Origin: an uncultured Gammaproteobacteria bacterium | GTDB taxonomy: Bacteria > Patescibacteriota > Patescibacteriia > JACPHY01 | Direction: 5' to 3' | Length of the DNA stretch: 64,000 nt | Assembly (NCBI GenBank): GCA_964585225.1 | Contig: CAZPCZ010000001.1 | Span: 6,018 to 70,017 of the forward strand | Shown: positions 1 through 64,000 of the stretch, one piece after another | How positions within the stretch are numbered: position 1 is the stretch's first letter | How the letters are laid out: every line of letters begins with the position of its first letter | Translations under genes and position numbers: made by a program | Notes under the pieces: generated by a model | The model's input: only the letters and a program-made list of their open reading frames with translations | Database searches by the model: none | Told to the model about the DNA's origin: nothing

Positions 1-406
1 GGTCCCCAGACCCTCCGCTGTAGATGATGGGTACCGTCCCGTCGAGCTCACGATACGTCGCAATCCCCCGCCACAGCCGACGCCAGCTCGCGCCGCTGAG
101 CTCCCCGACATCGCGTCGTCCGTCCGGCTCCGTCGCTCCGCCTGCGAGAATGACGATTGCCGCAGCGTCACGATGGCGCGCGGTGATTGTCGGTGGGGCC
201 GCATACCGTTGCTCGAGCGTCCACGCGAGGCCGTTCGCAACCAGATCGAGTGAGAGGAGCCAGTACGCCGCGAGCGCCACGGTGAGGATCCAAAGCCCGC
301 TCCGGCGACGGTGCCGCCGCACGAGGACGATACCGACCACGAACGCCGCCGCGAGGAGCGTCGGCGGGAGGAGGAACGGCGTGATGAGTTTGGAGACGAT
401 GAACAT
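1..406 (-). CDS. DUF218 (YdcF/ElyC-like) domain protein, 3'-truncated by window edge
   Basis: Not in the ORF track because it has no stop inside the window. Manual minus-strand translation from ATG at 406 gives MFIVSKLITPFLLPPTLLAAAFVVGIVLVRRHRRRSGLW...AIVILAGGATEPDGRRDVGELSGASWRRLWRGIATYRELDGTVPIIYSGGSGD. The TM helix followed by the ILAGG...RL...YSGG pattern is typical of DUF218. It starts 7 nt after the CapD-like stop. Confidence 0.55.
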   Translation of the reverse strand, partial: MFIVSKLITPFLLPPTLLAAAFVVGIVLVRRHRRRSGLWILTVALAAYWLLSLDLVANGLAWTLEQRYAAPPTITARHRDAAAIVILAGGATEPDGRRDVGELSGASWRRLWRGIATYRELDGTVPIIYSGGSGD

Positions 407-412
407 CCTGAC

Positions 413-2398
413 TCACGCGAGTTCACGCGTACGCTCGCGTGCACGATCCGGGGTGACCGGAGCACCCACAGCGACCGCGGCGCGCGGTGGCGCCGTCACT
501 CCCGGCTCATACCACGCGATGCGCTGTCGGAGGAGCTGACGGATCGCGCTCCCGTCGGTGTCTGGGAACCGCGCGAGCTGATGGAGCTGCTGCACGAGCA
601 CCTGCATCTCCTCACGCGTCGTTACCTCGTGGGATCGAGCAACCCAAAGCTTCTCATGCGCGGTCGCGGTCGTCCCCTCTTCCGCGGTGAGGAGCTCCTC
701 GAAGAGCTTCTCGCCGGGACGGATGCCGATGTACTCGATCGCGATGTCGGTGTGCGGGCGGAGGTTGTGGAGCCGAATGAGTTCCTCGGCGAACGAGCGG
801 ATGTGCACTGGATCGCCCATGTCGAACACGAGCACCTCACCGCTGCGTCCAATCGCGCCGGCCTGGAGGACGAGCGCGACCGCCTCGGGGATCGTCATGA
901 AGTACCGACGCATCTCCTCGTGCGTCACGGTGAGCGGTCCACCGCGCGCGAGCTGCTCGAGGAAGATCGGCAGCACGCTCCCCCGTGATCCGAGGACGTT
1001 CCCGAACCGCACCGAGAGGAACGCGGTCTGACTCTCCGATCCGCACGCGCGGCAGAGTTGTTCTGCAATGCGCTTCGTCGCGCCCATAACGCTCGTGGGG
1101 CGCACCGCCTTGTCCGTTGATATGAGCACGAACTTCCCTGTGCCGACCCGCCGTGCTGCCTCTGCGATGTTCCATGTCCCGACGACGTTCACCTTTACTG
1201 CTTCTGATGCATTCCCCTCCATCATCGGGACATGCTTGTACGCCGCGGCGTGGAAGACGACATCCGGTCGGCACCGTTCGAACACTTCATCGACGCGATC
1301 CGTATCCCGAATGTCGCCGACGACGTACCGCACACGGTCCACGAGCGCCGGGAACTCGCGGCGGAGCGTGAGCTGGAGGTGGTGGAGCTCGGTCTCATCG
1401 ATCTCGAAGCACACGAGCGATCGCGGTCCATACCGACAGCTTTGCCGGACGATCTCGGAGCCGATCGAACCCGCCGCACCCGTGACGAGCACCGTCTTCC
1501 CCGCAAGCACGCGGCGGATCGCCACGGTATCAACACGGACAACCTCACGGCGAATGAGATCCTCAATCTTGATTTCCTCAATCGCTTGGAGTCGAATCTG
1601 CGGCGCGTGGACGTCATACAGCCGCGGCACGATCTTCACGTCCGCAATCCCCGCTTCCTTCGCGGCCCGGTAGATGCGCCGGAGGTCCTGGTGACCGAGC
1701 GATTGGATCGCCACGATGACGGTCTCGACGCGGAGAGAACGGATCGTGTCCGCAAGGTGGCGGATCGCACCGCGCACGCGGACGCCGTGGAGGCGCGTCC
1801 CGAGCAGGCGCTCATCGTCGTCGAGGAATGCAACGGGTGCGTAGACGTCATACTGTGTGCGCTGCATGTCACGGAGCACCATCTCACCGGTATTCCCCGC
1901 ACCAATGATGATTGTTCGTTTCCCTCGGCCGGTGTGTCGCTGCCCGCGGAGCACCTCCATCGCCGCACGCTTCCCGATGCGGAGCGCAGCGACGAGGATG
2001 AAGACGAGCACCGCATCGATGAGCAGGACGCCGCGCGGAAACCCAACGAACGAATCCAGCCGGAGAAAATAGAGCGCAAACGCGAGTGCGAGCGAAGCGG
2101 CGATGACCGCGTTGAGGATGTTCGCGAGATCGCGAAGCGACACGAACCTCCAGCTCATCGCATAGCCCCCGAAAAGCGCGAGTGCGCCGAGCTGTGCGAA
2201 GAGGAAGAGCGGGAGCGCGGGGAGCACGAGCCGGGCGTACGGCGGTTCCGGCATGAAGTCGAACCGGATGAGGAACGCTGCGGCGAGCGCAACAGTCACG
2301 ATCCACGCGTCCACGAGGAGAAAGAAGACGATGCGTTTCCCGCGCGTCGGTTGGAGCATGCGGCGGATGAACCGGATTGCGGGGAGCGTCGTGATCAT
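413..2398 (-). CDS. Membrane-bound polysaccharide biosynthesis protein CapD/PglF/WbpM family (NDP-HexNAc 4,6-dehydratase)
   Basis: 661 aa. N-terminal TM helices, two Rossmann motifs (IIGAGNTG and VTGAAGSIGSE), YKH catalytic region and extended-SDR fold. ATGA overlap with the upstream WecA-like gene. Confidence 0.85.
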   Translation of the reverse strand: MITTLPAIRFIRRMLQPTRGKRIVFFLLVDAWIVTVALAAAFLIRFDFMPEPPYARLVLPALPLFLFAQLGALALFGGYAMSWRFVSLRDLANILNAVIAASLALAFALYFLRLDSFVGFPRGVLLIDAVLVFILVAALRIGKRAAMEVLRGQRHTGRGKRTIIIGAGNTGEMVLRDMQRTQYDVYAPVAFLDDDERLLGTRLHGVRVRGAIRHLADTIRSLRVETVIVAIQSLGHQDLRRIYRAAKEAGIADVKIVPRLYDVHAPQIRLQAIEEIKIEDLIRREVVRVDTVAIRRVLAGKTVLVTGAAGSIGSEIVRQSCRYGPRSLVCFEIDETELHHLQLTLRREFPALVDRVRYVVGDIRDTDRVDEVFERCRPDVVFHAAAYKHVPMMEGNASEAVKVNVVGTWNIAEAARRVGTGKFVLISTDKAVRPTSVMGATKRIAEQLCRACGSESQTAFLSVRFGNVLGSRGSVLPIFLEQLARGGPLTVTHEEMRRYFMTIPEAVALVLQAGAIGRSGEVLVFDMGDPVHIRSFAEELIRLHNLRPHTDIAIEYIGIRPGEKLFEELLTAEEGTTATAHEKLWVARSHEVTTREEMQVLVQQLHQLARFPDTDGSAIRQLLRQRIAWYEPGVTAPPRAAVAVGAPVTPDRARERTRELA

Positions 2399-3423
2399 GC
2401 GGGTGGTCGTGCGGGGCGGAACTGATACCAGGCCCAGATCGCAACGGCGAGGAGGATCGCCGTGACCGTCGTTGGGATGAGGAGGTTCGGGCGCTGGAGG
2501 CCGATGAACGCGAGGACGACGAGAGCGACATCGAGCGCGAGCACGCCGAGCACCACGGTGGAATGCCGATGACCGGCTTGGACCGCGCGCTGGTACGAGA
2601 ACATCCGGTGCGCTTCATACCACCGCTCACCGCGGATCGCCCGGCGGATCGTCGTGAATCCTGCATCAACGATGACCACTGCGAAGATGGTGATCCACGT
2701 GAGCGCAGGGACCGCTCGGAGCTGCTCGGAAGCGACCGCGAGCACCGCGAAGGAGAACCCGAGGAGCACGCTCCCGACATCCCCCATGAAGATCTTTGCA
2801 GGGTGCCAGTTCCACACGAGGAATCCGAGTGCTGCAGCGGCGAGGGTCCCGTAGGCCGCCGCGATCGCCGGCGCGCCGACGAGGAACGAGAGGAGCGCAA
2901 GGACGCTTCCCGCGAGCACTGCCTGCGCACCGATCAGCCCGTCAATCCCATCCATGAAATTGTACAGATTACTGAAGGCGACCGTGCACAGGACGGCGAG
3001 GAGCGCGCCCCACACGCCGAGCGACACCACCGTCATCCCAACGAAGATCGTGTCCGGACCTCTGATCCACCAGATCGCCCACACGGCGGCGATGACGTAC
3101 GCGATGAGACGGACGCGCGCCGGGAGCTGTCGCCGATCATCCATCCATCCGACGACGGCGACGAGCGCCCCACCGCCGACGAGCGCCATGGCAATGGACG
3201 CCGGGAGCGCCCCCGTAACCCCAAGAATCGCGAACACGCCGAGTGCGACGACCGCCAATCCAATCCCTCCGCTCGACGGTGTCGGCACCGCATGCGAGCT
3301 TCGCGCGTTCGGCATCGCGAGCCACTGCCGCGCAACCGCATGCCGGTAGACCATCCCGGTCAGGATCGCGGATGCCGCGGCGACCGCAAGAAAGGAAAGG
3401 GTGAGCTGGAAACCGAGACCCAT
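2395..3423 (-). CDS. Polyprenol-phosphate HexNAc-1-phosphate transferase (WecA/WbpL/MraY family, GT4 phosphoglycosyltransferase)
   Basis: 342 aa polytopic membrane protein with the NLYNFMDGIDGL motif and a DDxxD-like (MDDRR) region characteristic of MraY/WecA. Confidence 0.85.
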   Translation of the reverse strand: MGLGFQLTLSFLAVAAASAILTGMVYRHAVARQWLAMPNARSSHAVPTPSSGGIGLAVVALGVFAILGVTGALPASIAMALVGGGALVAVVGWMDDRRQLPARVRLIAYVIAAVWAIWWIRGPDTIFVGMTVVSLGVWGALLAVLCTVAFSNLYNFMDGIDGLIGAQAVLAGSVLALLSFLVGAPAIAAAYGTLAAAALGFLVWNWHPAKIFMGDVGSVLLGFSFAVLAVASEQLRAVPALTWITIFAVVIVDAGFTTIRRAIRGERWYEAHRMFSYQRAVQAGHRHSTVVLGVLALDVALVVLAFIGLQRPNLLIPTTVTAILLAVAIWAWYQFRPARPPA

Positions 3424-3555
3424 ACGGGCTTACGCCATCACGGATTCGCAGATTCTTCGCGGATATGCTGATATGCGGATGGCACTGATGCGGGTCGGCG
3501 ATTCGATCCGCGTATCCGTAATCCGCGACCTCATCCGCGAATCCGTGATTGCGCG

Positions 3556-4083
3556 TCAGCGCTCCTCCACGCTCCACGCGTCCCAATACCGCGCGTCGTA
3601 GCGAACGTCATCGTCCTTCGTCTCCTCCATCGTCGCCGTGGAGAAGTACATGACCGTCGCGTCGGTACTCAGTGACATCGCACCGTTCGCATAGCCGGGA
3701 GGAATGTAGAGCACGGCGGGTTTCTTCGCGGACATCGTGTACCGATACACCTTCGCGTTGCGGTCCGGCTTCACCCAGTCGCCAACGATGGGCACCGCAC
3801 CGACGAGTGCCACACCCGCGACGACGAGGACATATTTCGCCTCACGCCGGTGCGCGTGCCACGCGCGAATGAACCCCTGCCGATGGTTCTGCAAAAAGTA
3901 AAACCGTTTCACGCCCTGAAACGTGAACCCGTTCACGTACCCCACCTCTCCCCGATCATCGACCCCAAGGCCACCGCCCTCGAGGAATGTCGGCTCGGTG
4001 TAGGGGGGAAGCTGGTCGCGTGTCGCGGTCAATCCGAGGTTCGCGGACGCGGGGAGTGTACGCATAGCATCATTGGTGTCCAT
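3556..4083 (-). CDS. RmlC-like cupin, putative NDP-sugar 3,4-ketoisomerase / epimerase (FdtA/WxcM-like)
   Basis: ORF 3556..4095 (the 4095 start is GTG). The cupin core reads RAWHAHRREAKYVLVV...LYIPPGYANG...YFS. Start is ambiguous between GTG 4095, ATG 4083 and ATG 4065. The N-terminus overlaps the tail of the downstream epimerase ORF, which was extended by a palindromic element. Confidence 0.6.
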   Translation of the reverse strand: MDTNDAMRTLPASANLGLTATRDQLPPYTEPTFLEGGGLGVDDRGEVGYVNGFTFQGVKRFYFLQNHRQGFIRAWHAHRREAKYVLVVAGVALVGAVPIVGDWVKPDRNAKVYRYTMSAKKPAVLYIPPGYANGAMSLSTDATVMYFSTATMEETKDDDVRYDARYWDAWSVEER

Positions 4084-5110
4084 CGGCAAACCCACGAGAT
4101 TTGCTCCCCACCCCCACGTTCTCCCCCTCCCCTCTCAGATGGGAGGGGGAGTGAGAGGGGGAGAGGAACGCCTGTGATAATGGGTGTACCTTCAGGAAGG
4201 CCTCATTACTGTACCGCGGGCTCCGGGCATCCTTCAAACGCCCACTCGCGACGAGATCGCGGATCTGCTGGATGCCGTCGTCGAGCGTGTAGCGGGGCTG
4301 GAATCCGAGCTCGCGGCGCGCGCGGGTGCTGTCGAGCCGGACATCTCCGGTTGCCGATCGGTCCGCGGGCCGGACGTCCACGCGTGTTGACGGAATATGT
4401 CGCTGGACGCGTGCGGCGAGGTCAATAATCCGCTCATTTTCGGTGCAGAGGTTGAATGGACCCGTCACCGACGTCGCGACGTGATCGGCCATCACCTTCG
4501 CAACATCGCGAACGTAACAGAATCCACGGAACTGTTGCCCACCGTGAACGGTGAGGACGCCATCCGTGCACGCGTGCATGGCGAAAAGATTTGGGACAAG
4601 ATCGAATCGCGGACGACTCATGGAGTCCGCAAGGCCGAAGAGTGTCGCGAGACGCACGACGAGCGCGCGCCCAGCGAGATGGCGCTCGGCCGCCACTTTC
4701 GTTTCCTGATACAACGTCTGCGGATGGAGCGGCGCATCTTCCGTGAGCACGCCGTCGCTCACGCCGTACGCGAGTGATGTGGACGGGAAGATGATGCGAC
4801 CGTCGTACGAACGCGCGAGCCATGCGAGCGATTGCGCATTGAGCGCCACCGCGAGCTCCGGATACAACGCACACGCACCATCTGCGACGAGCGCCGCGAG
4901 CCAGATGACCGCGTCCGCCCATGCGAGATGTGCACGGAGCCGGTCGCGGTCTCGGATGTCACCACGCACAAACGCATGCGGCTTCCGATACTCCTCCTCC
5001 CAGAGGAGACAGTCGTAGACACGAACCTCATGACCAGCCTCCGCGAGGAGGTCGGTCACCGCGCTCCCAACGTATCCCGCACCACCGACGACGAGGACGC
5101 GTTGAATCAT
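4070..5110 (-). CDS. NAD-dependent sugar epimerase/dehydratase (SDR), paralog of 30471..31460
   Basis: VLVVGGAGYVGS Rossmann motif. Blockwise similarity to the 30471 gene (VYD.LL.EE.YRK, WADAV.WLAALV.D.ACAL). C-terminal tail ...SPSHSPSHLRGEGENVGVG is encoded by palindromic element copy (a) and is about 19 aa longer than the paralog. Confidence 0.85.
   Translation of the reverse strand: MIQRVLVVGGAGYVGSAVTDLLAEAGHEVRVYDCLLWEEEYRKPHAFVRGDIRDRDRLRAHLAWADAVIWLAALVADGACALYPELAVALNAQSLAWLARSYDGRIIFPSTSLAYGVSDGVLTEDAPLHPQTLYQETKVAAERHLAGRALVVRLATLFGLADSMSRPRFDLVPNLFAMHACTDGVLTVHGGQQFRGFCYVRDVAKVMADHVATSVTGPFNLCTENERIIDLAARVQRHIPSTRVDVRPADRSATGDVRLDSTRARRELGFQPRYTLDDGIQQIRDLVASGRLKDARSPRYSNEAFLKVHPLSQAFLSPSHSPSHLRGEGENVGVGSKSRGFADGHQ
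4119..4166. repeat. GC-rich palindromic element copy (a), in-frame within the 3' end of the epimerase ORF
   Basis: ttctccccctcccctctcagatgggagggggagtgagagggggagagg. Arms are CTCCCCCTCCC / GGGAGGGGGAG. Confidence 0.7.
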
Positions 5111-5120
5111 GTACGTGCCT

Positions 5121-5173
5121 CACTCCCACCTTTTCTCCCCTCCCTCGGGGAGGGGGAGCGAGAGAGGGTGGGC
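5121..5173. repeat. GC-rich palindromic element copy (b), intergenic, in the 5' leader of the epimerase gene
   Basis: cactcccaccttttctcccctccctcggggagggggagcgagagagggtggg, with outer arms CCCACC/GGTGGG. Its reverse complement is nearly identical to copy (d). Confidence 0.7.
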
Positions 5174-5311
5174 GCAATGAGTTCACCGAAACGATTATGA
5201 GTGGCTTGATCGCACCCAGCGTACCGCACCCCCACACCGCGGGCAATGCAAAGCCCCACTCCGATGCTTGTCCGCCTTGGGCGGGGACATCGGAGCGGGG
5301 CGTGAGCAGCT

Positions 5312-6472
5312 CTACGCGATCTCGCTACCGATGCGCTGGCGCACGACCGCGTACGGGACACGACGGATCGGATGGTAGAGCAGGTACAGTACCCCGATGA
5401 TCGCCACGGCAACAACGTACAGCGCACTGCCACGCACGAAGAGCGGGAGAACGAATGCGGTCGTGAACGCGATCGACTGCACGAACCACGTGAGCGCGGA
5501 GAACGCGTCGAGCGTCGCTCCGTCCGAAACGTCCCCGACGAGTGCGAACGTGGTCGTCCGCCCGAGCCCGAAGTTCACCGCGAGGAACGCAATGGCAACG
5601 ATGAGGAGCGCTGGGCTGCCCGCGACCGCGAGGAGGACGAGTCCAGCGATGCTCGACCCGAATGTTGCGGTGACCATCCCATTGCGTCCGGTACGGTCCG
5701 AGAGCGCGCCGAACGCGTACGCGGTGAGCACCGGCGCGAGGTAGAACAGTGCGATGAGCACCCCGATGGCGGGAGTGGCCCCAAATACCTCCCCGATCTT
5801 CAGGGGGACAATACCGAGGATGAACCCCTGGATGAAGTTGAACGGGAACCAGACGATCACGATGCGACGCGCCGTTGCGCTCCGGAGCATTCGGAATGCC
5901 GCGCTCCACTCGCGACGCTTGACGTCGCCGTGGAGATCATCGAGGCGAGTGAGGACAGCGAGCGCGAGGAGTGGAATGGTTGCGAAGGCGGCGAGGCCAG
6001 CGCGGAATCCGATCGTGGGAAGGAGGATGCCGAGGAGGAGCACGCCGCTCGCTGCGCCCACGGCGAACATGGTCGCGAATCGGCCCGCGTCTGCGCCGTA
6101 TGTGGCAGGATCGCTCGCGCGGATAAGGTACGCACTCTGTGCGGTCCAGAGTACCGATCCCGCGACGCCGAGCACCATCGACGCGGCAAGAATCGCTGGT
6201 GGCGACGCAGTGAGGAGCGAGAAACCGTAGAGCGCGTACGCTGTCACCGCGACGACCATGCTCCGCTTCGCGCCGAGACGCGTGACGACGCTCGCCGCAG
6301 GCAAGCTCCCGACCATGAACGCGAGGTACACGAGGACGAGCGAGAGGAACCCGATGCGCGGGATGCCGAGGTGTTGGAAGTACGTCGTCACGTACTGCTG
6401 GAACCCATCGAATCCGAAAAAGATGAGCAGGAAGCTCACCCCGAGGAACTGTACGTTTCGCGATCTGCGCAT
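5312..6472 (-). CDS. MFS transporter
   Basis: About 12 predicted TM segments in a 386 aa hydrophobic protein. Start at the internal ATG (MRRSRNVQF...) is supported by an AAGGAG RBS 7 nt upstream. ORF-track start 6685 is rejected because its N-terminal extension is low-complexity. Confidence 0.8.
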   Translation of the reverse strand: MRRSRNVQFLGVSFLLIFFGFDGFQQYVTTYFQHLGIPRIGFLSLVLVYLAFMVGSLPAASVVTRLGAKRSMVVAVTAYALYGFSLLTASPPAILAASMVLGVAGSVLWTAQSAYLIRASDPATYGADAGRFATMFAVGAASGVLLLGILLPTIGFRAGLAAFATIPLLALAVLTRLDDLHGDVKRREWSAAFRMLRSATARRIVIVWFPFNFIQGFILGIVPLKIGEVFGATPAIGVLIALFYLAPVLTAYAFGALSDRTGRNGMVTATFGSSIAGLVLLAVAGSPALLIVAIAFLAVNFGLGRTTTFALVGDVSDGATLDAFSALTWFVQSIAFTTAFVLPLFVRGSALYVVAVAIIGVLYLLYHPIRRVPYAVVRQRIGSEIA

Positions 6473-6545
6473 AGCGACTCCTTCTGTTATGCTGGATACC
6501 TCAACGGTACGGGACACCGCACGCGTTGTCGATCCGAAATGGAAA

Positions 6546-6572
6546 GCGCCCCGCAGCGATACTGCGGGGCGC
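6546..6572 (-). terminator. Intrinsic terminator hairpin downstream of the 6622 gene
   Basis: GCGCCCCGCAG-cgata-CTGCGGGGCGC (11-bp perfect stem), followed on the minus strand by TTTCCATTT. Confidence 0.6.
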
Positions 6573-6621
6573 GATGTTGCCTCGGTGACGCATGATTCCC
6601 TCCTGTCGATGCCGTCTCTAC

Positions 6622-7179
6622 CTATCGCCGGTCCTTCGCTGCCCGCCGCTTGAGCAGCTCCAGTTCCACCTGAGACGTGCCACACTCGGCAGGCAAGATC
6701 GGCGTTTCAAACATGCGCTGATCTGCCGATCCTTCCAGGAACATGACGAGCTCGGTAATCTTGTCGCACTCGCCACGTCGGCATGCTTCCAGGAGCGTAC
6801 GTATGTGCTGAACCACGTACTCCCGGTGCCAACGCATGACCTCGTCCCTCGTGCATCCAAGCCGCGAGACAGGTACGAACTTGCGGCAATCGAATGCGGC
6901 GCGGAGGAATGACACGCGCTCCACGGCGCCACCTCGACACTCGTCTACAATCGTTCGAAGTGCGCGCACGAGCTCATCGGCGTGGGCGTACTTCTGTAGT
7001 GCCCGATCCATCGCACGCACCTTCCGAACACTCACCCCCACACCAGCAGGTACGGGAGCCTGGATGAGTGGCAAACCAAGATGCTGCAGCAGCGCCAAGA
7101 ATCGGAGCTGGAGCACTATTGCCTCCCGAGTCATGGCGTCGAGTCCGCTGATCATCGTATAGAATCGATCAACGCCCAT
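6622..7179 (-). CDS. Hypothetical protein
   Basis: 186 aa from MGVDRFYTMISGL. GAGGAAA RBS 5 nt upstream. Overlaps the HAD stop by about 10 nt. No recognisable motif. ORF-track N-terminal extension rejected. Confidence 0.5.
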   Translation of the reverse strand: MGVDRFYTMISGLDAMTREAIVLQLRFLALLQHLGLPLIQAPVPAGVGVSVRKVRAMDRALQKYAHADELVRALRTIVDECRGGAVERVSFLRAAFDCRKFVPVSRLGCTRDEVMRWHREYVVQHIRTLLEACRRGECDKITELVMFLEGSADQRMFETPILPAECGTSQVELELLKRRAAKDRR

Positions 7180-7834
7180 GTGTTTCCTCATTGGTGAGCA
7201 CTCTGTGGTGTTCGCGCAAAACGATTCGCAGCTCCTCAACGCCGACGACCGGAGTTGGATTGTACTGGTGCACTCGGAGTCCCGCTCCACGGGCCGATGC
7301 GCAGTTCGCAACGGCGTCATCCACGAGGAGAATCGTGGCCGGATCGCGGTCCTGCCAGCCGAGACCTGCGAGGATCGTGGACCATACACCGGGGTCGGTC
7401 TTCGTCATACGGATCTCGTGCGAGCGCACCACCGGACCATACCGTCCCGCGAGGTCGATGAGCTCGCGCTCGCGTGCAGTCTGCCATGCGTTCGCTGTCG
7501 TGACGAAGGCGAGCGGAACGCCTTGTCCCTTCAACGACTCGAGCACAGCGAGCACCTCCGCATCGACCGCATAGATGTGCGCGTCGTGTGCTGCACGGAC
7601 GAGCGCATCGGTGAGGTACGGTGCCTCTACCGCCTCGCGCACCGACGTTGCGAACTGCTCGCCCGTAATCCTCCCACGGGCGAATTGTCCGTACGCGCTC
7701 TGGTGGAAGAACAGCGCCCACTTGTCCGGACGCACGCCGAGCTCTGCGAGAATCGCGTACGTCACCACGTGCGTCGCGCGGACGATGACGTTCCCGACGT
7801 CGAAGAGAGTCACCTTGATCTGTTGCTCGCTCAT
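7169..7834 (-). CDS. HAD-superfamily hydrolase (subfamily IA-like)
   Basis: Start MSEQQIKVTLFDVGNVIV carries the DxG motif I. GGAGGT RBS. ATGA overlap with the upstream gene. C-terminal ...LLVDDA... is motif IV-like. Confidence 0.8.
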   Translation of the reverse strand: MSEQQIKVTLFDVGNVIVRATHVVTYAILAELGVRPDKWALFFHQSAYGQFARGRITGEQFATSVREAVEAPYLTDALVRAAHDAHIYAVDAEVLAVLESLKGQGVPLAFVTTANAWQTARERELIDLAGRYGPVVRSHEIRMTKTDPGVWSTILAGLGWQDRDPATILLVDDAVANCASARGAGLRVHQYNPTPVVGVEELRIVLREHHRVLTNEETHGR

Positions 7835-8772
7835 TCGATACCTCCTTTCGGGGTCCAGTTGAGTGCCTCGATCGCCGCGCGGCCGAGGTGGGTGAGGTTG
7901 TACTCCCACGCCTCGCCAGACAGTGCGAGGTGGATGCCGCAGGGGTGGAGCCCGCCGTCGTCACCGAAGTGGAACAGGATCGGACTCTTTCCCGCACGCG
8001 GCACGACGACCGCGACGGTCCGTCGGAGTGCGACCCACTCCGGCTCACCGCGCTCGCGATTGCCCGGACGACACTCCGTATCGAACAGCCGCCAGCCGTC
8101 CCCATTGAGGTGGAGCCGCGCGAGGTGGAGGAACGAGAAATCGCCGACCGGACCGACCGTGACGACGCCGCGGCGGCCTTCGAGCACATCCCTCCCGATC
8201 GGGAGGATGTCGATGGCCGCCTCGTACCGAGACGGAAACTCCGGACGAACGAACCCCCAGACACTCCGTTGCTCCAGGTCGAAATGTTCCTGGTGCACAC
8301 CGAGCTCCGGAGGGAGCAGGAATCGCGCCCAGCCGTCCTCGCGGCACACGCCGACCTCGACGATCTCCTCGAGCTGCTCGGCGAGGAGCTGCGCGTCTTC
8401 CGCCATGCCACCGGCGGGCTCCGCCGAGTTCTGGATCACCGGCGCCGCAGTGTTCCGCACGAGCATGACGAGCGCCTCGTTCGGCCACCGATCGAGCCCG
8501 TACTTCACGAGCAATCGCTCCATGAGCGACTCCGGGAGCCACGTGAGCGAGCGGAACGGGACGAGAATCGCCGTCGCGCCGCCAAGGAACCCGAGCGTCT
8601 GGAATTCACCCGACACACGCCGTCGAATGCGATCGAACACCTCGGGATCCGCACCCGCCTCGCTGATGTGCGTCGGCCGCGGACCTTCGACCGTTCGAAG
8701 GTCGCCGATCTTCGCAATGATGTCGCCATTCGACGCGATCGTGCCGGTTATCAGTCCTTGCATCCACGCCAT
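7831..8772 (-). CDS. Hypothetical protein (possible double cupin-like beta fold)
   Basis: 313 aa with a GGGAGGAG RBS 9 nt upstream of the ATG and translational coupling to the HAD gene. No confident family assignment. Confidence 0.55.
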   Translation of the reverse strand: MAWMQGLITGTIASNGDIIAKIGDLRTVEGPRPTHISEAGADPEVFDRIRRRVSGEFQTLGFLGGATAILVPFRSLTWLPESLMERLLVKYGLDRWPNEALVMLVRNTAAPVIQNSAEPAGGMAEDAQLLAEQLEEIVEVGVCREDGWARFLLPPELGVHQEHFDLEQRSVWGFVRPEFPSRYEAAIDILPIGRDVLEGRRGVVTVGPVGDFSFLHLARLHLNGDGWRLFDTECRPGNRERGEPEWVALRRTVAVVVPRAGKSPILFHFGDDGGLHPCGIHLALSGEAWEYNLTHLGRAAIEALNWTPKGGIE

Positions 8773-8869
8773 CGGAATGCTCCTCCCTACGGTTGCTGTT
8801 CAGTTGTGAAACAACGATCGGTGCGACCGTACCACGCTCCCACACCGCAGTCAACATCAGCACACTAAA

Positions 8870-8925
8870 CCCCGCACGTGACACTCCCCCTCGTTCTGAG
8901 GGGGAGCAGGAGGGGGTGCGGGGTC
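8870..8925. repeat. GC-rich palindromic element copy (c), intergenic between the HIT stop and the 8772 gene start
   Basis: ccccgcacgtgacactccccctcgttctgagggggagcaggagggggtgcgggg. Nested palindrome: outer CCCCGCAC/GTGCGGGG, inner CTCCCCCTC/GAGGGGGAG. Confidence 0.7.
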
Positions 8926-8942
8926 TGTGCCGAAACCGGAGA

Positions 8943-9347
8943 TCACTTGCTGCGGAATTCGCGGTGATGTTTCAAAGTTTTCACGATCTGTGTGCGGAGC
9001 TTCGACGCGAACGGAAACGTGCGTGCGCGCTTTGGCGCGTGGTGGAACACGTCGAACCCCTGCTCGTTGTGCCGCGGGACGAGGTGCCAGTGGACGTGCT
9101 TCGCTTCGTCCATGTAGATGAGGTACACCTTCTCAATGCCGAGGGTTTTCAAAAGCGCATCGCGGACGAGATCCACGACGTCCATGAGGTATTCGACCTG
9201 CGCACACGAGAGGAGATGGAGGTCGCGCACCGGCCGCTTCCACACGACGACCGTGTGTCCCTTCGTGATCGGCCGCATCGCGAGGCACGCATACACACGC
9301 GCGTCTTCGTAGACGATGGAAGGTTTTGGGGGGTTGGGGAGCGACAT
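8943..9347 (-). CDS. HIT-family nucleotide hydrolase/transferase
   Basis: Canonical histidine triad HVHWHLVPR. 134 aa. Confidence 0.85.
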   Translation of the reverse strand: MSLPNPPKPSIVYEDARVYACLAMRPITKGHTVVVWKRPVRDLHLLSCAQVEYLMDVVDLVRDALLKTLGIEKVYLIYMDEAKHVHWHLVPRHNEQGFDVFHHAPKRARTFPFASKLRTQIVKTLKHHREFRSK

Positions 9348-9458
9348 ACCACGCGTATAGCATCATCTCTTGCGCGGCGCACGTACTCCCTTCTATGATG
9401 AGGGGCGTCGAAGCCGCGCGCAATCCCGCGCACGGCAACGCTCGACACGAGGTGCCCT

Positions 9459-10589
9459 TTGCACGAACACTACGACATCGCGATCATTGGCGCTGGCATC
9501 GTCGGCTGCGCGACCGCGCGGCATCTCACGCACGTGTTCCCTGGCCGCTCGGTCGTCGTCATCGAACGGCGCGGTCGGCCGGGACTTGAGACGAGCGCTG
9601 CCTCGAGTGGGGTCATCCATTCCGGGCTTCACCTCCCGCCGGATTCCTGGAAGGCGCGGCTCGCGGTACGCGGCCGAACGCTCGTTCTCGACGCGTGCGC
9701 GGAGTACGGCGTCCCGATGCGTGCCTGCGGCATGCACGTCGTCGTCGCGCCGGGGGATGCGCCGCGCCTCTGGACCGAGGTCCGGAGCTTCCGCGAGCTC
9801 CTCCGCCGTGCGCGAACGCAGGGTGTCACGTGTTCCACCGTCCTATGGTGGAAGGTTCGTAAACACGAACCCGCGGTCCGCTGCCTCTTCGGGATCCATA
9901 TCCCGAACGTCACGGTCATTGATGTGCCGGTGCTCGTTCGCCGGCTCGCCGGAGATGCAGCGAACCACGGTGCAGCGTTTCGGTACCGCACGACAGTGAC
10001 CGGTGTCGCGGTGCGCGGCAACGCGTACGAGATCGCGACCGACAACAGCGTCGTCCATGCGCGCGCCGTCGTGAACGCCGCCGGGCTCGGCGCGACGCGT
10101 ATCGCTGCGCTCGCCGGGTTCCCGGGTCACCGCGTCGCACTCTATCGCGGCGAGTACTACGAGGTCACCGATCCCGCACTCCGCGATGCGGTGCACGGTC
10201 TCGTCTATCCCGTCTACCGCCCCGGGAGCCCGGGACTCGGCATCCACCTCACGAAGACCGTGGACGGACGACTCCTCATCGGCCCGAACGCGCGGCGGAT
10301 CGAGCGACCGGAGGATCTCGAGATCGACCGCACGCCGCCGGAGGCATTCTACGACGCGGTGCGAACATTCCTCCCGCCGCTCCGCCTCGACCACCTCCGC
10401 TACAGCCACGCCGGCATCCGCACGAAGCGGGACGACGGCACACCAGAGCCGGACTTCCACATCGAACTCGATCGTGCGGTTCCTGCCTTTGTGAACTGCA
10501 TCGGCATCGAGTCCCCAGGAATCACCGCCTCGCTCGCGATCGCCGAGCGCATCGCGGAGCTCCTCACGCCGGTGCTCCACAGCACCTAA
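9459..10589 (+). CDS. FAD-dependent oxidoreductase, L-2-hydroxyglutarate oxidase (LhgO)-like
   Basis: TTG start with GAGGTG RBS. YDIAIIGAGIVG dinucleotide-binding motif. Only plus-strand gene in the window. Confidence 0.8.
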   Translation: MHEHYDIAIIGAGIVGCATARHLTHVFPGRSVVVIERRGRPGLETSAASSGVIHSGLHLPPDSWKARLAVRGRTLVLDACAEYGVPMRACGMHVVVAPGDAPRLWTEVRSFRELLRRARTQGVTCSTVLWWKVRKHEPAVRCLFGIHIPNVTVIDVPVLVRRLAGDAANHGAAFRYRTTVTGVAVRGNAYEIATDNSVVHARAVVNAAGLGATRIAALAGFPGHRVALYRGEYYEVTDPALRDAVHGLVYPVYRPGSPGLGIHLTKTVDGRLLIGPNARRIERPEDLEIDRTPPEAFYDAVRTFLPPLRLDHLRYSHAGIRTKRDDGTPEPDFHIELDRAVPAFVNCIGIESPGITASLAIAERIAELLTPVLHST

Positions 10590-10616
10590 ACGCACCACGG
10601 CATGACCGTGGTGCGT
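10590..10616. terminator. Bidirectional intrinsic terminator between convergent genes
   Basis: ACGCACCACGG-catga-CCGTGGTGCGT (11-bp perfect stem). Followed by TTCTCCGTT on plus and TTTAGG on minus. Sits between the LhgO-like stop (10589) and the GT4 stop (10652). Confidence 0.65.
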
Positions 10617-10651
10617 TCTCCGTTCATATGGTATTCCGTGCGGCGGAATCA

Positions 10652-11905
10652 TCACGCAGGAACGACGAGCGTCGGCGCCCTAACGAGCAAGCGTTCGAGG
10701 TGATCAATACACAATCGTTTCCCGTAGTGTGCTGCCGCGTACGCACGGCCCGCAGCACCGAGCACTGGGAGCCGCGCGCGTTCTGCGTAGAGCTTCCGTA
10801 CGAGCTGTTCTGCGGTATCGAGATCATCGGACCGGCACGCATACCCGCATCGTGTATCCCGCATGATGCTGAACCCGTCATTCCCGTCGTTTAAGAGCGC
10901 GAGCACCGGAATGCCAGCCGCAAGGAATCCGGTGCACTTCCCCGGCACCATAGAAGTCGTGTACGTCGCCTTGAGACAGAGGAGGCCTACATCGAATTCC
11001 TTCACGAGCGCGGGATACTCGGAGGGATCCACAAAATCCTCAAACTGGACGTTCGCGATGCGCTCATCGCGCGCGCGTTGCTGCATGCGCGCTTTCTCCG
11101 TGCCATCACCCACCAAGAGGAACCGAACGTCGCGGAAATCGGCGACGCGCTTTGCGAGATCGAGCACCACGTCGAGTGACTGTGCCGGTCCGAGAATGCC
11201 AGGGAACCCGATGACGAACTTCCCATCGAGACCATGGCGACGTCGGAAACGACCTTCCGGACGTACCGCATCCCATGCATCGAGGTCAATCCAGTTCGAG
11301 ACAACGGTGACTTTCTCGGTGGCCACACCCTTCCGCTCGATGAGGAATCGCCGACTCCCCTCCGTGTGCGTCGTGATCGCATCGGCGCTCGCGTACGCGT
11401 GACGTTCCATGCGCTCGAAGTATGCGATGATCGCACGGTTCCGCATGATGCCGAGATCAATCGCGTTCTGCGGGAAGATGTCCTGGACGTTCAGGAGGTG
11501 GCGGCAGCCATGCTCGCGTGCGATCGCTTGCCCAACTAGTGCGAGCGGCAGCGGAGAGACGTACGAAACGACTGCAGCGACGCGCTCACGGACGTGCTCG
11601 CGGTACGCACGGAGGTACCGTCGTGGGAGGTCGAGGTGCGCGATGCCGCGGAGGAGATACGCAATCCCATGCGCCGGAAGCGTACGAATGCGGATGACGC
11701 GCACGCCGTTCTCCACCATCACCGGCTCGAAGTGCCGCGCACGCGCATCTGCGGAGAGATGATACCGCGGCCACGGCGCGAGCACTGTGACTCGGTGCCC
11801 GCGCGCAACGAGCTCCTCCGCGAGCTCGCGGAGCATGATCGATATCGAACGGACCTCGGGAGGGTAGCAGATGGCGACGAGCACTATGTGCATACCTACG
11901 GCCAT
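10652..11905 (-). CDS. Glycosyltransferase family 4 (GT-B)
   Basis: 417 aa with GT4 N- and C-domain pattern (...FVGRL-like VGDG...E.FG...EAMA-like region). Alternative ATG at 11893. Confidence 0.8.
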   Translation of the reverse strand: MAVGMHIVLVAICYPPEVRSISIMLRELAEELVARGHRVTVLAPWPRYHLSADARARHFEPVMVENGVRVIRIRTLPAHGIAYLLRGIAHLDLPRRYLRAYREHVRERVAAVVSYVSPLPLALVGQAIAREHGCRHLLNVQDIFPQNAIDLGIMRNRAIIAYFERMERHAYASADAITTHTEGSRRFLIERKGVATEKVTVVSNWIDLDAWDAVRPEGRFRRRHGLDGKFVIGFPGILGPAQSLDVVLDLAKRVADFRDVRFLLVGDGTEKARMQQRARDERIANVQFEDFVDPSEYPALVKEFDVGLLCLKATYTTSMVPGKCTGFLAAGIPVLALLNDGNDGFSIMRDTRCGYACRSDDLDTAEQLVRKLYAERARLPVLGAAGRAYAAAHYGKRLCIDHLERLLVRAPTLVVPA

Positions 11906-11917
11906 TGTTCCATTGCT

Positions 11918-13048
11918 TCATTGCTTCATTGCTACCGACTCGCGGACTCGCTCGAATACCTCGAGGAGGCCGCGGGCGGTGCGATCCCAGGTGAATTCCT
12001 GAACGCGCTTGGTGCCGGTGGCGACGAGACGTTCTCGGAGTGGGGCATCGTTGAGAAGTTGTAGGATTGCGCGCGCGATGTCTTCCGGATCTCGTGGTGC
12101 GAAGTATACTGCGGCGTCGCCACAGAGCTCGGGCATCGGCGGGGTGTTCGATGCCACAATGGGAACCCCGCACGCCATCGCTTCGAGGAGTGTGTGCGGG
12201 CAGGATTCGAGCATGGAGGGGAACACGAACGCGGTCGCACTCCGCATGAGCGCGTGAAGCTCGTCCTGCCGGACGAGGCCGAGGAAACGGATGCGATCAC
12301 TCACGCCCAAGGCGGCGATGCGCGCACGGACGCGATCGACATACCGCTGATCGTGCACGCCGCCCGCAAACCACAGTGGTGGCGTGTCCGGCTGTTTCGC
12401 GACGAGCCGTGCGAACCCCTCCACAAGCGCGAGCTGATTCGCGTACGCGACGAACTTGCTCGCCGTCAGAAAGTACGGATGCGCTGACACCTGACACCTG
12501 ACACCTGACACCTGACCAATCGGATTACCATTGTAGACCACTGAACTCTTTCCAGCAGCGTCCGGAAATCGCTCGACAACCTCATCGCGGACCGCGTGGG
12601 ACACCGCGACGACCGCGTCGGCGCGCGTGATGGATCGTTTCGTGAGCTCCCACTTCATCCGAGATTGTACGTCGAGCATCCACGCGTTCCCAAACTCACG
12701 ATAGCGGAACGGCTCCATGTTCCGGATCGCGATCACCTGCGGACACGGCGCCCGGAATACCGCGATGTTCTTCGCGGTGTAGAGGAGATCCATGCGATGC
12801 CGACGGAGCTCCGTGGGAAGTACGAGCTGCTCGTAGCGGAACCGTTCGAGCGCGCTCGTCTGCGGTCGCACCACTTCATGGAATACGATGTTCGGTCGTT
12901 GAAGGCCGGCTATGAGCGGATGTTGTTCCGGAACGAAGCAGTGGTACTCGTTCGGTGTGTCGACATCCGCAAGTGCCGGAAGAAGATTCCGGAAGTACGT
13001 CGCACCACCATACCCGAGACCAGAGAGGAGCGTCAGGGCAATTCTCAT
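11918..13048 (-). CDS. Glycosyltransferase family 4 containing a heptanucleotide tandem repeat
   Basis: Start MRIALTLLSGLGYGG has an ATGA overlap with the AsnB stop. C-terminal GT4 motifs (FVFPS..ES.P..LLEAMACGVPIV). Carries the CTGACAC x4.7 repeat, which encodes QVSGVRCQVS. Confidence 0.8.
   Translation of the reverse strand: MRIALTLLSGLGYGGATYFRNLLPALADVDTPNEYHCFVPEQHPLIAGLQRPNIVFHEVVRPQTSALERFRYEQLVLPTELRRHRMDLLYTAKNIAVFRAPCPQVIAIRNMEPFRYREFGNAWMLDVQSRMKWELTKRSITRADAVVAVSHAVRDEVVERFPDAAGKSSVVYNGNPIGQVSGVRCQVSAHPYFLTASKFVAYANQLALVEGFARLVAKQPDTPPLWFAGGVHDQRYVDRVRARIAALGVSDRIRFLGLVRQDELHALMRSATAFVFPSMLESCPHTLLEAMACGVPIVASNTPPMPELCGDAAVYFAPRDPEDIARAILQLLNDAPLRERLVATGTKRVQEFTWDRTARGLLEVFERVRESVAMKQ
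12484..12516. repeat. Heptanucleotide simple sequence repeat (CTGACAC)x4 plus partial, inside a GT4 coding sequence
   Basis: ctgacacctgacacctgacacctgacacctgac. The unit is not a multiple of 3, so gain or loss of a unit shifts the frame. Confidence 0.9.
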
Positions 13049-14931
13049 ACGAATCCCTGATGCCGCGCCCACGACATGAGGGTATGGAGCGCCCACGGCC
13101 GTGCCCAGGTGACGCCGCCACGGTGATGCCAGAACATATCCCAGAGCTGACGGCATGCACGCACGTTGATCCCGAGTGCATTCTCCGCGGGGAACGATCG
13201 CAGGAGCTCGTCAACTTGTGGACGGAGCTGCCCTCGTAGCCATACCTCCCACGGGAATGTGAAACCCATCTTCGGCCGATTGTATACCGCTCGCGGGAGC
13301 TCCGCCTGCACCGCGCGGAGGAGGAGTGGCTTTGGAGACGCCGCATCCGAGAATGCCGAGGCCGGTGCACGAAATACTGCTTCCACGAGCGCGCGGTCGA
13401 GGTACGGAACCCGCACTTCGAGCCCGTGCGCCATGGACATGACATCCGAATCGCGCAGGAGCGTATTCGCGAGGTACCCACGGAGTTCGAGGAGCGACAC
13501 GGTTCGAGCAGCATCGAGCCCTTTGAGTTCCTCTGCGACGCCAGTCTTTGTCGACCACGCTCCACCCGATCCGGACGTCGATCCCGAGAGCAGGTGCTCG
13601 CGAACATCGGGATGGAAGAGCTGCCTCGTGATCGCGTAGCACACCATCGCGTCTCCTGACGACGTGAGGTACGCAGCGAGCTTCGCGGTGATCGGCGCAG
13701 CCGACGCCCACGTACGCGCTCCCCATGCGATCCCGTGACGAACCGAACGCGGGAGCGCGGCAACCATACGATGCGCCGCCACCATCCGAGGGATCCGACG
13801 AAATGTCGGATACCCACCGAAGACTTCATCCCCCCCTTGTCCGGAGAGGATCACCTTCACGCCCGCTGCACGGACCGCCCGCGAAATGATGAACACATTC
13901 GCTCCGTCGATCGACGGCTGATCCTGTGCCGCGAGCGCCGCGGGGAGTTCGGCCGCGAGATCCGCATCGCGGATGACGAGTTCGTGGTGACGATGACAGT
14001 ATCGTTCACCTACCTGCCGCGCGTACGCGCCCTCTGCGTACGGCGCCTCGGGGAACGTCACCGTGAACGACTCGAGCGACTCCCCCGCCCCCACGTGATG
14101 CGCGAGTACCGCGAGTGCACTTGAATCCACGCCGCCACTCAGGAAGAGGCCGACGGGCACATCGCTCACGAGGTGTCGCGCAACCGCACTCGCAAGTACG
14201 CTCGCAATCTCCGCAGGCGATGACGGGACGCTGCGCTGTGACGGGCTCCAGTATCGCTCCACCGAAACCTCCCCCGTTCGTGCTTCGAATACGAGCGTGT
14301 GCGCAGGGAGGAGCTGCGATACGCCCGCGAGGATCGTCCGTGGTGCCTGTACGGATCCGAATGCGAGGTACGACATCACCGCAGCGTGATCAATCCGCTT
14401 CGGCGCAAGGCCGGATGCCAAGAACGAACGCACCTCGGACGCAAATGCGAATCGCCCCGCGGTATCGTGTAGCCAGTAGAGTGGCTTCACGCCGACACGG
14501 TCCACTGCGAGCAGGAGTCGCTGCGCCGCCGCATCCCACAACGCGAACGCGAACATCCCATCGAGGTGGTTCACGCACGCCCGACCGTACCGCGCGTACG
14601 CTTTCAGAATGACCTCGGTGTCGCTCCCCGTTCGGAATGCCGCGCCTGCGGCCGCGAGCGACTTCCGAAGCTCGCGGTAGTTGTAGATTTCACCATTGAA
14701 CGTGATCCAATTCCCCGTTTCAGGATCACGCATGGGTTGGTGCCCCGACGGAGAGAGATCAATGATCGCAAGACGCCGATGCACGAAGCCGACTACGCGT
14801 TCGCCCATCTGCGCAAGCACCTCGATTCCCTCATCATCCGGCCCCCGGTGCGCGAGCGACGACGCGAGCGATTGCAATCGCTCGCGGGTGACGTCCTCTC
14901 GCGTTCCGATGATTCCGGCGATGCCGCACAT
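13045..14931 (-). CDS. Asparagine synthetase (glutamine-hydrolysing) family amidotransferase
   Basis: MCGIAG N-terminal Cys nucleophile, SGGVDSS PP-loop, 628 aa. Confidence 0.9.
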   Translation of the reverse strand: MCGIAGIIGTREDVTRERLQSLASSLAHRGPDDEGIEVLAQMGERVVGFVHRRLAIIDLSPSGHQPMRDPETGNWITFNGEIYNYRELRKSLAAAGAAFRTGSDTEVILKAYARYGRACVNHLDGMFAFALWDAAAQRLLLAVDRVGVKPLYWLHDTAGRFAFASEVRSFLASGLAPKRIDHAAVMSYLAFGSVQAPRTILAGVSQLLPAHTLVFEARTGEVSVERYWSPSQRSVPSSPAEIASVLASAVARHLVSDVPVGLFLSGGVDSSALAVLAHHVGAGESLESFTVTFPEAPYAEGAYARQVGERYCHRHHELVIRDADLAAELPAALAAQDQPSIDGANVFIISRAVRAAGVKVILSGQGGDEVFGGYPTFRRIPRMVAAHRMVAALPRSVRHGIAWGARTWASAAPITAKLAAYLTSSGDAMVCYAITRQLFHPDVREHLLSGSTSGSGGAWSTKTGVAEELKGLDAARTVSLLELRGYLANTLLRDSDVMSMAHGLEVRVPYLDRALVEAVFRAPASAFSDAASPKPLLLRAVQAELPRAVYNRPKMGFTFPWEVWLRGQLRPQVDELLRSFPAENALGINVRACRQLWDMFWHHRGGVTWARPWALHTLMSWARHQGFV

Positions 14932-14979
14932 AGGCGCTACGCGCGTTGAAGAACGGAGAGCAGAAGAACGGAGAAATTT

Positions 14980-15915
14980 TTAGATTGGTCGTCTTCCTCT
15001 CCCAGTAATGCCGTTCGGACCGCGCTCGACGACCACGCCCGTGAATCCGGCATCCGCGAACCACCCGCGCACGGTCGCGAGCGTCTGCGGGTGGTCGTGT
15101 GCGGGACTCAGCATGTCGAACGTATCGAGTACGGACCACTCCGCATTGAGCTCCGGTGACAGCCCGAGGTGGCTGTACTCCGCAATCGGCAGGAGCCGCG
15201 CGCCCCACCGACCCATCATGCGGCGCGCGTACCGAGCCGCAGGCATGAGGCCCGGCACCACCGCTGCAACCGTACGATAGAGTCGCTCCGGTGGCAACCG
15301 CTTCGTGATCGGCCGGAGGAGGTACTTCCATTGGAGCAGCGCCGCAGGGTCTTTCCGATACACGTCCATCGCGAGTGCGCCGCCAGGCCGTACCTGCGCC
15401 GCGAGCGATCGGAATGCCGCCGCAGGGTCTGGTGTGTGTTGGAGCACGCCGAGGCAGAGCACACGATCGAATTGTCCGGGTACGAACGGAATTGCATCAA
15501 TGCTCGCCTGAAAAATGTGGATGTTTGGGAGGTGGCCATTGTTTGCGAAGTTCGCTTCCACCGCATTGCTCAAATCGAACGACCACACGTCAGCTCCCGT
15601 AGACGCGAGTACCTCTGTGAACCGTCCTGCGCCGCAGCCGGCCTCGAGGATCCGTTCGCCCTCCATACGCTCCGGCCAGCCCGTCACTGCGAAGAACCGC
15701 TCGCGGGAAACTGAGAGTCCCGAGTGCGAATCGAGCTGTGTACGCACGTACCGATTCCACTGCACACCGAACGATGCGGCGTAGTGCTCGTGACCAACGA
15801 ACCGCGGAACACCGCGCAAGCTGAAGAAATCACTTGCGCAATGGGTGCACGTGAGCGCTCCAGCTTGTGTGATGAGCACCACGCGACACCGAGGACACGA
15901 GTAGGAAAGCATCAT
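14980..15915 (-). CDS. Class I SAM-dependent methyltransferase with N-terminal zinc-ribbon
   Basis: CPRC...CTHC zinc-ribbon. LEAGCGAGRF SAM motif I. ATGA overlap with the upstream Wzy-like gene. Confidence 0.8.
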   Translation of the reverse strand: MMLSYSCPRCRVVLITQAGALTCTHCASDFFSLRGVPRFVGHEHYAASFGVQWNRYVRTQLDSHSGLSVSRERFFAVTGWPERMEGERILEAGCGAGRFTEVLASTGADVWSFDLSNAVEANFANNGHLPNIHIFQASIDAIPFVPGQFDRVLCLGVLQHTPDPAAAFRSLAAQVRPGGALAMDVYRKDPAALLQWKYLLRPITKRLPPERLYRTVAAVVPGLMPAARYARRMMGRWGARLLPIAEYSHLGLSPELNAEWSVLDTFDMLSPAHDHPQTLATVRGWFADAGFTGVVVERGPNGITGRGRRPI

Positions 15916-17255
15916 GCGCGATCAAGCGCTCCGGTGCCTTGCACATTCGACGCACGAGCACCCCGACGTCGAATGAACCATCCGGAAACCAGTACGATGA
16001 CCAGCGGCACCAAGATGGAGAACTCCAGTATGGCCTTAATGAGCGTCTGCTGCACATCTCTGAAAAACAGAAGTGCGAGCCAGCCGGAAGTTAGTGAGTA
16101 CATTGCTCCGTACGGAACGAGCGGCTCCTGTTTCATGCGTCGGAGCAACCAGGACACACAGAAGAGGAACACCATAGAACCGATCATCCCGAAATCCACC
16201 ATGAGAGAAACAAACGCATGCATGCCGCCGTTCGGCGAATTGATATGATAGCCGAGGAGTGGCGGAGCGATGACATAGTCAAGCTTGTTCGAAAACACGA
16301 ACGACGGGATGAGGCCGATCGTCCCGGTCAGGAGCGTCAACGGAAATCGAATGTATGGGATCGCGTACGCATGGAGGAATTCGAGGAGGGAGTGGCTCAC
16401 GTTAAAGTTTTCAGAGAAGAGATGGAACACGAGATACTTCATGGTGTACTGCGTGGGATTGAGGATTTGAGCGAAGAGATTGACCCGATAGAGCTCGATG
16501 GCATGCGAGGCCACGATGAGCATGAACAAGGCGAGCGCGATGTGCCACGCCCGAAGACGACGCACGTACACTGAAAAGAATGTGAGCAACGCGAGTGCCG
16601 ACGAAAAAATGATCACCCTCCCACCGGAGGCAATGAGGACCATCACGATGATGAGGTATGCAATGGAGAACCGGTGGGCGATCGCACGCCAGAACGATCC
16701 CAATCTTTTCCGTCGCTGCCATGCGTCGGCAGTTGCGAGCATGGCAAGCGTGAAGATGAACATTGCTGCAGCGGTGAATGAACCGAGCACGCGTATCCGC
16801 GTCAATGGTCCATACTCAAAGATCGTCGGGAGCATCGAGTACCCGAACGCCACGGCAGCCACCACACCAACCACAAGGAACGCGTTCAGTACACGTCCAT
16901 CACACCATTGTCGCTTCCATTGCCGTGGATTCCGCCGTGAACCAACGAACGCGTCTCCCGCCACGAATGCACCGTACAGAAGCAAGCAGGACATGAAATA
17001 CGCCACCCATGTACGATCGGAAATCGAGGCGTAGAGCGTCTTCCACGCCACATAGGGGCTGCCGTACCCGGAGAAGTACTCATTCGTCCCAAGAGAAATC
17101 GGTATGAGGAAATAGAAGACGAATCCGCACGAGAACAAGAGGACGTGATCAATTTCAAGTCCGCGCCGCTTCCACCACCGGTACGCAATGACGAATACGA
17201 CGCATGCGTAACACAGACCCTCCAGTACGTCTCTCGCAAATACCATATTCACCAT
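15912..17255 (-). CDS. Polytopic membrane protein, O-antigen/oligosaccharide repeat-unit polymerase (Wzy/EpsG-like)
   Basis: 447 aa, at least 10 TM segments, rich in F/Y/W. Markedly lower GC (about 50%) than the flanks. Confidence 0.6.
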   Translation of the reverse strand: MVNMVFARDVLEGLCYACVVFVIAYRWWKRRGLEIDHVLLFSCGFVFYFLIPISLGTNEYFSGYGSPYVAWKTLYASISDRTWVAYFMSCLLLYGAFVAGDAFVGSRRNPRQWKRQWCDGRVLNAFLVVGVVAAVAFGYSMLPTIFEYGPLTRIRVLGSFTAAAMFIFTLAMLATADAWQRRKRLGSFWRAIAHRFSIAYLIIVMVLIASGGRVIIFSSALALLTFFSVYVRRLRAWHIALALFMLIVASHAIELYRVNLFAQILNPTQYTMKYLVFHLFSENFNVSHSLLEFLHAYAIPYIRFPLTLLTGTIGLIPSFVFSNKLDYVIAPPLLGYHINSPNGGMHAFVSLMVDFGMIGSMVFLFCVSWLLRRMKQEPLVPYGAMYSLTSGWLALLFFRDVQQTLIKAILEFSILVPLVIVLVSGWFIRRRGARASNVQGTGALDRA

Positions 17256-17261
17256 ACGCGC

Positions 17262-18899
17262 TCACTCACTGGAACCAAGATCTCGAGTGTATAGTTCATA
17301 ACCGTTCGACGCGCGTAGGAGCTCAAGGTCCTGCTGCTCCTCACGTACAATCTCCTGATCTGCCTCTACCGTGTACGCAGGGCTCTCCGGGCGCAGACCA
17401 TTGTTCATGCGGTCGAGGAGGACGTAGTTCGCGCGGTAGCGATGGTTCCTACTCTCGAGTTGTGGGAACGGCAGGACACCGCGCACGCGGAACAGACGCG
17501 GCATGAGGAACTGCTGGGTGGATACGATCGCATCGCGCGGGATTATGGCGATGAGATCATCGGCTGCGCGAACACGACCCGTCACGCGATACGCGGACCA
17601 GTGGAACGACTGCGTCCGGAACGGCGCCGGACGGAACCGATCGCTCCAGAACTGAAGCGCGAGCGGCGAGGGACCGAAGAATAACCCCGCGACGAGTACG
17701 CCGGCGCACGCGGCGACCGATGCGGCCCTCGCATTCCTCGCGTGGTCCGCGCGCGCGTGTGCCGCGAGCCATGCCGTCACACACGGCCACGAGCAGACGA
17801 ATGCCCAGAAGAGGAATGGAATCGCAGGCGCGACGTAGTAGAGGAGGTACGAGGTGTGCGTGTACGATGTCGAACTGCTCACGAGGCCAATGGCGAACGT
17901 CGCGAGCGCGGGGGTGAGCGCCGCGGGCGCAAGGAGCGGGAGGAAGAGGATCGGGAGGAAGAGCATCGCGAGGTTCGCGAATTTCACGGTGTCGGCTGCG
18001 AACGCGAGGGCACGAAGGGGATGCTGGAGGATACCGAAAATAACCTCGATGGGAGTTGCACCAAATGTACTGAAGAACCCCTGCGCGATGTGCGCTTCCG
18101 CGCCAGGACCTCGGAGTGCGGGCATCACCACCTGGGTAATCACAGCGAACGTGGCGAATCCGAGCAGCGTAGTCACTGCGCCGTGTGCACGTCGCCGCTG
18201 GAGGAGGAATAGGTACACCCCGAACATCCCGACGGTGAGCCCGACCTCTTCGCGCACGATCGTCGCGAGGATGACGAGCACGTAGTACCACCCGATCCAC
18301 TGGCGCTCCCACGCGTAGAGCATCCACAGGAGAACAGGGATCGAGAAACGAAGCATCTCGAATTCGTAGATCGTCGTGTACTGAAACGTCGGATACCAGA
18401 GGAGGAGTGCGGCCATGACCAGTGCGAAGTGGTGAGCTACCCCGCTCACGTTTTGCCTTGCACAATGTAGGCGGGCGAGGAGGAACAGCGGGATCACTGC
18501 AGACGACATCACGAGGACGTTAAGGACGAGGAGTGTCTGCGGGTACGGGAGGAGCTTGAACGGCAGCGCGAAGAGGTAGATGAGCGGAACGAAGTGGACG
18601 GAGAGGTAGTTCAATGTCCCTGGCGTGAGGAGTTCGTGTGAGAACGCGTACGGCTTGCCCGTCGTCGCGATCGAATGGAGGAGCTGGAGCCAATGCGAGA
18701 CGTCCGCGTACATGTGGAGTGACGCGTACTTCAGGAGCTGCGCGGTGAGCAGAAATATCGGCACGAACGCGATCATCACGATGAGCAGCCGTCGCGGGAC
18801 GTTCCACCCACAGCGCAGCGCGATCGTATATGCGAACATCGCAGCGACGAACGTCGCTGCGATGCCGACGGCGTAGTAGATCACGAAATCTGCATTCAT
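17262..18899 (-). CDS. Large polytopic membrane protein, DUF2079/GT-C-like (putative membrane glycosyltransferase or polymerase)
   Basis: 545 aa. About 12 N-terminal TM helices plus a C-terminal soluble domain. Family call is tentative. Confidence 0.5.
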   Translation of the reverse strand: MNADFVIYYAVGIAATFVAAMFAYTIALRCGWNVPRRLLIVMIAFVPIFLLTAQLLKYASLHMYADVSHWLQLLHSIATTGKPYAFSHELLTPGTLNYLSVHFVPLIYLFALPFKLLPYPQTLLVLNVLVMSSAVIPLFLLARLHCARQNVSGVAHHFALVMAALLLWYPTFQYTTIYEFEMLRFSIPVLLWMLYAWERQWIGWYYVLVILATIVREEVGLTVGMFGVYLFLLQRRRAHGAVTTLLGFATFAVITQVVMPALRGPGAEAHIAQGFFSTFGATPIEVIFGILQHPLRALAFAADTVKFANLAMLFLPILFLPLLAPAALTPALATFAIGLVSSSTSYTHTSYLLYYVAPAIPFLFWAFVCSWPCVTAWLAAHARADHARNARAASVAACAGVLVAGLFFGPSPLALQFWSDRFRPAPFRTQSFHWSAYRVTGRVRAADDLIAIIPRDAIVSTQQFLMPRLFRVRGVLPFPQLESRNHRYRANYVLLDRMNNGLRPESPAYTVEADQEIVREEQQDLELLRASNGYELYTRDLGSSE

Positions 18900-18915
18900 G
18901 ATGCACGTGCACCAT

Positions 18916-20172
18916 TTATGCGACAGCTGCTTGCGCGGGGGTCGCCACCGTGTGCGGCCGCACTACTGGAACCGGCAACCCGTCCTCACCGTACGAACGT
19001 CCGACCCAGTAGTGGGAGAGCTCTGGCGCGTGCATGCGGAAGCCGGGACCCGATCCATCATCGGTCTCATCAAGCCGCCGGAGAAGATCCGCGACGATGC
19101 GCTCGGAGGCCTTGCCGTCGCCCATGGGATTCGGCCACGTCTTCCCGTAGAGCGCCTCGAATTTTGCGAGGACGAACTCGGGCGGATACTTCGCCGGCTC
19201 CGCAGGATCGAACTTCACGCTCGAGCCAACGTCGTACGTCTGCGGGCGTTCGGTCGCCTTCCGCATCTGGAGGGACGGCACCTGGAGCACGCACGTCTCC
19301 TCGACGACCGTACCAGAATCCGTGATGACGCCGCGCGAGTTCACCATGAGCGCAACGAACTCGAAGTATCCGATGGGGTCCACCATGATGACGTTCTTCG
19401 GGAGCGTAAGCCCGTACTCCTGGAGCACCTTCTGCGTGCGGTAGCTCGCGGGGAAGTACACCGTCCGATCCGTGTGTCCGATGAGCTTCAGAATCGCCTC
19501 GAAGGATGAGCGGATGTGCACGTTCTCGCGCCGATGGCACGTCATGAGGTAGTACTCCCCCCTCGTGACACCACGAGGCGCGAAGAACGCCGGCGTTGCG
19601 AGCGCATCGAACTGCGCTTTCCGATCGAAGTAGTACGTCTGGAGAATCTCCACGATTGGATTGCCGTACGTGACGACGATGCTCTTTGGATTGAGCCCGC
19701 CGACCATCCCCTGGAGCTTGTACTCCGGGAAGTACGTGTAGATGACATCGGACATCTGGTCAATGAGGCGTCGGTACTTATCCTCCGGCATGCGCCAATC
19801 GTACGAATGCCAGCACCCCTCGAAATGCACGATCGGAATGTTGAGCTGGCACGCGGCAATGCACCCGACGATCGTATTCGTATCTCCGAGGAACATGACC
19901 GCATCGGGCTTGAGATCCTGGAGCACGGGCGAGAGCTTCTGGATCATCGCGCCCGCGATCTCTGCATCGGTCGTACCGGACACGCCGAGCTCGAGGTCGG
20001 GCTTCGCCACGCCGAGCTCGCGGAAGAAAATGTCCTTCAAGTTGTCCGAGTAGTGCTGTCCGGACCAGATGAACGTAATGCGATGCTTCCGCTGGGCGCG
20101 GAGCGCGTTCAAGACGAGCGATGCGCGGATGACATCTGGACGGATACCGAGCACGATTGCGAGGTGAGCCAT
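18916..20172 (-). CDS. UDP-N-acetylglucosamine 2-epimerase (WecB/NeuC family)
   Basis: Start MAHLAIVLGIRPDVIR. The ORF-track start at 20199 carries a 9-aa extension. Typical epimerase_2 pattern (GDTNT..., HFEGC-like HVEAG region, MVDPIGY). About 50 aa extra C-terminal tail. Confidence 0.85.
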   Translation of the reverse strand: MAHLAIVLGIRPDVIRASLVLNALRAQRKHRITFIWSGQHYSDNLKDIFFRELGVAKPDLELGVSGTTDAEIAGAMIQKLSPVLQDLKPDAVMFLGDTNTIVGCIAACQLNIPIVHFEGCWHSYDWRMPEDKYRRLIDQMSDVIYTYFPEYKLQGMVGGLNPKSIVVTYGNPIVEILQTYYFDRKAQFDALATPAFFAPRGVTRGEYYLMTCHRRENVHIRSSFEAILKLIGHTDRTVYFPASYRTQKVLQEYGLTLPKNVIMVDPIGYFEFVALMVNSRGVITDSGTVVEETCVLQVPSLQMRKATERPQTYDVGSSVKFDPAEPAKYPPEFVLAKFEALYGKTWPNPMGDGKASERIVADLLRRLDETDDGSGPGFRMHAPELSHYWVGRSYGEDGLPVPVVRPHTVATPAQAAVA

Positions 20173-20215
20173 AGCAAAGCTGCGAGCTGAGAGCTGCAAG
20201 CTACAAGCGAGATTG
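20173..20215 (-). promoter_or_regulatory. Conserved 5' leader motif copy 1, immediately upstream of the WecB-like ATG
   Basis: Minus strand reads CAATCTCGCTTGTAGCTTGCAGCTCTCAGCTCGCAGCTTTGCT-ATG. 33 of 38 positions are identical to the motif at 30423-30462. Confidence 0.5.
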
Positions 20216-20266
20216 GTCGTATCCTCATTGCACCGCGTACATGCGGCACTGTCAACGCGCGCCTAA

Positions 20267-21199
20267 TCATACCGTTGCGGCTGCGCACGCGCGGAGCGCT
20301 TCTGCGATCGGACGGTCGGTGCCGAATGCCGTCACGAGATCCGATCGCATCGCGAGTACGCGTTGTATGGGAGCCACATGCACGATCGGCCGTACGGTCA
20401 TCCGTTTCCCAAGTGCCTCCGCGATTGCCGTGACGAGCTCTGCCTTCGTGCATGGTACATTCGGCGCGAAGTGGAGCACGTGCGATGTTGCGCGCAGACC
20501 ATCGAATCGGTCCTCCGCGATAATCCAACGACAGAACTCCGCGAATTGGAGCGTCGTCACGCCATGCCAAATGTGATTCGTATACCCGTCGATCGTCGTA
20601 CCTTCAGGTTGTGCGGCGACCCACTCCCAAAGCCCCTCTCGTTTGTACGGACTCGGACCAATGATGGAGCACCGAACATTGAGGGCATTCGGCGCTCGAC
20701 CTTCGCCGAGAAGCTTGGTGCGGCCGTACGTGTCCGTCGCATCCGGCGGGTCGGCCTCGGTATATGCACGTATGCCCACCCCCTCTCGCTCCCCCTCCCG
20801 AGGGGAGGGGGAGAAACTCGAACCGCAAAATACTCCGTCGGTCGACATGTGGATCACGTTGACCCCGCGCTGTGCCGCTGATGCCGCGAGCACGTGTGGA
20901 AATTCCGCGTTCACGCGGATCGCTCGCGCGACTGATGCGGGGTCACTCTCATCAACATGCCGCGCGGTGACGCCGATGCAATTGATGACGAAATCAGTGC
21001 GCGCGAGGAGCTGCTCCAATGTCGTTCGGTGTGAGATTTCTCGCTCGTCGCTCGAAATGACACCAGGGGGAAAAGCGACCGCATCGAATACGTCCCGCCC
21101 CACACCCCGAATCGTAAACCGCGCATCCGAGGCCAAAACATGCTCGACCATGTGGCCGAGCATGCCGCGGTTACCGAGGATGAGGACACGATATGCCAT
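20267..21199 (-). CDS. dTDP-4-dehydrorhamnose reductase (RmlD)-like NDP-sugar reductase with in-frame palindromic-element insertion
   Basis: RVLILGNRGMLG Rossmann motif. STDGVF...YTE.DPP....YGRTKL pattern. About 17 extra aa (SSFSPSPREGEREGVGI) between FCG and RAYTE are encoded by element copy (d). Confidence 0.8.
   Translation of the reverse strand: MAYRVLILGNRGMLGHMVEHVLASDARFTIRGVGRDVFDAVAFPPGVISSDEREISHRTTLEQLLARTDFVINCIGVTARHVDESDPASVARAIRVNAEFPHVLAASAAQRGVNVIHMSTDGVFCGSSFSPSPREGEREGVGIRAYTEADPPDATDTYGRTKLLGEGRAPNALNVRCSIIGPSPYKREGLWEWVAAQPEGTTIDGYTNHIWHGVTTLQFAEFCRWIIAEDRFDGLRATSHVLHFAPNVPCTKAELVTAIAEALGKRMTVRPIVHVAPIQRVLAMRSDLVTAFGTDRPIAEALRACAAATV
20776..20815. repeat. GC-rich palindromic element copy (d), inserted in-frame inside the RmlD-like CDS
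   Basis: ccaccccctctcgctccccctcccgaggggagggggagaaa. Near-identical to the reverse complement of copy (b). Confidence 0.75.
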
Positions 21200-21200
21200 G

Positions 21201-22514
21201 TCACGCGGTCAAAATTTCCGCACCAACGACCTTGACGTCCGGAAGCGGCACGATGAATTTTCCGCCCGCGTGGAGGTAGTCCGCACGTTTGCTCACGACT
21301 TCCTTCATGAAACTCCAGGCGAAGAGAAGCGCGTAGTCCGGACGCGGACCTTCCTCGACGCGCGACCATGGATGGATCGGCACGTGCGTACCGGGTGTTG
21401 CGAATCCGTGCTTCGCGGGTGCGTCGTCTACGACGTAATCGAGGTACTTCCCGTCAATGCCGCAGTAGTTCATGATCGTCGTGCCGCGTCCCGATGCGCC
21501 GTACCCGATGATCGTCTTGCCCTGCGCCTTGAGCGTATCGAGGAGCGCCATGAGATCCGTCCGCGTCTTTGCGATGCGATCGCCGTACGCTTGGAAGGTC
21601 TCCGCGCGGTCGTATCCGCGCTCGCGCTCCTGCTGCTCCATCGCGCGCACGCTCTCGGAAATCGGCTCTGAACGCTGGCCGACGCGCCGCGCGTAGAATC
21701 GTACCGCGCCGGAACGAACACCTGGCGTGAAGTACACATCGAACACTTCCATCCCGTAGCGCGCGAGGAAGTTCCGAATCGCGGAAAGTGAATAGTATGA
21801 ACAGTGCTCGTGGTACACCATGTCGTACTGCATCTCCTCCATCAGCGTCCCGACGTAGTACACCTCGAACACGAGTACGCCGTCTGGCTTCAGGATCGTA
21901 CCCACACCGTCCATGACGCTCCGCATGTCATCAATGTGCGCGAATGAGTAGCTCGTGGTGATTGCGTCGAACTGGCCGAATTGCGTCTTCACGAGCCGCG
22001 CCGCCTCACGCCCGAAAAAACCATCGATGATAGTGAAACCGTCTTGCGCCACCGATGCAACGACGTTCGATGCGGGATCCATACCGATCGCGCGTACACC
22101 GAGCTGGGCGAAGGGCTTGAGCATGACGCCATCGTTGCAGCCGATCTCGAATACCGATGGATCGGTGCGGCCAGTCAGGAACCGATCGTGGACGTCCTTC
22201 GCGAAATCCGCGCAGTGCGTAACGAGCGTCTGGATCTTTGATGAAAAGTAGAAGTAGTTCTTGAAGAGCACCTCGCCCGCGACCGCGTTCGTCACCTGAA
22301 CGAGTGTGCAATCGCTGCAAAACTTCAGATCGAGCGGGTAGTACTGCTCTCCTACGAACTGCTCGGGTTTCAGGAAGCCGCCTGCGAGCGGAACGTCGCC
22401 GAAGTCGAGCACACGCTCAAGCCGCTGGCCGTCGCAAAAACGACAGGTGGCATGCGGCATGAATTCACCGATCCGACGTTCGGTGGTGCGGACAGGGGTT
22501 GCGGTCATCGTCAT
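21201..22514 (-). CDS. NDP-hexose C-methyltransferase (TylC3/NovU-like: zinc-binding + MTase + C-methyltransferase C-terminal domain)
   Basis: CRFCDG...CSDC zinc-binding region, class I MTase core (EIGCNDG) and a C-terminal domain. Start MTMTATP has an ATGA overlap with the GT2 stop. Confidence 0.75.
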   Translation of the reverse strand: MTMTATPVRTTERRIGEFMPHATCRFCDGQRLERVLDFGDVPLAGGFLKPEQFVGEQYYPLDLKFCSDCTLVQVTNAVAGEVLFKNYFYFSSKIQTLVTHCADFAKDVHDRFLTGRTDPSVFEIGCNDGVMLKPFAQLGVRAIGMDPASNVVASVAQDGFTIIDGFFGREAARLVKTQFGQFDAITTSYSFAHIDDMRSVMDGVGTILKPDGVLVFEVYYVGTLMEEMQYDMVYHEHCSYYSLSAIRNFLARYGMEVFDVYFTPGVRSGAVRFYARRVGQRSEPISESVRAMEQQERERGYDRAETFQAYGDRIAKTRTDLMALLDTLKAQGKTIIGYGASGRGTTIMNYCGIDGKYLDYVVDDAPAKHGFATPGTHVPIHPWSRVEEGPRPDYALLFAWSFMKEVVSKRADYLHAGGKFIVPLPDVKVVGAEILTA

Positions 22515-23275
22515 ACGGCGGTCGTGTGTTCCGGTACGCGGTACGGGATGCGAGACGCGTTCCGCGCGTGAGTAAAATACTGTCGCCAAGTTCGAAATCC
22601 GTACGAGAGGTGCGAACGACCATCCTCCGGTCCACGACTCGTGAGCGTGTATGGGATCTCGCAAAACGTCGCGCCGAGTCGCTTCGCTTCGCAGAGCTCC
22701 TCGAGAATCATCGCGAATCCATGCTCGGTGAGCCGCATGTTCCGGAGGAGGTCCGTCCGCACTGCACGAAACCCATTCGTGTGATCACGGATCGGGAGTT
22801 GGTAGAACGTGCGGGCAACACCGTTCCCGACACGGGAAAGCAGCTGGTGGCGCCAAGGCACGCCGACGACCGCGCTCCCCGCAGCATACCGAGATGCCTT
22901 GATGTACGCCCATCCTTCATTCATCTTCTCGTAGAATAGCGTCAGGTATCGCGGATGATTCGTCAAATCACTGTCCATGAAGAGCGCATAGTCGAACCCC
23001 CCATCGATCGCGAATCGCGCACCTGAGCGGAGTGCGGCGCCATACCCCCGATTCACCTCATGGTGCACGACGCGAAATCGTTCATCGTGGAGCTCCTCTG
23101 CGAGCCGTACAAGGATCTTCGGCGTCGCATCGTGGGAGCCATCGTTCACGACACAGAGCGTCGTCTCGTACGGGAGTGCACCAAGATGCGCGTGAACCGT
23201 CCGCACGCTCCGCTCCGCGACTGCCTCCTCGTCATGCATGGGGATCACGATGCACACGCGCATACGGTCGCTCAC
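22511..23275 (-). CDS. GT2 polyprenol-phosphate glycosyltransferase (DPM1/ArnC/GtrB-like)
   Basis: VCIVIPMHDE, VVNDGSHD and MDSDL (DxD) motifs. About 250 aa, soluble. ATGA overlap with the upstream FkbM gene. Confidence 0.85.
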   Translation of the reverse strand: MSDRMRVCIVIPMHDEEAVAERSVRTVHAHLGALPYETTLCVVNDGSHDATPKILVRLAEELHDERFRVVHHEVNRGYGAALRSGARFAIDGGFDYALFMDSDLTNHPRYLTLFYEKMNEGWAYIKASRYAAGSAVVGVPWRHQLLSRVGNGVARTFYQLPIRDHTNGFRAVRTDLLRNMRLTEHGFAMILEELCEAKRLGATFCEIPYTLTSRGPEDGRSHLSYGFRTWRQYFTHARNASRIPYRVPEHTTAV

Positions 23276-24135
23276 TGAGGAAACGCGAGGACATTACGAC
23301 TCCCTCCTACGGGAATCGTCGCTGCGAGATCGGCGACATTGCGCGGGAGTGGCACGCCGTGCAGATCGGTGAACGTATAGCCGTGCGCGTGAAAGATTCC
23401 GACAAGCTCACTGAGTGATGCCCCATGCTCTTCGAGGCCGTACGGGAGGAGCTCCATAATGAAGCGTGGCCGATGCTGCTCGAGCAGATGCTTGGCCCCG
23501 GAGAGTACGGCACACTCGACGCCGTCAATATCCATTTTCACGAAATGCACCTTCGGGATGGCGAGTCGTTCGAGCAGCGCGTCGATGGTCACGCGCTCCG
23601 CCCCCTCTATTGATGCTCGTTGCCCTCGATGGATGGGATGGAGGTCCTCCGCTCTCCGGAGCGGCCAACTCGAGAACAGTCCTCCGGAAGGTGTCGCCGA
23701 GCGTTTGTCGCCTGACCCGATCAAGTACGCCTGCACCGCCTGTACGCGATCGCAAATACTTGGATTCGCAGCGACATTCTTCGTGAGCTTTCGAAATGCG
23801 GAAGTGGTTGGCTCAATGGCGATCACGCGTCCCTCCGCACCGACGCAGCGCGCCATGGGCAGCGTGTGCGCACCGACGTGCGCTCCGATATCGAGTACGA
23901 CGTCACCCGGTCGCAGGACGCGCGTGTACGCTCGCATTGTTTCGCGTTCGAACGCGCCGAGGAGATAGATAGTGAACTCGATGCCCTCTCCGAGATCGAG
24001 CTCCCACGTGAATCCGTTTCGTCGAACACGGACGACGTCGCCGAACCCCGCCACGCGACGCGCGAACGAGATCGGCACGTACGCCGATCGCGCGATCGCA
24101 AGTTTCGTTTTCGTGTTCATGCGCACACGCGTCAT
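23272..24135 (-). CDS. FkbM-family methyltransferase
   Basis: VLDIGAHVGAHT SAM motif followed by a FkbM-type C-terminus. Start MTRVRMN has an ATGA overlap with the GT-C stop. Confidence 0.75.
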   Translation of the reverse strand: MTRVRMNTKTKLAIARSAYVPISFARRVAGFGDVVRVRRNGFTWELDLGEGIEFTIYLLGAFERETMRAYTRVLRPGDVVLDIGAHVGAHTLPMARCVGAEGRVIAIEPTTSAFRKLTKNVAANPSICDRVQAVQAYLIGSGDKRSATPSGGLFSSWPLRRAEDLHPIHRGQRASIEGAERVTIDALLERLAIPKVHFVKMDIDGVECAVLSGAKHLLEQHRPRFIMELLPYGLEEHGASLSELVGIFHAHGYTFTDLHGVPLPRNVADLAATIPVGGSRNVLAFPQ

Positions 24136-25556
24136 AGCACTCGTCGCCGCAATCGGAACGTCCAAAGGAAGGAGCCCCCATACGCCGCGAGCACGTAGAG
24201 CATCGGCATGAGCGGTGGTCGGTATCTTGGGGTAGCAACGGGAGTGGATACGAACACGACGTAGAGTACCACTGCGAGTAATACGGACAACATCCAGCGA
24301 TCGCTCCGATTTCGGAGCATACGCATGACGCCGATGCACGCGAAGCCCAGTAGCGCGAGCATGAATACCTTCAGTAGCCAGTAGATCGCAACGTAAAGGT
24401 ACCGACCTTCGGACCAGAGCGCGGGGAGCAGCGTACGATGGCCTGTAATGGCCCCGGAGGTGAACCCGCGAATAATATCCTCCACGCGCCCCTTGGGAAA
24501 AAAGTAGTACGGAGGAAGCGTCCCAAACAGCAGCGACGGCACATCGAGCAATTTCACGACGAGATACGTGAATGGATGATCGAGTACAATCCTGCGCCCC
24601 ACCGCATATTGGTAATCGCTCTTCTCCGCTACAGATGCACGCTCGGCGGCATTCGGTGGAAGGACGGCGGCCATTTCCTGTTCGATCTCCAGATTCGAGA
24701 CCCCTCGAATGCGGGCAAGGGTATGCGCCGCATGGTACTGCAGCATCACCTCACCGGATTGCGAACTGAATGAAGAAGTGCCCACCACATACCAATTCCT
24801 CACTTTCCAACCGCCAAAAAAGGCAAACACGATCGCGAAAAAGATACCAACGTGCAGCAGCTTCGTACGGCGCGAGAGTGCACCATTCCGCAAGAGATAC
24901 AGCGCGAGTATGAAAAGGAGGGGCACCCAAAGCAAGTACACGGAAACCTTCGTCCATGTGCCCACCCCAAGCCAGAGCGCGGAAAGCAGCACGCCAGAAA
25001 TGAACTGTTGCGCCTTGAGGTATCGCATGAGATAGAAAATACCCATCGTACTGAAGAAGGCAGCCACGAAATCCGGGGTGTCATAATTCATGGCAACGGA
25101 AATCATGTAGACGTCCAGTGCCGCCAAGAGCGCTGCGGCGTATCCGAGGCCCGGACCCCACAGGCGACCGATGCGATAGGTAAAGTACACCACTCCAATA
25201 GCCATGCACCATGTCATAAACCGCACGACATCGAGCGCGAGCGTGGTATCCCCAAACACGAGGAAGCTCGAGAAGAGCATGAAGGGATACACCGGCGGGA
25301 AACGCGAGGTCGAGAGCAACGCGCCTGTCTCGCTCACTTCGCCAACAGAAAAAAGTCTGTCGTAATAGAGGTGGCGAGCAGCTTCGACGTAAGAAAGGGA
25401 ACCCCCAGCGTGAGAGAGCAACTCTTGGCCATAGTTCTTCAACCAAAACACGAACAGAAGGCCCCAGACGAGCACGACGCACGCCCAGAACAAGGTGCTG
25501 GGTCTCCACGTCGCTCGGAGAAGTGGTGCGATTCGCCGTGCGTCCATACTGGACAT
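24132..25556 (-). CDS. GT-C membrane glycosyltransferase (ArnT/PMT, GT39/83-like), paralog of 41237..42631
   Basis: 474 aa with about 11 TM segments. Motifs shared with the paralog: LLWVPL, FFGGWKVRN, FGTxPPY, LLPxLWSEGR, YVLxxYG. Lower GC than flanks. Confidence 0.75.
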   Translation of the reverse strand: MSSMDARRIAPLLRATWRPSTLFWACVVLVWGLLFVFWLKNYGQELLSHAGGSLSYVEAARHLYYDRLFSVGEVSETGALLSTSRFPPVYPFMLFSSFLVFGDTTLALDVVRFMTWCMAIGVVYFTYRIGRLWGPGLGYAAALLAALDVYMISVAMNYDTPDFVAAFFSTMGIFYLMRYLKAQQFISGVLLSALWLGVGTWTKVSVYLLWVPLLFILALYLLRNGALSRRTKLLHVGIFFAIVFAFFGGWKVRNWYVVGTSSFSSQSGEVMLQYHAAHTLARIRGVSNLEIEQEMAAVLPPNAAERASVAEKSDYQYAVGRRIVLDHPFTYLVVKLLDVPSLLFGTLPPYYFFPKGRVEDIIRGFTSGAITGHRTLLPALWSEGRYLYVAIYWLLKVFMLALLGFACIGVMRMLRNRSDRWMLSVLLAVVLYVVFVSTPVATPRYRPPLMPMLYVLAAYGGSFLWTFRLRRRVL

Positions 25557-25559
25557 TCC

Positions 25560-26987
25560 TCACGAACGGAGATCCCACCACATGCGCATGACCGCACGGG
25601 TGAACCGCCACCCTTCTCGAAACCGAAGCATCTTCGACTCACCGAATGTCCGCGCGAGGTAGTGCACGGGTACCTCGACCATCTTCAAGCTCAGCGCCGC
25701 CGCGCCGAAGAAGAGCGCGAGATCACCGTAGCGATCGAGCTGCGCCAGCTTCGATGGGATCGACATGCGCTCGAAGTCGCGCTGAAAGAGCACTTTTGTT
25801 CCGCAGAATGCATCGGTTGCGTGCTGTCCCGTCACGCGAGCAACCGCCGAACCAAAACGACGGTTCATAAAGACATTAAGGGGCTGCATCGCGCCGCGCT
25901 CCATGGGGTAGATAAGCCGCGAGCCGTACAAGAATTCGCCGCGCCGTGTACTGATGGTGTCGTAGAATGTACGCAGCGCTGCGGGATCGACGCTCGCATC
26001 TGCATCGAGCACCATGAGGATGTCTCCGTTCGCTTGCGCGAAGCCCGTCCGGACTGCGTCCCATTTTCCTCGTCCACCCTGCACCACGCAGCGCACGTTC
26101 CGTTTCCCCGCGTACTCCGCGACGACGCGCTGAATCTCTTCCCGTGTTCCATCTGTGGAGTGCCCCTCCACGAAGAGGATCTCGGTCGCGCTCCCCAGCG
26201 CCGGCACGCGTTGCACGATCTGCTCGATGTTCCCGCGCTCGTTCCGTGCGGGGATGATGACGCTCACTCGAAATCGCGCTCCCGCCGAATGGCGGGGTCG
26301 CAGCCGACACATGACGTACTCGATGACGCAGAACCGATTGATGATCGGAAGCGGAGCGAGCACGCGATTGGCGAAGGCGCTGAACCACGGAATGTACTTC
26401 GGGAAGAGCGTCCGTCTCCCGTGCTGGATGATCTCGAAATCCGCGAGCTGGAGCAGTCGCACCACGTCGTGGTGTCCAATCCAGTTCAGGAATGGGTGTG
26501 GCTGCTTGAGCCGGAGCGATGCTGCGAGCGTGAGGATCGGGGACCAGAGGCGATTGTACTTCGTCACGATGACGCGCGTGCGCTCATCACAGAGCGCGTG
26601 GATGTTCTTGAACGACGCGTGAATGTCGTCGAGGTACCCCACGAGGTCGGAGAGGATGACGTAGTCGAACGCCTTCGTAATTGGCGAGACCACGTCAATA
26701 TCGCCCTCGTAGAACTCAAGATGGGGGTATCGCTCCCGTGCGAGCCGCACGACCGTTGGCGAGCAATCAATGCCCGCGCCAACCTTCGGCTCCACTGTGT
26801 GGAGGAGTTCTGCGGTTCCACACCCAACCTCGCAAACGGTGCTCCCCTTCGGGATGAACGTCCGGAGGAGCCGCGTGAGCCCATGGTAGTAGTACGCATT
26901 CCGGCGATTCCATCGTGGAAGCTCTGGCGCGATCGCATCGAAATGCGCACGAAGCTGTGCTTTCCGCGACTGCGGTGCGTCGCTCAT
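25560..26987 (-). CDS. Bifunctional SAM-dependent methyltransferase / GT2 glycosyltransferase fusion
   Basis: N-terminal class I MTase (VCEVGCGTAEL). C-terminal GT2 (VSVIIPARNE ... VLDAD). Confidence 0.8.
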   Translation of the reverse strand: MSDAPQSRKAQLRAHFDAIAPELPRWNRRNAYYYHGLTRLLRTFIPKGSTVCEVGCGTAELLHTVEPKVGAGIDCSPTVVRLARERYPHLEFYEGDIDVVSPITKAFDYVILSDLVGYLDDIHASFKNIHALCDERTRVIVTKYNRLWSPILTLAASLRLKQPHPFLNWIGHHDVVRLLQLADFEIIQHGRRTLFPKYIPWFSAFANRVLAPLPIINRFCVIEYVMCRLRPRHSAGARFRVSVIIPARNERGNIEQIVQRVPALGSATEILFVEGHSTDGTREEIQRVVAEYAGKRNVRCVVQGGRGKWDAVRTGFAQANGDILMVLDADASVDPAALRTFYDTISTRRGEFLYGSRLIYPMERGAMQPLNVFMNRRFGSAVARVTGQHATDAFCGTKVLFQRDFERMSIPSKLAQLDRYGDLALFFGAAALSLKMVEVPVHYLARTFGESKMLRFREGWRFTRAVMRMWWDLRS

Positions 26988-27934
26988 ACGTTCGCCACGC
27001 GCGCGTTGGCTTCATACCACGCGATTGTTGCCCGGAGGCCATCCGCAAGCAACGTGCGGGCGACAAAGCCGCACTCGCGCTGTGCACGAGTCGCATCGAG
27101 GCATCGGCGTGGGAATCCTTCCGGTTTCGACGCATCCCATTGGATGGTGCCCGTGAACCCCATGATGGAACAGATGGTTCGGACGAGTGTTTCGATGGTC
27201 GTTTCCATTCCGGTCCCCAGATTCATCGGTGCGGGATCGTCGTAACGTTCCGTCGCGAGCACAATGCCCTCAGCCGCATCCTCCACGTACAGGAATTCAC
27301 GAGTCGCTTGCCCACTCCCCCATACAGACACCGCATCGTCTCCCTGCTGCTTGGCATCCGTGATTTTCCGGATGAGCGCGGGGACGACGTGCGATCGCTC
27401 GGGATCGAAGTGATCACCAGGACCGTAGAGGTTGACCGGCAGGAGATGGATGGCGTGGAACCCGTACTCGCGCCGGTACGCTTCCGCTTGGACGAGGAGC
27501 ATCTTCTTCGCGAGACCGTACGGTGCAGTCGCTGGAGCAGGATACCCATCCCAAAGGGATTCCTCCCGCAGTGGAATGGGAGTATGCTCCGGGTACTCGC
27601 ACGTCGTACCCACGACGATGAACCGCTCGACACTCGCATGACGCGCCGCCTCCATGAGCTGGAGCCCCATGATGGCGTTGTCGTAGAACAGTTGCCCGGG
27701 ATGCGCGACGTTGTACCCAATCCCTCCGACGTTCGCCGCGAGGTGGAGCACGACATCGTGGTCACGCACGACGTCCACACACGTCTCCCATCGACGGAGG
27801 TCATGCACCGCCGAACGTGGAACGGTGATCTGTGCGGGTGGGACGCCGATCGCGAGGAGGCGGCGGTGCACGGCACCACCGAGAAACCCGGTACCACCGG
27901 TGAGGAGGATGCGCTTACGCTTGAGATCAAGCAT
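26984..27934 (-). CDS. fcl: GDP-L-fucose synthase (GDP-4-keto-6-deoxy-D-mannose 3,5-epimerase/4-reductase)
   Basis: ILLTGGTGFLGGAV, HLAANVGGI, ...YGPGDHFDPERSHVVPALI. Confidence 0.85.
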   Translation of the reverse strand: MLDLKRKRILLTGGTGFLGGAVHRRLLAIGVPPAQITVPRSAVHDLRRWETCVDVVRDHDVVLHLAANVGGIGYNVAHPGQLFYDNAIMGLQLMEAARHASVERFIVVGTTCEYPEHTPIPLREESLWDGYPAPATAPYGLAKKMLLVQAEAYRREYGFHAIHLLPVNLYGPGDHFDPERSHVVPALIRKITDAKQQGDDAVSVWGSGQATREFLYVEDAAEGIVLATERYDDPAPMNLGTGMETTIETLVRTICSIMGFTGTIQWDASKPEGFPRRCLDATRAQRECGFVARTLLADGLRATIAWYEANARVANV

Positions 27935-28028
27935 ATCTATCACCAAACGTATCGAATCCCAGTGTCCCATGCGGGATATGAACGGTCAATGCGCCCACGA
28001 AACCAAATACCCCGCTTGCAACCCGAAC

Positions 28029-28063
28029 AAAAAAACGCGCCCCGATGGACATCGCGACGCGCC
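28029..28063 (-). terminator. Putative intrinsic terminator (imperfect GC hairpin followed by T7) between the cupin pseudogene and fcl
   Basis: Minus strand reads GGCGCGTCGCGATGTCCATCGGGGCGCG followed by TTTTTTT. A 7-nt homopolymer T run is unusual in this GC-rich sequence. Confidence 0.45.
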
Positions 28064-28095
28064 TCTACGACTCCACTCTTCGCTTGGAACGGTGC

Positions 28096-28516
28096 TCACG
28101 ACACCGCTCGCGCGTCGCCGTGTCCTGGCGCGGGGATGGTGTCCCGCGCATCGTACGGCCGATCGGCGAGGGTGATGAGGATCGTCCCCGGCTCCGGGCC
28201 GAAGAACGTGTGCGGGACTCCCGCGGGACATTCGATGAGGCATAGCGCGCGGAGTTGCTCGTGTACCTGCTCCTCCGCGCCCACCCCCCACCACGAACCT
28301 CGCGAACCCACCGTGTGCGAGCATGAACCACTCCGTCGTGGTCGCATGGGCATGACGTCCGAGCGCCATGTCCGCCACGACACGATCGGTACATGTGATC
28401 TCGTTCACGCGCGCAACCGTAAAGGGCGCGGGGAGCTCGACCTCAACGATCGTCCGTCGCGCATCAATGTGGACGACGGGAAGCGGCATCACGGTACAAC
28501 GACGGTCCTGTTCCAT
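28096..28516 (-). pseudogene. FdtA/WxcM-like cupin (sugar 3,4-ketoisomerase-like), frameshifted at a G6 homopolymer
   Basis: N-terminal part (MEQDRRCTVMPLPVVHIDARRTIVEVELPAPFTVARVNEI...GRHAHATTTEWFMLAHG) is in the frame of ORF 27986..28576. C-terminal part (EEQVHEQLRALCLIECPAGVPHTF...ILITLADRPYDARDTIP) is in the frame of ORF 28096..28383. The junction is at the cccccc run near 28275-28280. Confidence 0.55.
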
Positions 28517-28591
28517 GGTGTGCTCCTCTCCTGTTTCCCCCGTGAGCGGATGTTCCGAAACGAGCGACTCGAACAACGCGATCCGAATGCT

Positions 28592-29617
28592 TCATTGATA
28601 CACCGCAGCCGCTGAACGCGACCCCTCCGCAGGACGAAGGGCAAACGCCTTCCCCTCCGCATCCACCATCATACGCACGAGCGCACGGAACGTCGTCTGC
28701 GGTTGCCATCCGAGCTTCGCTCTCGCTTTCGATGCATCACCGACGAGATACGGGATTTCCTTCGGGCGCAGCTCGCGTGGGTCAAAGGCGATGTAGTGTT
28801 CTGGATCGAGCCCCGCGTACGTGAACGCCTCATGGATGAACTCACGAACGGAGTGCGCCTCGCCCGTTGCGATGACGTAGTCATCCGGCTCGTCCTGCTG
28901 GAGCATGAGCCACATCGCCTCGACGTACTCTCTCGCGTACCCCCAGTCGCGTTTCGCGTCGAGGTTCCCAAGGTAGAGCTTCTGCTGCACCCCCGCCTTG
29001 ATGCGATAGATCGCCTGCGTAATCTTCCGGGTGACATACGTCTCACCCCGGCGCGGGGACTCGTGATTGAAGAGGATGCCACCGCACGCGTACATGCCGT
29101 ACGCCTCACGGTAATTCACCGTCACATGGTGCGCGAACGCCTTTGCGGCACCATAGGGACTTGCGGGATGGAATGGCGTCCGTTCGGTGATGGGGAGATC
29201 GGTCGAATCGCCGAACATCTCACTGCTCGACGCTTGGTAGAATCGACAATTCAACCCGCTCTGCCTAATCGCCTCGAGCAACCGAATGGCGCCGAGCCCG
29301 GTGACGTCTCCCGTGAACTCTGGAACGTCAAAACTCACACGGACGTGCGCCTGCGCGCCGATATTGTACACCTCTTCGGGACGAATCGTTTGGATGAGTC
29401 GTTGGAGTGCATTAGAATCCGCGAGATCTGCGTAGTGCAAGAAAAATCGCGTCGTCGGCGAGTGCGGATCTGCGACAAGATGCGCGATGCGCTCCGCATT
29501 GTTCGTACTCGAACGACGAATGGTGCCATGCACCTCATACCCCTTGGCGAGCAACAGCTCCGCGAGGTAGCTTCCGTCTTGGCCAGTGACACCAGTGATA
29601 AGCGCCTTCTTTCTCAT
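28592..29617 (-). CDS. gmd: GDP-mannose 4,6-dehydratase
   Basis: [29 protein letters not shown]. Extended-SDR YxxxK. GGTGGA RBS before MRKK. Confidence 0.9.
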
Positions 29618-29699
29618 ATCCACCATCGAATCAAGGGCACCGGCGCACCGCAATACCCCCCACACCCGCAGGCGGTCCGTGCCCGGGTGTGCTCGTCAT

Positions 29700-30422
29700 T
29701 CAAAACCACGGGATGCCGACCCGGTGTCCGAGCCCGCGAACGAGCACCCATGCGTACGCTGGGCCGTCGCGCAGTAGTCGGAAATCGCCCGCACTCGATG
29801 GTTGCGGCATGGTAGGAACGTACGCGACGCGCCCGCCTCCGAGGAGCCCCTTCAGAGTGATCTCTGGACAAATTGCGTACCCATTCTGGGTTAACCCGAG
29901 CGCTTGGACGTACACGCGGTCAAACATCTTATACCCGTACGTGGAATCGGTCACGGTGTGTCCGAGGAGGAACCGCACGAGCGCGCGGTAGAGTTTCTGG
30001 TATGCACGGAACTGCCATGAGAGCGCGCGCGCATCTTCCGACCGCGTGTACCGTGTTGCCTGCGCAACGTGTGCGCCGGCGTGGAGCGCGGCGAGCATCT
30101 TCGGGAGCGCGCCAAGGTCATCCTCCGCGTAGGGGGACACGAGTGCGATGTACCGGCTCGTCGAATACGCAATGCCGAACCGTGCGAGCGCACCGAACCG
30201 TCGCGCAGCACCGAGGCGCTCGAGGAGCGTGAACTGCACCCATGGGTATCGCTCGCGCATAAAGCGGACGATCGTGTCGCGATGCGGATCCTCATCATTC
30301 GCGACGACGATCACGTCCGTATCGCTCGGGTTCGCCATGAGATACGCCGCGAGCTGATCGAGGAACGACGGGAGAACCTCCGTGGACGTCGTGCACGGGA
30401 TCACGATGGACACTTCATTCAT
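29700..30422 (-). CDS. GT2 glycosyltransferase
   Basis: MNEVSIVIPC...VVANDED. ATG chosen because the TTG ORF start at 30455 lies inside the conserved leader motif. Confidence 0.75.
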   Translation of the reverse strand: MNEVSIVIPCTTSTEVLPSFLDQLAAYLMANPSDTDVIVVANDEDPHRDTIVRFMRERYPWVQFTLLERLGAARRFGALARFGIAYSTSRYIALVSPYAEDDLGALPKMLAALHAGAHVAQATRYTRSEDARALSWQFRAYQKLYRALVRFLLGHTVTDSTYGYKMFDRVYVQALGLTQNGYAICPEITLKGLLGGGRVAYVPTMPQPSSAGDFRLLRDGPAYAWVLVRGLGHRVGIPWF

Positions 30423-30462
30423 AGAAAGCCGCAAGCCGACAGCTGCAAGCTTCAAGCAGCGG
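30423..30462 (-). promoter_or_regulatory. Conserved 5' leader motif copy 2, immediately upstream of the GT2 ATG
   Basis: Minus strand reads CGCTGCTTGAAGCTTGCAGCTGTCGGCTTGCGGCTTTCT-ATG. Confidence 0.5.
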
Positions 30463-30470
30463 CGGGATCT

Positions 30471-31460
30471 TCATACGCGCGCTCCGGTCTGCACGCGGCC
30501 GAATGGCATCTCGTATTCCTGGAGGAGTGGTTTCAAGTACAGGTAATTCGAGAATCGAGTGACAAATGAATTCTTGATCCGTCCCTCCTCGAGGAGCGCC
30601 TTGAGCTCGATGATGCCGTCCTCGATGCGGCGCTCCGGACGAAACCCGAGATCGCGCTGCGCCTTCGCGCTCGTTGTGCGGTAGTTGCGGTTGTCCTGCG
30701 TCATCACCGACGATCGCTCGACGACCGCATGGGGGAAGTGGTGATGGATGCGATCCGCGAGATCGTGGATGGTGCAGTTCTCCGCATGCGCGTTGTATGT
30801 ACCCGCGGATGGTGTCGTAAGCTCCTGCGCGATGAGCTGCGCGATGTCCTTCACGTGGACGAACGGCCGGAACTGCTGCCCACCGAACACGCTCATCTTC
30901 CTATGGAGCGCGGCGCGCATCGTGAGCGTGTTCACGACGAGGTCGAACCGAATCCGCGCGTGTGTATCGCCGACGCCGTAGAGCGTCCCCAGCCGGAATT
31001 GGAGCACGTTCGGACGACGCGCGAGGAGCTCCTCGCCCCAAATCTTCGTCTTCGCGTAGAGCGAGAGCGGATGGAGCGGCGACCCCTCGTGGAGCTCATC
31101 ATCACGCTCCGTCGCGCCGTACACGGAACATGACGACATCACCAAGAGCTTGCCGTGGGAGTGCTCCGCGGCGTACCGCAGCGCATGGACGTTCACATCC
31201 ATCGTGAGCCGTTCGTTGAGCGCGCACGCGGGATCGCCGACGAGCGCCGCGAGCCAGACCACTGCATCCGCCCAGTCAAGGTGCGGCTGGAGTTGCGCGT
31301 AGTCGCGAACATCTCCGTACACGAACGGCACATCCTTGCGGTATGACTCCTCGTAGAGCAGCACGTCGTAGACGCGCACCTCGTGATCGCTCGTCCGGAG
31401 TACATCCGTCAGCGCCCCGCCGAGGTATCCCGCGCCGCCGGTGATGAGGACGCGTGCCAT
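30471..31460 (-). CDS. NAD-dependent sugar epimerase/dehydratase (SDR), paralog of 4070..5110
   Basis: MARVLITGGAGYLGG. Shared blocks with the 4070 gene. Confidence 0.85.
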   Translation of the reverse strand: MARVLITGGAGYLGGALTDVLRTSDHEVRVYDVLLYEESYRKDVPFVYGDVRDYAQLQPHLDWADAVVWLAALVGDPACALNERLTMDVNVHALRYAAEHSHGKLLVMSSCSVYGATERDDELHEGSPLHPLSLYAKTKIWGEELLARRPNVLQFRLGTLYGVGDTHARIRFDLVVNTLTMRAALHRKMSVFGGQQFRPFVHVKDIAQLIAQELTTPSAGTYNAHAENCTIHDLADRIHHHFPHAVVERSSVMTQDNRNYRTTSAKAQRDLGFRPERRIEDGIIELKALLEEGRIKNSFVTRFSNYLYLKPLLQEYEMPFGRVQTGARV

Positions 31461-31461
31461 A

Positions 31462-33195
31462 CTACGTCGACGCACGGACAACCTCTCCATCATTCGCAAC
31501 GCGCGCCGCAGCGTACGTCAGCGCGAGCGCACTCCAAAACCACGGGTGGACCCAAAGGTACACGGTCTGGTGGTAGAGGACGAGCGCCAGGAAGAGCGGG
31601 AAGAGCACGACGATGGGAAGGACCACGCGACTACGCCGCGTCCTCCAAAGCGCAGCGAGTCCACGAACCATCACCACCACGAGGAGTCCGGCAATCGCAA
31701 TGAGGCCGAGCGCGCCGGTCTCGGCCCACGCGTTCATAAAGATATTGAAGATGCCCTTATCCATGTCTCCAGCCGGAACCTCTTCGTCGACGAAAATACG
31801 AGCTTTCAAGTGACGAGCCGCTGCAGCGCTCTGCGCCTCGCGCCGAACCTGTTCAGCAAATGTATCGAATATCCGCTTATCTTTCAGCTGCCCCGCACCG
31901 ATACCGGTCAACGGATACGTTCGGCCCACCACCCACCCGACGGCGATGCCGCGCCTCCGTATACTGAACGAACTCTCGACGCGTGATGGCACCCAATTCA
32001 GCCGCGCGAGGTTCTGATTGGTGTAGAACGGATCCACTGGTGGAACCGTCGGGGGAGGGGGAGGTGGAACCGTCGGGGGAGGGGGAGGGGGCGATGCAGA
32101 AGATATCGTCACCGGAACGCGCTCCGAAGTCGCGCGGGCGGTCGACGGTGATGCCGCTTCGGGAACAAACGCGCGCAGGAATGATGCGAGGGCCACCACA
32201 CGATCCTCCTGCGCAACGAGGCCCGCAGCGATCGCGTCTCCGGTCACTGGAGATGGAGGACGATCGGCAACTGTGAGGGCGTATGTGGTGCGCCACGACA
32301 GCAACGTACGCGCGGTGTTCTGAATCTCAATGAGATTGTACCGATACCAGGAGACGACGAAGAACATGCCGAGGAGGAGCACCGCCCTCCATCGTTGCGT
32401 ACGAATCGTCGTGAGCATGAGAAGGCAGAGGAATGTGAGCAGCACGATCTGTCCAACTTTCACGAATGCAAAGAACACGAGCTGGGTCCAGAGCGCGAGG
32501 ATGACGAACAGCACAATACTCACCCACCGATGACGTTGCTCCCGCACGAAGAGGTACACGAGTCCAGCGCCAAAAAAAATGAGGGCGTAAGCAAGGACGT
32601 GCACGGTGGACCTCCCGATGAACTCGGTTATCTCGAGTAACCAGGACTGTCCGGGAGACGCATAACTATGGGAAAGGAACTTCGAGTACGTCACTGTAAT
32701 GATCGCGAGGCACGAGATCCCCATTGCGCTCAATACCGAACGGATGAGCCGATCCGACCGAAGGACGTTCACGAGGAGGAAGACGAGGAAGCTGTACCGC
32801 GCAACGGCGATGCCGACTTGGAGCAGCAACGCACGATCGCTCGCGATGGGGAATGCGATGAACTGCGCGACGGCGTTCAGGAGGAGCAGCGCGTAGAGGA
32901 TGGGGGCGTGGATGATGCGAAGACGGCGCGTCGCGAGCGCATGCATCGTGAAGAGGATCACGAGGAGCAACGCGAGCTCGGTATATTTCACCGACGTTCC
33001 GAATACCGGCAACCGTCCCGGGAGCGGGATGCCGAACGCATTGAACGGGAGCAGTACGAAGTATACAAGGGTGCTCACGTGCAGCCAGCGATACTCGCGA
33101 TCATTGAACACCTCCTGAATATCATGGAACACCATCGCCCCCGCGCGATGGACGCTCTCCCATACGATTCCAATGATTCGTTGCGGGGCAGTCAT
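31462..33195 (-). CDS. O-antigen ligase / Wzy_C-family membrane protein with a proline-rich periplasmic insert
   Basis: 577 aa with at least 10 TM segments. GIGAGQ...IFNIFMNAWAETGALGLIA resembles the Wzy_C GxGxG...HN..LE..E.G signature. Internal PPPPPPTVPPPPPPTVPP from a 24-nt tandem duplication. Confidence 0.7.
   Translation of the reverse strand: MTAPQRIIGIVWESVHRAGAMVFHDIQEVFNDREYRWLHVSTLVYFVLLPFNAFGIPLPGRLPVFGTSVKYTELALLLVILFTMHALATRRLRIIHAPILYALLLLNAVAQFIAFPIASDRALLLQVGIAVARYSFLVFLLVNVLRSDRLIRSVLSAMGISCLAIITVTYSKFLSHSYASPGQSWLLEITEFIGRSTVHVLAYALIFFGAGLVYLFVREQRHRWVSIVLFVILALWTQLVFFAFVKVGQIVLLTFLCLLMLTTIRTQRWRAVLLLGMFFVVSWYRYNLIEIQNTARTLLSWRTTYALTVADRPPSPVTGDAIAAGLVAQEDRVVALASFLRAFVPEAASPSTARATSERVPVTISSASPPPPPPTVPPPPPPTVPPVDPFYTNQNLARLNWVPSRVESSFSIRRRGIAVGWVVGRTYPLTGIGAGQLKDKRIFDTFAEQVRREAQSAAAARHLKARIFVDEEVPAGDMDKGIFNIFMNAWAETGALGLIAIAGLLVVVMVRGLAALWRTRRSRVVLPIVVLFPLFLALVLYHQTVYLWVHPWFWSALALTYAAARVANDGEVVRAST
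32041..32088. repeat. Perfect 24-nt tandem duplication (gtggaaccgtcgggggagggggag x2) inside the ligase-like CDS
   Basis: Encodes PPPPPPTV x2. The plus-strand GGGGGAGGGGGAG resembles one arm of the palindromic element family. Confidence 0.85.
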
Positions 33196-35516
33196 ACGCC
33201 TTCCGATGCCATCATCGTCGTGTAGAGCGTCGCGTACCGCGCGGTGACTCGATCGGCACCGTACTCCTGGACCACCCGCTCTCGCGTGTGCAGTCCCATT
33301 GTTTGCGTCCCAGCATCTCCTACGGTGATCGCTGCAATGGCGCGTGCGAAACCCCCGACATCATCAGGATCAACCAGGATACCCTCGACGTCTGGCCGGA
33401 TGAGCGCACGCACCGGTGGGATGTTCGACCCAATGATCGGGAGCCCGCATCCCATTGCCTCGAGAACCGCGTTCGGCATCCCCTCGGATCGTGACGCAAT
33501 CACGAAGACATCCGCGGCGTGGTAGTACGGGAGGACATCCTCCACGACACCGGTGAATCGTACGCGCCGCGCAACGCCACGCTGCACGCGGTACCGCTCC
33601 AGCGCAACTCGCTCCGGACCGTCTCCGACAAGGAGGAGCACGACGTCCTCCGACAGCATTGCGATGGCATCAATGAGCGTCGTGAGGTTCTTCTGTGCGT
33701 GGAGACGGCCAACGGAGAGGACGAGGCGCGACGTCGCATGATCACTCCCGAGGACCGCTCGCCGTGCACGATCCCGTTCTGTCGCACTCGGTGGTGCAAA
33801 GCGGTCCGTGCGGACGCTGTTCGGGATGTGTGCGATCGGCGCGCATCCCACTGCGCGCATCTCCGCAGCCGTCTCATCGCTGACACCAACGAACTGATCA
33901 ATGCCGTGCCGGAGGAGCGTCACGCCACGCCTCCCGAATTGCCGATGGAGCTCCCCCACATCACCGTACAGTCCGCTACACGCGTTCTTCGCGATCACGC
34001 GCTTGCTCGGCAGCAGGTGACGCGCAATGCTCGCGACGAGGCCCGATGTCTGGAGCTGGTGTGCGTGGATGACATCGTACCGCTTCCGAAGGACGAGGAG
34101 AAGCGCGACCGCCCCAATGAGATATGCCGCCGCATTCCAACGACGCCACCCGCGAATGAAGGGAATGCGGTACATGCGAAACCCCCACCGCGTTCCGATG
34201 AACGGAAGCCGCTCCTGACGCATGGTGTCCGTACGAACGCTCGTGATAAAGAAGCTCCGGTACCCCATCGTACGGAGTCGCTCCGCGAGTTGGAGCGCTT
34301 GCCGCTCCATGCCTCCGAGCGAATCGAGGAACGTGAGGAGGTGAACGATGCGCGGACGCATGAGCTGCGTGGAGAGTGACGCACACTGCTCCACGACGCG
34401 CTCGATCACGTACTGCTCCGCGACGAGCATCCGCGCACGCTCCCCCATCCGCCTTCGTTCATCCGGATGCGCGAGGAACCACTGGAGTCCCGCGGCGATC
34501 GCATCCGGTGACTGGGGATCCACGAGGATGCCGGTTCCACCGCGCAGGAACGGCTGACCTGCCTCGCGCACGGCGTCCGGAACGAGATCGGGATTCCCAC
34601 CCGCATCACTCAAGAGGAGCGCGCAGCCGTTCGCCATCGCCTCGAGTGCGGCGTTCGAGAGGCCCTCGGTGCGCGAGGGGAGGACGAAGAGGTCTGCTTC
34701 CGCGAGTGCCGGCGCAGTATCCGCAACCGCTCCGTGGAACGTCACACGATTGGCAATGCCGAGATCCGCGACGCGCCGCTCGAGTTCCGCACGCTCCGGG
34801 CCGTCACCGACGATCGCGAGTGTGATGCATGCACGCTCCGCCGACGTGAGGCGCGCCATCGCCCCGAGGAGCGCCGCGACGTTCTTCTTCGGTGTGAGGG
34901 TTCCGACGAACGCCGCGCGGAGCTCCGTCGAGGTCGAACGAGTTGATTGATCTATGGGAAGCTCGACGCCGTTCGGAATGTCCGTGATCCGCTCTGCGGG
35001 AACACCAACGCGGAGGAGATCGCGGTGCACTGCACGGCTCGTCGCGACGAACCGATCGACGTGACGGAGGAGGAAGCGGCGTGCGAACGCGCCGTACCAG
35101 TGCGTCTGCTGGAGGACGTCGAGGTCAAACCGCTCGCCGCTGTTCCCGATCTTCACCATGATCGGCTTCCCTCGCCACCGCACGGCGACACCTGCTACGA
35201 ACGCGGGCCAGAGTGCCTGGTGCGCATGGATGACGTCGAACGACCTCGCCCGTCTCCACACGCGCCAACCGAGGAGGACGGGCGCGAGGAACCCGAATCC
35301 CATGCGCACGCGACCGATGCGCGCGATGGGGTACGCGACACGCTCCACGGTGACACCGCCGTACGCCTCATGGGTCGCCACACCACGCTCCGGACGCACG
35401 GTGAGTACGGTGACGGCATCCCCGCGCGCGGTGAGCGCGCGGGCGAGGAGCTCGCACTGCCGTTCCGCTCCACCGATCGTGGGACGGAACTGCCCGATGA
35501 CCATAAGGATCTTCAT
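33192..35516 (-). CDS. Tandem double GT4 glycosyltransferase (two complete GT-B modules in one 774-aa polypeptide)
   Basis: Two N-terminal GT4 starts (MKILMVIGQF...GGAERQ and RIVHLLTFLDSLGGMERQ). Two C-terminal E..G motifs (LSNAALEAMANG and MPNAVLEAMGCG). Confidence 0.85.
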   Translation of the reverse strand: MKILMVIGQFRPTIGGAERQCELLARALTARGDAVTVLTVRPERGVATHEAYGGVTVERVAYPIARIGRVRMGFGFLAPVLLGWRVWRRARSFDVIHAHQALWPAFVAGVAVRWRGKPIMVKIGNSGERFDLDVLQQTHWYGAFARRFLLRHVDRFVATSRAVHRDLLRVGVPAERITDIPNGVELPIDQSTRSTSTELRAAFVGTLTPKKNVAALLGAMARLTSAERACITLAIVGDGPERAELERRVADLGIANRVTFHGAVADTAPALAEADLFVLPSRTEGLSNAALEAMANGCALLLSDAGGNPDLVPDAVREAGQPFLRGGTGILVDPQSPDAIAAGLQWFLAHPDERRRMGERARMLVAEQYVIERVVEQCASLSTQLMRPRIVHLLTFLDSLGGMERQALQLAERLRTMGYRSFFITSVRTDTMRQERLPFIGTRWGFRMYRIPFIRGWRRWNAAAYLIGAVALLLVLRKRYDVIHAHQLQTSGLVASIARHLLPSKRVIAKNACSGLYGDVGELHRQFGRRGVTLLRHGIDQFVGVSDETAAEMRAVGCAPIAHIPNSVRTDRFAPPSATERDRARRAVLGSDHATSRLVLSVGRLHAQKNLTTLIDAIAMLSEDVVLLLVGDGPERVALERYRVQRGVARRVRFTGVVEDVLPYYHAADVFVIASRSEGMPNAVLEAMGCGLPIIGSNIPPVRALIRPDVEGILVDPDDVGGFARAIAAITVGDAGTQTMGLHTRERVVQEYGADRVTARYATLYTTMMASEGV

Positions 35517-36487
35517 GCACGATCGAGGAGTACGGTCCGCACTCCGCCGAGGTCGCAGATGACGCGCTCCGCATCTTCAGCGCGGACCTCTCGATACAGG
35601 CCGCGGGTTGCTCCGTCGGTACGTATGGTCTGCTCGGGTTTGTACCCGAGGGCGTGGAGTGACGTCTTGCGCTCATCTGATGATGCGAGTACTGCCGCGT
35701 GGTACCCCAGCGCGAACAGTGCACGGAGCTGCGTGCGCATGGAGTGCGCCGCGTCGTCGTACGCACGGAAGTGCGTCTCGAAGAGGATCATGCCGCAGAA
35801 TGCATCGGCGCGGACGGCCCGCACGATGCCCTCGAAGACCTCCACCTCATGCCCCTCGATATCCATGCGGACGAGATCCACCGGTCGCTTGTCGGAGAGG
35901 AACGTGCGAACATCGAACGTAGGGACCTCAATGGTGCGGCCGCTCATGCGGGCAACGGTCGTCCCGGTACGATGGGACGTGGGGTGGAGCGTGTGGACGT
36001 TCGAAAGCTCGGAGAGATGGAACGTCGCGGTCCCATCGCGGTTCGAGATGGCGCACGCCTCGATCGCGACGCGATCGGCGATGCTGTTCAATGCAACGTT
36101 CCGACGGAGGAACGTGATGTTCTCCGGTGCGGGCTCACATGCGTACACGAACCCGGTCGAACCCATGAGACGGGCCTCCATGACCACGTAGTACCCGATA
36201 TTCGCTCCGCAATCCCAGACCACCATGCCTGGTCGGAGGACGCGCTGGAGGATCCACCGGTGCTCGAGTTCGCGCTTACCGAAAATTGCGAGCGTCTTTG
36301 CAATGCCGGGATCCGCGAGATCGAGATCGAGCTCGAAATCGAAGACCCGCCGTCGAAGCACGGGCTGCTGACGAACGTATCGCGTCCAGAGGTACTGAAC
36401 AGCGTTCGCGGTATGACGGGGTCCCTCGGAGAGCTTGAAGTCCGTCCAGAGCGCTGTCACCGATCGAAGGTGCATAGGGGAAATCAC
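35513..36487 (-). CDS. FkbM-family methyltransferase
   Basis: VWDCGANIGYY motif I. ATGA overlaps on both sides. Confidence 0.75.
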   Translation of the reverse strand: MISPMHLRSVTALWTDFKLSEGPRHTANAVQYLWTRYVRQQPVLRRRVFDFELDLDLADPGIAKTLAIFGKRELEHRWILQRVLRPGMVVWDCGANIGYYVVMEARLMGSTGFVYACEPAPENITFLRRNVALNSIADRVAIEACAISNRDGTATFHLSELSNVHTLHPTSHRTGTTVARMSGRTIEVPTFDVRTFLSDKRPVDLVRMDIEGHEVEVFEGIVRAVRADAFCGMILFETHFRAYDDAAHSMRTQLRALFALGYHAAVLASSDERKTSLHALGYKPEQTIRTDGATRGLYREVRAEDAERVICDLGGVRTVLLDRA

Positions 36488-37323
36488 GATACTCGCGGGT
36501 GGAGGACCACCTCATCCTGTCCGAGCGACGCGACCGCGCGACCCGCAGGATCGCGGACATCATAGCCGAGCGCATCAATCTCCGCGGCGAGCACCTCGAC
36601 GGAATCGCCGAGGAGCGGGAGGTGCTTCGGGTGTACACTCAAAAAAATACGGGGACGCGCACGCATGAACGTGGCACGACCGCCGCGGAACACACGGAGC
36701 TCCGCACCCTCGACATCAATCTTGATGACGTCAGGGGTGATGCCGCGCGCGGCGCAGAACGCATCGAGCGTCACCTGCGGCCGCGTGGTCGCATGGTAGC
36801 GATCCGCGTTCGTACGCACCGCCCGTGCGTTCATGCCGACCACGTCCTGCTGTTCATAGAACTCCACTGCATCCGCATCGCACTCACCCACCAACGTGGG
36901 TACCACCGTGATGTTTGCACAGCCATTCAGCGCGGCATGTCGTTCCAACGCCGCGCGATTTGCAGCGGCGGGCTCGAAGGCGTAGCAGTGACCACCGGGA
37001 GCGAGCACGCGACTCGCAGGGAGCGCGTAGAGTCCGATGTGCGCGCCGATGTCGAAGACGACGTGCGCATCGCGGCACGCCGCGACCCACGCAGCGAACC
37101 CGGCATTCTTCCCGCTCCCCCACGCGGCGTAATCGAGCGACCCCACCGCGAGCTCGGGAACGATACGGAATGTTCCAGATGTTCCGATGCGCACCGGCAC
37201 GCCGCGTGGGTACGCGCGCGCGAGCGCCCACCTGACGGCAGCGCGCGCCGCTCGGATTGGCGCAGCGTCCGGCGGGAGATACCGGCGACGGATTGTTTGG
37301 GCGAGGTGAACTGCGGGAATCAT
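36484..37323 (-). CDS. FkbM-family methyltransferase
   Basis: VFDIGAHIGLY motif I. ATGA overlaps on both sides. Confidence 0.75.
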   Translation of the reverse strand: MIPAVHLAQTIRRRYLPPDAAPIRAARAAVRWALARAYPRGVPVRIGTSGTFRIVPELAVGSLDYAAWGSGKNAGFAAWVAACRDAHVVFDIGAHIGLYALPASRVLAPGGHCYAFEPAAANRAALERHAALNGCANITVVPTLVGECDADAVEFYEQQDVVGMNARAVRTNADRYHATTRPQVTLDAFCAARGITPDVIKIDVEGAELRVFRGGRATFMRARPRIFLSVHPKHLPLLGDSVEVLAAEIDALGYDVRDPAGRAVASLGQDEVVLHPRVS

Positions 37324-38519
37324 ACGGGCACTCGAGCCAGCACGCGCTCGTACACGGCCGCGACGCGCGTCGCGTGCACCGCGGGATCGAACATCCCGGT
37401 TGCCACGGTCGCCCGGCCGCCAGCGCGGAGCCGCGCAGCAAGCTCCGGGTCGCGGAGTACGCGCGCGAGCGCGGTGGCAAACGCTTCGGCATCACCAAAC
37501 GCGGCGAGGCGGCCATTCACCTCATCTTGTACAATCTCGGGAATCCCGCCGACCCGCGTCGCCACGACCGGTGTCCCGACTCCCATCGCCTCCACGATGA
37601 CGCGGCCGAAGGTCTCTGTCTCTGACGGTACCGCGAGGACGTCGCACCCGGCAATGATCGCGCGGGCGCGCTCGTGGTATCCCACAAAACGCACCGCGTC
37701 CGCGATCCCGATCGTCTGTACGCGTGTAGCGATCTGCGCGCGCAGTGGACCATCACCCACGAGCAGGAGCGCGACGTTTGGGATCCAATGTCGGAGGAGC
37801 GCAAACGCATCGAGGAGGAACGCGTGCCCCTTTCCGGATGTGAAGTGCGCGATGCACCCAATGACCGGCGCGCTCGCTGGGATCCCCCATGCCGCGCGCA
37901 CGTCCACCAGCGCCACCGGGTCGCACGCGACGGGATTCGGGATGACGGTGACGCGATCCGCGGCAACGACGCCGCTTGCGACCCACCAATCACGCGCGTA
38001 CGCCGAATTCGCGATCGCGTGCGTGATCCCATTCCGCAACCACGCCGCGAGTGCAGGCGGAATTGCTCCCGTACGTACCGATCGGAGGTGCGCGACGACC
38101 GGGATGCCGATCGCGCGCGCCGCGCGGATCGCGTACGCATCACGAACCGGATGGTTATTCGTGTGGAGGAGCGCGGCACCGTGCGCACGGAGGAGGCGCG
38201 TGAGTGCGCGAACTGCGGTCGCGTGTGCGATCGCCTCCGCGCGTAGTGCGAGCATCGGCGCGACGCGACGCGCGAGGGCGAGTGCTCGAACAGTTCCGCT
38301 CCGCACCACCGCAGACGAAGCGGTCGAGTAGACGGGGTCGCGGAAAAGCGCAACGGGAATACCGGCCGCACGCATCCGATCGAGCGCGGGAACGGCGTTC
38401 GCCGCGATGACAACCGGCGCGTACCGCGCGCGATCGAGGTGCATCACGAGTGAAGCGATGCTCTCGAAGGAGCCGCCTCCCGAACTCCCGTGGTCGAGGA
38501 AACAAATGGTGCTTGCCAT
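37320..38519 (-). CDS. Glycosyltransferase family 4
   Basis: ICFLDHGSSGGGSFE N-terminal motif. PSETETFGRVIVEAMGVGTPVV C-terminal motif. The N-terminus overlaps the upstream gene by about 76 nt. Confidence 0.8.
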   Translation of the reverse strand: MASTICFLDHGSSGGGSFESIASLVMHLDRARYAPVVIAANAVPALDRMRAAGIPVALFRDPVYSTASSAVVRSGTVRALALARRVAPMLALRAEAIAHATAVRALTRLLRAHGAALLHTNNHPVRDAYAIRAARAIGIPVVAHLRSVRTGAIPPALAAWLRNGITHAIANSAYARDWWVASGVVAADRVTVIPNPVACDPVALVDVRAAWGIPASAPVIGCIAHFTSGKGHAFLLDAFALLRHWIPNVALLLVGDGPLRAQIATRVQTIGIADAVRFVGYHERARAIIAGCDVLAVPSETETFGRVIVEAMGVGTPVVATRVGGIPEIVQDEVNGRLAAFGDAEAFATALARVLRDPELAARLRAGGRATVATGMFDPAVHATRVAAVYERVLARVPV

Positions 38520-39607
38520 GTGGCAAGGTTCACGAAGCGTTCACAAAACTCCGCGTGGCCCTCCGGTGAGCAGAGCGCGCGACGGTAGGCCTCTTGCGCG
38601 CGCGTGGCGACGCCGACCATCCGAACTGGATCGTGGAGCACCGTCGCGACGCGCTCATCGAGATCGGAAAAATCCCACGCGAACGGAATGTACGTCTCCT
38701 CGGGAATCCAGAGGTTCGGCCACGTCTCGACGTGCGCCATGTCCTGCTTCAATGTCGCCGCACCGCAGATGATCGCTTCGAAATCCCGAAGGGTGATCTC
38801 GCCGAGCCCGAAGGGCGACACGACTGCCCGCGCACGCTGCATTTCCGAAAAAAACTCGCGTCGTGACACCTTGTCCGTTCGCAGGTACCACGCGAGCCGT
38901 TTGGACAATTCGCTCCGCGAGTGCGCGACGGATCGCCGGTGATGATGGGTCCCGATACGACAGCTGAGGAATATGCTCCTTGGAGTTCCCGGGGATGTCC
39001 ACTCGTGCGGGTACCACCGAGGAACCGCGCCGCCAGCATGGTACCAGAACCGATGGAGCTGCGGCCCGAACAATCCGTAGTGCGCGAGTCCCGAATGCCA
39101 ACTCGCAGTGACCTTCTCCAGATCCGCAATCGATGGAATGAGGTTGAGATGCTCCTCATCCGGGGTCTCGCGGACGTCGAACGATCGCGCGTAGTAATCG
39201 GTGAACACCCGAGCACCGATGTACTGCTGCCGATAACGCATTCGATCACGGAGCACTTGGCCTTTACAGTACCGATCGACGTACGGGAGGACGGCGAACT
39301 GCGCCGTACCCGTGCTATCGGTGATGTCGAACCAGATGATCCTCGACACGCGGCTCCGGATACATCCGAGGAACGACGTCACGGACGACGTCCCACGCTC
39401 GCTCCACCAGGACATGAAGAACCGACTACTCACGCAGAGCACGTCCCAATCCCTCCCCGCGACCGCTGCATCCGTCGTAAAGGTCAACGCAACGCCGCGC
39501 TCCCGCAGCCCGCGCGCATGATAGTGGAGCGGAAACAAAAATGCCGCACCGTTCTGACTGTACATTCGCTCGTGGAGTACGCAAACGCGTCGCATAATTG
39601 CCGCCAT
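38444..39607 (-). CDS. Putative glycosyltransferase, CgeB-like (DUF3880 + Glyco_trans_1_2-like C-terminus)
   Basis: 387 aa. The C-terminal block VVSPFGLGEITLRDFEAIICGAATLK...ATRAQEAY resembles the Glyco_trans_1_2 family. Assignment is tentative. Confidence 0.45.
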   Translation of the reverse strand: MAAIMRRVCVLHERMYSQNGAAFLFPLHYHARGLRERGVALTFTTDAAVAGRDWDVLCVSSRFFMSWWSERGTSSVTSFLGCIRSRVSRIIWFDITDSTGTAQFAVLPYVDRYCKGQVLRDRMRYRQQYIGARVFTDYYARSFDVRETPDEEHLNLIPSIADLEKVTASWHSGLAHYGLFGPQLHRFWYHAGGAVPRWYPHEWTSPGTPRSIFLSCRIGTHHHRRSVAHSRSELSKRLAWYLRTDKVSRREFFSEMQRARAVVSPFGLGEITLRDFEAIICGAATLKQDMAHVETWPNLWIPEETYIPFAWDFSDLDERVATVLHDPVRMVGVATRAQEAYRRALCSPEGHAEFCERFVNLATWQAPFVSSTTGVREAAPSRASLHS

Positions 39608-39610
39608 GGA

Positions 39611-41230
39611 CTACCCCAACGAGGCGAGCGACTGGCCATGCACCCGCTCGAGGACCTCTCGCGCAATACATGAACTCGGATTGCGATGATCGCGAGCGAA
39701 ACGGATGTACTCGCGGTACGGGTACATCGCGTAGAAGTACGCGTACTTCTGCCAGTACATGAGGTACTGGCGTCGAAAGGCGTCTCCGGTACTCCCGAAA
39801 GGACGGAGTGCCTCGCTGAGGAGGTGCACCGTCCATGGCGGCGTGTACCGGCGGAATGGTGTTTGGAACACGCCGGACGGATCGTGCGTGCGCAGATACT
39901 CGAGGTAGAGCGATTGCCGAAACTTCGCATCAAATAGCACACGCGACCAGAAGGCGAGGTACGCATCGTCCCACAGTGGCAGCTCCCACGGGAGTCCGAA
40001 GAAATCGTACACTCGCTGTCCGGGGATCACAAGCTCGCACTGTCGCGCGCGCCACTCCCACTCCTCGTACCGTTTCATGGCTTCCTCGCGCTCCATACGC
40101 TCGGGAATTGCTTCCACGAAGGAACGCCGTACGCGCTCGCGCATCTCCGCATCGTGTTCCGGTGTCCGGAGTTGTGTCCAGAGCGAGTGGTGCTTCGCGA
40201 GGATCGCGTCGAGCCACATGCGGCGATCGATGAACGCACCCGCGAGCGAGGTCGGGACGTGCCCCCCGCTGATGAAGTCGCCGGTCTGCCCATTGATGAC
40301 CACCGTATCACGTGGGAGCGCGTGCCGACGCGCGAGATCGCAGAATGCATAGAAATCCGTCATCGTCGGGCTGACCGAGAGTTGGTGCACGAACGAGTAG
40401 TATCGTTCGCGCTCGTCGGTGCGGTACATCGCTCGTCCGAACGCACGCGTGTACGGCACGAACGTCCATGGCACGCCGAGGCGTTCCGCAATAACCCGCG
40501 CAGCAGCCGCTTCACAATTCCCCGGGATGCCGTACGAGAATGCGCGGATCGCATCGTACCCGAGGTGCTTCAGCGTGGTAATGACGAGCCGAGAATCGTA
40601 CCCACCGCTCAATGGGATGAGGGCCGTTCGACCATCGAGGCGCCCGATGAGCCGCCGGAAGATGCCCTCGGTCACCGCGTGGAGTTCCTCGATGGCGTCG
40701 CGAGGGGATGCGGTGGAGCTCACTGGATCATAGAAGCGGTAGTACTCGTGGACATGGGTGCGACCGACGCGATCGCGAACGAGGAACTCACCACCACGGA
40801 GCTGACGGATGCCTTCGAACAACGTCTCGCCATTGGTCACGTACCCCGCCATCGCGAACTCGAGGAACGCACCGGCGTTGTGCACGTCTTGGTCCATTCG
40901 CAGCGCCTGCGCATCCCCTGAAATACGAAGATCGTCGCGATCGATCCGATAGGAGAGCGGGTAGCTCTTGATCTTGTCCACGCTCGCGAGGGCACCACCG
41001 CCCCGGTCCTCCACGATGAGCGCGAAGTTCCCGTGGAGCGCGCGGAGTGCGTCGCGCAGCTCTGCGGCGTCACGGAGCAACCCATCGGAGAGCACGGCCG
41101 CGCACAGGACTTCGATCGGATCACCAGCGACGCCGTGGAGGTTCCCGATGAGTCGAATACGAACACCATCCCGCTCCACCATGCGGAGCGGGAACGCGGT
41201 CGGGAACGAGAGGACTGCGACGGGAACCAT
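39611..41230 (-). CDS. Asparagine-synthetase-like amidotransferase/adenylating enzyme lacking the N-terminal Cys nucleophile
   Basis: SGGYDSRLV PP-loop and AsnB C-domain are present. The N-terminus is MVPVAV..., not MCG, and there is no upstream in-frame extension because the neighbouring stop is at 41237. Confidence 0.75.
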   Translation of the reverse strand: MVPVAVLSFPTAFPLRMVERDGVRIRLIGNLHGVAGDPIEVLCAAVLSDGLLRDAAELRDALRALHGNFALIVEDRGGGALASVDKIKSYPLSYRIDRDDLRISGDAQALRMDQDVHNAGAFLEFAMAGYVTNGETLFEGIRQLRGGEFLVRDRVGRTHVHEYYRFYDPVSSTASPRDAIEELHAVTEGIFRRLIGRLDGRTALIPLSGGYDSRLVITTLKHLGYDAIRAFSYGIPGNCEAAAARVIAERLGVPWTFVPYTRAFGRAMYRTDERERYYSFVHQLSVSPTMTDFYAFCDLARRHALPRDTVVINGQTGDFISGGHVPTSLAGAFIDRRMWLDAILAKHHSLWTQLRTPEHDAEMRERVRRSFVEAIPERMEREEAMKRYEEWEWRARQCELVIPGQRVYDFFGLPWELPLWDDAYLAFWSRVLFDAKFRQSLYLEYLRTHDPSGVFQTPFRRYTPPWTVHLLSEALRPFGSTGDAFRRQYLMYWQKYAYFYAMYPYREYIRFARDHRNPSSCIAREVLERVHGQSLASLG

Positions 41231-41236
41231 ACACGT

Positions 41237-42631
41237 TCATGGTGCGATTGCGGTGTTCCGTCGAAACCGATAGCGTTCCCAGAGGTACGCTACTCCGTAC
41301 CCGCCGAGGACGTAGAAGATCGGGAAGATCATGGTCCGATACCGCGCCTGTGCCGCTGCGCCGGACACCGCAACGGTGTACGCGATGGTGAGGAGGAAGA
41401 GCGCGAGGATCCACCGGAATTCCCGACGGCGGATGAAGACCACCGCAGCAACGGCTGCAGCACCGTACAAGAGCAGGAGGTGGAGTTTCGCGAGTGCGTA
41501 GATGCCGATGTAGCCCAACCGCCCCTCAGACCACAGGCGCGGCAGCAGCGCACGGTTCCCATGGCTTTCCTGGACTGCCGCCTGGAGTGCGTCCGCCGTT
41601 GCGCGACTGAATAGTACGTACGGCGGGAAGGTCCCGAAGAAGAACCCCGGCATAGCGCGGAGCGTGACGATCGCGAAGTCAATCGGGGAACCGAGGATCA
41701 CTCGGGCCACCGCTCGTCCACCCTCCCGCTCCACCGCCACTTCACCACGTGCGATGAGTTCTGGCGGAAAGTACCGCTCCGCGAGTTGTGCCCGCGCTGC
41801 GGGCCGTGAGATACCCTGCTGGTGCATGAGGAGGTAGGCGGCGTTCTGCTGCAGCGTCGTCGCTCCGCTCGCGAACACGCTGCCGCCGACTGCGATGGCA
41901 TTCCGTACTTTCCATCCCCCGAAGAACACCACGATGACGAGCGCGAACACTCCGAACATGCGCACCTTCGCCGCAGGAGACAACTTGACGGATCTCCAAA
42001 GGAAGGCCGCGAGGAACACCGCGAGCGGTACCCAGAGCAGGAATGGCGCGATCTTCGTCATCATCGCACATCCAAGGAAGACCGTACCCAAGAAGAGGTG
42101 GCGATCCGCCGCTCCCCCTCGGAGGAACCGCACGAAGAACAGGAGCCACAGCGACATAAACAATCCGAGGAGCGTATCGGGAATGTTGTAGTGGTTCGCA
42201 AAGTAGAATGCGGTACCATCGAGCGCAGCGAACAGCGCGGCAGCATTCGCTGCACGCGCACTGAAGAGCGCCCCAATGCGCCAACTCACCACGATGACCC
42301 CAATGTTCGCCAGCATGAGCAGGATGCGCATCGGCTCATGCGCGGCGCTCCCAATTCCGAACACCCGGTAGCTCGCCGCGTAGAGCAACGGGTACAGTGG
42401 TGGTTGCGTTCCGGTGGGAAGGAGGCGTCCCGCCGCATCGCGCGCACCGACCGAGTACACGCCCTCGCGGACGAGGTGTTCCGCGATGCTCGAGTACTGC
42501 GTGTCCTCACTATCCGCGATGGCAGGGAAGTTCCGGAGGATGTGCGCGTACGCCACACCGTGGACCACGACGACGGCGCCAATGAGGAGGATGATGAATC
42601 GGTTGCGACGGTACGCAGCGCGGATACTCAT
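41237..42631 (-). CDS. GT-C membrane glycosyltransferase (ArnT/PMT-like), paralog of 24132..25556
   Basis: 464 aa. Shared motifs LLWVPL, FFGGWKVRN, FGTFPPY, LLPRLWSEGR. Confidence 0.75.
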   Translation of the reverse strand: MSIRAAYRRNRFIILLIGAVVVVHGVAYAHILRNFPAIADSEDTQYSSIAEHLVREGVYSVGARDAAGRLLPTGTQPPLYPLLYAASYRVFGIGSAAHEPMRILLMLANIGVIVVSWRIGALFSARAANAAALFAALDGTAFYFANHYNIPDTLLGLFMSLWLLFFVRFLRGGAADRHLFLGTVFLGCAMMTKIAPFLLWVPLAVFLAAFLWRSVKLSPAAKVRMFGVFALVIVVFFGGWKVRNAIAVGGSVFASGATTLQQNAAYLLMHQQGISRPAARAQLAERYFPPELIARGEVAVEREGGRAVARVILGSPIDFAIVTLRAMPGFFFGTFPPYVLFSRATADALQAAVQESHGNRALLPRLWSEGRLGYIGIYALAKLHLLLLYGAAAVAAVVFIRRREFRWILALFLLTIAYTVAVSGAAAQARYRTMIFPIFYVLGGYGVAYLWERYRFRRNTAIAP

Positions 42632-42655
42632 ACAACCCGTGCATGTCGAGTGCGC

Positions 42656-43825
42656 TCACGCGTGCGCTCGTGCGCGTACCGCCTCGACGGGCGCTGCGGC
42701 GAGGTCCTGACCGGCCATGTACCGGAACGCGAGTGGCCGCAGGTATTCCTCGTTGCCGCGGTACCACGCGATGGACCGGTCCATCCCCTCCTCGAACCGA
42801 ACGCGCGGTCGAAATCCGAGCGCACGGAGTTTTGAGGAATCGAGGAATTGATCCGGAATCTCGATGAAATTCGCGGGCTTCGCGCGGGTGACGGGTGCAA
42901 TATCGCGCACGTTCCGACGGAGGAGGTCAATGATGGAGACCACGCTCCGAATGCTCTCGCACCGCGAGAGGGTGCGGAGCTCCTCAGGGATGTAGTTCCC
43001 GACGCTGAACGCCGGCCATCCGTACGTCGCGCGACCCGTCGCCGGCATGTGCGCATGCTCCGTCCCGTAGTACGCCGCAATGCGCTCCATGAGGAGGAGG
43101 TACGCGGCCACGATGTCGGACACATACATGAACTCCCGGAGCACGCGCTCGTTCCCGAGGTTGATGATTGGCGCTTGCCCCGCCAGCAGGCACATGATCG
43201 TCTTCGGGATGAGCCGAGAGAAGTTGAGGTCGCCCGGACCGTAGATGTTGCACGCGCGCGCGACGAGCACCGGCACCTTGAACTGGTACGCGTACGTCTG
43301 CGCGAGCATGTCCCCGCACACCTTCGAGGCGGAGTACACATCGAGCCCGCGGAGTGCGTAGTCCTCGCGGTACGGGAGCCCCTCACGCGTGTCGTCCGCG
43401 TGGTCTCCGTACGACTTATCTGATGAGACGACGAGCACGCGCGGAACTTTGTTGATGCGCGCGACTTCGAGGATGTTCAGCGTCCCCATGACGTTGTTCT
43501 CGATGGTGGATACCGGCGAGTTCGCCGCATCGCTCACGATCGCAGATGCGGCGAGGTGGAAGATCGTGTCGATCTGGTGACGGTCGCACACGCGGCGGAG
43601 CGTATCGAAGTGGAGGAGATCACACATCTCCACGTCCGGGGACGGGAGCCCTGCGTCTGCAGCGGTCCGAATGAGGTCAAGCGTCCGCACCGGCCGTTGG
43701 TGCCGAACGGTCACGACGACCACCGCACCGCGCTGCTGGAGCGCCGTCACGAGGTGGGACGCAACGAATCCATCACCGCCAGTCACGAGGACGCGCTTAC
43801 CAAACCAGGGGGAGGAATCATGCAT
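42656..43825 (-). CDS. NAD(P)-dependent sugar dehydratase/epimerase (extended SDR, CDP/NDP-hexose 4,6-dehydratase-like)
   Basis: FGKRVLVTGGDGFVASHL. YSASK catalytic dyad region. 389 aa. Confidence 0.75.
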   Translation of the reverse strand: MHDSSPWFGKRVLVTGGDGFVASHLVTALQQRGAVVVVTVRHQRPVRTLDLIRTAADAGLPSPDVEMCDLLHFDTLRRVCDRHQIDTIFHLAASAIVSDAANSPVSTIENNVMGTLNILEVARINKVPRVLVVSSDKSYGDHADDTREGLPYREDYALRGLDVYSASKVCGDMLAQTYAYQFKVPVLVARACNIYGPGDLNFSRLIPKTIMCLLAGQAPIINLGNERVLREFMYVSDIVAAYLLLMERIAAYYGTEHAHMPATGRATYGWPAFSVGNYIPEELRTLSRCESIRSVVSIIDLLRRNVRDIAPVTRAKPANFIEIPDQFLDSSKLRALGFRPRVRFEEGMDRSIAWYRGNEEYLRPLAFRYMAGQDLAAAPVEAVRARAHA

Positions 43826-43841
43826 AGATTCATGAACGAAA

Positions 43842-44537
43842 CTAGTTGTACTTCACCATGGCCCAGAGGAACTCGATGCCGTCCTTCACGCCGATTTTCT
43901 TCCCGTCCGCGTAGCTCCGTCCGACATACGAGATACCAACTTCGTAAAGCCGCAGTCGCTCTTTCGCGACCCGTGCGGTGATGTCGACTTCGATATCGAA
44001 CCGCTCGGCAGAAAGGCGTGGGAGAATCCGCGCCATCGCATCCCTCGTGAACGCCTTGTAGCACGTCGCGACGTCGGTGAGCGCGAGGTTCGTCGTCACG
44101 TTTGCTGCCAGCGTGATGATGCGATTCACAAACGAGTGCCAGAACCGCACGACCGGCCGCGGGCGGTTCCCGAGGTACCGCGATCCGTACACGACATCCG
44201 CCTTCCCCGCAACGAGCGGCGCAAGGAGGAGCGGATAGTCATGCGGGTCGTACTCGAGGTCCGCGTCCTGGACGACGAGGTAGTCGCCGGTCGCAGCCGC
44301 GAAGCCCGTCCGGAGCGCGGCGCCCTTCCCGCGATTCCGCTCGTGGAGGATCACGCGGAGGTCTGATCCCGTCATGGACTGGAGCACCTCGCGCGTCCCA
44401 TCAGTCGAGCAGTCATCCACCACGATCATCTCCTTCCCGATACCCCCGAGGTCCACGGACCGCACGAGGTCGATGATCGAACGGATCGTCTTCGTCTCAT
44501 TGTACACCGGAATGATAACGGAGAGCGTGGTGGGCAT
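43842..44537 (-). CDS. GT2 polyprenol-phosphate glycosyltransferase (DPM1/GtrB-like)
   Basis: LSVIIPVYNE, VVDDCSTDGT, QDADLEY (DxD). 231 aa. Second GT2 + GT-C pair, with 41237..42631. Confidence 0.85.
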   Translation of the reverse strand: MPTTLSVIIPVYNETKTIRSIIDLVRSVDLGGIGKEMIVVDDCSTDGTREVLQSMTGSDLRVILHERNRGKGAALRTGFAAATGDYLVVQDADLEYDPHDYPLLLAPLVAGKADVVYGSRYLGNRPRPVVRFWHSFVNRIITLAANVTTNLALTDVATCYKAFTRDAMARILPRLSAERFDIEVDITARVAKERLRLYEVGISYVGRSYADGKKIGVKDGIEFLWAMVKYN

Positions 44538-44561
44538 GTGCCCGCAGCGTAGCGTACGATC

Positions 44562-45383
44562 CTACCGCGCTGCAACCCCCGGGAAGTACTGCCCACAGAG
44601 CGCGATGTACTCGTGTGCCGGCACCACGAAGTAGTGCTCAGCGTACCGCGGTTCCTTCGTCCGGAGGGAACGACTGTTGAATGCGTTGAGACCGTGAATG
44701 TAGTGGACCCAGTCGCGGTGCGCCATCTCACTCTCCCACATGCGAACGAGCTGGAGCTTCTCCTCCATGACGTCCGTCACGTCCATGACGACGTTCAGGA
44801 GCACAGTCGAGTACACCTGGTACGCCCAGACCTCAGCGTCCGGTGCGGGCGCATCGTGGAAGGCGGACGCGAAGAGCTCGGCGACACGCCGGTGATCCGG
44901 GTGATCATCCGCGAGGAACGGAAGGAAGATCGCGCCGGGCCGCTGCACCGCGATGGTGTGGCGCATGCGCTCGACGCTCTCCGTCCCGATGGGGATGCTG
45001 CGCGTCGGGTAGTGCCAGAACTCGACCGTCGCACCGAGCGCGGTAGCGACTCGGCGCGCTTCCCCCTCTCGGATATCGCCTCCCAATCCATCGCGTTCCC
45101 CAGACGTCACGTAGACCACGTGCACGGTCGCTCCGTTGCGCCGCGCGTGGAGGAGCGCGCCGCCGCAGCCGAACGTATCATCATCCGGGTGCGGCGAGAA
45201 AACGAGGGTGCGCTCCGCCGTGGGGCCGCCGCGCACGAGGGGCGTACGCTGCCCCGAGAACCGCTGCGTCGAGAGGACGCTGCTGAGCGCATCGAGGTCG
45301 CGAATGCGCGTCCAGTCCTCCAGGAGGAATTGGTACGCGGCGCGAGAAGCACGCTGGGAGAAGAGGCGATGAAAGATTGACAC
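44562..45383 (-). CDS. PIG-L/LmbE-family N-acetylglucosaminyl deacetylase
   Basis: LVFSPHPDDDTFGCGG signature. Start assigned to GTG at 45383, 1 nt after the upstream TAG. The ORF-track extension to 45527 would overlap the upstream gene by 143 nt. Confidence 0.7.
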   Translation of the reverse strand: MSIFHRLFSQRASRAAYQFLLEDWTRIRDLDALSSVLSTQRFSGQRTPLVRGGPTAERTLVFSPHPDDDTFGCGGALLHARRNGATVHVVYVTSGERDGLGGDIREGEARRVATALGATVEFWHYPTRSIPIGTESVERMRHTIAVQRPGAIFLPFLADDHPDHRRVAELFASAFHDAPAPDAEVWAYQVYSTVLLNVVMDVTDVMEEKLQLVRMWESEMAHRDWVHYIHGLNAFNSRSLRTKEPRYAEHYFVVPAHEYIALCGQYFPGVAAR

Positions 45384-45384
45384 A

Positions 45385-46395
45385 CTACGTATCGAGCCGA
45401 TCGCCAGGACGCATGCGGAGCGACCGGACCATGCGCCTAGCAGGAATAATACGACCTCGAGATACGCACGCGATGATGCGGAATGCACCGTCACCGCACG
45501 CAACGACGGGACACCCCGCATCATCAATGGTGAGCACGGTCCCGGGCGCCACGGGATGTCGCGCTACGGATACCGCTTCGCCATCCCACACGATGAGGGC
45601 ATGGCCACGACACGAAGTGATGCCGCCGCTCTTCGGACGAATCGCGTAGCAGGTGCGACGAATGCTCGCTCCTGTGTCGGTCCACGCGATGTGCTGGTGC
45701 GCACCGTGGTAAGGCGGATCGTATGTTGACGCATGCTCTTCCTGCGGGATCCCGCGCAGCACACCGACACGCGCCGCAGCGAGTACACGATCTGCCGTCG
45801 CAATGACCGCGCGGATGACCTGAATCTCCACATCGCCCCACGTTGCGTCTGCTGCAACTGTAACGCGCTCTCGCGTCAGGATATCTCCTGCATCGAACGC
45901 CGCGGTGACGAGGTGCGCGGTCACGCCGGTTTCCCGTTCTCCCAGCCGCACGACCCAGCGATTAGGCGTGCCGCCGCGATGTTTTGGGAGGAGCGCCGGA
46001 TGGAGATTCACCATCCCGCGTACCGGTACTGCGATTACCGATGATGGAATCTTGCGATGGAACCCAGCAACGAACACGAGATCGGGCGCGCACGCGCGCA
46101 GCGTGCCTGCGCACGTTGGCATTCGGATGGTGTCCGCAGCGAGCACCGGAATATCGTGGGCACGCGCAATCGTCGCAGGTGAATCGTAGGCGTCGAATGG
46201 ATCGCTGCATGCCAGCGCACGGCCCCACCATGCGGCGCGGAGACGCTGCGCCACGCGGATCATCACCGGAGTGACGGAGTCGAATCGCGTCACCACTGCA
46301 CAAATCTTCTCCCCACGAGCAAGGAGATGCGTCAAGAGTGCAGATGCATATCCGCGATTCCCGAATACCGCGATGCGAAATGGTGCGGTGGTCAT
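45385..46395 (-). CDS. Formyltransferase (Fmt/ArnA-N-like), candidate sugar N-formyltransferase
   Basis: N-domain ...VNLHPALLPKHRGGTPNRWVV plus a C-terminal Fmt-like domain. Start MTTAPFRIAVFG has an ATGA overlap. Confidence 0.75.
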   Translation of the reverse strand: MTTAPFRIAVFGNRGYASALLTHLLARGEKICAVVTRFDSVTPVMIRVAQRLRAAWWGRALACSDPFDAYDSPATIARAHDIPVLAADTIRMPTCAGTLRACAPDLVFVAGFHRKIPSSVIAVPVRGMVNLHPALLPKHRGGTPNRWVVRLGERETGVTAHLVTAAFDAGDILTRERVTVAADATWGDVEIQVIRAVIATADRVLAAARVGVLRGIPQEEHASTYDPPYHGAHQHIAWTDTGASIRRTCYAIRPKSGGITSCRGHALIVWDGEAVSVARHPVAPGTVLTIDDAGCPVVACGDGAFRIIACVSRGRIIPARRMVRSLRMRPGDRLDT

Positions 46396-47450
46396 ACCAA
46401 TCGCCCGCACTTCTTCACTGCCACGCCGAGCCGCGTGCTGAACGGGGCAGGGAGGATGCGCATGCCGATGCACGCCGCGCTCATTGCCGCAGCATGCGCC
46501 CGCTGCGCAATCGAACGCTCCGGCGTCACGCTGCAGGCCATGGCGTAGTAGGTCATCGGTTCCGCAACGCCGCCGAAGTGCACCTTTGATGCGTGGACGC
46601 TGCCGCTGACTGACGACTCACCCATATCGAGAAGCGGAATCCTGCGCGCGACGCATCGGCGGAGCGCTTCCCACATGAGGAGCTGCATCGGCGCGTACGC
46701 ATCGCTCCCCGGGAGCGCCGCGGCAAACGGGTAGACTGCACGACGCGGCCCGACACAGAGGAACATACCCGCGATGATCGCGCCGTCGCGCTCCACAATG
46801 TGAAGCTCCGTGTCGTGCGGACGCGCGGCGAGCACCATCGCGAAGAACTCCCGGGAGTGAATCGGCACACCCTTCGCGAGCATCCGCCGCGCGTAGCATC
46901 GATAGAACGCGTCAAGGTCTCCCGCGCGCCCCGCGCGCACCGTGCAGCCGGACCGCTCGGCGCGGCGAATCATGTTCCGCGTCTTGTTCCGCAGTGCGCT
47001 CCACATCTCCCCCCCCGAGGCCGCGATGGGCATCACGACGGTCTCCTTCTCTCGCGTCGCACCGGCAACCGCAAAATGCACCGGCCCGGACGTCACCAGT
47101 GCCGCAGGGATACGACGCGCGTCCGCCTCCGATCGCACCGCAGCGAGCAACGCCGCCGCAACCGCATCATCCATAGCAACGAGCCCGTACCGAAACGAGT
47201 AGAGCACGCCATCTCTGGCAACGTACGCCGGACAGCAACCGACGATCGCACCCGCGCGGTCGGTCGCGAGGAACCGTAACACCGGGATGCCATACACGGA
47301 CGCGATGGCATCGCACCAACCAAAGGAAACAAGCGCTGGTACCGACGCATGCACGTCGGCAAACACATCCCACGCCGCGGCATCCTCAGGCGCCGCGAGG
47401 CGAACGTCACACCGCGGGATCACTGTGTGGAGAGCGTCTGGAGCGCGCAC
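46392..47450 (-). CDS. FemAB/Acetyltransf_6 (GNAT-fold) family protein, putative aminoacyl/acyl transferase
   Basis: 352 aa. Duplicated GNAT-like halves. Family call is tentative. The N-terminus overlaps the ABC gene by about 31 nt. Confidence 0.45.
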   Translation of the reverse strand: MRAPDALHTVIPRCDVRLAAPEDAAAWDVFADVHASVPALVSFGWCDAIASVYGIPVLRFLATDRAGAIVGCCPAYVARDGVLYSFRYGLVAMDDAVAAALLAAVRSEADARRIPAALVTSGPVHFAVAGATREKETVVMPIAASGGEMWSALRNKTRNMIRRAERSGCTVRAGRAGDLDAFYRCYARRMLAKGVPIHSREFFAMVLAARPHDTELHIVERDGAIIAGMFLCVGPRRAVYPFAAALPGSDAYAPMQLLMWEALRRCVARRIPLLDMGESSVSGSVHASKVHFGGVAEPMTYYAMACSVTPERSIAQRAHAAAMSAACIGMRILPAPFSTRLGVAVKKCGRLV

Positions 47451-49204
47451 ATGGAGTGGAATTTCGATGCCGTGTTCCCGGCGAGCACATCGAATGTTCC
47501 CTCCTCGACGACACGCCCCCCGTCAATGACGTACACGTAGTCAGCACGCCGGATGGTGGAGAGGCGATGGGCGATGAGCACGATCGTCCGCTTCCCCGAG
47601 AGTCGCTCAATGTGCTGTCGGATGATCTCCTCGGATTCGGAATCGAGCGCGCTTGTCGCCTCGTCGAAAATGAGAATCTGCGGATCGCGAAACAGCTCCC
47701 GCGCAATCGCGATGCGCTGGCGCTGGCCGACGGAGAGCGCGATACCGCGATCACCAACTGGCTCGGAAAATTGTCCGGGGAGCCGATCAATGAAATCGCA
47801 CGACGCGTCGCGCGCGCGCCGACGGAGATCAGTGTCATTCGTCGCCGACCAGAACGCAATGTTCTGTGCAACCGTATCGTTGAACATGACGATCTCCTGC
47901 GCGACGTACCCCACCATCGCGCGGAGCGAATCGCGATCGAGCACGCGGTAGTCGGTTTCGTCAATCGCAACGCGTCCCGCGGAGGGTATGAGGACGCCGG
48001 TGAGGATATCCACGATCGTGGACTTGCCGCCACCGGAGGGGCCAACGAGCGCGACGGTCCGCCGTGCCGGGAATCGGAGCGAAACGCCCGCAAGCGCAGG
48101 ACGGTCGCCGTACGAAAAATGGACGTCCTCAAAACAAATCTCGCGCGCAACCGTCTCCACGCGCACCGCGCCGCGCGGCTCCGGATGTGCCGCTGCGGCC
48201 GTGAGCGCATCCTGCACCGTCCGGAGCGAACCGCTGCATCCCACGAACTTCTGCCAACTCGACTGGAGGACCAGAATGCGCATGAGCGTCCGGTAGAGGA
48301 GCAACGCGAGCACTGCAGTGGTGGCGAATGGATTTCCAATGAGCACGACGCTCCCGTAGAGGAGCGCGATGAGGACGAGGATGGCGAACGGCTCCGGCAG
48401 CGCCGCCATCGTCGCACCGACGACACCCATTCGGTACTGCGAATGCGTCATCCGTTCGATGATCGTCCGAAGTCGTTGCTCCATCATTGGAAATCGCGCC
48501 GTCGCTTTCAGGTACTTGAAGTGTTGGAGGAATTCGATGAGCTGATCCTGAAATCGGACATTTTCTCCCGAGAATTGGATCGAGTGCACACCCGCGAGAC
48601 CAACCCAATGTCGGAGGCCGACCATCGCAGCGATTCCGAATACCACCGCGATGCCGGTAATGCGTGGGTCGAGGAGAAATGAACCGGCGAGGTACACCGC
48701 AATGTACACGATGCTCACGAGGAGGAGACAGGCGTACGAGAATGCGCTCAAGAACGTCCAGAGCTCCCGCGTGAGCACGTTCGTGAGCGATCCGGTCGTC
48801 GTCTGTAAGTAGAACTCGCGGTATTCCGACGACGTCCACCCGTGCATAAGGCGTCTCGCGAGCGAACGGTAGAGATCCCGCGTGATCCGTTGAATCGCAA
48901 TCTGCTGGAGGACCGTGACCGAGAATTTCACGAGGAACACCACGGCGATCACGATGAGGAGTCGCGGGAGTGTTGTGAGTCGCAATGCGGTGAGCATCCC
49001 TCCGAACACCGACGGTGCGTGCCCAGCACCGCCCATTCCAACCGTGAGTTGCTCAAGCACGGGAAGGAACAATATGATCCCTACACCCTCGAAGAGGCCC
49101 GCGACGAGCATGAGCGGCGGGAGGAGCAGGATCCTCCCCCTCGCGAGGCGCGCGAAGGTGCGTACGGACGTACGCAGGATGGCGAAGGGAGTATCGGTAG
49201 TCAT
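47420..49204 (-). CDS. ABC transporter, fused permease/ATPase (MsbA/PglK-type lipid-linked glycan flippase/exporter)
   Basis: Six-TM domain followed by an NBD with Walker A GPSGGGKST, ABC signature LSVGQRQRIAIAR and Walker B ILIFDEATSALD. Start MTTDTPFAIL has an ATGA overlap. Confidence 0.9.
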   Translation of the reverse strand: MTTDTPFAILRTSVRTFARLARGRILLLPPLMLVAGLFEGVGIILFLPVLEQLTVGMGGAGHAPSVFGGMLTALRLTTLPRLLIVIAVVFLVKFSVTVLQQIAIQRITRDLYRSLARRLMHGWTSSEYREFYLQTTTGSLTNVLTRELWTFLSAFSYACLLLVSIVYIAVYLAGSFLLDPRITGIAVVFGIAAMVGLRHWVGLAGVHSIQFSGENVRFQDQLIEFLQHFKYLKATARFPMMEQRLRTIIERMTHSQYRMGVVGATMAALPEPFAILVLIALLYGSVVLIGNPFATTAVLALLLYRTLMRILVLQSSWQKFVGCSGSLRTVQDALTAAAAHPEPRGAVRVETVAREICFEDVHFSYGDRPALAGVSLRFPARRTVALVGPSGGGKSTIVDILTGVLIPSAGRVAIDETDYRVLDRDSLRAMVGYVAQEIVMFNDTVAQNIAFWSATNDTDLRRRARDASCDFIDRLPGQFSEPVGDRGIALSVGQRQRIAIARELFRDPQILIFDEATSALDSESEEIIRQHIERLSGKRTIVLIAHRLSTIRRADYVYVIDGGRVVEEGTFDVLAGNTASKFHSMCALQTLSTQ

Positions 49205-50799
49205 GCGTGGACACGGGTGAAGGAAGGCGCAGCCGCTGCCGGCACGCCGTCGCCCGATGGGTGCTCCACTCGCAGGGAGTCGATGAGCGTGCGGTAGCAC
49301 ACCTCCACCTCCCGCGCGGTCGCGGGCACGCGCTGCTTCGATGCGTAATCGCTCCACGAGAAATCGAATCCCGTCTGCTTCAATGCTGCGAGGAATCGGC
49401 GCCCATCACGCTGACGCTGTTCGCGTGCAACGGCGGTGTCGCCCGCGCAGAGTCGCGCGAGGAGTGGACGAAGTTCTAACCATGACCGGACGACGTGCAC
49501 GTGGGGGAGGAAGTTGTACAGGTTATGGAGACCAAATGAAATGACCGGTACGCCGAGTACGGCGGATTCGAGACCGAGCGTCCCCGTGATCACCGCGACC
49601 GCGCGTGCGCCGCGCGCCGTGTCGAGCGCGTACGCGTACGGCGAGAGCATGACGACGTTCGGGATGTCGAGGAGCGTCGCGTAGAAGTCGCGCGGGCGCC
49701 GGCCAACCGCAGCGAGGTGCTCCTTCACCACGAGCCGCACGCCCGCGGGGAGGTTCTTCGCGAGGAGCTCCACACACGCGAGCTGCTCGTTCATCTCCGG
49801 CGCCACCATGCCCATGGAGGACTCCGGCTCGACGTGGAGCGGGAAGAAGACGTACGGCTGCCGCTCGAGTTCGCGAGCATCCGCGAGCGGGAGCTGTGCC
49901 AGCTGCCGGAGATCGGCACGCGTACGGGCGAGGGACCGGAGCTGCTCCGTGAGTCGGTAGTTCCCCATCGTCACCACGCTCCGCGCGCGACGCGCCGCCA
50001 TCTGCCGGATCTGTTGGAAGGACTTCTGGAGGAACACTGGGAACGATATTTGTCGCGCAAACGTCCGGTAGTACGCGTCCGTGAACGGAAGGCGACGCAT
50101 CGCGGCGAGCTCTGCATCAGGAACGATTACCTTTGCTTCAGCGTCAGTGAGCGCAGCGTAGCGGTTCTGCACCGCTGGTACCGAATAGTACTCATCGATG
50201 CACCACGCATGGTACGCCTGGTAGTACAGGAGGAGGAGCGCGCGCATCGGGATCTTCCGATGCTGTGCGATGACCGAGCAGAGCTTGCCGAGGATGCCGC
50301 TCGTGTTCCCGATGACGAGTGACGGCTGCACGCGGTCGAAGTACTCCTCCCAGAACCGCACGACGCCATTGAAGAGGTGGACGGATTTCGCGTACGTCGC
50401 CTGGTCACTGAGATGAGACCGCGGATGCCCTGGCCCAGCAGCGGCGAATCCGCGGCCGAGGTGACGATCCGTCTGGAGCACATCGACGACGTACGTCCCG
50501 TAGTGCTCCTCGTACGCGCGTGCGATCGCGAATACCTGCACGTCATTCGGTGGTGTTCCGTACTCGCGGAAGAAGTGATTGGTGGTCGTGAATGAATCGA
50601 CCACCGCATCTCCACCCTGCCGCTTCCAGAACGCAACGCTCGAGTCATTCGTCGTCACGAAATGAATCGCCGCCCCATGGCGACGCTTGAGCTCCCGCGC
50701 GAGCGGTATCCAGAGCCACAGGTGGTTCGTGTACCCCCAGATGACGACGCTCCGCAGTTGTTCACCCCTTCCACTCCTCACGGAGGATGCCGTACTCAT
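49201..50799 (-). CDS. Capsule-polysaccharide-synthesis family protein (KpsC/KpsS/LpsZ-like, retaining glycosyltransferase candidate)
   Basis: YVFFPLHVEPESS ... RLVVKEHLAAVGRRPRDFY ... NVVML blocks resemble Pfam Capsule_synth. Start MSTASS chosen; alternative at 50853. Confidence 0.5.
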   Translation of the reverse strand: MSTASSVRSGRGEQLRSVVIWGYTNHLWLWIPLARELKRRHGAAIHFVTTNDSSVAFWKRQGGDAVVDSFTTTNHFFREYGTPPNDVQVFAIARAYEEHYGTYVVDVLQTDRHLGRGFAAAGPGHPRSHLSDQATYAKSVHLFNGVVRFWEEYFDRVQPSLVIGNTSGILGKLCSVIAQHRKIPMRALLLLYYQAYHAWCIDEYYSVPAVQNRYAALTDAEAKVIVPDAELAAMRRLPFTDAYYRTFARQISFPVFLQKSFQQIRQMAARRARSVVTMGNYRLTEQLRSLARTRADLRQLAQLPLADARELERQPYVFFPLHVEPESSMGMVAPEMNEQLACVELLAKNLPAGVRLVVKEHLAAVGRRPRDFYATLLDIPNVVMLSPYAYALDTARGARAVAVITGTLGLESAVLGVPVISFGLHNLYNFLPHVHVVRSWLELRPLLARLCAGDTAVAREQRQRDGRRFLAALKQTGFDFSWSDYASKQRVPATAREVEVCYRTLIDSLRVEHPSGDGVPAAAAPSFTRVHA

Positions 50800-51394
50800 A
50801 CATATCCACGTACTTCCCAAGCTTGTACATTGCCTTCCGCCGCACCCCCTCACGCTGCATCCCGAGCTTTCCCGCGAGCTTCTGCATCGCGATGTTCTCA
50901 GCGGATGTCCCGCAGTAGATACGGACGAGATTCAGTCGCTCGAAGGCGTACGCAATGACGAGCTGCCCGGCCTCGAACCCGAACCCCTTCCCTCCGTGCT
51001 CGTGCCCAATGATGAACGCGATCTCCACGCTCCGCGCAATCCAATCAATCGCTTGGAGCGAAACGTTCCCCACGTGACGGTCGCTCTCCCGCTCAACGAT
51101 CGCGAAGATGACGAGGTCGCCGCCCGCTTGTGCGCGCTCGAGGTACTCGCGCATCCGACGTTCCGTATTTGGGAACATCGCATGGGAGTTGTACCGACAC
51201 GTCTCCGGGTCATTGAACCACTGGAAGTACGAACCCGCGAGGTCACGCTCCTCAAGCCCGCGGAGGTAGATGCACTCACCAATGAGGAACGGGCGGTGCA
51301 TCGGGCGCGCATCGCTCCCCGAGACCGCCACCGCAGCCTGGGACGCACCGCCGTGCGGAGGAGTGAAAGGCATACGCAGGTTCACGCGCGTCAT
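50762..51394 (-). CDS. GNAT N-acetyltransferase (RimJ/RimL-like)
   Basis: ...IGHEHGGKGFGFEA... acetyl-CoA binding motif A. ATGA overlap with the DegT stop. Confidence 0.75.
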   Translation of the reverse strand: MTRVNLRMPFTPPHGGASQAAVAVSGSDARPMHRPFLIGECIYLRGLEERDLAGSYFQWFNDPETCRYNSHAMFPNTERRMREYLERAQAGGDLVIFAIVERESDRHVGNVSLQAIDWIARSVEIAFIIGHEHGGKGFGFEAGQLVIAYAFERLNLVRIYCGTSAENIAMQKLAGKLGMQREGVRRKAMYKLGKYVDMYEYGILREEWKG

Positions 51395-52719
51395 TGCTCA
51401 AACGCCATCGCTTGCACCGCAAGCGCGGTGCGGTGCTCCCACACCTTCTCGAACGCCGCAACGATATCATCGAGGTCGGCACGCGACAACCCCGGATGCA
51501 TGAGCTCACTGATGAAGAGCTCGTCACCGTAGAGGCGCTCCGCGACCGGACAGCTCTCCGGTTCATACGACGCGAGCGCACTCGGCTGTGCCAGCGTGAA
51601 GGGGTACCCGTGCCGTCCAATCGCGACGCGCTGCTGGAACATCGGCTGGAGGTAGAGGGGTTTCGTGTACCCGGGCCACATCCGCACGCCGAGATCCTCA
51701 TGGTGCTCGGTCGGTGTGAGCTCGGCAACCACCGCGGCGAGGAATGTGTCGCGCGGACACCCCGCGATGTCGCTCCGGAACCGAAACGCGTGCTCGTAGA
51801 ACACATGCGTTGCGCTGGGGCGCACGCGCGGCGGCGTGAGCGCGGGGATGCGCCCGAGGCGCTCCGCGAGGTACGCGCAGTTCCGGAGACGCTCCGCCAC
51901 GAACCCATCCAGCTTCCGAAGCTGGCACCGACTGATCGCCGCCTCGACTTCGGTCATGCGGATGTTGAATCCGACCATGTTCGTGAGGTCCGTGACGCCC
52001 TTGTCACCCACCACCGCCTCCGCATGGTTACGAATGAGCCGAACGCGATCCGCGAGCCGATCGTCGTTCGTGACCACCATGCCGCCCTCCCCCGATTGGA
52101 TGTGCTTGTGGCAATTCAGAGAGAACACGCCGATGTCGCCGAGCGTACCCGCGCACGTGCCGTCATCGCGCGCACCCGGAGCCTGGGCGGCATCCTCGAT
52201 GACCACGAGACCATTCGCACGTGCGAGCGCATTGATCGCCGTCGAATCGTATGGCTGTCCGAAGAGATCCACGACGATGATCGCTTTGGTGCGGTCAGTA
52301 ATCCGCGACTGTACCGATACAGGATCGAGACAAAAGTACTCCGACTCGACGTCCGCGAATACCGGAATGCCGCCGTAGAAGAGCGGCGCGGTCGCCGACG
52401 CGCTCATGGTGTACGGCGACACGATCACCTCGTCACCCGGGCTGATCCCCGCAGCGCCGGCTGCTGCGATGAGGCCGGATGTCGCAGAGTTCACTGCAAT
52501 CGCGTGCTTGATGTGGAAGTACGCGGCCCACTCCTCTTCGAGCGCGCGTACCTCCGGTCCGCCGTAGAATCGCGGATCCCACGAACCAAGGAAGCCGGAC
52601 AGGATGCCGCGGTCGAGCACGCGGGCAACGGCCTCCTGCTCTTCGCGCCCAATGGTGCGGTGGTCAGGGAACGGTGCTGTACGGACCCGCGGTCCGCCGT
52701 GGATTGCGAGCGTACGCAT
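51391..52719 (-). CDS. DegT/DnrJ/EryC1/StrS-family PLP-dependent sugar aminotransferase
   Basis: Start MRTLAIHGGPRV. ...AIAVNSATSGL..., SLNCHKHI (PLP lysine region). About 440 aa with a longer C-terminus than typical. Confidence 0.8.
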   Translation of the reverse strand: MRTLAIHGGPRVRTAPFPDHRTIGREEQEAVARVLDRGILSGFLGSWDPRFYGGPEVRALEEEWAAYFHIKHAIAVNSATSGLIAAAGAAGISPGDEVIVSPYTMSASATAPLFYGGIPVFADVESEYFCLDPVSVQSRITDRTKAIIVVDLFGQPYDSTAINALARANGLVVIEDAAQAPGARDDGTCAGTLGDIGVFSLNCHKHIQSGEGGMVVTNDDRLADRVRLIRNHAEAVVGDKGVTDLTNMVGFNIRMTEVEAAISRCQLRKLDGFVAERLRNCAYLAERLGRIPALTPPRVRPSATHVFYEHAFRFRSDIAGCPRDTFLAAVVAELTPTEHHEDLGVRMWPGYTKPLYLQPMFQQRVAIGRHGYPFTLAQPSALASYEPESCPVAERLYGDELFISELMHPGLSRADLDDIVAAFEKVWEHRTALAVQAMAFEQ

Positions 52720-52729
52720 ATCGTCGTGC

Positions 52730-53758
52730 TCATCGTGACGATCGTCGGGGCAGAACGACGCGCTTCCCGTCCTTCCGCGCACTCTGCTCGAGTGCATGGA
52801 TCACCTCGAGCGCGCGGAGCGCATCCTCTCCCGTGCTGACCGGCGCATCGCGCCCCTCCAAGCAATCCACGATGTGCGGGAGCACAGGTTTCAGGAAGCT
52901 CCGCGGCGCACCGAAATGCTTGATCCGTTCGTAGTTCAATTCTCGATAACTGGAGTACTCATCGCTCGCGCGGGTGCCAATGACCTCGATGTCGAGTCCC
53001 GACTCGTGCTTCAAGTTCATCCTCCCCTTCTCGCCGAGGAAGCTGACCTCCGAGAGGCAGTACTCGCGCGAATCGAAGTACTGCAACGCCGCAGTGGCAC
53101 CATCGAATCCCAAGAGTGCGTCCACGCGGACATCGTGCGGGTCTTTCGGGAACACGGTATTGGTCACCGCGCTCACCCAGCGTACCTCACCGAGGAAGAA
53201 GCGCAGGAGATCAATGAAATGCGTGCCACCATGGTACAGCCCCTTATCGTACGATGCAATCGCCGAACGCACGGCGCCGAGGAAGGTATCGTGCACGTAC
53301 CCGCCACGGAGGTTCTCCCAGAATTTTCTGATCCACGGATCAAACCGACGGCCATGGTTTACGAAGAGGAGCACCCTGTGTTTCCGGCAATGGCGAACGG
53401 CCTCGCGGGCTTCTCGCACATTGTGCGAAATTGGTTTCTCGCAGAGGATTGCCTTCACCTTTCGCTTCGCGGCGAGCGTCACGAGCGCGCAGTGCGACTC
53501 CGGCATCGTTGCAATGATGACGATGTCCGGATGCGCCTCCTCCAGCATCTGCGCGATGTCGGAAAAGCGCGGCACATTCGGGTAGAGCCGCTTCGCACGT
53601 GCGAGCGAGCGCACATCTGTATCTGCGAACGCCGCGAGTCTCACGCGCCGGTACGACGCTGCGGCCTGCGCATGGCTCGCGGGTGGGACACGCAACGGAT
53701 CAAGCTGGGCGCCCAACCCAATCCACCCGCATCCGATGATCGCGACCTTGTACTTCAT
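52730..53758 (-). CDS. Gfo/Idh/MocA-family NAD(P)-dependent oxidoreductase (sugar dehydrogenase)
   Basis: MKYKVAIIGCGWIG Rossmann motif. ...LCEKP... motif. ATGA overlap with the cytidylyltransferase stop. Confidence 0.8.
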   Translation of the reverse strand: MKYKVAIIGCGWIGLGAQLDPLRVPPASHAQAAASYRRVRLAAFADTDVRSLARAKRLYPNVPRFSDIAQMLEEAHPDIVIIATMPESHCALVTLAAKRKVKAILCEKPISHNVREAREAVRHCRKHRVLLFVNHGRRFDPWIRKFWENLRGGYVHDTFLGAVRSAIASYDKGLYHGGTHFIDLLRFFLGEVRWVSAVTNTVFPKDPHDVRVDALLGFDGATAALQYFDSREYCLSEVSFLGEKGRMNLKHESGLDIEVIGTRASDEYSSYRELNYERIKHFGAPRSFLKPVLPHIVDCLEGRDAPVSTGEDALRALEVIHALEQSARKDGKRVVLPRRSSR

Positions 53759-54537
53759 GCTCTCTCTGTCGTGTACCCGACACGATTGATCTGCTGGCGC
53801 TGTGCGCGAAGAAAAATCTCCGGCTCTCGGTCGGCGAATGTGAGGAGGTCGTCGAGATCGAACCGCGGGTTCTGTGGGTGCAACCGTGCGTAGATCGCTC
53901 GCATGATGGCGAGGTCCGTCGGTGTATCGAGGAGGAGCTCGAGGTTCGGACGGTGGTACCTCGGCGGTGCGGTGTAGTGGTAGATCGAGAACGCGTTGGG
54001 GTGGTTTCGAATGAAGTAGTTCACGTGCTCGAAGTTGTTACGGTCGCTCCGGTACGGCTCCTCCTGAGCCATCGCGTACGCGCGCTGGAGCGCGGGAAAA
54101 CGGACGACCTGGACGTCAATGCCCGGTGGGAACGTATCCTCGAGGCAGTTCGAGAGGAGATCGCACCCGCGTTCGAAAAACAGCGCGATGCCAGCATCAA
54201 GGATCATCGGAGAGATGCACGAGCAGTCGCCGGTCACGAGCACGAGCACATCCGCACCCGCGAACGCCCCGGCGCCCACGACCCGCCCGAGTACGTCATC
54301 CTCGCTCCCCCGGAACGCGCGCACGCCGAACCGATCGGCGATGGCGACGATCGCACCATCGCGGGCCTCCGTGCTCGTGGCGACCACGACCTCATCAATG
54401 CGCGGGGCAGCACGTACGCGCTGAATTACCGCTCCGAGTGCCGGGAGTCCCGGCGCGAGCTCAAGCGCCATCTTCCCCGGGAGCCGCGTCGCCCCCATCC
54501 GCGCTTCAATGGTCGCCACGACCCGCTGCCGCTGCAT
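53755..54537 (-). CDS. Cytidylyltransferase (CMP-nonulosonate / SpsF-NeuA-like, CTP_transf_3)
   Basis: Start MQRQRVVATIEARMGATRLPGK (signature ARMGSTRLPGK). The ORF-track N-terminal 80 aa are S/R-rich shadow sequence and were rejected. Overlaps the AsnB stop by about 32 nt. Confidence 0.75.
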   Translation of the reverse strand: MQRQRVVATIEARMGATRLPGKMALELAPGLPALGAVIQRVRAAPRIDEVVVATSTEARDGAIVAIADRFGVRAFRGSEDDVLGRVVGAGAFAGADVLVLVTGDCSCISPMILDAGIALFFERGCDLLSNCLEDTFPPGIDVQVVRFPALQRAYAMAQEEPYRSDRNNFEHVNYFIRNHPNAFSIYHYTAPPRYHRPNLELLLDTPTDLAIMRAIYARLHPQNPRFDLDDLLTFADREPEIFLRAQRQQINRVGYTTERA

Positions 54538-56362
54538 ACTCCCGCACGTGCTCCTCGAGGAACATCCGCGCATTGATGACGTTGAATAGGAACTTGCTCG
54601 TGCTGTTCGGCAACGGCTGTGCATCGAGGAGCTCCGCGACCGCGTGGCGGTCAACGTAGTCGAAAATGCTGCCGGGACCGAGGATGCGTTCGCGGACCGT
54701 ACGATCGCGAAGGTCCACGAGTGACGTGAGTGAGGCGTTGAACCCCTTCTTCCGACGGTCCAAGCGCACACGCTCATTCAGTGTACCGCGCATCGCCTCG
54801 CGAAGCCCGTACTTTCCGTATCCGTCCCGAATGAGATGTTCGCTCGGAATCGAGTACGCGAAGTCGCACAACCGCGAATCCAGGTATGGGCTCCGGTTCT
54901 CAATCGAGTAGTACATGGAGTTCAAATCGTCCTCGTGGAGGATCACTGGAATCACCTCGTGGAACAGCTCGTTGAGCATGCGATTCCGGAGAAGCGACGC
55001 GCAGAATGTGTGCTCGGTGAACTGCTCGCGGAAGTCCACGGTCAGGTACTGTGCGAATCGGTCACGTTCGTCGTAGACGTGATCTCGAAAATTCGGATTC
55101 GCGGTATAGAGGTTGGGATTCTGTAAGAGTGGATTGCGCACCATCGGTACGACGTGCGCGGCGAAGGCACTGCGGGCGTTGGCGTACTCCGAATGATGGC
55201 GCATCTCGTAGAGGTGGAGCAGGAAGTGATCGTAGTACCCCGTCACCAATTCGTCCGCTCCAGTTCCGGAGATCGCGACGCGGTAGCCGGCGCGTGCAAT
55301 GGCCTCGGAGAGGTACGAGTGGACGAAGTAGGAAATCGTCGCGACCGGTGCATCATGGTAGCGGATGAGCTGTTCGAGGCGTTCAAAGAACCCCGGCTGC
55401 GGGAACGGGATAGCGGTGTGCTGGCAGTGCACATCGTCCACCGTCGCACGGATGTTCTCCTCCTCATTGTAGCGCTCGTCGCGATCAATGACCGAGAACG
55501 TCGCGACGTGGTACCCAAACTCCTTCGCGGCGATGGAGACGAGCGATGCCGAGTCCACGCCACCGCTCAGACAGAACGCGAGCGGCACGTCTGCGCGCAA
55601 GCGGATGCGCATGCTCTCGATGAGGCGCGTACGAAATCCCTCCACCACATCCGCGAACGTCATGTCCTGCGGCGCGACCGGTGGGCTCCAGTACCGGTAT
55701 GAACGAACCGTCCCGTCCGCACGCACGATCACGTTCGTCGCGTACGGAACCTCCCGGACACCAAGGAAGAACGTATCGCTCCCCTTGTGGAGCGATTTGT
55801 ACCCATTCACGAGGTACCGGAGCAGATGCTGCGTGTTCACGCCAAGCGATTGGCCGGAGAGCGCCGCGAGGAACTTGATTTCGGAGCCGAAGGTAATGCC
55901 ATCTGTGGTCTCCAGGAGGTAGAGCGGCTTCTCGCCGAACCGATCGCGGGAAAGGAACACAGTCTGCGACCACGCATCGTGGATCGCGAACGCCCACATG
56001 CCCTCGAAATCGTTCACGCATGCCTCACCGTGCGCGAGGTACGACTGGAGGAGCACCTCGGTGTCTGAGGTTGTACGAAACGTCACCCCACGCTCCTCGA
56101 GACGTTTTCGGAGTTCCACGTAGTTGTAGATCTCCCCATTGAACACGATCGTGCGCCCGTCGATCGTCATCGGCTGGTGGGAACGCGGATCGAGATCAAT
56201 GATGCTCAACCGCGAGTGGAGGAGCACGCCAGAGCGATCGCCGATCCGAACGCGAAGGAATCGCTGCGCATCCGGACCGCGACGCTCCATGAGGCGGAGC
56301 GTCGCTGCGATCCGTTCCTCATCCGGTGGTCGTGTGCCGACGTAGCCAGCGATTCCGCACAT
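54506..56362 (-). CDS. Asparagine synthetase (glutamine-hydrolysing) family amidotransferase
   Basis: Start MCGIAGYVG (Cys2 nucleophile). SGGVDSAS PP-loop. 618 aa. Confidence 0.9.
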   Translation of the reverse strand: MCGIAGYVGTRPPDEERIAATLRLMERRGPDAQRFLRVRIGDRSGVLLHSRLSIIDLDPRSHQPMTIDGRTIVFNGEIYNYVELRKRLEERGVTFRTTSDTEVLLQSYLAHGEACVNDFEGMWAFAIHDAWSQTVFLSRDRFGEKPLYLLETTDGITFGSEIKFLAALSGQSLGVNTQHLLRYLVNGYKSLHKGSDTFFLGVREVPYATNVIVRADGTVRSYRYWSPPVAPQDMTFADVVEGFRTRLIESMRIRLRADVPLAFCLSGGVDSASLVSIAAKEFGYHVATFSVIDRDERYNEEENIRATVDDVHCQHTAIPFPQPGFFERLEQLIRYHDAPVATISYFVHSYLSEAIARAGYRVAISGTGADELVTGYYDHFLLHLYEMRHHSEYANARSAFAAHVVPMVRNPLLQNPNLYTANPNFRDHVYDERDRFAQYLTVDFREQFTEHTFCASLLRNRMLNELFHEVIPVILHEDDLNSMYYSIENRSPYLDSRLCDFAYSIPSEHLIRDGYGKYGLREAMRGTLNERVRLDRRKKGFNASLTSLVDLRDRTVRERILGPGSIFDYVDRHAVAELLDAQPLPNSTSKFLFNVINARMFLEEHVREYAAAAGRGDH

Positions 56363-56376
56363 ACTGCTCGCTTCAC

Positions 56377-57126
56377 TCAGAGCACGGCAACGTGCGGCGC
56401 TCGGTGCTCCTGCTCCGCAAGTGTCTCCGTGTGCTGCGCGAATCGCTCGATGCATACCGCTTTCAGCACCACGGGCATAGCCGAGTAGTACCGTCCGCGC
56501 GTCCGCTGCGGACGGTCAAGGAATCTCCCGTCGCGCGCGCGTCGGTCGAGCGCTGCGAGCGTGAGCGCGGCGCAGGTCTCCGCGTTCGCGGCGCGGAGCT
56601 CGTGGAGCGGCATCCCGCGCCGGAGCGGTACCGCTGCCTGCACAATGATCGTCCCGTCATCGAAACGTTCGTTCACGCGGTGGAGCGTCGCGATGAGCGC
56701 GATGAAGTCGCGGTGGTAGATCGCCCAGAGGTGCGTGTCGAGCCCGCGGTACTGCTCCGGATCGCCGCCGTGGAGGTTCACGAACCCCGTCGGGCAGCGC
56801 GCAATGGTCGGAGCGGCAATCTTCCCGGTCCCGAAGCTCACGACGACGTCCGGGCGCACGGCGTCGAGCACCGCGAGCGCCTCCGCGTCGTTCACGGACT
56901 CTACGGATGTCGTCGGAGCGAACTCCGCAACGGAGGGCTCCGCGCCGCCGAACCACCGGGCGCACTCGTGCGCATCCCGCGCACCTTCGTACGGGTGGTG
57001 GGTGGGGAACGGGAACGTCGCGCGTCGCCGTTCGGAGAGGACGCGGGCGCCCGGGTACGCTCGCGCGATCTCCCGAACGAAGTACGCGTGGTGCGGCGTC
57101 TCGGTGGTGAGGATGACGACGGTCAT
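56377..57126 (-). CDS. Formyltransferase N-terminal-domain protein (Fmt_N-like)
   Basis: ...VSFGTGKI...GFVNLHGGDPEQYRGLD...TIIVQ resembles the formyl_trans_N core. No C-terminal Fmt domain. Start MTVVILT has an ATGA overlap. Confidence 0.6.
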   Translation of the reverse strand: MTVVILTTETPHHAYFVREIARAYPGARVLSERRRATFPFPTHHPYEGARDAHECARWFGGAEPSVAEFAPTTSVESVNDAEALAVLDAVRPDVVVSFGTGKIAAPTIARCPTGFVNLHGGDPEQYRGLDTHLWAIYHRDFIALIATLHRVNERFDDGTIIVQAAVPLRRGMPLHELRAANAETCAALTLAALDRRARDGRFLDRPQRTRGRYYSAMPVVLKAVCIERFAQHTETLAEQEHRAPHVAVL

Positions 57127-58157
57127 GCGCGTTGCACAACGGCCTCCGCAACCCACGCCCGCTCGATGATGACCCCTTTCGGGACGGGCTCCCGGAGCAC
57201 CTTCCCGATGACCTCGTGCTCATATCCGGGCGGGATGCCGCTGGCCGGGCGCACCCACGTGAGGTGCTCGCGGGCGAGGACGGTCCCTGCCGGGAGGTCC
57301 TGCGCCGCGGCGATGGAGCGTCGGAATGCAACGCGGCCCTGCTCCTCGCATGGTTGCGGCTGCTTCACGCCGCTCCCGAGCATCGACTCCGTGGTACGGA
57401 CGCGCGTGATGAGTTGCCGGAGCTCGTCCAGCGTTGCCGAGAGCTGGTGGTCACGGAAGTCCGAATGGTCGTGGGCGATGGTGAAGTGCTTCTCGATGAT
57501 CCGAGCGCCGAGCGCAATCGCGGCGACCGCCGCGTCGTCCCCCATCGTGTGATCCGAGTACCCGATCGTGCAGTCCGGGAACCGCTCGCGAAGCGCGGTG
57601 ATCGCGCGGAGGTTCGCCTGCTCCGGTGGGACTGGGTACGCGGCAACGCAGTGGAGGAGCGAGAGATCCGCTGTCGTACCGACCGCGCGCTGCGCAGTGC
57701 GGACGCGCGCGACCGCTGCCGCAACTTCGTCGAGGGTCGCAGTGCCGGTCGAGAGGATCACGGGCTTGCCGGTCGCCGCGACGGCATCGAGGAGCGGATA
57801 GAACGTGATGTCACCGGAGGCAGTCTTGAACACCGGCACGATGGGTTCGAGGAACGATACGCTCCCAAGGTCGAACGGTGTGGAAAAAAATACAATCCCA
57901 ACATCCCGAGCCACCGCGGCGAGGTGTCGCACCGCATCGTGCGCGAGTGTAAACTTCCGGAGCCGCGCAAGGCGCTCCGCATCGCGGCTACTCGCGTAGT
58001 GGTCGGGATTGAAGGTCTGGAGCTTCACCGCATCCGCGCCCGCATCAGCCGCGAGGTGAACGAGCTCCTCCGCGAGTGCGGAATCGCCCTCGTGGTTGTT
58101 CCCGACCTCTGCGACGACGACCACGCGCGTGTTCGTATCGAGCGAACCTATACGCAT
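57123..58157 (-). CDS. neuB: Nonulosonic acid synthase (NeuB family: sialic/legionaminic/pseudaminic acid synthase)
   Basis: VVVAEVGNNHEGD N-terminal signature, TIM-barrel region, C-terminal SAF-like domain (...GKVLREPVPKGVII...). Alternative GTG start at 58175. Confidence 0.85.
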   Translation of the reverse strand: MRIGSLDTNTRVVVVAEVGNNHEGDSALAEELVHLAADAGADAVKLQTFNPDHYASSRDAERLARLRKFTLAHDAVRHLAAVARDVGIVFFSTPFDLGSVSFLEPIVPVFKTASGDITFYPLLDAVAATGKPVILSTGTATLDEVAAAVARVRTAQRAVGTTADLSLLHCVAAYPVPPEQANLRAITALRERFPDCTIGYSDHTMGDDAAVAAIALGARIIEKHFTIAHDHSDFRDHQLSATLDELRQLITRVRTTESMLGSGVKQPQPCEEQGRVAFRRSIAAAQDLPAGTVLAREHLTWVRPASGIPPGYEHEVIGKVLREPVPKGVIIERAWVAEAVVQRA

Positions 58158-58236
58158 AGAGAGCGCGAGAGCCACCGCAGCACGCCGTGCGTGGGATGTA
58201 CACGTGATGGTCGTGCTGACCGGTGGCCCAAGAATA

Positions 58237-59187
58237 CTACATCGATGGTCCCAACGAAGACCCTCCGTCTACCATGACGGGGATGCGACGGAGGTGGAAG
58301 GGATCGGCCTCATGCGTGTTCACGCCGTCGATCGCCGTCGGGCAGCAGACGATGCTGTGCGTCTTGAGACGTGCAATAACCGCGTCGTCGTAGTGGTGCG
58401 CGAGCCCCTCCGGGTACGCGTAGTGTCGCGCCACGACGCCTGCGCACTCGCGGAGCAGCCGCACGCTCATTGCGATCTCCCGCTCACGATCCGCTGGCGT
58501 ACAGAACGAGAGCATCGCATGCGAGTGGGTATGGCCACCGACGATGAACCCGTCCTGCGCCGCCAACGCGCGCACCTGCGCCCACGAGAGCTTTCGATCC
58601 AACGCATCGTCCCAGGTCATCGCCTCATCCACGCCGCACTGCTGGAACGTACACGCAACGAGCGCAGCGCGATCGATGGAAGGATCAACCTTCGCCCGCA
58701 CGCGGATCGCGTCGAGCAGTGCGATGCGTTCTCCGACCGACGAGAACACGCGGTCACGCTCCTCCCACGGGAGGCGTACTGCCCCTGGCGCAGCGTACTC
58801 GAGACACGCCTCGATGCGATCCACCCACGAACGCTCGTCGCTGCCGACCCAGCCGGTCGTCACGTAGAATGTTGCCGGCAACCGGAAATCGACAAGGATG
58901 GGAGCGGCAACGGATGCGTTGTTCTCGAACCCATCGTCGAACGTCAACGCGAACGATCGAGGTGGAAATGCAACGTGCTGCGCGCAGTGCGTGAGAACGT
59001 CATCCATCGTGAGCGGTGTCCCGCGCTCCCGCAGCATCCGGAGGAGCGCAATGAATTCCGCGCGCGCGATGTGCTTCCGGTTGTAGTTACGTACTGGGTG
59101 TGTGTGCCGTTCCACGACCCCATGGAAGAGGTAGATCGCGCATGCACGATCGTCGAGCCGATTCGCAAAGAACAGAGGTTCAATCAT
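58237..59187 (-). CDS. Polysaccharide deacetylase (CE4 / NodB homology domain)
   Basis: ...FALTFDDGFENN... (TFDDG motif) ... HTHSH. Start MIEPLFF with GGGAGG 6 nt upstream. ORF-track N-terminal 115 aa rejected. Confidence 0.75.
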   Translation of the reverse strand: MIEPLFFANRLDDRACAIYLFHGVVERHTHPVRNYNRKHIARAEFIALLRMLRERGTPLTMDDVLTHCAQHVAFPPRSFALTFDDGFENNASVAAPILVDFRLPATFYVTTGWVGSDERSWVDRIEACLEYAAPGAVRLPWEERDRVFSSVGERIALLDAIRVRAKVDPSIDRAALVACTFQQCGVDEAMTWDDALDRKLSWAQVRALAAQDGFIVGGHTHSHAMLSFCTPADREREIAMSVRLLRECAGVVARHYAYPEGLAHHYDDAVIARLKTHSIVCCPTAIDGVNTHEADPFHLRRIPVMVDGGSSLGPSM

Positions 59188-59231
59188 AAGCATCCTCCCA
59201 CGTTCGCAGCGTACCAGCGATACCTGCGCGG

Positions 59232-59693
59232 TCAACCCGGTACCGCCACCGGTTGCGGTTGCATTGCGAACGCCGACCGGAGTGCCGTGATGTGCGCCGC
59301 GCACTGCTCGGGCGTGAGCTCGTGTACCGCATCGAGGACCGGCGCGCGCGGCCAGCCAGGATCGGTGAACATCATCCCGTAGAACTCTTTCGGTCCGGCG
59401 TACCGCGGCAGGATTGCCGCATGCGCCTCGGGCGTCGCCATCATGAGGAACAGGAGGTTCAGGCGGTCGGGCGCAAACACGCGCGAGAGCGCCGCCTCCG
59501 TGTTCCGCATCACCATGGCAAACTCTGTCCACGCCTCCGGCATGATTCCGCCGAGCGTCATCGCCTCCCCGCGATACACCACGAGGAGCGCACCAAGCGT
59601 GAGCGGACGACGCTGCGCGAGCACGAGCCAGTGGCCGTACTCCGCGACGAGCGTATCGGGATGCCCAAAACTGATGAGGGCTTCAGCGCGCAT
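59232..59693 (-). CDS. HIT-like fold protein with degenerate histidine triad
   Basis: GHWLVLAQRRP...NLLFLMMATPEAHAAILPRY aligns with the HIT fold pattern (GH.LViPK ... N.G..AGQ.V.H.H.HiiPR). Only one His of the triad is retained. Confidence 0.4.
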   Translation of the reverse strand: MRAEALISFGHPDTLVAEYGHWLVLAQRRPLTLGALLVVYRGEAMTLGGIMPEAWTEFAMVMRNTEAALSRVFAPDRLNLLFLMMATPEAHAAILPRYAGPKEFYGMMFTDPGWPRAPVLDAVHELTPEQCAAHITALRSAFAMQPQPVAVPG

Positions 59694-60681
59694 GTGATGC
59701 GTTTCGATGGAACACGCCGGTCGCGTGGAGTGGCACGGGGGCGTTTGCACTCACGATCGCCTGAACCGCCTCACGAACCGTCGCCAACCGATCGTAACGC
59801 TGCGCCGTAGCGCCGAGAGGTGTCCCATCATCTGTCAGTATCGCGTGTGTAATCCAGAGACACCGATCCACGGCGCAGACGAGCAGACCGCGCTCTGTGA
59901 TCCGGTAGATCCGTCCCGGCTCTCCGTAGTACGGCGTCTCCGACAGCGCCGATCGGAGGAGCTTCACCCTCCGTCCCTTCCAGTACGTGAACGCGCCGGG
60001 GTAGGGATCGGTGAGCGCACGGATGCGATTGTGGACCTCTTGCGCCGTGAGCTGATCCCAGAGGATGAGTCCGTCGTCCGGAAACCGGATCGGGAAGTAC
60101 GCTGCCCGCGCGGGGTCCTGCGCGCGGAACGTCGCCGCACCGCGCGCGATCGCCTCCACCGCCGCGAGGAGCATGGAGGGGAATTCGCGCTCCGCAACCG
60201 CGTGGAGGTCGCCAATCGTATCGTCGGGGCCAATGGTGAACGTCCGATCGAGGATGACATCGCCGGTATCCACGCCGCTCGCCACCCGGATGATGGAGAG
60301 CGTGAAGGAGGGCTCTCCGCGGATGAGCGCCCAGTTCATCGGCGAAGAGCCGCGGCACTCCGGGAGCTTTCCCCCGTGGAGGTTCACGGTCATCACGGAC
60401 GGGATTACGATCGTGTGCTGCTGGAGAATCCTCCCGTAGCCGCCCAAAACGAAGAGGTCCGCTCGTTGCGCCTGGAGCGCGAGCATCGCATCGTCAGCGT
60501 TGGGATCGTCCGGCCCGAGGACGGGGATACCGCGGCGTTCGGCCGCATCGCGCACTGACGTCGGCGCGTCTCCGCGGTCTTCCGGGTGCACCACGACGCA
60601 CACGATGTCGTGTGTGGTCCCGCAGAGCGCGTCAAGGCACGCGACACCACGCGCGCCCTTCCCCCAGAAGACGATCCGCAT
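59683..60681 (-). CDS. Formyltransferase (Fmt-like, N + C domains), candidate sugar N-formyltransferase
   Basis: MRIVFWGKG...VNLHGGKLPECRGSSPMNWALIRGE plus a C-terminal domain. Confidence 0.75.
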   Translation of the reverse strand: MRIVFWGKGARGVACLDALCGTTHDIVCVVVHPEDRGDAPTSVRDAAERRGIPVLGPDDPNADDAMLALQAQRADLFVLGGYGRILQQHTIVIPSVMTVNLHGGKLPECRGSSPMNWALIRGEPSFTLSIIRVASGVDTGDVILDRTFTIGPDDTIGDLHAVAEREFPSMLLAAVEAIARGAATFRAQDPARAAYFPIRFPDDGLILWDQLTAQEVHNRIRALTDPYPGAFTYWKGRRVKLLRSALSETPYYGEPGRIYRITERGLLVCAVDRCLWITHAILTDDGTPLGATAQRYDRLATVREAVQAIVSANAPVPLHATGVFHRNASHAR

Positions 60682-60702
60682 ACGTGCCGCAGTATTCCCT
60701 CC

Positions 60703-61755
60703 CTACGCCGCCACCCGCACCGGCACCGCTGCGGGGAGCGTCATGGCTCCAGCCGCCGCGAGCGACCGGTACCAATCAATGTACCGCGCGAACCCGCGCT
60801 CGAGCGGGTACTGCGGATCATACCCGATCATCCGCCGCGCCTTCGAGACGTCGAGCGTGCCGCGGTCGGGCGTGAAGGCCTCCTTCGGCTCGTAGCGGAC
60901 GGTGGTGGTCGGGAAGTGCTCGCGTACGATGGCGGCCATCTCCGCAATGGAACGCCCGGCACCGTACGTGAGGTTGAACGTCTCGTTCTTCGCCTCCGGT
61001 CTCGTGAGCACGCACTCGATGCCGTGGATGAGGTCGTGGACGCACGTGAAATCGAGCCGATCGAAACCGTCCCCGTTCACGGTGATGTCCTTCCCCTGCA
61101 TCGCCTGCTCGATGAAGATCTGCCCGACGCGCCGCGAGACGCACCGCTCGCCGTAGAGCGCGGACGGTCGAACGATCGTGTACGGGAGACCGAATACCTG
61201 GTGGTAGGACTTCACGATGAGCTCGCCAGCGAGCTTCAGCGCGCCGTAGATGCCGAGCGGGTTGCACGGCGTCTCCTCGGTTGCGCGACCATCCGGAAAG
61301 TTCCCGTACACCATGGACGACGAGAAGTACACGAAGTGCTCGACGTTACCCCGCGAGTAGTCGAGCACGTTCTCGAGCGTCCGGAGCGAATGATCGAAGG
61401 TGCTGTGCGGATCCTTGTTCGATCGGTTCGCGTGCGCGACCGCGGCGAGCTGCACGATAGTGTCGGGCTGAAATCGCTTCAGGATGAGCGTGAGCGCGTG
61501 GTAGTCCCGCGCATCCTGCACGTTGAGCGGGATGCCCGCGCACTGGAGCAGCTCGAGTCGCTCGTGGAGCATCCTCGCGTAGATCGTTCGATTGCTCGTG
61601 CCGTTCTCCCCAATGAACGAGAGGAGGTTATTCACCTGGAGAGAGTCAATCACTTCCACCGCCGCCCCTTCCACAGCGAGTGCGAGCGCGAGATTATGCC
61701 CGATGAATCCCGCACCGCCGATGAGCGCAATGCGCCGTCCGTTCAACAAGGCCAT
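60703..61755 (-). CDS. NAD-dependent epimerase/dehydratase (SDR, UDP-sugar 4-epimerase-like)
   Basis: Start MALLNGRRIALIGGAGFIGHNL. YGALK catalytic YxxxK. Confidence 0.8.
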   Translation of the reverse strand: MALLNGRRIALIGGAGFIGHNLALALAVEGAAVEVIDSLQVNNLLSFIGENGTSNRTIYARMLHERLELLQCAGIPLNVQDARDYHALTLILKRFQPDTIVQLAAVAHANRSNKDPHSTFDHSLRTLENVLDYSRGNVEHFVYFSSSMVYGNFPDGRATEETPCNPLGIYGALKLAGELIVKSYHQVFGLPYTIVRPSALYGERCVSRRVGQIFIEQAMQGKDITVNGDGFDRLDFTCVHDLIHGIECVLTRPEAKNETFNLTYGAGRSIAEMAAIVREHFPTTTVRYEPKEAFTPDRGTLDVSKARRMIGYDPQYPLERGFARYIDWYRSLAAAGAMTLPAAVPVRVAA

Positions 61756-61820
61756 ACTTCCGAATTTATCCTGAGCGAGCAGAGCGAGCTGAAGGATCTC
61801 GTGGCTCGGGGACCGGATGC

Positions 61821-63026
61821 TCATCGTACCGAGGTCACGAGTGGGTGAGATGCTTCGCTTCGCTCAGCATGAACTCCTTGAATCACCGCTGCGAGCTGCG
61901 ACGCAATGTACCACATGTCGTCTTCCGTGAGGTGTGGACCGACCGGCAGCGCGATGCCGTGGTTGCTGATGCGCGCTGCGTTCGGGAATGCGGTCTCGGC
62001 GTACCCGTACTTCTCGCGGAAGTACGCGAGGTGCGGCACCGGGTGCGGGTAGTAGATGCTCGTACCCACACCGCGCTCCTTGAGCACCGCGACGACCTCG
62101 AACCGACGGGGCGCGGTGGCGTCGTCGAGGATGGCGAGACCGCAGTACCGGCTGCTCACGAACGAACCGCCGCTCGTCGCGAGGAGCGACACGCCCGGAA
62201 TTCGCGCGAGCGCGGCGCGCAGCGCGTCGTCGTTCCGCTGGCGCGCGGCGAGAAACCCGGGGACGCGCGTGAGCTGTACCGTGCCAATCGCGGCCTCCAA
62301 TTCATTCATCCGATAGTTGTACCCGAGCATCGTCACGTCGTACACGCCCGGGATGGCGCGCTCCGTCACGGTCTTGTCGAGACCGAACGCGCGCTGCCGG
62401 CGGATGCGCGCCGCGAGCGCGTCGTCGTTCGTCGTCACCATGCCCCCCTCAGCCGTCGTCATATGCTTCACGGGGTAGAACGAGAAGCACCCGACGTCGC
62501 CGAGCGTCCCGGCGTGGCGTCCGCGGAAGCGCGTGCCGATCGCGAGCGCGCAGTCCTCGACGACGAACAGCCCGTGGCGGTCCGCGATCGCACGCACGCG
62601 GTCCATGTCTACTGGCATGCCGAGGTAGTGGACGATCGAGAGCGCGCGCGTGCGCGGCGTGATGGCAGACTCCACCGCGTCGAGGTCGAGATTCCCGGTG
62701 CGCGACTCCGCATCCACGAACACCGGCGTCGCGCCGACGTACTCCACTGCAAACGCCGTCGCGACGTGCGTTTGTGCCGGGACGATCACCTCATCACCTA
62801 CACCAATGCCCGCCGCGAGGTACGCGAGGTGGAGGGCGGTCGTGCATGAACTCACGGCAATGGCGTGCCGCGCTCCCGTGAACTCCGCGAAGTGGTGTTC
62901 GAACTCCTCGATGCGCGGCCCGTGCACGAACGTCGTCCCTGCGAGCACCGCGGCGACGGCCACGCGCTCTTCATCGCCGATCATGGGTTTCCCAAATGGG
63001 ATCACGCGTGGAACAACTGCGGCCAT
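61821..63026 (-). CDS. DegT/DnrJ/EryC1/StrS-family PLP-dependent sugar aminotransferase
   Basis: Start MAAVVPRVIPFGKP. ...AIAVSSCTTALHLA..., FSFYPVKHMT (PLP-Lys). Confidence 0.85.
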   Translation of the reverse strand: MAAVVPRVIPFGKPMIGDEERVAVAAVLAGTTFVHGPRIEEFEHHFAEFTGARHAIAVSSCTTALHLAYLAAGIGVGDEVIVPAQTHVATAFAVEYVGATPVFVDAESRTGNLDLDAVESAITPRTRALSIVHYLGMPVDMDRVRAIADRHGLFVVEDCALAIGTRFRGRHAGTLGDVGCFSFYPVKHMTTAEGGMVTTNDDALAARIRRQRAFGLDKTVTERAIPGVYDVTMLGYNYRMNELEAAIGTVQLTRVPGFLAARQRNDDALRAALARIPGVSLLATSGGSFVSSRYCGLAILDDATAPRRFEVVAVLKERGVGTSIYYPHPVPHLAYFREKYGYAETAFPNAARISNHGIALPVGPHLTEDDMWYIASQLAAVIQGVHAERSEASHPLVTSVR

Positions 63027-63067
63027 AAGGTGAAGAGCGCGCCCCCGGCGCGCTCTCAACGGGTCCT

Positions 63068-64000
63068 CTATCGTACCGTAGCGACCGGCGTGTGGGAAAC
63101 CAACCCCATCTCTTGTTCTATCGCTAGGACATCCACAGGTTCTCCACTGTCTGCGGATCGCTCAATGGCGAAGCAGACGGCCATGGTCCGAAGTGCATCG
63201 TCCTCGGTGATGACCGGATCTCGCTGATCGAGCAACGCACTGATGAACTCCGTCAGGAGGTCGTACTTCGCGCACCCGGGGTACGGCTGCTCGACCGGCA
63301 CCGGCGGCACGGCGGGATCCCGCGACGTGTACCAGCGCCCGTGGGGGACGTCGTTCACGAACGTCGCCTGCGTACCGTAGAGCGCGACCGGGTGGAAGTG
63401 CGGCGATACGCACCCGAAATTCACGCTAACGGTCCCCACGATGCCACTGCGGAACTCGAAGGTCGCCGTGATGTAGTCGCGGAAGCGATACCGCGTGCCG
63501 CGCGAGGCAACCCGATTCCCGACCGCAAACACACGGAACACCTCGTCGCCCGTCAACCACCGCAGGAGGTCCACCACGTGGACACCGCCGCCGTACACCG
63601 CGGAGTAGAACGCCTGGCGTCCGCGCCACCCCTCCGTGAGCTTGTGGAGGCGTCCGTAGTTGTAGCCCGCCTCCACCGCGAAGATGTCTCCAAACGCGCC
63701 GGTGTCGCACTGCGCCTTCACCCACCGGAACCGCTGTGAGGTGCGGAGGATGGTGTTCGTGGTGAGTCGCAGTCCCGGGTGCGCGGCGAGCGCAGCACGG
63801 ATTCCGCGCGCCTCGTCCGGCGAGTAGCAGATCGGCTTCTCTGCGAAAACATGCTTCCCGTGTCCGAGCGCGGTCAGGATCTGCGCACCGTGCTGATCGT
63901 CATACGTCGCGATGACGACGCAGTCCACGTTCGGATCCGTGAGCACTGCATCGGCGTCGTTGCTCTGACGTACGCCCGGAAACCGTGCGCCGACCTCCGC
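63068..64000 (-). CDS. Gfo/Idh/MocA-family oxidoreductase, 5'-truncated by window edge
   Basis: ...VLTDPNVDCVVIATYDDQH...FAEKP... The reading frame continues open to the end of the window. The ORF-track start at 63946 is a GTG inside the gene. Confidence 0.75.
   Translation of the reverse strand, partial: AEVGARFPGVRQSNDADAVLTDPNVDCVVIATYDDQHGAQILTALGHGKHVFAEKPICYSPDEARGIRAALAAHPGLRLTTNTILRTSQRFRWVKAQCDTGAFGDIFAVEAGYNYGRLHKLTEGWRGRQAFYSAVYGGGVHVVDLLRWLTGDEVFRVFAVGNRVASRGTRYRFRDYITATFEFRSGIVGTVSVNFGCVSPHFHPVALYGTQATFVNDVPHGRWYTSRDPAVPPVPVEQPYPGCAKYDLLTEFISALLDQRDPVITEDDALRTMAVCFAIERSADSGEPVDVLAIEQEMGLVSHTPVATVR

Follow-up and report, generated by a model that had tools for sequence, protein, structure and literature searches.

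A nested palindromic repeat within and between genes of a probable Uhrbacteria-like lineage of Patescibacteria, resembling Rickettsia palindromic elements in its behaviour

The 64-kb stretch of DNA analysed here (the window) encodes an RmlD-like sugar-nucleotide reductase, an SDR epimerase/dehydratase and, downstream of the latter, a cupin-type ORF, and it contains four copies of a GC-rich nested palindrome inside or beside genes (Table 1). The proteins nearest to those of the host are named Candidatus Uhrbacteria and, going by these best-hit names, the lineage is probably Uhrbacteria-like. A scan for any homopurine/homopyrimidine palindrome with 9-nt arms, at most one mismatch and a gap of up to 15 returned exactly four nested palindromes in the 64 kb. 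These are the four places named in the original prediction, and all are recovered by an nhmmer profile built from 15 copies (copy d, E=5e-14; copy b, E=4e-12; copy a, E=2e-7; copy c, E=0.1), with no fifth copy found in the window. Because the E value of copy c is only 0.1, its membership in the family is probable rather than certain. The sequence CTCCCCCTC occurs 12 times in the window against 0.4 expected, a count reached in 0 of 100 shuffles, and the full palindrome pattern twice against 0 expected. Outside the four hairpins, the exact 11-mer of the element is present only within a tandem repeat near 32 kb. This G-rich 24-bp repeat (32040-32093) was rejected as a family member, as it shares the 11-mer but is not palindromic.

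Table 1. Copies of the repeat and associated genes in the 64-kb window.
Feature	Position	Strand	Description	Basis
Copy a	4103..4169	-	Nested palindrome in full form; supplies the final ~20 codons of the epimerase ORF (...SPSHSPSHLRGEGENVGVG...)	
Copy b	5124..5173	+	Full-form element, intergenic, antisense to genes	
Copy c	8869..8924	+	Divergent, probable member, intergenic; 9-bp inner stem, CCCCGCAC/GTGCGGGG outer stem	
Copy d	20774..20815	-	42-nt half-form, in frame within the RmlD-like gene; encodes FSPSPREGEREGVG	
RmlD-like sugar-nucleotide reductase	20267..21199	-	310 aa	Pfam RmlD_sub_bind E=1.6e-20; homologue alignment
SDR epimerase/dehydratase	4070..5110	-	346 aa	Pfam Epimerase E=1.8e-26, residues 5-282
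Cupin-type sugar isomerase/epimerase ORF	3556..4095	-		Pfam dTDP_sugar_isom E=8e-10; GC3-based gene map

Two corrections apply to the arms as originally described: the left arm of copy b has a 1-nt deletion (CTCCCC-TCCC), and copy c has arms of only 9 nt (CTCCCCCTC/GAGGGGGAG). Copy d consists of a T-run, an 11-bp hairpin, a CGAGAG spacer and a GGGGGTGGG arm. Its claimed near-identity to copy b in reverse complement is borne out, at ~90%, by the nhmmer alignment. Folding predicts a strong nested hairpin for each of the four copies, with energies from -25 to -50 kcal/mol and z reaching -6.3, including copy a at -49.9 kcal/mol (z -4.5) and copy c with z of -4.1/-6.3.

The RmlD-like reductase carries copy d in a surface loop, which a profile match to solved RmlD structures places between the STDgVF strand and the catalytic YxxxK. 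The copy lies in frame between conserved blocks, as had been proposed, but the insert is a clean 14 codons (42 nt) and not 17, the flanking SS and IRA residues being the native 5-residue G-xxxxx-Y linker. In an AlphaFold model of the protein (pLDDT 86, pTM 0.86) the insert is coil, with pLDDT<50 at residues 128-140, and the rest of the fold is confident, such that a disordered loop on an intact fold is predicted. The insert is absent from the homologues P0002-P0006 and P0008-P0011, which include the sister of each insert-bearing sequence (P0002 and P0011). The same loop is filled in two more homologues, by the same element in P0007 and by a different palindrome in P0077. The appearance of the segment in orthologues from unrelated taxa had been named as a sign of an ancient protein feature, and this condition is touched formally. 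However, since P0007 and P0077 each have insert-free close relatives, the loop reads, in these comparisons, as a permissive or hot site and not as an ancient feature. The element occupies an identical codon position in P0001 and P0007, in the same orientation and frame, which could reflect either one old insertion followed by five or more losses, in place of mobility, or a site preference.

Copy a does form the end of the epimerase ORF, although the tail it creates is longer than first thought, running 26 residues past the conserved ...AFL compared with 8-12 in orthologues. A C-terminal comparison with P0122-P0145 shows that the native C-terminus and stop codon have been replaced by copy a, the tail being absent from at least 20 orthologues at 73-89% identity. 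The putative start of the cupin-type ORF overlaps the end of copy a, and the GTG (4095) comes 8 nt after the 3' G-arm (GGGGAG) of this copy. As stated, copies b and c are both intergenic. Copy b precedes the epimerase ATG (5110) by 10 nt and follows the stop of an MFS transporter gene (5312) at a distance of 140 nt. Copy c is not simply a leader copy, since it follows the stop of a HIT-family gene (8943) at only 18 nt and precedes the start of the gene at 7831-8772 by ~97 nt. Gene boundaries are the site of three of the four window copies.

The unit extends well beyond the window. Its architecture is TTTT-CTCCCCCTCCC-loop-GGGAGGGGGAG-CGAGAG-GGGGTGGGG: an inner homopyrimidine/homopurine hairpin of 11 bp (CTCCCCCTCCC-loop-GGGAGGGGGAG) is flanked by spacers of 5-7 nt and then by one or two CCCCACCCC/GGGGTGGGG outer arms, giving an overall size of 42-60 nt. 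The form that prevails in the high-GC lineage is 42-48 nt long and has the 3' G-arm only, the full form measuring about 60 nt. The search for further copies recovered the same 42-48 nt unit in at least 11 further high-GC contigs, which come from the same metagenomes as the window though not necessarily from the same genome; five are from metagenome 3300009444, which also contains the RmlD allele of the window. Eight of 11 non-window high-GC copies are intragenic, in addition to two of the four in the window. The in-frame hosts in contigs from these metagenomes are gyrB, pheT, mnmA (four copies), VKOR (two orthologues carrying the element at the same site), PMT, GT2 and GT4; pgk, a recJ-like (DHH) gene and a manC-like gene serve as hosts in lower-GC relatives, and DUF3048 is a further one. 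Pfam domains span or flank the element in GyrB, PheT, MnmA, VKOR, PMT, PGK, the ManC-like and DHH/RecJ-like proteins, DUF3048, GT4 and GT2, and alignments to solved PGK and MnmA structures display it as extra loop residues. This recurrent in-frame residence in unrelated genes upholds the RPE-like behaviour (that of Rickettsia palindromic elements) originally proposed. The copies in unrelated genes are about 90% identical in DNA. Sister families (VIAS..EAI, ILRSxATKDL, IRNPKQ...) are seen in the same genes. No copy was found in the related loci L189, L126 and L127 (15-20 kb each).

The 11-nt core and outer arms recur in CPR-type MAGs that range from 26% to 56% GC. In the low-GC ones among these, which bear the labels Uhrbacteria, Paceibacterota, Saccharibacteria or unclassified, the element is very dense (up to 4 per 5 kb) and mostly intergenic, with 34 perfect and 11 degenerate hairpins in 124 kb. 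These hairpins hold all 79 occurrences of the 11-mer in that DNA (68 in perfect and 11 in degenerate ones), leaving no true singleton. The core 11-mer is conserved across genomes of 26-65% GC. In related families the arm variants are compensated, CACCCTCTCCC pairing with GGGAGAGGGTG and CCTCCCCTTA with TAAGGGGAGG, and therefore the palindromy itself is maintained. Both orientations are represented among the copies. The 17 coding copies use the SPS/EGE frame (13) or the PPP/GRG frame (4) but never the LPL/GGG (Leu-Pro) frame, an outcome with a chance of (2/3)^17, or about 0.001. When in frame, the insert would be translated as a short disordered loop.

We consider it probable that the copies are a non-autonomous selfish palindromic repeat spreading within and between genomes of a Patescibacteria/CPR lineage. 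The family is new and neither REP, nor terminator, nor uptake sequence; we describe it as RPE-like but very probably not RPE-homologous. We infer that mobility underlies the distribution of the copies. They might land anywhere, with survivors limited to two kinds of place. At gene boundaries, a copy would overwrite a stop codon (copy a) or occupy a leader (copies b and c). Within genes, it would persist given a length that is a multiple of three, a surface-loop site and a tolerated frame (copy d), the latter yielding a Ser/Pro...Gly/Glu/Arg peptide, and the inserted codons would be read out as a short disordered loop.

It is possible that the hairpins are instead selected cis-acting RNA or DNA signals whose coding copies are tolerated by-products, for example intercistronic hairpins that stabilise or process mRNA and whose purine-rich 3' arm also acts as a Shine-Dalgarno sequence, or a hairpin/G-quadruplex switch. 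The gene-boundary position of three window copies would fit such a role, as would the placing of the 3' purine arm at Shine-Dalgarno distance: 8 nt separate copy a from the GTG at 4095, 7 nt the arm from an ATG in locus L178, and in locus L147 a gene start at 322 comes directly after the element at 280-324 (about 5 nt by reading of the sequence). The sense strands of copies a and d moreover match the canonical G4 motif (G3+N1-7 x4), of which the 64 kb hold only four, and the core is kept across very different GC contents. However, in the low-GC MAGs a start lies within 60 nt for 11 of 36 arms only, at scattered distances, and the predicted minimum-energy structure is still the hairpin when G-quadruplex folding is allowed. 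The orientation relative to transcription is mixed. A scan for intrinsic terminators called none of the four sites, there being no U-tract: the T-run lies ahead of the hairpin, and on the other strand the hairpin is followed by an A-run. An Rfam covariance search gave no match at the gathering score, only sub-threshold matches to generic hairpins (miRNA precursors). Copies also reside at non-homologous positions in more than 12 unrelated enzymes, hence they are not gene-specific regulators. We regard this explanation as rather unlikely, while noting that it may be compatible with a selfish repeat by way of exaptation.

A role of the 11-mer in DNA uptake, or as some other recognition sequence (DUS/USS-like), seems very improbable. 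On that view it would accumulate through biased uptake and recombination in CPR cells with natural competence, and occur in inverted pairs as in Neisseria. The high density in low-GC MAGs, a conserved core with lineage-specific dialects and the presence in coding and intergenic DNA alike speak for this reading. Yet uptake sequences are mostly single copies that arise mainly by point substitution, whereas the 11-mers here are bound to hairpins and come as whole extra blocks of 42 nt relative to orthologues, and the window holds just four copies in 64 kb. The idea that the extra peptides are ancient or convergently selected low-complexity linkers, with DNA palindromy incidental, draws on the three RmlD-like homologues filled at the same loop, but the intergenic copies and the use of more than one frame refute it, and it is hardly credible: the same DNA unit also occurs outside coding DNA, in either orientation and in two frames giving different peptides, its DNA identity across unrelated genes is far above what protein selection would give, and the sister of each insert-bearing homologue is free of it. 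As for a metagenome assembly artefact (a chimeric join or repeat-induced misassembly), the source contig comes from a MAG and short GC-rich repeats can confuse assemblers, but next to no probability attaches to it, given that the identical insert-bearing RmlD allele is shared by five contigs, which three pipelines assembled from four samples (JGI with three samples, ENA, NCBI), and is present in L160, and that reading frames and Pfam domains run on across every intragenic copy.

No direct repeats flank the putative ends of the element in any of 12 aligned copies. Since target-site duplication was not seen in them, a hairpin-recognising single-strand enzyme of HUH/Y1 type acting in trans is our tentative guess for the mobilising activity, with recombination or gene conversion as the alternative. 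Selfish repeats are normally species-specific, so that a core kept across 26-65% GC counts against selfish spread and hints at a constraint beyond it. A speculative, and on balance doubtful, extension is that the nested palindrome is a pan-CPR element, its core and outer G-arm constant across lineages from 26% to 65% GC. Conserved trans-acting machinery, perhaps a single-strand transposase common to the CPR or a nucleic-acid-binding factor of the host, may then recognise the hairpin or a hairpin/G-quadruplex alternative.

To our knowledge, protein-coding palindromic repeats have been treated as nearly peculiar to Rickettsia. Finding such repeats in an unrelated radiation, whose members are likewise host-dependent and have reduced genomes, suggests that tolerance of selfish DNA in essential genes, here including gyrB, pheT, pgk, mnmA and recJ, may follow generally from small population size and genome reduction. 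Annotators and phylogeneticists of CPR bacteria would gain both a reason for lineage-specific inserts of 14-20 residues and odd C-terminal tails and a motif to search for; inserts left unmasked can distort alignments and structure predictions. The constancy of the core over a 40-point GC range offers a handle on the recognising enzyme or factor. Should the pan-CPR extension be true, these elements and their sister families would be a major undescribed source of loop insertions, and much of the 'extra' protein sequence of reduced genomes could be accounted for.

Several known systems invite comparison. REP/REPIN elements, mobilised by RAYT transposases (PMC3733652, PMC3116915, PMC2817692), are likewise short (20-40 nt), GC-rich imperfect palindromes of high copy number, often at gene ends and sometimes clustered. 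They have no target-site duplication, and none was seen beside the 12 aligned copies here. The inner hairpin of 25-31 nt is of REP size, and the low-GC MAG loci, with 45 hairpins in their 124 kb, are in keeping with REP copy numbers. However, the GTAG/CGTC end tag of REPs (PMC3733652) is absent, the ends being T-run/CTCC and GGGGTGGGG in all 15 aligned copies. The element here is also nested rather than a simple hairpin, and its high-GC copies are mostly intragenic rather than extragenic. The very small dispersed repeats (SDRs, 21-27 nt) and HIP1 of cyanobacteria, reportedly described by Elhai and colleagues in 2008, are similarly tiny hairpin-forming mobile repeats in genes and other repeats, with a mobilisation mechanism that is unknown, but they differ in sequence, size and phylum. 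We know of no emphasis on systematic in-frame residence in housekeeping enzymes for them. The 'byp' elements of Magnusiomyces mitochondria and the hop in T4 gene 60, both cases of translational bypassing, provide another parallel, since here too small hairpins rich in GC have been inserted into essential coding sequences. Byps disrupt the frame and the ribosome skips them, whereas all copies here keep the frame, contain no stop codon and display a frame bias, and read-through is therefore the simpler reading. MITEs such as Correia/NEMIS, ERIC, BOX and Nezha are non-autonomous repeats that can lengthen ORFs or become joined to them and can bring in promoter or Shine-Dalgarno-like signals, but they are 100-400 bp long with terminal inverted repeats and target-site duplications from a parent IS (PMC10969869), neither of which is seen in the copies compared here.

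The closest likeness is to RPE-1 to RPE-10, described by Ogata et al. (2000, 2002) and summarised in PMC10969869. In that account, these are palindromic multi-copy repeats that reside between genes and in frame inside intact unrelated genes, form several related families, encode a peptide on the protein surface and have no known transposase (PMC10969869), and their hosts too are reduced-genome, host-dependent bacteria. The multi-copy palindrome and the in-frame residence in intact unrelated genes are both found here. About half of RPEs are intragenic, a share similar to the 8/11 high-GC contig copies and 2/4 window copies. RPEs are ~100-150 bp (30-50 residues) long (PMC10969869), about three times the length of an element of 42-60 nt (14-20 residues) whose insert in the RmlD-like gene is 42 nt and whose full form is about 60 nt. 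The composition differs as well, the arms here being purely homopurine/homopyrimidine and GC-rich, as do the host, which belongs to the Patescibacteria and not to the Rickettsiales, and the core, which is common to genomes of 26-65% GC. With a host whose nearest proteins bear the Uhrbacteria name, homology to RPE is very unlikely, and the analogy is one of behaviour only.

The four palindromes (copies a to d) that the original prediction had placed in the window are real and need only minor corrections, since motif counts, a palindrome scan, a profile search and folding agree. The window holds 12 occurrences of the 9-mer CTCCCCCTC where 0.4 would be expected, and two of the full palindrome pattern where none would be. 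An unbiased scan of the 64 kb for homopurine/homopyrimidine palindromes returned copies a to d as its sole results, and they alone were recovered by an nhmmer profile built from 15 element copies, copy c marginally (E=0.1). Each of the four folds as a nested hairpin, with energies from -25 to -50 kcal/mol, beating shuffles significantly on at least one strand. GC3-based gene calling and Pfam place them in a polysaccharide-biosynthesis cluster that lies almost entirely on the minus strand.

Copies a to d (direct reading; capitals are arms), further repeats of the window, and in-frame host genes in related contigs
Feature	Position	Sequence	Host or surroundings	Placement
Copy a	4103-4169	...CCCCACCCCCacgttCTCCCCCTCCCctctcagatGGGAGGGGGAGtgagaGGGGGAGAGG...	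SDR epimerase ORF 4070-5110	occupies 3' end; overlaps putative GTG start (4095) of cupin-type sugar isomerase
Copy b	5124-5173	CCCACCttttCTCCCC-TCCCtcggGGAGGGGGAGcgagagaGGGTGGG	intergenic	epimerase ATG 10 nt downstream; MFS transporter stop 140 nt away, upstream
Copy c	8869-8924	CCCCGCACgtgacaCTCCCCCTCgttctGAGGGGGAGcaggagggGGTGCGGGG	intergenic	HIT-family gene stop 18 nt upstream; next gene ~97 nt downstream
Copy d	20774-20815	GCCCACCCCCtctcgCTCCCCCTCCCgagGGGAGGGGGAGaa	RmlD-like reductase gene 20267-21199	inside gene
Further hairpin	5253-5301	GCCCCACTCCGATG...CATCGGAGCGGGGC	MFS transporter	immediately 3' of stop
Second palindrome	21026-21066 (minus)	GGTGTCATTTCGAGCGACGAGCGAGAAATCTCACACC	RmlD-like reductase	near N-terminus, in frame, encodes GVISSDEREISH
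Tandem 24-bp direct repeat, two copies	32040-32093	GGTGGAACCGTCGGGGGAGGGGGA	577-aa ORF 31462-33195	within ORF
L136			GyrB	in frame, between Toprim and C-terminal domain
L153 = L158			PheT	in frame, within tRNA_synthFbeta domain
L162			MnmA	in frame; four copies within one gene
L137, L186			VKOR-family membrane protein	in frame; two orthologues, same site
L130			PMT/GT39 glycosyltransferase	in frame
L166			GT4 glycosyltransferase	in frame, interdomain linker
L176			GT2 glycosyltransferase	in frame
L148 (40-43% GC relative)	7275-8603		phosphoglycerate kinase (PGK)	in frame, extra loop vs 1vpe
L148 (40-43% GC relative)			ManC-like nucleotidyltransferase	in frame
L187 (40-43% GC relative)			DHH/RecJ-like protein	in frame
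L139 (40-43% GC relative)			DUF3048 protein	in frame

The four copies fall within positions 1-21000 (sugar-nucleotide/glycan cluster), with none in the remaining 43 kb (21001-64000), a clustering with a chance of ~0.01 under uniform placement. The hairpin behind the MFS transporter, to which a sequence upstream of an epimerase orthologue in locus L189 is similar (CGCTCCGATGGGCGGTCTCCGCCAAAGGCGGA), may be an additional repeat family or a conserved terminator. The tandem repeat shares the 11-mer GGGAGGGGGAG with the element and is not palindromic; its ORF has no Pfam match, and minus-strand translation would give a Pro-rich repeat. About 1.1 kb (6686-7830) has no confident gene call by the GC3 criterion, and two ORFs there, of 255 aa (6622-7389, minus) and 543 aa (7178-8809, plus), lack Pfam matches.

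Copy d was claimed to be an in-frame addition to the RmlD-like gene, and comparison with homologues bears this out. In an alignment of 18 of the 527 homologues returned by a search, the segment that separates the STDGVF strand from the YxxxK catalytic motif reads G-xxxxx-Y in most sequences. The window protein has 19 residues there, and the extra DNA is exactly 14 codons (TTC TCC CCC TCC CCT CGG GAG GGG GAG CGA GAG GGG GTG GGC). The 61% identical homologue P0007 carries the same element at the same position, sharing orientation and frame with copy d. P0077 (43% identical; 44% GC contig) also has an insert there, but of a different nested palindrome, CCCTCACCC-CACCCTCTCCC-TAA-GGGAGAGGGTG-...-GGGTGAGGG, whose arm substitutions are mutually compensated. 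In a neighbour-joining tree the window allele (P0001) stands beside the insert-free P0002, and P0007 beside the insert-free P0011, to which it is 80% identical; thus the loop either gained the insert twice or more, as a permissive or preferred site, or gained it once and lost it at least five times. An AlphaFold2 model built on the same alignment is confident overall (pLDDT 86, pTM 0.86); confidence is low in just two coils, the element itself (residues 128-140) and residues 45-56. A single-sequence search of P0001 against the PDB gave no match; a profile search of solved structures did, and aligned the flanks of copy d to RmlD 1vl0 and MAT2B without the insert. The second palindrome of this gene corresponds to residues 45-56 (pLDDT<50), has same-place variants among orthologues P0002-P0011 (VIASRGEAIS, VIASVSAREAI; GTCATTGCGAGC...GCAATC) and is absent from P0006, P0008, P0010 and P0077. 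This suggests an in-frame repeat of a different family, older and passed on vertically.

Copy a forms the C-terminal tail of the epimerase, as had been proposed. More than 20 orthologues, 73-89% identical, have ...SPRYSNEAFLKxHPLSxAFL in common and terminate within the next 8-12 residues, where the window protein continues for 26 further residues, SPSHSPSHLRGEGENVGVGSKSRGFADGHQ, the reading frame running on across copy a. The paralogue at 30471-31499 does lack this tail, its C-terminus being unrelated. No empty site for copies a to c was found: at the nearest locus, L189 (epimerase 89% identical), the intergenic DNA is rearranged and cannot be aligned. Several orthologues (P0122, P0124, P0125 and P0131) end in ...ILRSGATKDLREQPA, ILRSSATKDLTQA or ILRSEVTKDLTRA rather than the usual tail; compared as protein sequence, these ends look as if the same gene end had been read through into a repeat of yet another family.

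Across this lineage, copies that sit in frame within genes are the norm. Host genes in related contigs, called by GC3, translated and then checked against Pfam, are unrelated to one another (see the table), and 8 of the 11 high-GC copies outside the window are intragenic. The MnmA insert is visible against solved MnmA, ATGHYARVfspsqgegeREGVG aligning with ATGHYARVA--------RDEDG. On a 44% GC contig (L128), whose encoded proteins are identical to ones named 'Parcubacteria group bacterium GW2011', its own sequence variants lie inside DUF2079 (twice), an asparagine synthase and a GT4 enzyme, and also at the stop codon of an RmlD-like gene. Both orientations of the element are found, and its peptides are always Ser/Pro/Thr-rich first and then Gly/Glu/Arg-rich, because the pyrimidine arm always lies 5' of the purine arm. 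Among 17 coding copies, 13 use the frame TCC-CCC-TCC / GAG-GGG-GAG, four use CCC-CCT-CCC / GGG-AGG-GGG and none the hydrophobic CTC-CCC-CTC, a bias expected for inserts that are translated and filtered by protein-level selection. Concatenated element translations were compared with a collection of 5.8 billion proteins, in which one candidate shared words and none scored. The L148 PGK has a second extra segment at residues ~85-105 (...NPKSEIRNPKQIQMTKIQNSKL...), absent from Thermotoga PGK, which resembles translated AT-rich tandem repeats (gaattttgaattttga...) flanking elements in AUK069 contigs.

The inner hairpin was found in at least 120 stretches when 185,579 reference genomes were scanned, and the flanks of those listed fall into two classes, a simple 27-nt hairpin and the nested architecture of the window, CCCTCCCCCACC-ttaatc-CTCCCCCTCCC-nnn-GGGAGGGGGAG-gatata-GGTGGGGGAGGG. 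Among the matches listed, the nested form occurs in MAGs of 26-42% GC (AUK048, AUK056, AUK067, AUK069, CALGBJ01, a 'Candidatus Paceibacterota' and a 'Candidatus Saccharibacteria'), at up to four copies per 5 kb, and a 56% GC 'Candidatus Uhrbacteria' MAG has a related form with only the inner hairpin and the 3' G-arm. The 11-nt core is constant in genomes 40 GC points apart. Elements of the low-GC MAGs are mostly intergenic or at open-frame edges, and their spacers carry TAA/TAG in two of three frames. A conserved motif, approximately cgTTACCAAAgTGgTTgGCAATTAca, recurs 10-20 nt past the G-arm of several of them (L035 at ~1380-1420 and ~2590-2640, L042 at 5912-5936, also L052, L053, L041 and L118), so the nested palindrome may form one end of some larger repeat or may neighbour a promoter-like sequence. 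The 27-nt hairpin, CTCCCCCTCCC-(TCAAG/CTTGA/ACAAG/CTTGC)-GGGAGGGGGAG, found within L001-L120 at loci of Acetobacteraceae and other Alphaproteobacteria, has dozens of occurrences in MAGs of Acetobacteraceae and in Inquilinus and Sphingomonas, and is scattered in other phyla (among the matches listed). Having no outer arms, it was set aside as unrelated or convergent; probably a REP-like family of separate origin has arrived at the same 11-mer by convergence. Searching metagenomes for the high-GC variant (hairpin, spacer and GGGGTGGG) gave 59 stretches. In 12 of them stands exactly the unit that makes up copies b and d, T-run-CTCCCCCTCCC-loop-GGGAGGGGGAG-CGAGAG-GGGGTGGGG; metagenome 3300009444 accounts for five of the 12 and Ga0137796 for six.

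It is possible to read such a palindrome in several other ways. An assembly artefact is contradicted by the window's RmlD allele, which is found in further metagenome assemblies (both 3300009444 and Ga0137796), and an ancient protein linker by the insert-free sisters in the tree. A terminator would call for a U-tract, and none follows any of the four copies, nor did a scan call any of them terminator-like. DNA uptake sequences are contradicted by the 124 kb of low-GC MAG loci, where there are no singleton 11-mers and every 11-mer lies inside a hairpin, 34 perfect and 11 decayed. Rfam gave no match at gathering thresholds and nothing meaningful at a permissive E-value threshold.

The purine-rich arm does lie at Shine-Dalgarno distance from a start codon in copy a (GTG 4095) and in elements of L178 and L147, which makes it plausible that individual copies supply a ribosome-binding site; as a general function this is unsupported, start-codon spacing being scattered in the low-GC MAGs. 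Copies a and d hold a canonical G-quadruplex motif on their sense strand, and the predicted minimum-energy structure is still the hairpin. As to mobility, no target-site duplications are visible in 12 aligned flanks, and the three matches on viral contigs are all plain hairpins without outer arms, giving no sign of a phage vehicle.

The simplest account is that the element is a selfish, non-autonomous palindromic repeat that surface loops and gene ends can accommodate, as is described for Rickettsia palindromic elements (RPEs; review PMC10969869). The RPE-like behaviour originally proposed holds, with in-frame copies in many unrelated genes in addition to gene ends. Full-text literature searches turned up no account of such repeats within genes of CPR/Patescibacteria; an earlier description may exist. 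Lacking both a GTAG/CGTC tag and an extragenic distribution, the element is not a repetitive extragenic palindrome (REP). It behaves like an RPE, but differs in length, composition and host. The kind is known, that of RPE-like protein-coding palindromes, but these ones are far smaller, of other composition and from another radiation, with a core conserved across lineages.

Follow-up and report, generated by a model that had tools for sequence, protein, structure and literature searches.

The Neisseria gene pglE encodes a glycosyltransferase that phase-varies through intragenic CAAACAA repeats (PMC7157529, PMC1976384). This repeat is located early in the open reading frame (ORF), and a gonococcal strain described in the literature has 15 copies of it (PMC1976384). 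The Haemophilus influenzae genes hmw1A and hmw2A carry heptanucleotide repeats of 13-38 copies in their promoters, and strain PittAA bears an intragenic (AATTTTG)14 repeat that is associated with a frameshift; in the same survey, the requirement of at least three units served only as a detection threshold (PMC2651432). [quoted passage not shown] The heptanucleotide tract described here resides within GT4-1, a glycosyltransferase gene of an uncultivated, groundwater-type bacterium that probably belongs to the candidate phyla radiation (CPR), and spans 4.7 units, against 15 (pglE) or 13-38 (hmw) in the validated heptanucleotide switches. The persistence of a mid-protein repeat at this locus is notable, yet its site is atypical of tuned phase-variable genes.

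GT4-1 is the second-to-last gene of a one-directional glycan cluster that extends from ~31.5 kb to 10.6 kb, at least 20 kb, of the window, meaning the whole 64-kb stretch of DNA that was analysed (Table 1). The cluster encodes a GDP-mannose 4,6-dehydratase, several epimerase/reductases, GT2 enzymes, a PMT_2 membrane transferase, FkbM-type and C-methyltransferases, a UDP-GlcNAc 2-epimerase, DUF2079, an AsnB-like amidotransferase and two GT4s. The start of GT4-1 at 13048 is supported by its overlap (ATG..TGA) with the stop of the upstream AsnB-like gene. The encoded protein matches the Pfam models PF00534 Glycos_transf_1 (1.2e-31, 110 bits, cutoff 26.4), PF13692 (95 bits) and PF13439 Glyco_transf_4 (7.9e-12, 46 bits, cutoff 28.5), and a PDB profile search matched it to GT4 enzymes down to 1e-20. 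No NCBIfam equivalog was reached at cutoff, the best being TIGR04047 with 111 bits vs 260. In the C-terminal domain, the two glutamates of the EX7E motif (E281-x7-E289) are invariant in 18 orthologs (alignment A1). An AlphaFold2 model built on 18 orthologs (mean pLDDT 89.8, pTM 0.87) shows alternating strand-helix units on either side of residues 171-192. Judged by its domain models, by two predicted Rossmann-like domains joined through a linker and by the EX7E motif, GT4-1 appears to be a retaining GT4 enzyme of the GT-B fold.

Table 1. Features of the GT4-1 locus in the window and repeat units at the orthologous site of related lineages (L numbers)
Feature	Coordinates	Strand	Basis or remark
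GT4-1 glycosyltransferase gene (= P0001), 376 aa, carries the repeat	13048..11918	-	Pfam, PDB profile matches
Heptanucleotide microsatellite	12484..12516	-	TRF, direct reading; plus strand CTGACAC x4.7
Codons for G178-A189 (GQVSGVRCQVSA)	12482..12517	-	Translation; linker between N- and C-terminal domains
GT4-2, WcaI-like second GT4, last cluster gene, downstream of GT4-1	10652..11893	-	Pfam, NCBIfam
8-nt repeat, gene strand AGCAATGA/AGCAATGG x4	11902..11933	-	TRF period 8, 4.0 copies, 91%
Imperfect 7-nt repeat, gene strand GCTYKCA x4.6	20177..20208	-	TRF period 7, 4.6 copies, 80%
Units, window			CAGGTGT x4
Units, L005			CAGGTGT as in window, one mismatch
Units, L006			Decayed version, compensated indel
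Units, L016			YAGCCGA
Units, L032			CAAGCYG
Units, L033			Decayed CMAGCNN
Units, L034			YCCGTCT

Read directly on the plus strand, the tract consists of CTGACAC x4 followed by CTGAC. On the gene strand it reads GTCAG(GTGTCAG)x4, or GGTCAG(GTGTCAG)x4CG with flanking bases, and in codon register it comprises four CAGGTGT units and a CAG, about five units in all. TRF assigns it a period of 7, 4.7 copies, 100% matches and a score of 66, the highest of any short-period array in the 64-kb window; only a 24-nt array at 32039-32088 scores above it. A two-unit probe found three overlapping matches in the window, all at the tract, where 0.04 were expected, and at least three matches arose in 0/100 shuffles. 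A lag scan of the whole 64 kb (period 7 or 8, at least 4 copies, identity at least 80%) recovered two arrays at lag 7 and one at lag 8, positioned at 11900-11936, 12480-12521 and 20178-20208 and all within the glycan cluster. Under the same scan, 30 codon-block shuffles yielded zero period 7-8 arrays. The first-pass annotation had reported CTGACAC x4.7 inside a GT4 gene, encoding QVSGVRCQVS in an inter-motif loop; TRF, direct reading and Pfam bear out the former, and the translation and the linker of the AlphaFold2 model the latter.

Four other metagenome contigs (L001-L004) carry an identical tract and agree with the window at 99.9-100% identity along stretches of 1.7-5.8 kb. They were assembled independently, the strain being present in three JGI samples (3300022563, 3300009444 and 3300025157) and in one from ENA (ERZ27245685), so the repeat is not an assembly artefact. 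The probability that the repeat is an assembly or sequencing error, or an insignificant product of chance, is negligible: short-read assemblers have a general tendency to mishandle repeats, which is all that favours such an error, but the 33 nt lie well within read length, the chance expectation is about 0 and homologous repeats are found in six other lineages.

The peptide specified by the tract, G178-QVSGVRCQVS-A189, comes shortly after the invariant Y172-N173-G174. In the predicted model, the N-terminal domain has its last strand at residues 168-170 and the C-terminal domain its first at 193-196; the linker lies between them, and pLDDT drops below 50 only at residues 180-187, within the repeat-encoded peptide. 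The first-pass annotation had raised the possibility that this 10-aa segment is an insertion. Across aligned GT4 homologs, the linker loop is hypervariable in both length (15-47 aa) and sequence; the seven close lineages described below are equal in length. Model and alignment together suggest that the tract encodes a disordered interdomain linker that is tolerant of insertions.

The nucleotide sequence of the tract is not explained by this peptide. Its codons include the rare AGG (0.023) and TCA (0.11), and 0/100000 synonymous recodings of the peptide matched the observed periodicity. The peptides are also unlike between lineages. It is the DNA repeat that is maintained, and the peptide merely follows from it. 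Selection on the peptide was rejected given the recoding test, the rare codons and the differences among lineages.

Changes in unit number are predicted to be severe for the protein. Loss of one unit (3 units) would produce a GT4-1 of 191 aa and gain of one (5 units) a product of 252 aa, both without residues 193-376 and thus without the donor-binding domain, E281 and E289. In silico, the frame is also shifted with 2 and 6 units and maintained with 1 and 7, and every frameshifted product ends before the C-terminal domain with its EX7E motif. A one-unit change likewise removes the C-terminal domain in the predicted products of L005, L016, L032 and L034. These in silico translations agree with the earlier proposal that gain or loss of a single unit frameshifts and truncates the enzyme. 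In L016, where the unit is TAGCCGA, C replaces T as the first base solely in the two units that would otherwise place TAG in the reading frame, and any one-unit slip is predicted to bring a stop within the tract. This pattern suggests that the L016 ORF has been kept open against its own repeat, with in-frame stops edited out.

The closest named homologs of GT4-1 come from genome bins of Candidatus Uhrbacteria and Peregrinibacteria, and gene order is conserved in an Uhrbacteria bin. The host is therefore probably a CPR bacterium of high GC content. DNA was compared from the nine closest orthologs, which share 67-75% amino-acid identity. Seven lineages are free of insertions (the window, L005, L006, L016, L032, L033 and L034), and two, L007 and L017, carry one. 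In all seven insertion-free lineages, the loop between the YNG(N/T) and ASKFV motifs measures 87 nt and contains about five 7-nt units that begin at the same codon, in the same register and in frame. The units fall into four families: CAGGTGT, YAGCCGA, CAAGCYG and YCCGTCT. TRF calls a period of 7 independently in L005, L016, L032 and L034. Lag 7 is the top periodicity of the loop in 7/7 lineages (0.71-1.0 in the best 28 nt), and its value exceeds that of every other 39-nt window of the same seven genes. Outside the loop, nucleotide identity is 0.69-0.76 and third-position identity 0.46-0.58, near saturation. Despite this, strong periodicity is kept in 5/7 lineages, having decayed in L006 and L033.

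Units of the same genome are on average 0.75 identical (0.71-1.0 for the best four units), whereas units of different families, compared in register, average 0.39. Because plain decay from a shared perfect ancestor predicts that the two values should be nearly equal, the units have been homogenised within lineages. This is concerted evolution, and it is indirect evidence that the tract has slipped or converted repeatedly on evolutionary time scales. The first-pass annotation had named a competing origin, a peptide segment conserved among relatives and encoded by different nucleotides. The relatives instead keep a 7-nt DNA repeat whose units are homogenised lineage by lineage, in line with the repeat origin that it preferred.

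The tracts of the window and L005 differ at 1 of 33 repeat positions (31/35 identical over the five-unit register), between flanks that are 0.70-0.76 identical. In the gene tree, L005 is sister to L033 (95% bootstrap, NJ), yet its unit is that of the window and the L033 unit is of the L032 type. The flank profile of L033 resembles L005 upstream of the tract (0.85) and L032 from the tract onward (0.71 and 0.84). Such profiles show mosaic genes whose breakpoint lies close to the tract. For the unit shared by L005 and the window, recombination is thus a simpler account than convergent origin, which was rejected. A low-GC ortholog, L020 (53% identity), has a repeat of its own in the same loop, AAAATCC x6.7 as called by TRF; no repeat was found in this loop in the other distant orthologs. 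L007 and L017 contain an in-frame palindromic element in place of the tract, with inverted ends GTCATTGCGAG...CTCGCAATGAC. When this element was considered as a possible source of the tract, the only resemblance to the unit was a GT flank. In-frame palindromic inserts occur in the loop of P0008, P0009 and P0033, and similar inserts in more distant homologs. Decay in L006 and L033, along with the palindromic inserts of L007 and L017, indicates that the loop is highly permissive and the tract dispensable.

A repeat could also be kept for a function unrelated to mutability, such as a protein-binding array, an antisense promoter, an mRNA structure or a required repeated peptide. The near-identity of the window and L005 tracts within diverged flanks would suit such a role, as would the repeated CTGACA of the plus strand, which resembles a -35 hexamer. 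With four unit families, however, neither a particular motif nor a particular peptide has been conserved; since the unit sequence differs among lineages, a specific binding motif is unlikely, and the peptide is disordered and encoded by rare codons. A consensus scan found nothing resembling a promoter or a terminator at the tract, its mRNA fold is no better than that of shuffles (z = -0.49), and neither Rfam families nor tRNAs were detected in the 64-kb window. An RNA or DNA function of the tract was rejected on these results, and non-mutability roles as a whole are very improbable.

Copy-number variation was sought at several levels. The five near-identical assemblies of the strain (the window and four contigs) contain no unit-number variants, all having four units. 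Among the seven lineages there are no 2- or 8-unit tracts, all being in frame and of one length; this comparison covers a thin sample of consensus assemblies, with roughly one contig per lineage. Fourteen distinct length-variant products were predicted, 12 of them frameshifted (the 0-, 1-, 2-, 3-, 5-, 6- and 7-unit products of the window plus the plus and minus slips of L005, L016, L032 and L034), and 0 were present among ~15 billion proteins in an exact look-up, which by construction is biased toward the ON state. A homology search returned no truncated fragment with identity of at least 67%. The protein-pattern scan of JGI metagenome contigs produced 17 loci, including one same-strain contig only and no frameshifted copy, and the scan of GTDB genomes produced 8 loci, in which the close clade is represented by L007 alone.

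Among the properties that define a contingency locus, two are present at GT4-1: a non-triplet repeat beyond chance within an ORF, and abolition of the product by a one-unit change in silico. Polymorphic unit number, a further criterion, was not observed in these consensus data. Retention of the repeat at the orthologous site and units that evolve in concert are supportive features, not defining ones. The contingency-locus reading given by the first-pass annotation therefore stands as regards architecture, a non-triplet unit in a surface-glycan GT4, and lacks the unit-number variation. Comparison with other assemblies and lineages revealed a repeat at this site in seven lineages and no unit-number heterogeneity in five strain assemblies.

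This constancy bears on a neutral origin of the tract, the main rival to a switch, which is quite possible though short of an even chance. A chance tandem duplication within a permissive linker would have been fixed in the clade ancestor and would persist without adaptive switching, as a tolerated liability in which occasional conversion of misaligned units keeps the period and frameshifting slips are purged. The loop is the sole disordered segment of the model, extends over 15-47 aa in homologs and accepts palindromic inserts, all of which are consistent with such a history. So are a tract of 4-5 units only, its constant length in seven lineages and five strain assemblies, the failure to find OFF products, the decayed tracts of L006 and L033, and a mid-protein site unlike that of tuned phase-variable repeats (PMC3315296). 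A neutral microsatellite does not readily explain why a frameshift-prone repeat shows strong periodicity in 5/7 lineages though third positions are near saturation, or why unit identity is 0.75 within genomes vs 0.39 between lineages when pure decay predicts similar values. The contrast between the tracts of the window and L005 (1/33 positions different) and their flanks (0.70-0.76 identical), the other 7-8-nt repeats of the same operon and the independent 7-nt repeat in the L020 loop also speak against it.

The tract is a real, evolutionarily maintained heptanucleotide microsatellite. There is roughly an even chance that it is, in addition, slippage-prone and a low-copy ON/OFF contingency switch in GT4-1. 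As a switch, it would have been inherited from the ancestor of a small Uhrbacteria-like clade of the CPR, and the form present in the assemblies, with four full units or about five in register, would be in frame and ON. Adding or removing one or two units by strand slippage would then shift the frame right after the acceptor-side domain, removing the EX7E donor-binding domain and turning the enzyme OFF, and a second slip would restore the ON state. Homogenisation of the units may stem from recurrent slippage via OFF intermediates, and switching may be frequent enough to matter, for example in surface glycan variation toward phages or host cells. Homogenisation could also proceed by length-neutral conversion without OFF intermediates. 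Because there are only 4-5 units, the switching rate is probably low. The small number of units, their mid-gene location at codon 178 of 376, the decayed tracts of L006 and L033 and a loop that tolerates almost any sequence all count against a switch.

The tract is accompanied by other short repeats in the glycan cluster. GT4-2, the gene that follows GT4-1, matches Pfam Glyco_trans_4_4 and Glyco_transf_4 and the WcaI family of NCBIfam (2e-42, below the family cutoff), and its synteny is kept in L001, L005, L006 and L032-L034. A premature stop in GT4-1 could have an effect on GT4-2 too. The 8-nt repeat at the junction of the two genes (22/24 in the lag-8 scan vs a null of 0) covers the last codons and stop of GT4-1, up to an ATG at 11905, 12 nt upstream of the called GT4-2 start at 11893. 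In relatives, 7-nt quasi-repeats are found at the GT4-1/GT4-2 junction (L006 7120-7150, L032 6153-6184, L033 3155-3181). Farther upstream in the cluster, the GCTYKCA repeat (17/21 in the lag-7 scan) is contained in a 94-nt leader that runs from a TTGACA-17-TGCAAT promoter-like site to the ATG of the UDP-GlcNAc 2-epimerase gene (18916-20172; Pfam Epimerase_2, 5.8e-67). A genome-wide 7-nt mutational signature, suspected from quasi-repeats in operon spacers, was unsupported within the 64-kb window, where the arrays are confined to the glycan cluster.

These features can be assembled, tentatively and with more doubt than confidence, into a broader proposal: GT4-1 and its relatives may form the first recognisable contingency-locus family in the CPR (Patescibacteria). 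It would be a low-copy linker switch whose mutability concerted evolution preserves in one species-level lineage after another and which, together with the 7-8-nt junction repeats, varies a methylated deoxy-sugar surface glycan of tiny, probably episymbiotic cells vs phages or hosts. To our knowledge, repeat-based phase variation has been described almost exclusively in pathogens that are cultured and host-associated, and no report connecting it with the CPR was found among the top-ranked literature results. If true, a repeat switch acting on a glycan gene in uncultivated members of the CPR would bring this strategy to ultra-small environmental symbionts and offer a concrete target, testable at the read level, for how CPR bacteria vary their surface. 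If the tract is stable, the case shows that metagenome scans relying on repeat architecture alone predict too much phase variation. The locus also represents a clean natural case of concerted evolution in a coding, frameshift-prone repeat, in which site and 7-nt period are constant and four unit sequences replace one another.

Coding microsatellites in disordered linkers are normally triplet-based, so slippage is tolerated. The GT4-1 tract resembles these ordinary linker microsatellites in its unstructured, insertion-tolerant loop and in a peptide without evident role. It departs from them in that a single site has retained a 7-nt unit in lineages whose synonymous positions approach saturation. 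At the other end of the range, contingency loci are found in LOS, capsule and glycosylation clusters, as exemplified by the poly-G tracts of Campylobacter and the lic/lgt tetranucleotides of H. influenzae. The cluster described here has in common with them several short repeats among surface-glycan genes and the on/off logic of frameshifting. Unlike the GT4-1 tract, those loci have units of 1-4 nt, long tracts and documented variability within and between strains, and they belong to host-associated pathogens.

The hmw system comes closer in unit length, with heptanucleotide repeats tied to the variable expression of a surface component and one intragenic, frameshift-associated example. Its repeats, however, are mostly located in promoters, where they grade transcription, consist of far more copies and serve adhesins, not glycosyltransferases. 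The closest precedent is Neisseria pglE. Both genes have a 7-nt unit within the ORF of a surface-decorating glycosyltransferase, where altering the number of units disrupts the reading frame and inactivates the enzyme, and both sit in a glycan module with other repeat-bearing genes. The pglE tract is long and early, varies in length among isolates and has been demonstrated to switch; that of GT4-1, with 4-5 units and no variation observed, lies in an interdomain linker, at codon 178 of 376, and its host is an uncultivated bacterium of CPR type. Going by the description of pglE, the positions of the two repeats thus differ. The first-pass annotation considered a 7-nt unit unusual, which is partly right, as both pglE and hmw use heptanucleotide repeats. 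Given pglE, the 7-nt unit of GT4-1 is uncommon but not new.

The orthologous GT4 genes of three related lineages (contigs L005, L033 and L032) are mosaics, as seen in codon windows 80-150 and around the heptanucleotide tract of the interdomain linker. L005 and L033 share 0.82-0.94 nucleotide identity across codons ~80-150 and only 0.33-0.57 at the tract, close to which the L033 gene changes from L005-like to L032-like. This switch in sequence similarity suggests that co-occurring relatives have recombined and that the breakpoint falls at the repeat or close to it. For the window's strain, three independent assemblies (L002, L003 and L004; 1.7-1.8 kb) end at nearly identical places, ~300 nt upstream of the GT4 gene on one side and 300-380 nt downstream on the other; these shared break points may stem from low coverage or from strain heterogeneity affecting the neighbouring genes.

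The linker is also a site of insertion. Two lineages (L007 and L017) carry an in-frame palindromic element there, bounded by the inverted repeats GTCATTGCGAGCG...CGCTCGCAATGAC and lengthening the linker by ~16-26 residues. The element's end sequence recurs outside the GT4 gene at positions 2453-2465 of contig L009, and the element is thus probably a dispersed miniature element. Other element-like insertions are found in the same loop of the homologous GT4 proteins P0033 and P0039.

Short repeats extend to the junction between the tract-bearing gene, GT4-1, and the second GT4 gene downstream, GT4-2. Here, an 8-nt repeat covers the final codons and TGA stop of GT4-1 and reaches an upstream ATG at 11905, 12 nt ahead of the called GT4-2 start (11893), with ATG(A/G) present in every unit. 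Loss of one unit would cause the GT4-1 stop to be read through; the repeat shows no difference among all contigs of the window's strain. Among relatives, both the C-terminal tail of GT4-1, which is variable, and the spacer preceding GT4-2 are AT-rich, with a 7-nt quasi-periodicity across ~55-60 nt; L006, L032 and L033 have quasi-repeats at this junction, and L006 bears a second array of this kind between its methyltransferase and AsnB genes. These arrays could be translation-initiation or expression-tuning elements.

Repeats and inserted elements in the window and in contigs of related lineages
Feature	Location	Copies	Sequence	Context
Palindromic element	L007 2170-2310			GT4 loop
Palindromic element	L017 2550-2714			GT4 loop
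8-nt repeat	window 11902-11933	4	AGCAATGA AGCAATGA AGCAATGG AACAATGG (gene strand)	GT4-1/GT4-2 junction
7-nt quasi-repeat	L006 7120-7150	4.4	ATTAGAA	
7-nt quasi-repeat	L032 6153-6184	4.6	GTTTAGA	
7-nt quasi-repeat	L033 3155-3181	3.9	TGATTCC	
7-nt quasi-repeat	L006 4078-4101	3.4	ATTTGAA	methyltransferase/AsnB spacer
Imperfect 7-nt repeat	window 20177-20208		GCTTGTA GCTTGCA GCTCTCA GCTCGCA GCT (gene strand)	UDP-GlcNAc 2-epimerase gene leader

The window's own methyltransferase/AsnB-like spacer (14932-14979) is pyrimidine-rich, contains two copies of a 12-nt direct repeat, TCTCCGTTCTTC, and has no obvious Shine-Dalgarno sequence. Elsewhere in the window, a perfect 24-nt direct repeat, GGTGGAACCGTCGGGGGAGGGGGA (TRF score 100, 2.1 copies; 32039-32088), overlaps a G-rich hexamer array and lies within or beside a 577-aa ORF (31462-33195) that has no Pfam match.

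A further heptanucleotide repeat, imperfect, is found in the UDP-GlcNAc 2-epimerase leader, between a promoter-like site (TTGACA-17 nt-TGCAAT) closely upstream and the ATG at 20172, which follows immediately. The unit of this leader repeat is a rotation of CAAGCTG, the unit of the L032 GT4 tract.

Follow-up and report, generated by a model that had tools for sequence, protein, structure and literature searches.

What are the two near-identical sequences that end exactly at the start codons of two unrelated genes in a 64-kb stretch of DNA (the window) from an SD-poor, Uhrbacteria-like (Patescibacteria) genome, and what could they do there? The earlier note described them as a conserved leader motif of about 38 nt without a Shine-Dalgarno (SD) sequence. 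Both copies were found where it placed them, on the minus strand: the first (site 1, 20208-20173, GCTTGTAGCTTGCAGCTCTCAGCTCGCAGCTTTGCT) directly precedes the ATG of a WecB-like gene at 20172-20170, and the second (site 2, 30457-30423, GCTTGAAGCTTGCAGCTGTCGGCTTGCGGCTTTCT) the ATG of a GT2 gene at 30422-30420. Five substitutions and one 1-nt gap separate the copies (28/33 identical when ungapped), consistent with the 33/38 identity given before. Both copies of the "motif" are short tandem arrays of a degenerate heptanucleotide, (GCTTGNA)x4 followed by a closing GCTTYNCT; this period of 7 was absent from the earlier description. Site 1 is made of the units GCTTGTA, GCTTGCA, GCTCTCA, GCTCGCA and GCTTTGCT (20173..20208), and at 20177-20208 TRF reported 4.6 copies of a 7-nt period with 80% matches. 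The units of site 2 are GCTTGAA, GCTTGCA, GCTGTCG, GCTTGCG and GCTTTCT (30423..30457). The arrays form the final 35-36 nt ahead of the start codons of glycan-biosynthesis genes, and both lie in sense orientation in the non-coding spacer that separates a stop codon from the following start.

A non-random feature at two unrelated starts was confirmed. The degenerate 27-mer core occurred exactly twice in the 64-kb window, which was equalled by 0/100 shuffles, and five phased GCT were found at these two sites only, with 0.42 expected. Segmental duplication, as had been proposed, does not account for the similarity: the two sites show no relationship in their flanking DNA or in the four proteins encoded beside them. 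The two copies look alike because both are runs of a common unit in a common register, and there is no unique conserved 38-mer. A specific conserved 38-nt motif was rejected, since site 1 is matched no less closely by arrays of unrelated phyla than by site 2: among the matches listed, 41/119 array loci matched site 1 at 28-29/33 (site 2, 28/33), and such site-1-like arrays came from Pseudomonas, Bacteroidota and other phyla. The 24-nt array pattern was found at no fewer than 119 loci in many phyla, all of them tandem heptamer arrays in intergenic DNA, and GCTTGNA arrays are apparently undescribed by sequence in the searchable literature. "Leader element" is still a fair name, because related genomes carry arrays at the orthologous gene starts.

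At site 1, the array precedes a WecB-like UDP-GlcNAc 2-epimerase gene of 418 aa (18916..20172, minus strand), identified by Pfam Epimerase_2 (E = 5e-67) and by homologs. Its ATG is backed by an independent gene call (418 aa), and ortholog N-termini (MAHLAIVLGIRPD) support the ATG starts. The upstream gene encodes an RmlD-like reductase/epimerase (20267..21199, minus strand; stop 20269-20267), leaving a stop-to-start spacer of 94 nt. The claim that the motif nearly fills the spacer therefore does not apply here, whereas it holds at site 2, where the array takes up 35 of 48 nt. Comparison of orthologs revealed a promoter-like bipartite TTGACA-N17-TGCAAT upstream of the array (20227..20255, minus strand), whose hexamers and 17-nt spacing are kept in the window, L121, L123, L135, L136 and L137 while the spacer sequence varies, suggesting a putative promoter before wecB. 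A consensus scan for sigma-70-type -35/-10 elements with 16-18 nt spacing found none in 19900-20500 or 30250-30750; it misses this element because the -10 hexamer has no A at position 2. As this promoter-like element precedes the site 1 array, the array would be within the wecB 5'UTR. The absence of an SD was also borne out, but it is nothing special in this window, where SD-like 4-mers are not enriched at starts (3/25 vs 16% background). The 11-mer AGATTGGTCGT, said to be shared just downstream of two stop codons, was found at 14982 and 20210, but its placement was inexact: the copy at 14982 overlaps a stop codon, and that at 20210 lies 47 nt past the stop, in a 5'UTR segment homologous among orthologs. 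We attribute this sharing to chance, because about 0.03 matches are expected for one given 11-mer.

Site 2 separates an NAD-dependent epimerase gene (30471..31499, minus strand; stop 30473-30471) from a GT2 glycosyltransferase gene of 240 aa (29700..30422, minus strand; Pfam Glycos_transf_2 and homologs), and its 48-nt spacer begins directly after the stop codon. In L121, L163/L164 and L137 the same junction is spacer-free, reading ...gcgcgtATGAAYGARGT..., while the window and L138 carry a 46-nt insertion in the ATGA stop/start overlap (30424..30469, minus strand), composed of the prefix GATCCCGCCGCT and the array. The 6-nt TATGAA is duplicated on both sides of the insert, the left copy (30470..30475, minus strand) containing the TGA stop of the upstream epimerase gene and the right copy (30418..30423, minus strand) the GT2 ATG. 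The ATGA overlap was thus the ancestral state of the GT2 junction and the array arrived as a 46-nt insertion, which split the overlap and ended the coupling of the GT2 gene to the epimerase gene before it. Other short spacers occupy this junction in L162 and L123, that of L123 being another ATGA...ATGA spacer.

Among related Uhrbacteria-like MAGs, the array was found at the same place in 3/7 further wecB leaders and in 1/6 further GT2 junctions. It directly precedes the wecB ATG in L137, L136 and L134, the last with a different upstream gene, and is missing from the wecB leaders of L121, L135, L123 and L122. The site 2 array is unchanged in L139 and L128, from the same organism, and diverged in L138. 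In about 100 kb of related loci, arrays were seen at the same two gene starts only. The six independent arrays each have five phased GCT (one being GTT in L138) and all stop 4-5 nt short of the ATG; their unit number is constant, with a possible one-unit register shift in L136, and their unit order is not conserved among orthologs. Four same-organism assemblies (L001, L127, L128 and L139) have identical arrays, with no copy-number change. The arrays are therefore inherited at both positions in several related genomes, with unchanged unit number. Close relatives live without them at site 1 (L121, L135 and L123) and at site 2 (L121, L137 and L163), indicating that they are dispensable or replaceable by other short-repeat leaders.

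Taken together, our best explanation, which we hold to be moderately probable as a whole, is that these are heptamer arrays inherited at gene starts and kept as an SD-independent pre-start spacer or leader. The most likely role of the arrays themselves appears to be that of such an SD-less spacer or leader, and the translational-enhancer or spacer reading, partly anticipated earlier, is possible and is the one we prefer. The arrays would be kept as a weakly structured leader before the AUG that governs how ribosomes get to it. At site 1 ribosomes would enter directly on the 5'UTR, and at site 2 they would re-initiate or scan following the upstream stop. A putative repeat-binding protein may take part, as proposed for other heptamer leader repeats. 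Against this reading, the array leader is not A/U-rich, in contrast to classical S1-dependent enhancers.

The closest precedent is the TAACTGA heptamer repeats of marine Beggiatoaceae, which occur in runs of 2-6 units in SD-poor intergenic regions, forward and just upstream of start codons, overlapping the RBS, with 169 sets in one genome and a proposed translational role (MacGregor 2015, PMC4679880). Heptamer repeats near start codons are also described in Nostoc (bioRxiv 10.1101/2022.06.06.494920). The arrays studied here likewise are short forward heptamer runs a few nt from the start, in place of an SD, and their downstream genes have no common function. They differ in the unit (GCTTGNA), in the degeneracy of the units, in belonging to a Patescibacteria-like phylum, and in number, with two sets in 64 kb as opposed to 169 in one genome.

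The strongest competitor, which we rate as rather unlikely, is a neutral or selfish simple-sequence repeat (SSR) that arose by slippage or templated insertion where intergenic DNA tolerates it, persists by its own dynamics and has no part in the expression of neighbouring genes. Heptamer SSRs are known to be over-represented between bacterial genes (PMC4692102); examples of such heptanucleotide SSRs are LSSR 5-11 (Mrazek et al. 2007, cited in PMC4692102), GGGAATC in Xanthomonas, GGGGAYT in Nostoc and the cyanobacterial STRR. Similar to these, GCTTGNA arrays are period-7 arrays confined to intergenic DNA, often abutting start or stop codons and sometimes in inverted pairs, with sequence that varies between close relatives and a proposed slippage origin; different from them, the arrays in this window are neither G-rich nor quadruplex-forming, they have about 5 units each and so are very short, and their unit number does not vary among relatives. 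Among the 119 loci listed, co-directional contexts comprised 23 sense and 27 antisense arrays, besides 22 convergent and 15 divergent ones, and this neutral orientation is more in keeping with a DNA-level repeat than with an RNA element. In viral contigs, GCTTGCA x3 was about equally common as permuted control heptamers (8 vs 6, 2 and 6). The array-less orthologs are evidently functional, and unrelated short repeats sit at other junctions in the window.

On the other side, the site 2 spacer is 42/48 identical (87.5%) between the window and L138, with no indel, while identity is 43-52% at the fourfold-degenerate sites of the genes on either side and 58-72% at neighbouring third positions (binomial P = 2e-7 at p = 0.52, for this single comparison of the window and L138). 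In the same comparison, third positions are also unusually conserved over the upstream gene's final ~10 codons, so a local recombination patch is possible. The identical unit number of the six arrays, the lack of length variation among assemblies and the constant end point relative to the ATG also argue against neutrality and for the retained pre-start leader.

A bolder version of the leader explanation, which we consider doubtful, takes (GCUUGNA)4-GCUUYNCU-AUG as a lineage-specific SD-independent initiation module of Uhrbacteria-like Patescibacteria that is movable between gene starts. It would be recognised by the ribosome or a repeat-binding protein, and short insertions with target duplication could move the array to new starts, which would rewire translational coupling in glycan operons. 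In its broadest form, GCTTGNA arrays across phyla (at least 119 loci) might share a function or a generating mechanism, as opposed to being independent slippage products.

The discrete insertion with its 6-nt direct duplication, set against three lineages with an intact ATGA, also suggests a MITE-like element, i.e. a small non-autonomous mobile cassette inserting at gene starts with target-site duplication, and one locus indeed holds two copies with similar 3' ends (GCTTTCT/GCTTTGCT). We regard such a cassette as improbable. Terminal inverted repeats were not found, only overlapping AGCT quasi-palindromes; the 5' prefix is not repeated elsewhere; and site 1 has no detectable target-site duplication, the apparent one being homologous 5'UTR sequence. 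The 64 kb hold only two copies, with no others elsewhere in the ~100 kb of related loci, and for this lineage a metagenome scan returned only the two sites, with no additional copies in this arrangement. Furthermore, an insertion into an ATGA overlap is viable only if stop and start are both retained; selection by itself therefore favours a duplicated junction and could mimic the duplication, as the different ATGA...ATGA spacer of L123 illustrates.

Neither a promoter nor a folded riboregulator nor a copy-number phase switch describes the arrays. A structured cis-regulatory RNA, sRNA target or RNase processing site within the leader, some of which had been suggested before, would suit the position in the mRNA immediately 5' of the AUG; the repeated AGCU (RGCU) tetramers could inter-pair, and A/G changes at their first position would preserve G-U pairing. 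It is nevertheless very unlikely, as there was no Rfam family match, the predicted fold varies between the six leaders and is neither shared nor unusually stable, most leaders being no stabler than shuffles (z +1.0 to -2.4), and orthologs differ in unit order. The chance of a contingency locus that switches surface glycan genes by copy number is slimmer still. Tandem repeats in a glycan locus are its classical setting, and a perfect heptamer array lies nearby within a GT4 gene (12484-12516), but the units here are imperfect (80% matches), and the same unit number was found in the six arrays and the four further same-organism assemblies. The 7-bp ATCTTTC repeats upstream of the H. influenzae hmw genes (cf. 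PMC12721329, PMC2651432) are comparable as heptamer tandem repeats located upstream of a gene for a surface structure or in its 5'UTR, but they are perfect, long and hypervariable in number, and the arrays here are imperfect and invariant. Finally, an internal promoter, as the earlier note had proposed, or a DNA-level protein-binding or methylation cluster has a practically negligible chance: AGCT/GCWGC sites recur periodically at high density, with five AGCT in 35 bp, and heptad repeats bind regulators in some systems, such as the TTTTGAT heptads of the ctxAB promoter, but neither motif contains a promoter-like site, the site 1 array is downstream of the promoter-like element, the site 2 array is intra-operonic (0-48 nt after the stop codon), and no regulator or methyltransferase is linked.

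The JUMPstart/ops element of polysaccharide operons acts in RfaH-dependent antitermination, occurs once at the operon 5' end and contains no tandem repeat. It is similar in length, at about 39 nt, and also lies in leaders of polysaccharide gene clusters, but it has neither sequence similarity to the arrays nor their tandem-repeat structure. The ops core GGCGGTAG was absent at and near both sites, and its two matches in the window (7627 and 10214) are at chance level.

GCTTGNA leaders are a further case of the known, poorly understood bacterial heptamer repeats; no other long simple-sequence repeats are as over-represented in bacterial intergenic DNA. The leaders described here add a case within a candidate-phyla-radiation lineage, a dated insertion that turned an ATGA-coupled gene pair into a pair with a 48-nt repeat spacer, and one comparison in which the repeat spacer is conserved far above synonymous sites. 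If the arrays are neutral, they would merely be one more SSR. If they set initiation in this SD-poor organism, they would offer a compact model for SD-independent initiation and for the evolution of operon coupling.

[quoted passage not shown] At site 1 (20173-20208), GCTTGTAGCTTGCAGCTCTCAGCTCGCAGCTTTGCT runs directly into the ATG at 20172 of a WecB-like UDP-GlcNAc 2-epimerase gene (18916-20172), and at site 2 (30423-30457), GCTTGAAGCTTGCAGCTGTCGGCTTGCGGCTTTCT runs directly into the ATG at 30422 of a GT2 glycosyltransferase gene (29700-30422, 240 aa). An independent gene call and the N-termini of orthologs showed that both ATGs are real starts. Tandem-repeat finding (TRF) and a search for phased GCT resolved each site into a period-7 tandem array in which four GCTTGNA units are followed by a final GCTTYNCT, a feature overlooked in the earlier note, which had described a conserved leader motif of about 38 nt. 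A degenerate 27-nt core had exactly 2 matches in the 64 kb and 0 in 100 shuffles. The note had named segmental duplication as a check on its observation. The genes upstream of the two sites both encode SDR-type epimerases, yet neither the two upstream nor the two downstream proteins showed any relatedness in sequence, and the DNA likeness between the sites stopped at the motif borders, so that a duplication is ruled out and the observation of a real feature ending at two unrelated starts stands. These results showed that, in both genes, the final 35-36 nt of the leader consist of a degenerate heptamer array.

The idea of a specific conserved 38-nt motif did not survive comparison with other organisms. 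When a 24-nt array pattern was run against a collection with one genome per species, at least 119 loci matched, against about 4 expected by chance, and the matches listed came from Pseudomonas, Halomonas, Alcanivorax, Xanthomonas, Chitinophagaceae, Bacteroidales, Clostridia, Chloroflexia, Armatimonadota, Actinomycetota, Saccharibacteria and others. Every match listed was an intergenic (GCTTGNA)n array; the arrays ranged from 3 to more than 25 units, often adjoined a start or stop codon and were often arranged as inverted pairs around hairpins. Sites 1 and 2 are identical at 28 of 33 ungapped positions, and arrays of unrelated organisms reached 28-29 of 33 against site 1 in 41 of the 119 matches listed, all of which had been picked because they fit the pattern over its first 24 nt. 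The idea that a cross-phylum GCTTGNA family is something special was also considered and rejected. In viral contigs, where the permuted controls were run (the count of at least 119 being from the genome scan), GCTTGCA x3 occurred at 8 loci and three permuted control heptamers, at 6, 2 and 6 loci, were roughly as common, and array orientation relative to neighbouring genes was neutral in a broad sample among the matches listed. We therefore treated GCTTGNA arrays as ordinary heptamer SSR (simple-sequence repeat) behaviour. Since heptamer repeats are already known to be over-represented in bacterial intergenic DNA (PMC4692102), the motif is one instance of that over-representation, and the two arrays belong to the known intergenic heptamer repeats, or heptamer leader repeats. 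The searchable literature held no paper naming the GCTTGNA unit or its rotations.

Several arrangements were observed among these loci. In pseudomonads (L028, L044, L047, L059, L117 and others), (GCTTGNA)n commonly faces an inverted (TNCAAGC)n across a GC-rich, terminator-like hairpin, and in Xanthomonas, Pseudomonas juntendi and Ectopseudomonas (L077, L082, L096) the arrays change abruptly into other heptamers (AGCTTCT, AGCCTGA); no description of facing inverted arrays or abrupt heptamer switches in these loci was found in the searchable literature. Two different loci on JGI metagenome contigs of 61-65% G+C (L124/L130 and L126/L129) share the 4-unit arrangement AGCTTGC AGCTATC RGCTTGC AGCTTTTGAAT, and here too a single arrangement recurs at separate loci of similar metagenomes; L124/L130 and L126 have a further array close by, on the other strand.

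Promoter and riboregulator roles had been suggested for the leader. Neither motif contained a promoter or terminator consensus, Rfam gave no match for the leaders, and six leaders folded into differing structures that were mostly no better than shuffles; the ops core was absent at the arrays. The feature is real and the leader idea partly right; a conserved 38-nt motif, a promoter within it and a riboregulator were not supported. Beyond the same two sites, no additional copies of this arrangement turned up for the lineage in a specific metagenome scan.

At site 1, three relatives, L137 (GCA_030647635.1), L136 and L134 (GCA_016203525.1), were found to have a wecB array of five phased GCT that ends 5 nt before the ATG, the last with a different upstream neighbour gene, while the wecB leaders of L121, L135, L123 and L122 have other short-repeat-like sequences and no array. 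The order of unit variants varies among the orthologs, and the period-7 GCT phase, the unit number and the pyrimidine-rich end CTTYNNT-ATG are kept. Upstream of wecB, a bipartite element, TTGAC(A/C)-N17-TGCA(A/C)T, is common to six loci (the window, L121, L123, L135, L136 and L137), and in the window it reads TTGACA-N17-TGCAAT (20227-20255, minus strand). Its spacing is invariant and its spacer sequence variable, which is the signature of a putative promoter. The consensus promoter scan did not call it, and position 2 of its -10-like hexamer TGCAAT is not the canonical A; the element may represent a promoter type of the Uhrbacteria-like lineage. Such an element upstream of the array would place site 1 within the 5'UTR. 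A 14-nt target duplication at site 1, suggested by the resemblance of ACGACCAATCTCGC to the L121 start ATGGCCAATCTCGC, was dropped because the ancestral residue 3 is His and not Asn, and because the segment aligns with the homologous 5'UTR in L136 and L137.

At site 2, the epimerase stop overlaps the GT2 start (...GCGCGTATGAAYGARGT...) in relatives of three lineages (L121, L163/L164 and L137). In the window, two other assemblies of the same organism (L139, L128) and the relative L138 (GCA_016205925.1), the junction reads GCGCG-TATGAA-(GATCCCGCCGCT + array)-TATGAA-TGA(A/G)GTG, site 2 being a 46-nt insertion flanked by a 6-nt direct duplication, with stop and start both kept intact. These results showed that a translationally coupled junction gained one of the arrays by insertion. 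The junctions of L123 and L162 have other short spacers. No terminal inverted repeats were found at the arrays, and the prefix GATCCCGCCGCT, tried as the end of a repeated element, had matches at chance level only. A block of about 6.4 kb (23272-29700) with genes for FkbM methyltransferase, PMT_2, MT-GT2, epimerase and GDP-mannose dehydratase is shared by the window and L138, and L121 and L137 lack it between their two GT2 genes, indicating that the glycan locus is mosaic among close relatives; presence of the site 2 array tracks the long form of the locus.

The main rival to a functional reading holds that spacers tolerate the arrays as neutral SSRs. Against this stand the constant length of the arrays and a single conservation comparison, between the window and L138, whose mean DNA identity is about 77%. 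At fourfold-degenerate sites, the GT2 gene is 43% and the epimerase gene 52% identical, whereas the 48-nt site 2 spacer is identical at 42 of 48 positions with no indel (P = 2e-7 at p = 0.52) and lies where the 1.76-kb alignment has its best-conserved windows. Across the 40 neighbouring codons, identity at third positions is 72% on the upstream side and 58% on the downstream side. The gene upstream of site 2 is likewise highly conserved over its last 10 codons, and for this reason a local recombination tract is kept as a possible explanation of the spacer conservation. A hypermutable phase switch is argued against by the constant unit number, no variants being seen among four other assemblies of the organism (L001, L127, L128, L139) or among six independent arrays. 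The arrays are thus inherited with constant length.

Other short repeats were observed in the window. A perfect heptamer array, (GTGTCAG) x 4.7 (33 nt, 12484-12516, minus strand), lies in frame within a GT4 glycosyltransferase gene (11918-13048) and encodes GQVSGVRCQVS within the variable inter-domain linker; in the orthologs of L122 and L123 the linker is unrelated and of the same length. Since a one-unit change would shift the frame, this gene may be a phase-variable glycosyltransferase; by alignment its true start is M37 (13048), in an ATGA overlap with an AsnB-like gene. An 8-mer array, (CAATGAAG) x ~4 (11902-11933, minus strand), extends over the stop of this GT4 gene and the start (ATG, 11905) of the one that follows; this gene junction, too, is built from short tandem repeat units. 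In the 48-nt spacer before the AsnB-like ATG at 14931, the 12-nt repeat TCTCCGTTCTTC occurs twice, 15 nt apart (14948-14974, minus strand). Just upstream of it, overlapping the preceding stop codon, lies the 11-mer ACGACCAATCT (14992-14982); the sharing of AGATTGGTCGT between this position and the site 1 region, pointed out in the earlier note, has no supporting context and was taken as chance. G/C-rich palindromes, CTCCCCCTCCC...GGGAGGGGAG, lie upstream of the genes starting at 4095 and 5110 (about 4100-4165 and 5115-5180, minus strand), and a perfect 24-nt x 2.1 repeat, GGTGGAACCGTCGGGGGAGGGGGA (32039-32088), lies inside the ORF 31462-33195; these may represent another small repeat family of the genome.

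The whole 64-kb window (G+C about 63%) is one very large glycan-biosynthesis region, nearly all on the minus strand, in which ATGA overlaps between genes are frequent; for wecB and GT2 alike, the closest homologues belong to MAGs labelled Candidatus Uhrbacteria or just 'bacterium', which makes the organism probably one of the Patescibacteria, with a high G+C content. SD-like (Shine-Dalgarno-like) tetramers (GGAG, GAGG, AGGA) were found at -20 to -4 of 3 of 25 minus-strand starts, against a background of 16%. This lack of enrichment suggested that the absent SD belongs to the organism and not specifically to wecB and GT2, and translation initiation in this organism appears to be largely SD-independent. 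A role in initiation has been proposed, and never tested, for TAACTGA repeats in Beggiatoaceae (PMC4679880) and for Nostoc heptamer repeats close to start codons (bioRxiv 10.1101/2022.06.06.494920). We propose the same role here: in an organism not reliant on SD pairing, the array would be a weakly structured pre-start spacer governing ribosome access to the AUG. At site 1 ribosomes would enter directly on a 5'UTR about 50 nt long, and at site 2 they would re-initiate or scan through 48 nt; a repeat-binding factor may take part.

Follow-up and report, generated by a model that had tools for sequence, protein, structure and literature searches.

A single extra base in a G6 run splits a stand-alone cupin gene between gmd and an fcl-type gene, probably through a recent frameshift

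We found that a small gene for a sugar-nucleotide cupin, lying between gmd and an fcl-type gene, is interrupted by one extra base in a run of six G. The whole stretch of DNA analysed, 64,000 nucleotides long, is called the window below. The reading that we favour, and to which we assign a probability of about 60%, is a genuine and recent +1 frameshift (G5 to G6) that has made a pseudogene of a stand-alone cupin gene and is fixed, at the consensus level, in one clonal groundwater population. A first-pass annotation had proposed a frameshift in a G6 run of such a gene and had quoted one peptide from each half; both peptides were found on the minus strand in two different frames, and the proposal was borne out by repair of the ORF and by alignment with orthologues. 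On the minus strand, the cupin gene comprises 139 codons, from an ATG at 28516, 75 nt past gmd, to a natural stop at 28096-28098. The elements of the region are the following.

28592-29665, minus strand: gmd, GDP-mannose 4,6-dehydratase (TIGR01472 488 bits, cutoff 415; Pfam GDP_Man_Dehyd 452 bits)
28523-28531, minus strand: Shine-Dalgarno-like GGAGAGGAG, 6 nt 5' of the cupin ATG, read from the sequence
28286-28516, minus strand: N-terminal half of the cupin in frame 0, codons 1-77, with D18, R20 and motif 1 (from family-invariant columns and the CapF alignment)
28284-28289, minus strand: G6 run (C6 on the plus strand), site of the single-base insertion (from alignment and ORF repair)
28096-28284, minus strand: C-terminal half of the cupin in frame +1, V78 to S139 plus the stop TGA at 28096-28098, with motif 2
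27986-28285, minus strand: continuation of frame 0 past the junction, 98 out-of-frame codons that cross the natural stop and an intergenic hairpin
28045-28245, plus strand: antisense ORF of 66 aa overlapping the 3' half of the cupin, its exact sequence present in NCBI, JGI/IMG and ENA
28029-28066, minus strand: GC-rich hairpin followed by U7, terminator-like, 30-70 nt past the natural stop of the cupin and before fcl
26984-27970, minus strand: fcl-type SDR, starting at ATG 27970 or ATG 27934 (from PDB and NCBIfam matches)

From the ATG at 28516, frame 0 reads MEQDRR...IDARRTIVEVELPAPFTVARVNEI...GRHAHATTTEWFMLAHGGFARFVVGG (as a whole, MEQDRRCTVMPLPVVHIDARRTIVEVELPAPFTVARVNEITCTDRVVADMALGRHAHATTTEWFMLAHGGFARFVVGG) and then continues as low-complexity out-of-frame sequence until a stop at 27986, 16 nt short of the first fcl ATG. 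Frame +1 reads ...GVGAEEQVHEQLRALCLIECPAGVPHTF...ILITLADRPYDARDTIPAPGHGDARAVS* (as a whole, GVGAEEQVHEQLRALCLIECPAGVPHTFFGPEPGTILITLADRPYDARDTIPAPGHGDARAVS) and ends at the stop at 28096-28098. In the product encoded by the G6 allele, the first 78 residues are thus native and the 98 after them are out of frame, and the inserted G parts cupin motif 1 (HxH...E, frame 0; G53-x-H55-x-H57-x4-E62-x6-G69) from cupin motif 2 (PxGxxH, frame +1; P97-x-G99-x-x-H102). The run at 28284-28289 is the only G/C run of at least six bases within the gene and the sole long one between the two halves; the first-pass annotation was right about the G6 itself and had placed it 9 nt away, at about 28275-28280. The span 27986-28576, given there as the gene, is indeed an ORF in frame 0, which opens at an upstream TTG and closes at the first stop in that frame, but its limits are not those of the gene: it holds 20 spurious N-terminal codons as well as the 98 out-of-frame codons over the natural stop and the spacer. 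The closest orthologue, P0001, starts with an MEQ equivalent to the ATG at 28516.

Re-translation with one G deleted gave a single ORF of 139 aa, which could be aligned to intact orthologues. A word-indexed homologue search with this repaired protein returned nothing and a full HMMER scan of 1.84 billion representative proteins was needed, in which 21 matches were obtained at E<=0.001. The best, P0001 (132 aa), shows 71% identity (E 8e-55) with residues 1-130 aligned to 1-130; the second, P0002 (359 aa), shows 66% identity over residues 4-134 (E 1e-52). Both cross the junction without gaps, FVVGVGAEEQV in the window corresponding to LVAGVGAEEQV in P0001 and FVAGEGTDEQV in P0002. In the DNA alignment, the window carries a single additional base, located within its G run (GTGGTGGGGGGTGG against GTTGC-GGGAGTCGG and GTTGC-CGGTGAGGG), and the orthologues, which read GC-GGGAGTC and GC-CGGTGAG at this site, have no homopolymer. 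The Pfam FdtA family matches the joined protein only, across the junction (residues 18-127 to model positions 13-120), and neither half alone matched Pfam at E<=1. The positional GC signature, with GC2 lowest, follows frame 0 upstream of the tract and frame +1 downstream. Finally, AlphaFold2, run with an alignment of 20 sequences, folded the repaired protein into an all-beta barrel of 11 strands (pLDDT 87.5, pTM 0.80) in which strands lie on either side of the junction. Taken together, the repair of the ORF, the match to orthologues, the one-base insertion, the FdtA match of the joined protein only and the shift of GC2 argue that the splitting of the two frames is more than a chance arrangement.

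We infer that the ancestral tract was G5 (GTG GTG GGG GTG GGC). Judging by the alignments, the G5 run would have arisen first in the window lineage through synonymous or conservative changes, one further G being gained later. Restoring the frame with a G8 tract was also considered and rejected, because it adds a Gly absent from the orthologues.

One could wonder whether the G6 allele still yields some full-length cupin by recoding, ribosomes slipping by +1 on GGG_G, or RNA polymerase slipping on the run. If a P-site tRNA-Gly moved from GGG onto the overlapping GGG, the next codons would be GTG GGC GCG, giving exactly the ancestral ...FVVGVGAEEQ...; the downstream half is also intact. However, the site is not conserved, the orthologues being simply in frame without the run; no 0-frame stop or obvious stimulator stands beside the run, the next 0-frame stop coming 98 codons on. 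The ensemble expected of a programmed +1 frameshift of the prfB type, that is a conserved slippery site, an adjacent stop or slow codon and a stimulator, was not found at the G6. Unstimulated slippage usually amounts to around 1% or less. We therefore regard recoding as highly improbable.

The question of whether the extra base is real was addressed with other contigs of the same organism, reached through exact-protein look-ups. Three other public contigs, whose ends differ, also carry the G6 between identical flanks, which makes four assemblies with the window: ENA ERZ27245685 k141_66592 (7,289 bp) is 100% identical to window positions 28914-21626; JGI 3300025157 Ga0209399_10015213 (3,230 bp) is 100% identical; and JGI 3300022563 Ga0212128_10000904 (21,645 bp) is identical over 25045-31070 and strongly divergent beyond. 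No tract length other than G6 occurs in the consensus of the four, a level of comparison at which a minority G5 subpopulation would be invisible. The published description of JGI 3300025157 (PMC10811736) is of Illumina reads from a warm spring at Beatty, Nevada. JGI 3300009444, in which the organism occurs too, belongs to a set of four assemblies cited by a study (10.1101/176263) that used Illumina HiSeq to sequence metagenomes of a rhizosphere sample and of the Oasis Valley OV-2 groundwater well. Since the four assemblies agree at every position around the site (100% identity) and seemingly come from one locality, they are to be read as independent assemblies, not as independent populations.

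An error of sequencing or assembly, with an organism that truly carries G5 and an intact gene, had been listed as an alternative by the first-pass annotation. Homopolymers are classic sites of indel errors, the repaired gene looks perfectly healthy, and the assemblies may share overlapping read sets from one site. On the other hand, the same G6 recurs in four assemblies whose contig boundaries differ; these carry three distinct dataset identifiers, and their contig names point to different assemblers. At least one dataset is stated to be Illumina (3300025157), a technology that rarely leaves an indel in the consensus of a 6-mer. Besides the G6, the window has ten G/C runs of 6-8 nt, and a crude tiling by long ORFs, which counted about 55 apparently intact genes, revealed no other obviously split or frameshifted-looking gene in the 64 kb. 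These observations make a consensus error improbable, and a genuine frameshift is favoured.

Searches for an intact version of the gene gave no trace of one. Among about 15 billion public protein sequences, the intact product is missing in both its G5 and its G8 form, and no cupin product is on record for the locus, where the antisense 66-aa ORF is recorded instead (three contigs by cluster look-up, four read in the contig look-up). This antisense ORF is probably a spurious gene call provoked by the frameshift and annotated in place of the broken cupin. A pattern scan of one metagenome contig collection, allowing 3-10 bases between the exact flanks, gave zero hits, and a protein-pattern scan gave none either; both are uninformative, as this collection evidently does not contain the tract-bearing JGI contigs. 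Exact-product look-ups with Gmd (357 aa), Fcl (328 aa), the neighbouring proteins of 774 aa and 577 aa and P0023 returned nothing, probably because the called starts differ.

Another alternative raised at first was phase variation, in which slipped-strand mispairing would flip the tract between G5 (ON) and G6 (OFF) and toggle a surface 6-deoxyhexose variant within the population. Poly-G/C contingency tracts are known in glycan genes of Campylobacter, Helicobacter and Neisseria. The window tract resembles them in being a homopolymer that lies in a surface-glycan gene and determines the reading frame by its length: the break falls exactly in the homopolymer, G5 restores the frame, and the downstream half is fully preserved, as would be expected of a transient OFF state. 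The glycan locus is also variable between strains, with assemblies that break or diverge at 21610-21626, 28914 and 31071. However, none of the four assemblies shows a length variant and no intact allele is recorded. Tracts with documented high switching rates usually have 7-8 or more G/C, and the window tract has only six bases. As the orthologues lack it, it cannot count as a contingency tract that has been conserved. Moreover, the window has fewer G/C runs of at least six bases than expected (11 against 20.6 +/- 4.2). Phase variation found no support in these data and we consider it unlikely. Two other runs of the window may be mentioned here. A G8 run at 47009-47016 lies in frame on the coding strand of an intact FemAB/GNAT-like acetyltransferase gene (46392-47450, minus strand) of the same glycan cluster, and is a better a priori candidate for slippage because it is longer than G6; a C7 run at 13830-13836 lies in frame in an asparagine-synthase-like gene.

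As to the variability of the locus, contigs of three public assemblies start or end at 21610-21626 and one contig of 7.3 kb corresponds exactly to 21626-28914. One JGI contig matches the window exactly through 31070; from there on, within the SDR gene 30471-31499, identity falls to about 70%. The window has no internal repeats at 21610-21626, 28914 or 31071. This pattern suggests that the glycan locus undergoes strain-level cassette exchange.

How old, then, is the genuine +1 frameshift that we favour? Identity to the two orthologues is 74-76% in the C-terminal half against 58-67% in the N-terminal half. Amino-acid changes specific to the window number nine in the N-terminal half and three in the C-terminal half, the corresponding counts for the two intact orthologues being 7/5 and 14/6. 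The seven family-invariant residues (D18, R20, G53, H55, H57, G69 and H102) are all kept. Identity, substitution counts and invariant residues thus gave no sign of relaxed constraint downstream of the frameshift, which means that the frameshift is very recent or that the gene is still used in some cells. The absence of decay fits equally well a gene that remains in use through reversion or slippage, and the G run is a reversible mutational hotspot. Under the reading of a recent pseudogene, the frameshifted product would be unable to form the beta-barrel and would hence be inactive.

The hallmarks of the cupin superfamily, namely the barrel model together with H55, H57, E62, G69, P97, G99 and H102, appear only once one G is removed. 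The model of the repaired protein matches 294 PDB cupins in Foldseek at E<=0.001, with CapF first (E 7e-8, TM 0.69, rmsd 2.6 A), followed by QdtA, FdtD and FdtA. Likewise, a profile of the family compared with the PDB gave the C-terminal cupin domain of Cap5F/CapF as best match (E 7e-10, profile positions 15-125), then QdtA (2e-9) and FdtA (5e-8), with weaker matches to RmlC-type epimerases and metal cupins. Profile and predicted fold thus place the protein closest to the CapF C-terminal cupin domain, and then to QdtA/FdtA. The label 'FdtA-like', used at first, is a borderline one: PF05523 (FdtA) scores 22.3 bits (E 1.2e-4, residues 18-127) for a gathering threshold of 23, and profile and predicted fold are nearer to CapF. 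The same model exceeds the threshold with P0001 (28.1 bits) and matches nine of the 20 family members at E<0.01. PF14667, the CapF C-terminal cupin family, had no match in the repaired protein at E<=1 and matches 12 of the 20 relatives at E<0.01. The WbuC model TIGR04366 gave 17.3 bits with the window protein, under its cutoff of 42, and matches 14 of the 20 members at E<0.01 (best 3.4e-10). WbuC family cupin-fold metalloproteins resemble the window protein in being small, stand-alone cupins; a literature search on WbuC returned papers on resistance-gene neighbourhoods, with no functional study among them.

A parallel can be drawn with CapF/Cap5F of the UDP-L-FucNAc pathway of Staphylococcus aureus (PDB 3ST7, 2ZKL, 4YRD). 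CapF is made of an SDR domain and a cupin domain and carries out C3-epimerisation, then C4-reduction, of a 4-keto-6-deoxy sugar nucleotide (PMC3699295). The motifs GxHxH-x4-E-x6-G and PxGxxH are common to both proteins, and the window cupin adjoins an SDR gene, fcl. In contrast, identity is only about 19%, and the window cupin is stand-alone whereas that of CapF is fused to the SDR. Since the window cupin is linked to gmd, its substrate would be a GDP-sugar, as opposed to the UDP-HexNAc of CapF.

The dTDP-4-keto-6-deoxyglucose 3,4-ketoisomerases FdtA and QdtA (PDB 2PA7, 4ZU7) offer a second comparison, as they are stand-alone proteins of 131-144 aa, colinear with the window cupin over residues 21-127. 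The segment GRHAH of the cupin aligns with GYHSH of QdtA, so that the active-site His pair is present; in FdtA we take this pair to be His49/His51, and the PDB titles of 2pak and 2pam name H51N and H49N/H51N mutants. Unlike FdtA and QdtA, the window cupin retains the full metal-type cupin motif (E62) and is partnered by gmd, not by rmlA/rmlB, neither of which was found adjacent to it.

The first-pass annotation had also pointed to a second intact cupin of the same type, which lies in the ORF 3556-4095 (minus strand, 179 aa). This was rejected: the ORF matches PF00908 (dTDP_sugar_isom/RmlC) with 39 bits and FdtA with 21 bits, below cutoff, and BLASTP against the broken cupin gave an E-value of 0.26. 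By these sequence matches, it is an RmlC-like cupin, of another family. It adjoins an SDR gene (4070-5110, minus strand) which shares its Pfam profile (Epimerase, RmlD_sub_bind, GDP_Man_Dehyd) with the SDR gene 30471-31499 (minus strand), two genes upstream of gmd, the N-termini of the two being visibly alike. Nearly all of the 64 kb forms one co-directional cell-surface glycan supercluster on the minus strand, with three AsnB-like amidotransferases, two PMT_2 membrane glycosyltransferases, a double GT4 protein (774 aa), a DegT aminotransferase, a PglF-like dehydratase, a formyltransferase, a PIG-L deacetylase and an RmlD-like SDR adjoining a UDP-GlcNAc 2-epimerase.

Concerning the immediate neighbours, the gmd ORF as listed starts at GTG 29665; gene calls on two identical contigs are 344 aa long (L087, L089), and the true start probably lies further downstream. 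The best PDB matches of the fcl-type SDR are the GDP-L-fucose synthases 7ll6 (1e-61) and 1bsv (1e-52), and its match to NCBIfam NF047922, at 258 bits, is under the equivalog cutoff of 500. Its segments TTCEYP and SHVVPA correspond to SSCIYP and SHVLPA in the alignment with 7ll6; from E. coli GMER, we take them to hold the Cys/His epimerisation pair. On these matches, the fcl-type enzyme probably makes GDP-L-fucose by itself.

The spacer between the cupin and fcl has features of its own. The 5' arm of the hairpin at 28029-28066 alternatively pairs with 28110-28125, in the last cupin codons (88% complementary over 16 nt), and a longer fold across the region (-54.2 kcal/mol, z -2.7) favours this alternative pairing. 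The hairpin may be a translation-sensitive attenuator of fcl. The frame-0 read-through due to the frameshift runs across this putative attenuator. The orthologous contig L001 has a different hairpin at the same position (CCCCGACC-AAA-GGTCGGGG), and an Rfam search of 27700-28800 gave no match.

The arrangement of genes around the cupin recurs elsewhere. The P0001 gene lies on a metagenomic contig of 6.5 kb (L001) in the order gmd (3' end), cupin, fcl-type SDR, methyltransferase+GT2, PMT_2 membrane glycosyltransferase and FkbM methyltransferase, which is also the order of the window, at about 72% nucleotide identity. The P0002 cupin is likewise placed after gmd. P0002 (L002, 915-1994) is a fusion in which the cupin is followed by a further C-terminal part of about 220 aa; this part had no Pfam match, and our guess that it was a NUDIX domain was dropped for that reason. 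A distant relative, P0005, adjoins an SDR gene and two NUDIX genes. With Gmd as the query, 80 loci were retrieved from 185,579 species representatives, the best with 71% identity, and the lineage therefore seems unrepresented among them. A distant cupin relative occurs at only one of these 80 loci, in a Candidatus Azambacteria MAG (L075), divergent from gmd. A scan of genome contigs with the cupin alignment found none.

Given where the gene lies and how its product resembles FdtA/QdtA and the cupin domain of CapF, the intact cupin could be an epimerase or a keto-isomerase acting on GDP-4-keto-6-deoxy-D-mannose, the product of Gmd. Because the fcl-type gene keeps residues aligned with those of bona fide GDP-L-fucose synthases, loss of the cupin would take away a side branch, with the simple route to GDP-L-fucose staying in place. 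It is plausible, as suggested at first, that the state of the cupin could alter the deoxyhexose made. A bolder hypothesis would be that the gmd-linked stand-alone metal-type cupins (the window protein, P0001, P0002 and the more distant relatives beside SDR and NUDIX genes) form an uncharacterised family that epimerises or isomerises GDP-4-keto-6-deoxy-D-mannose on the way to a 6-deoxyhexose other than L-fucose, the G run being here a reversible ON/OFF switch of a surface sugar; we hold this to be improbable as a whole.

A single-base frameshift in a homopolymer is the commonest route to gene breakage, and the event described here is ordinary and would not surprise a specialist. Its first value is for annotation, since public gene calls omit the cupin and record a probably spurious antisense protein of 66 aa. 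For the organism, the break suggests the recent loss, in one groundwater population, of an accessory step off the GDP-fucose pathway. As for the family, it is a small group of gmd-linked cupins with no characterised member, and its intact orthologues are sensible targets in the search for a new GDP-6-deoxyhexose activity.
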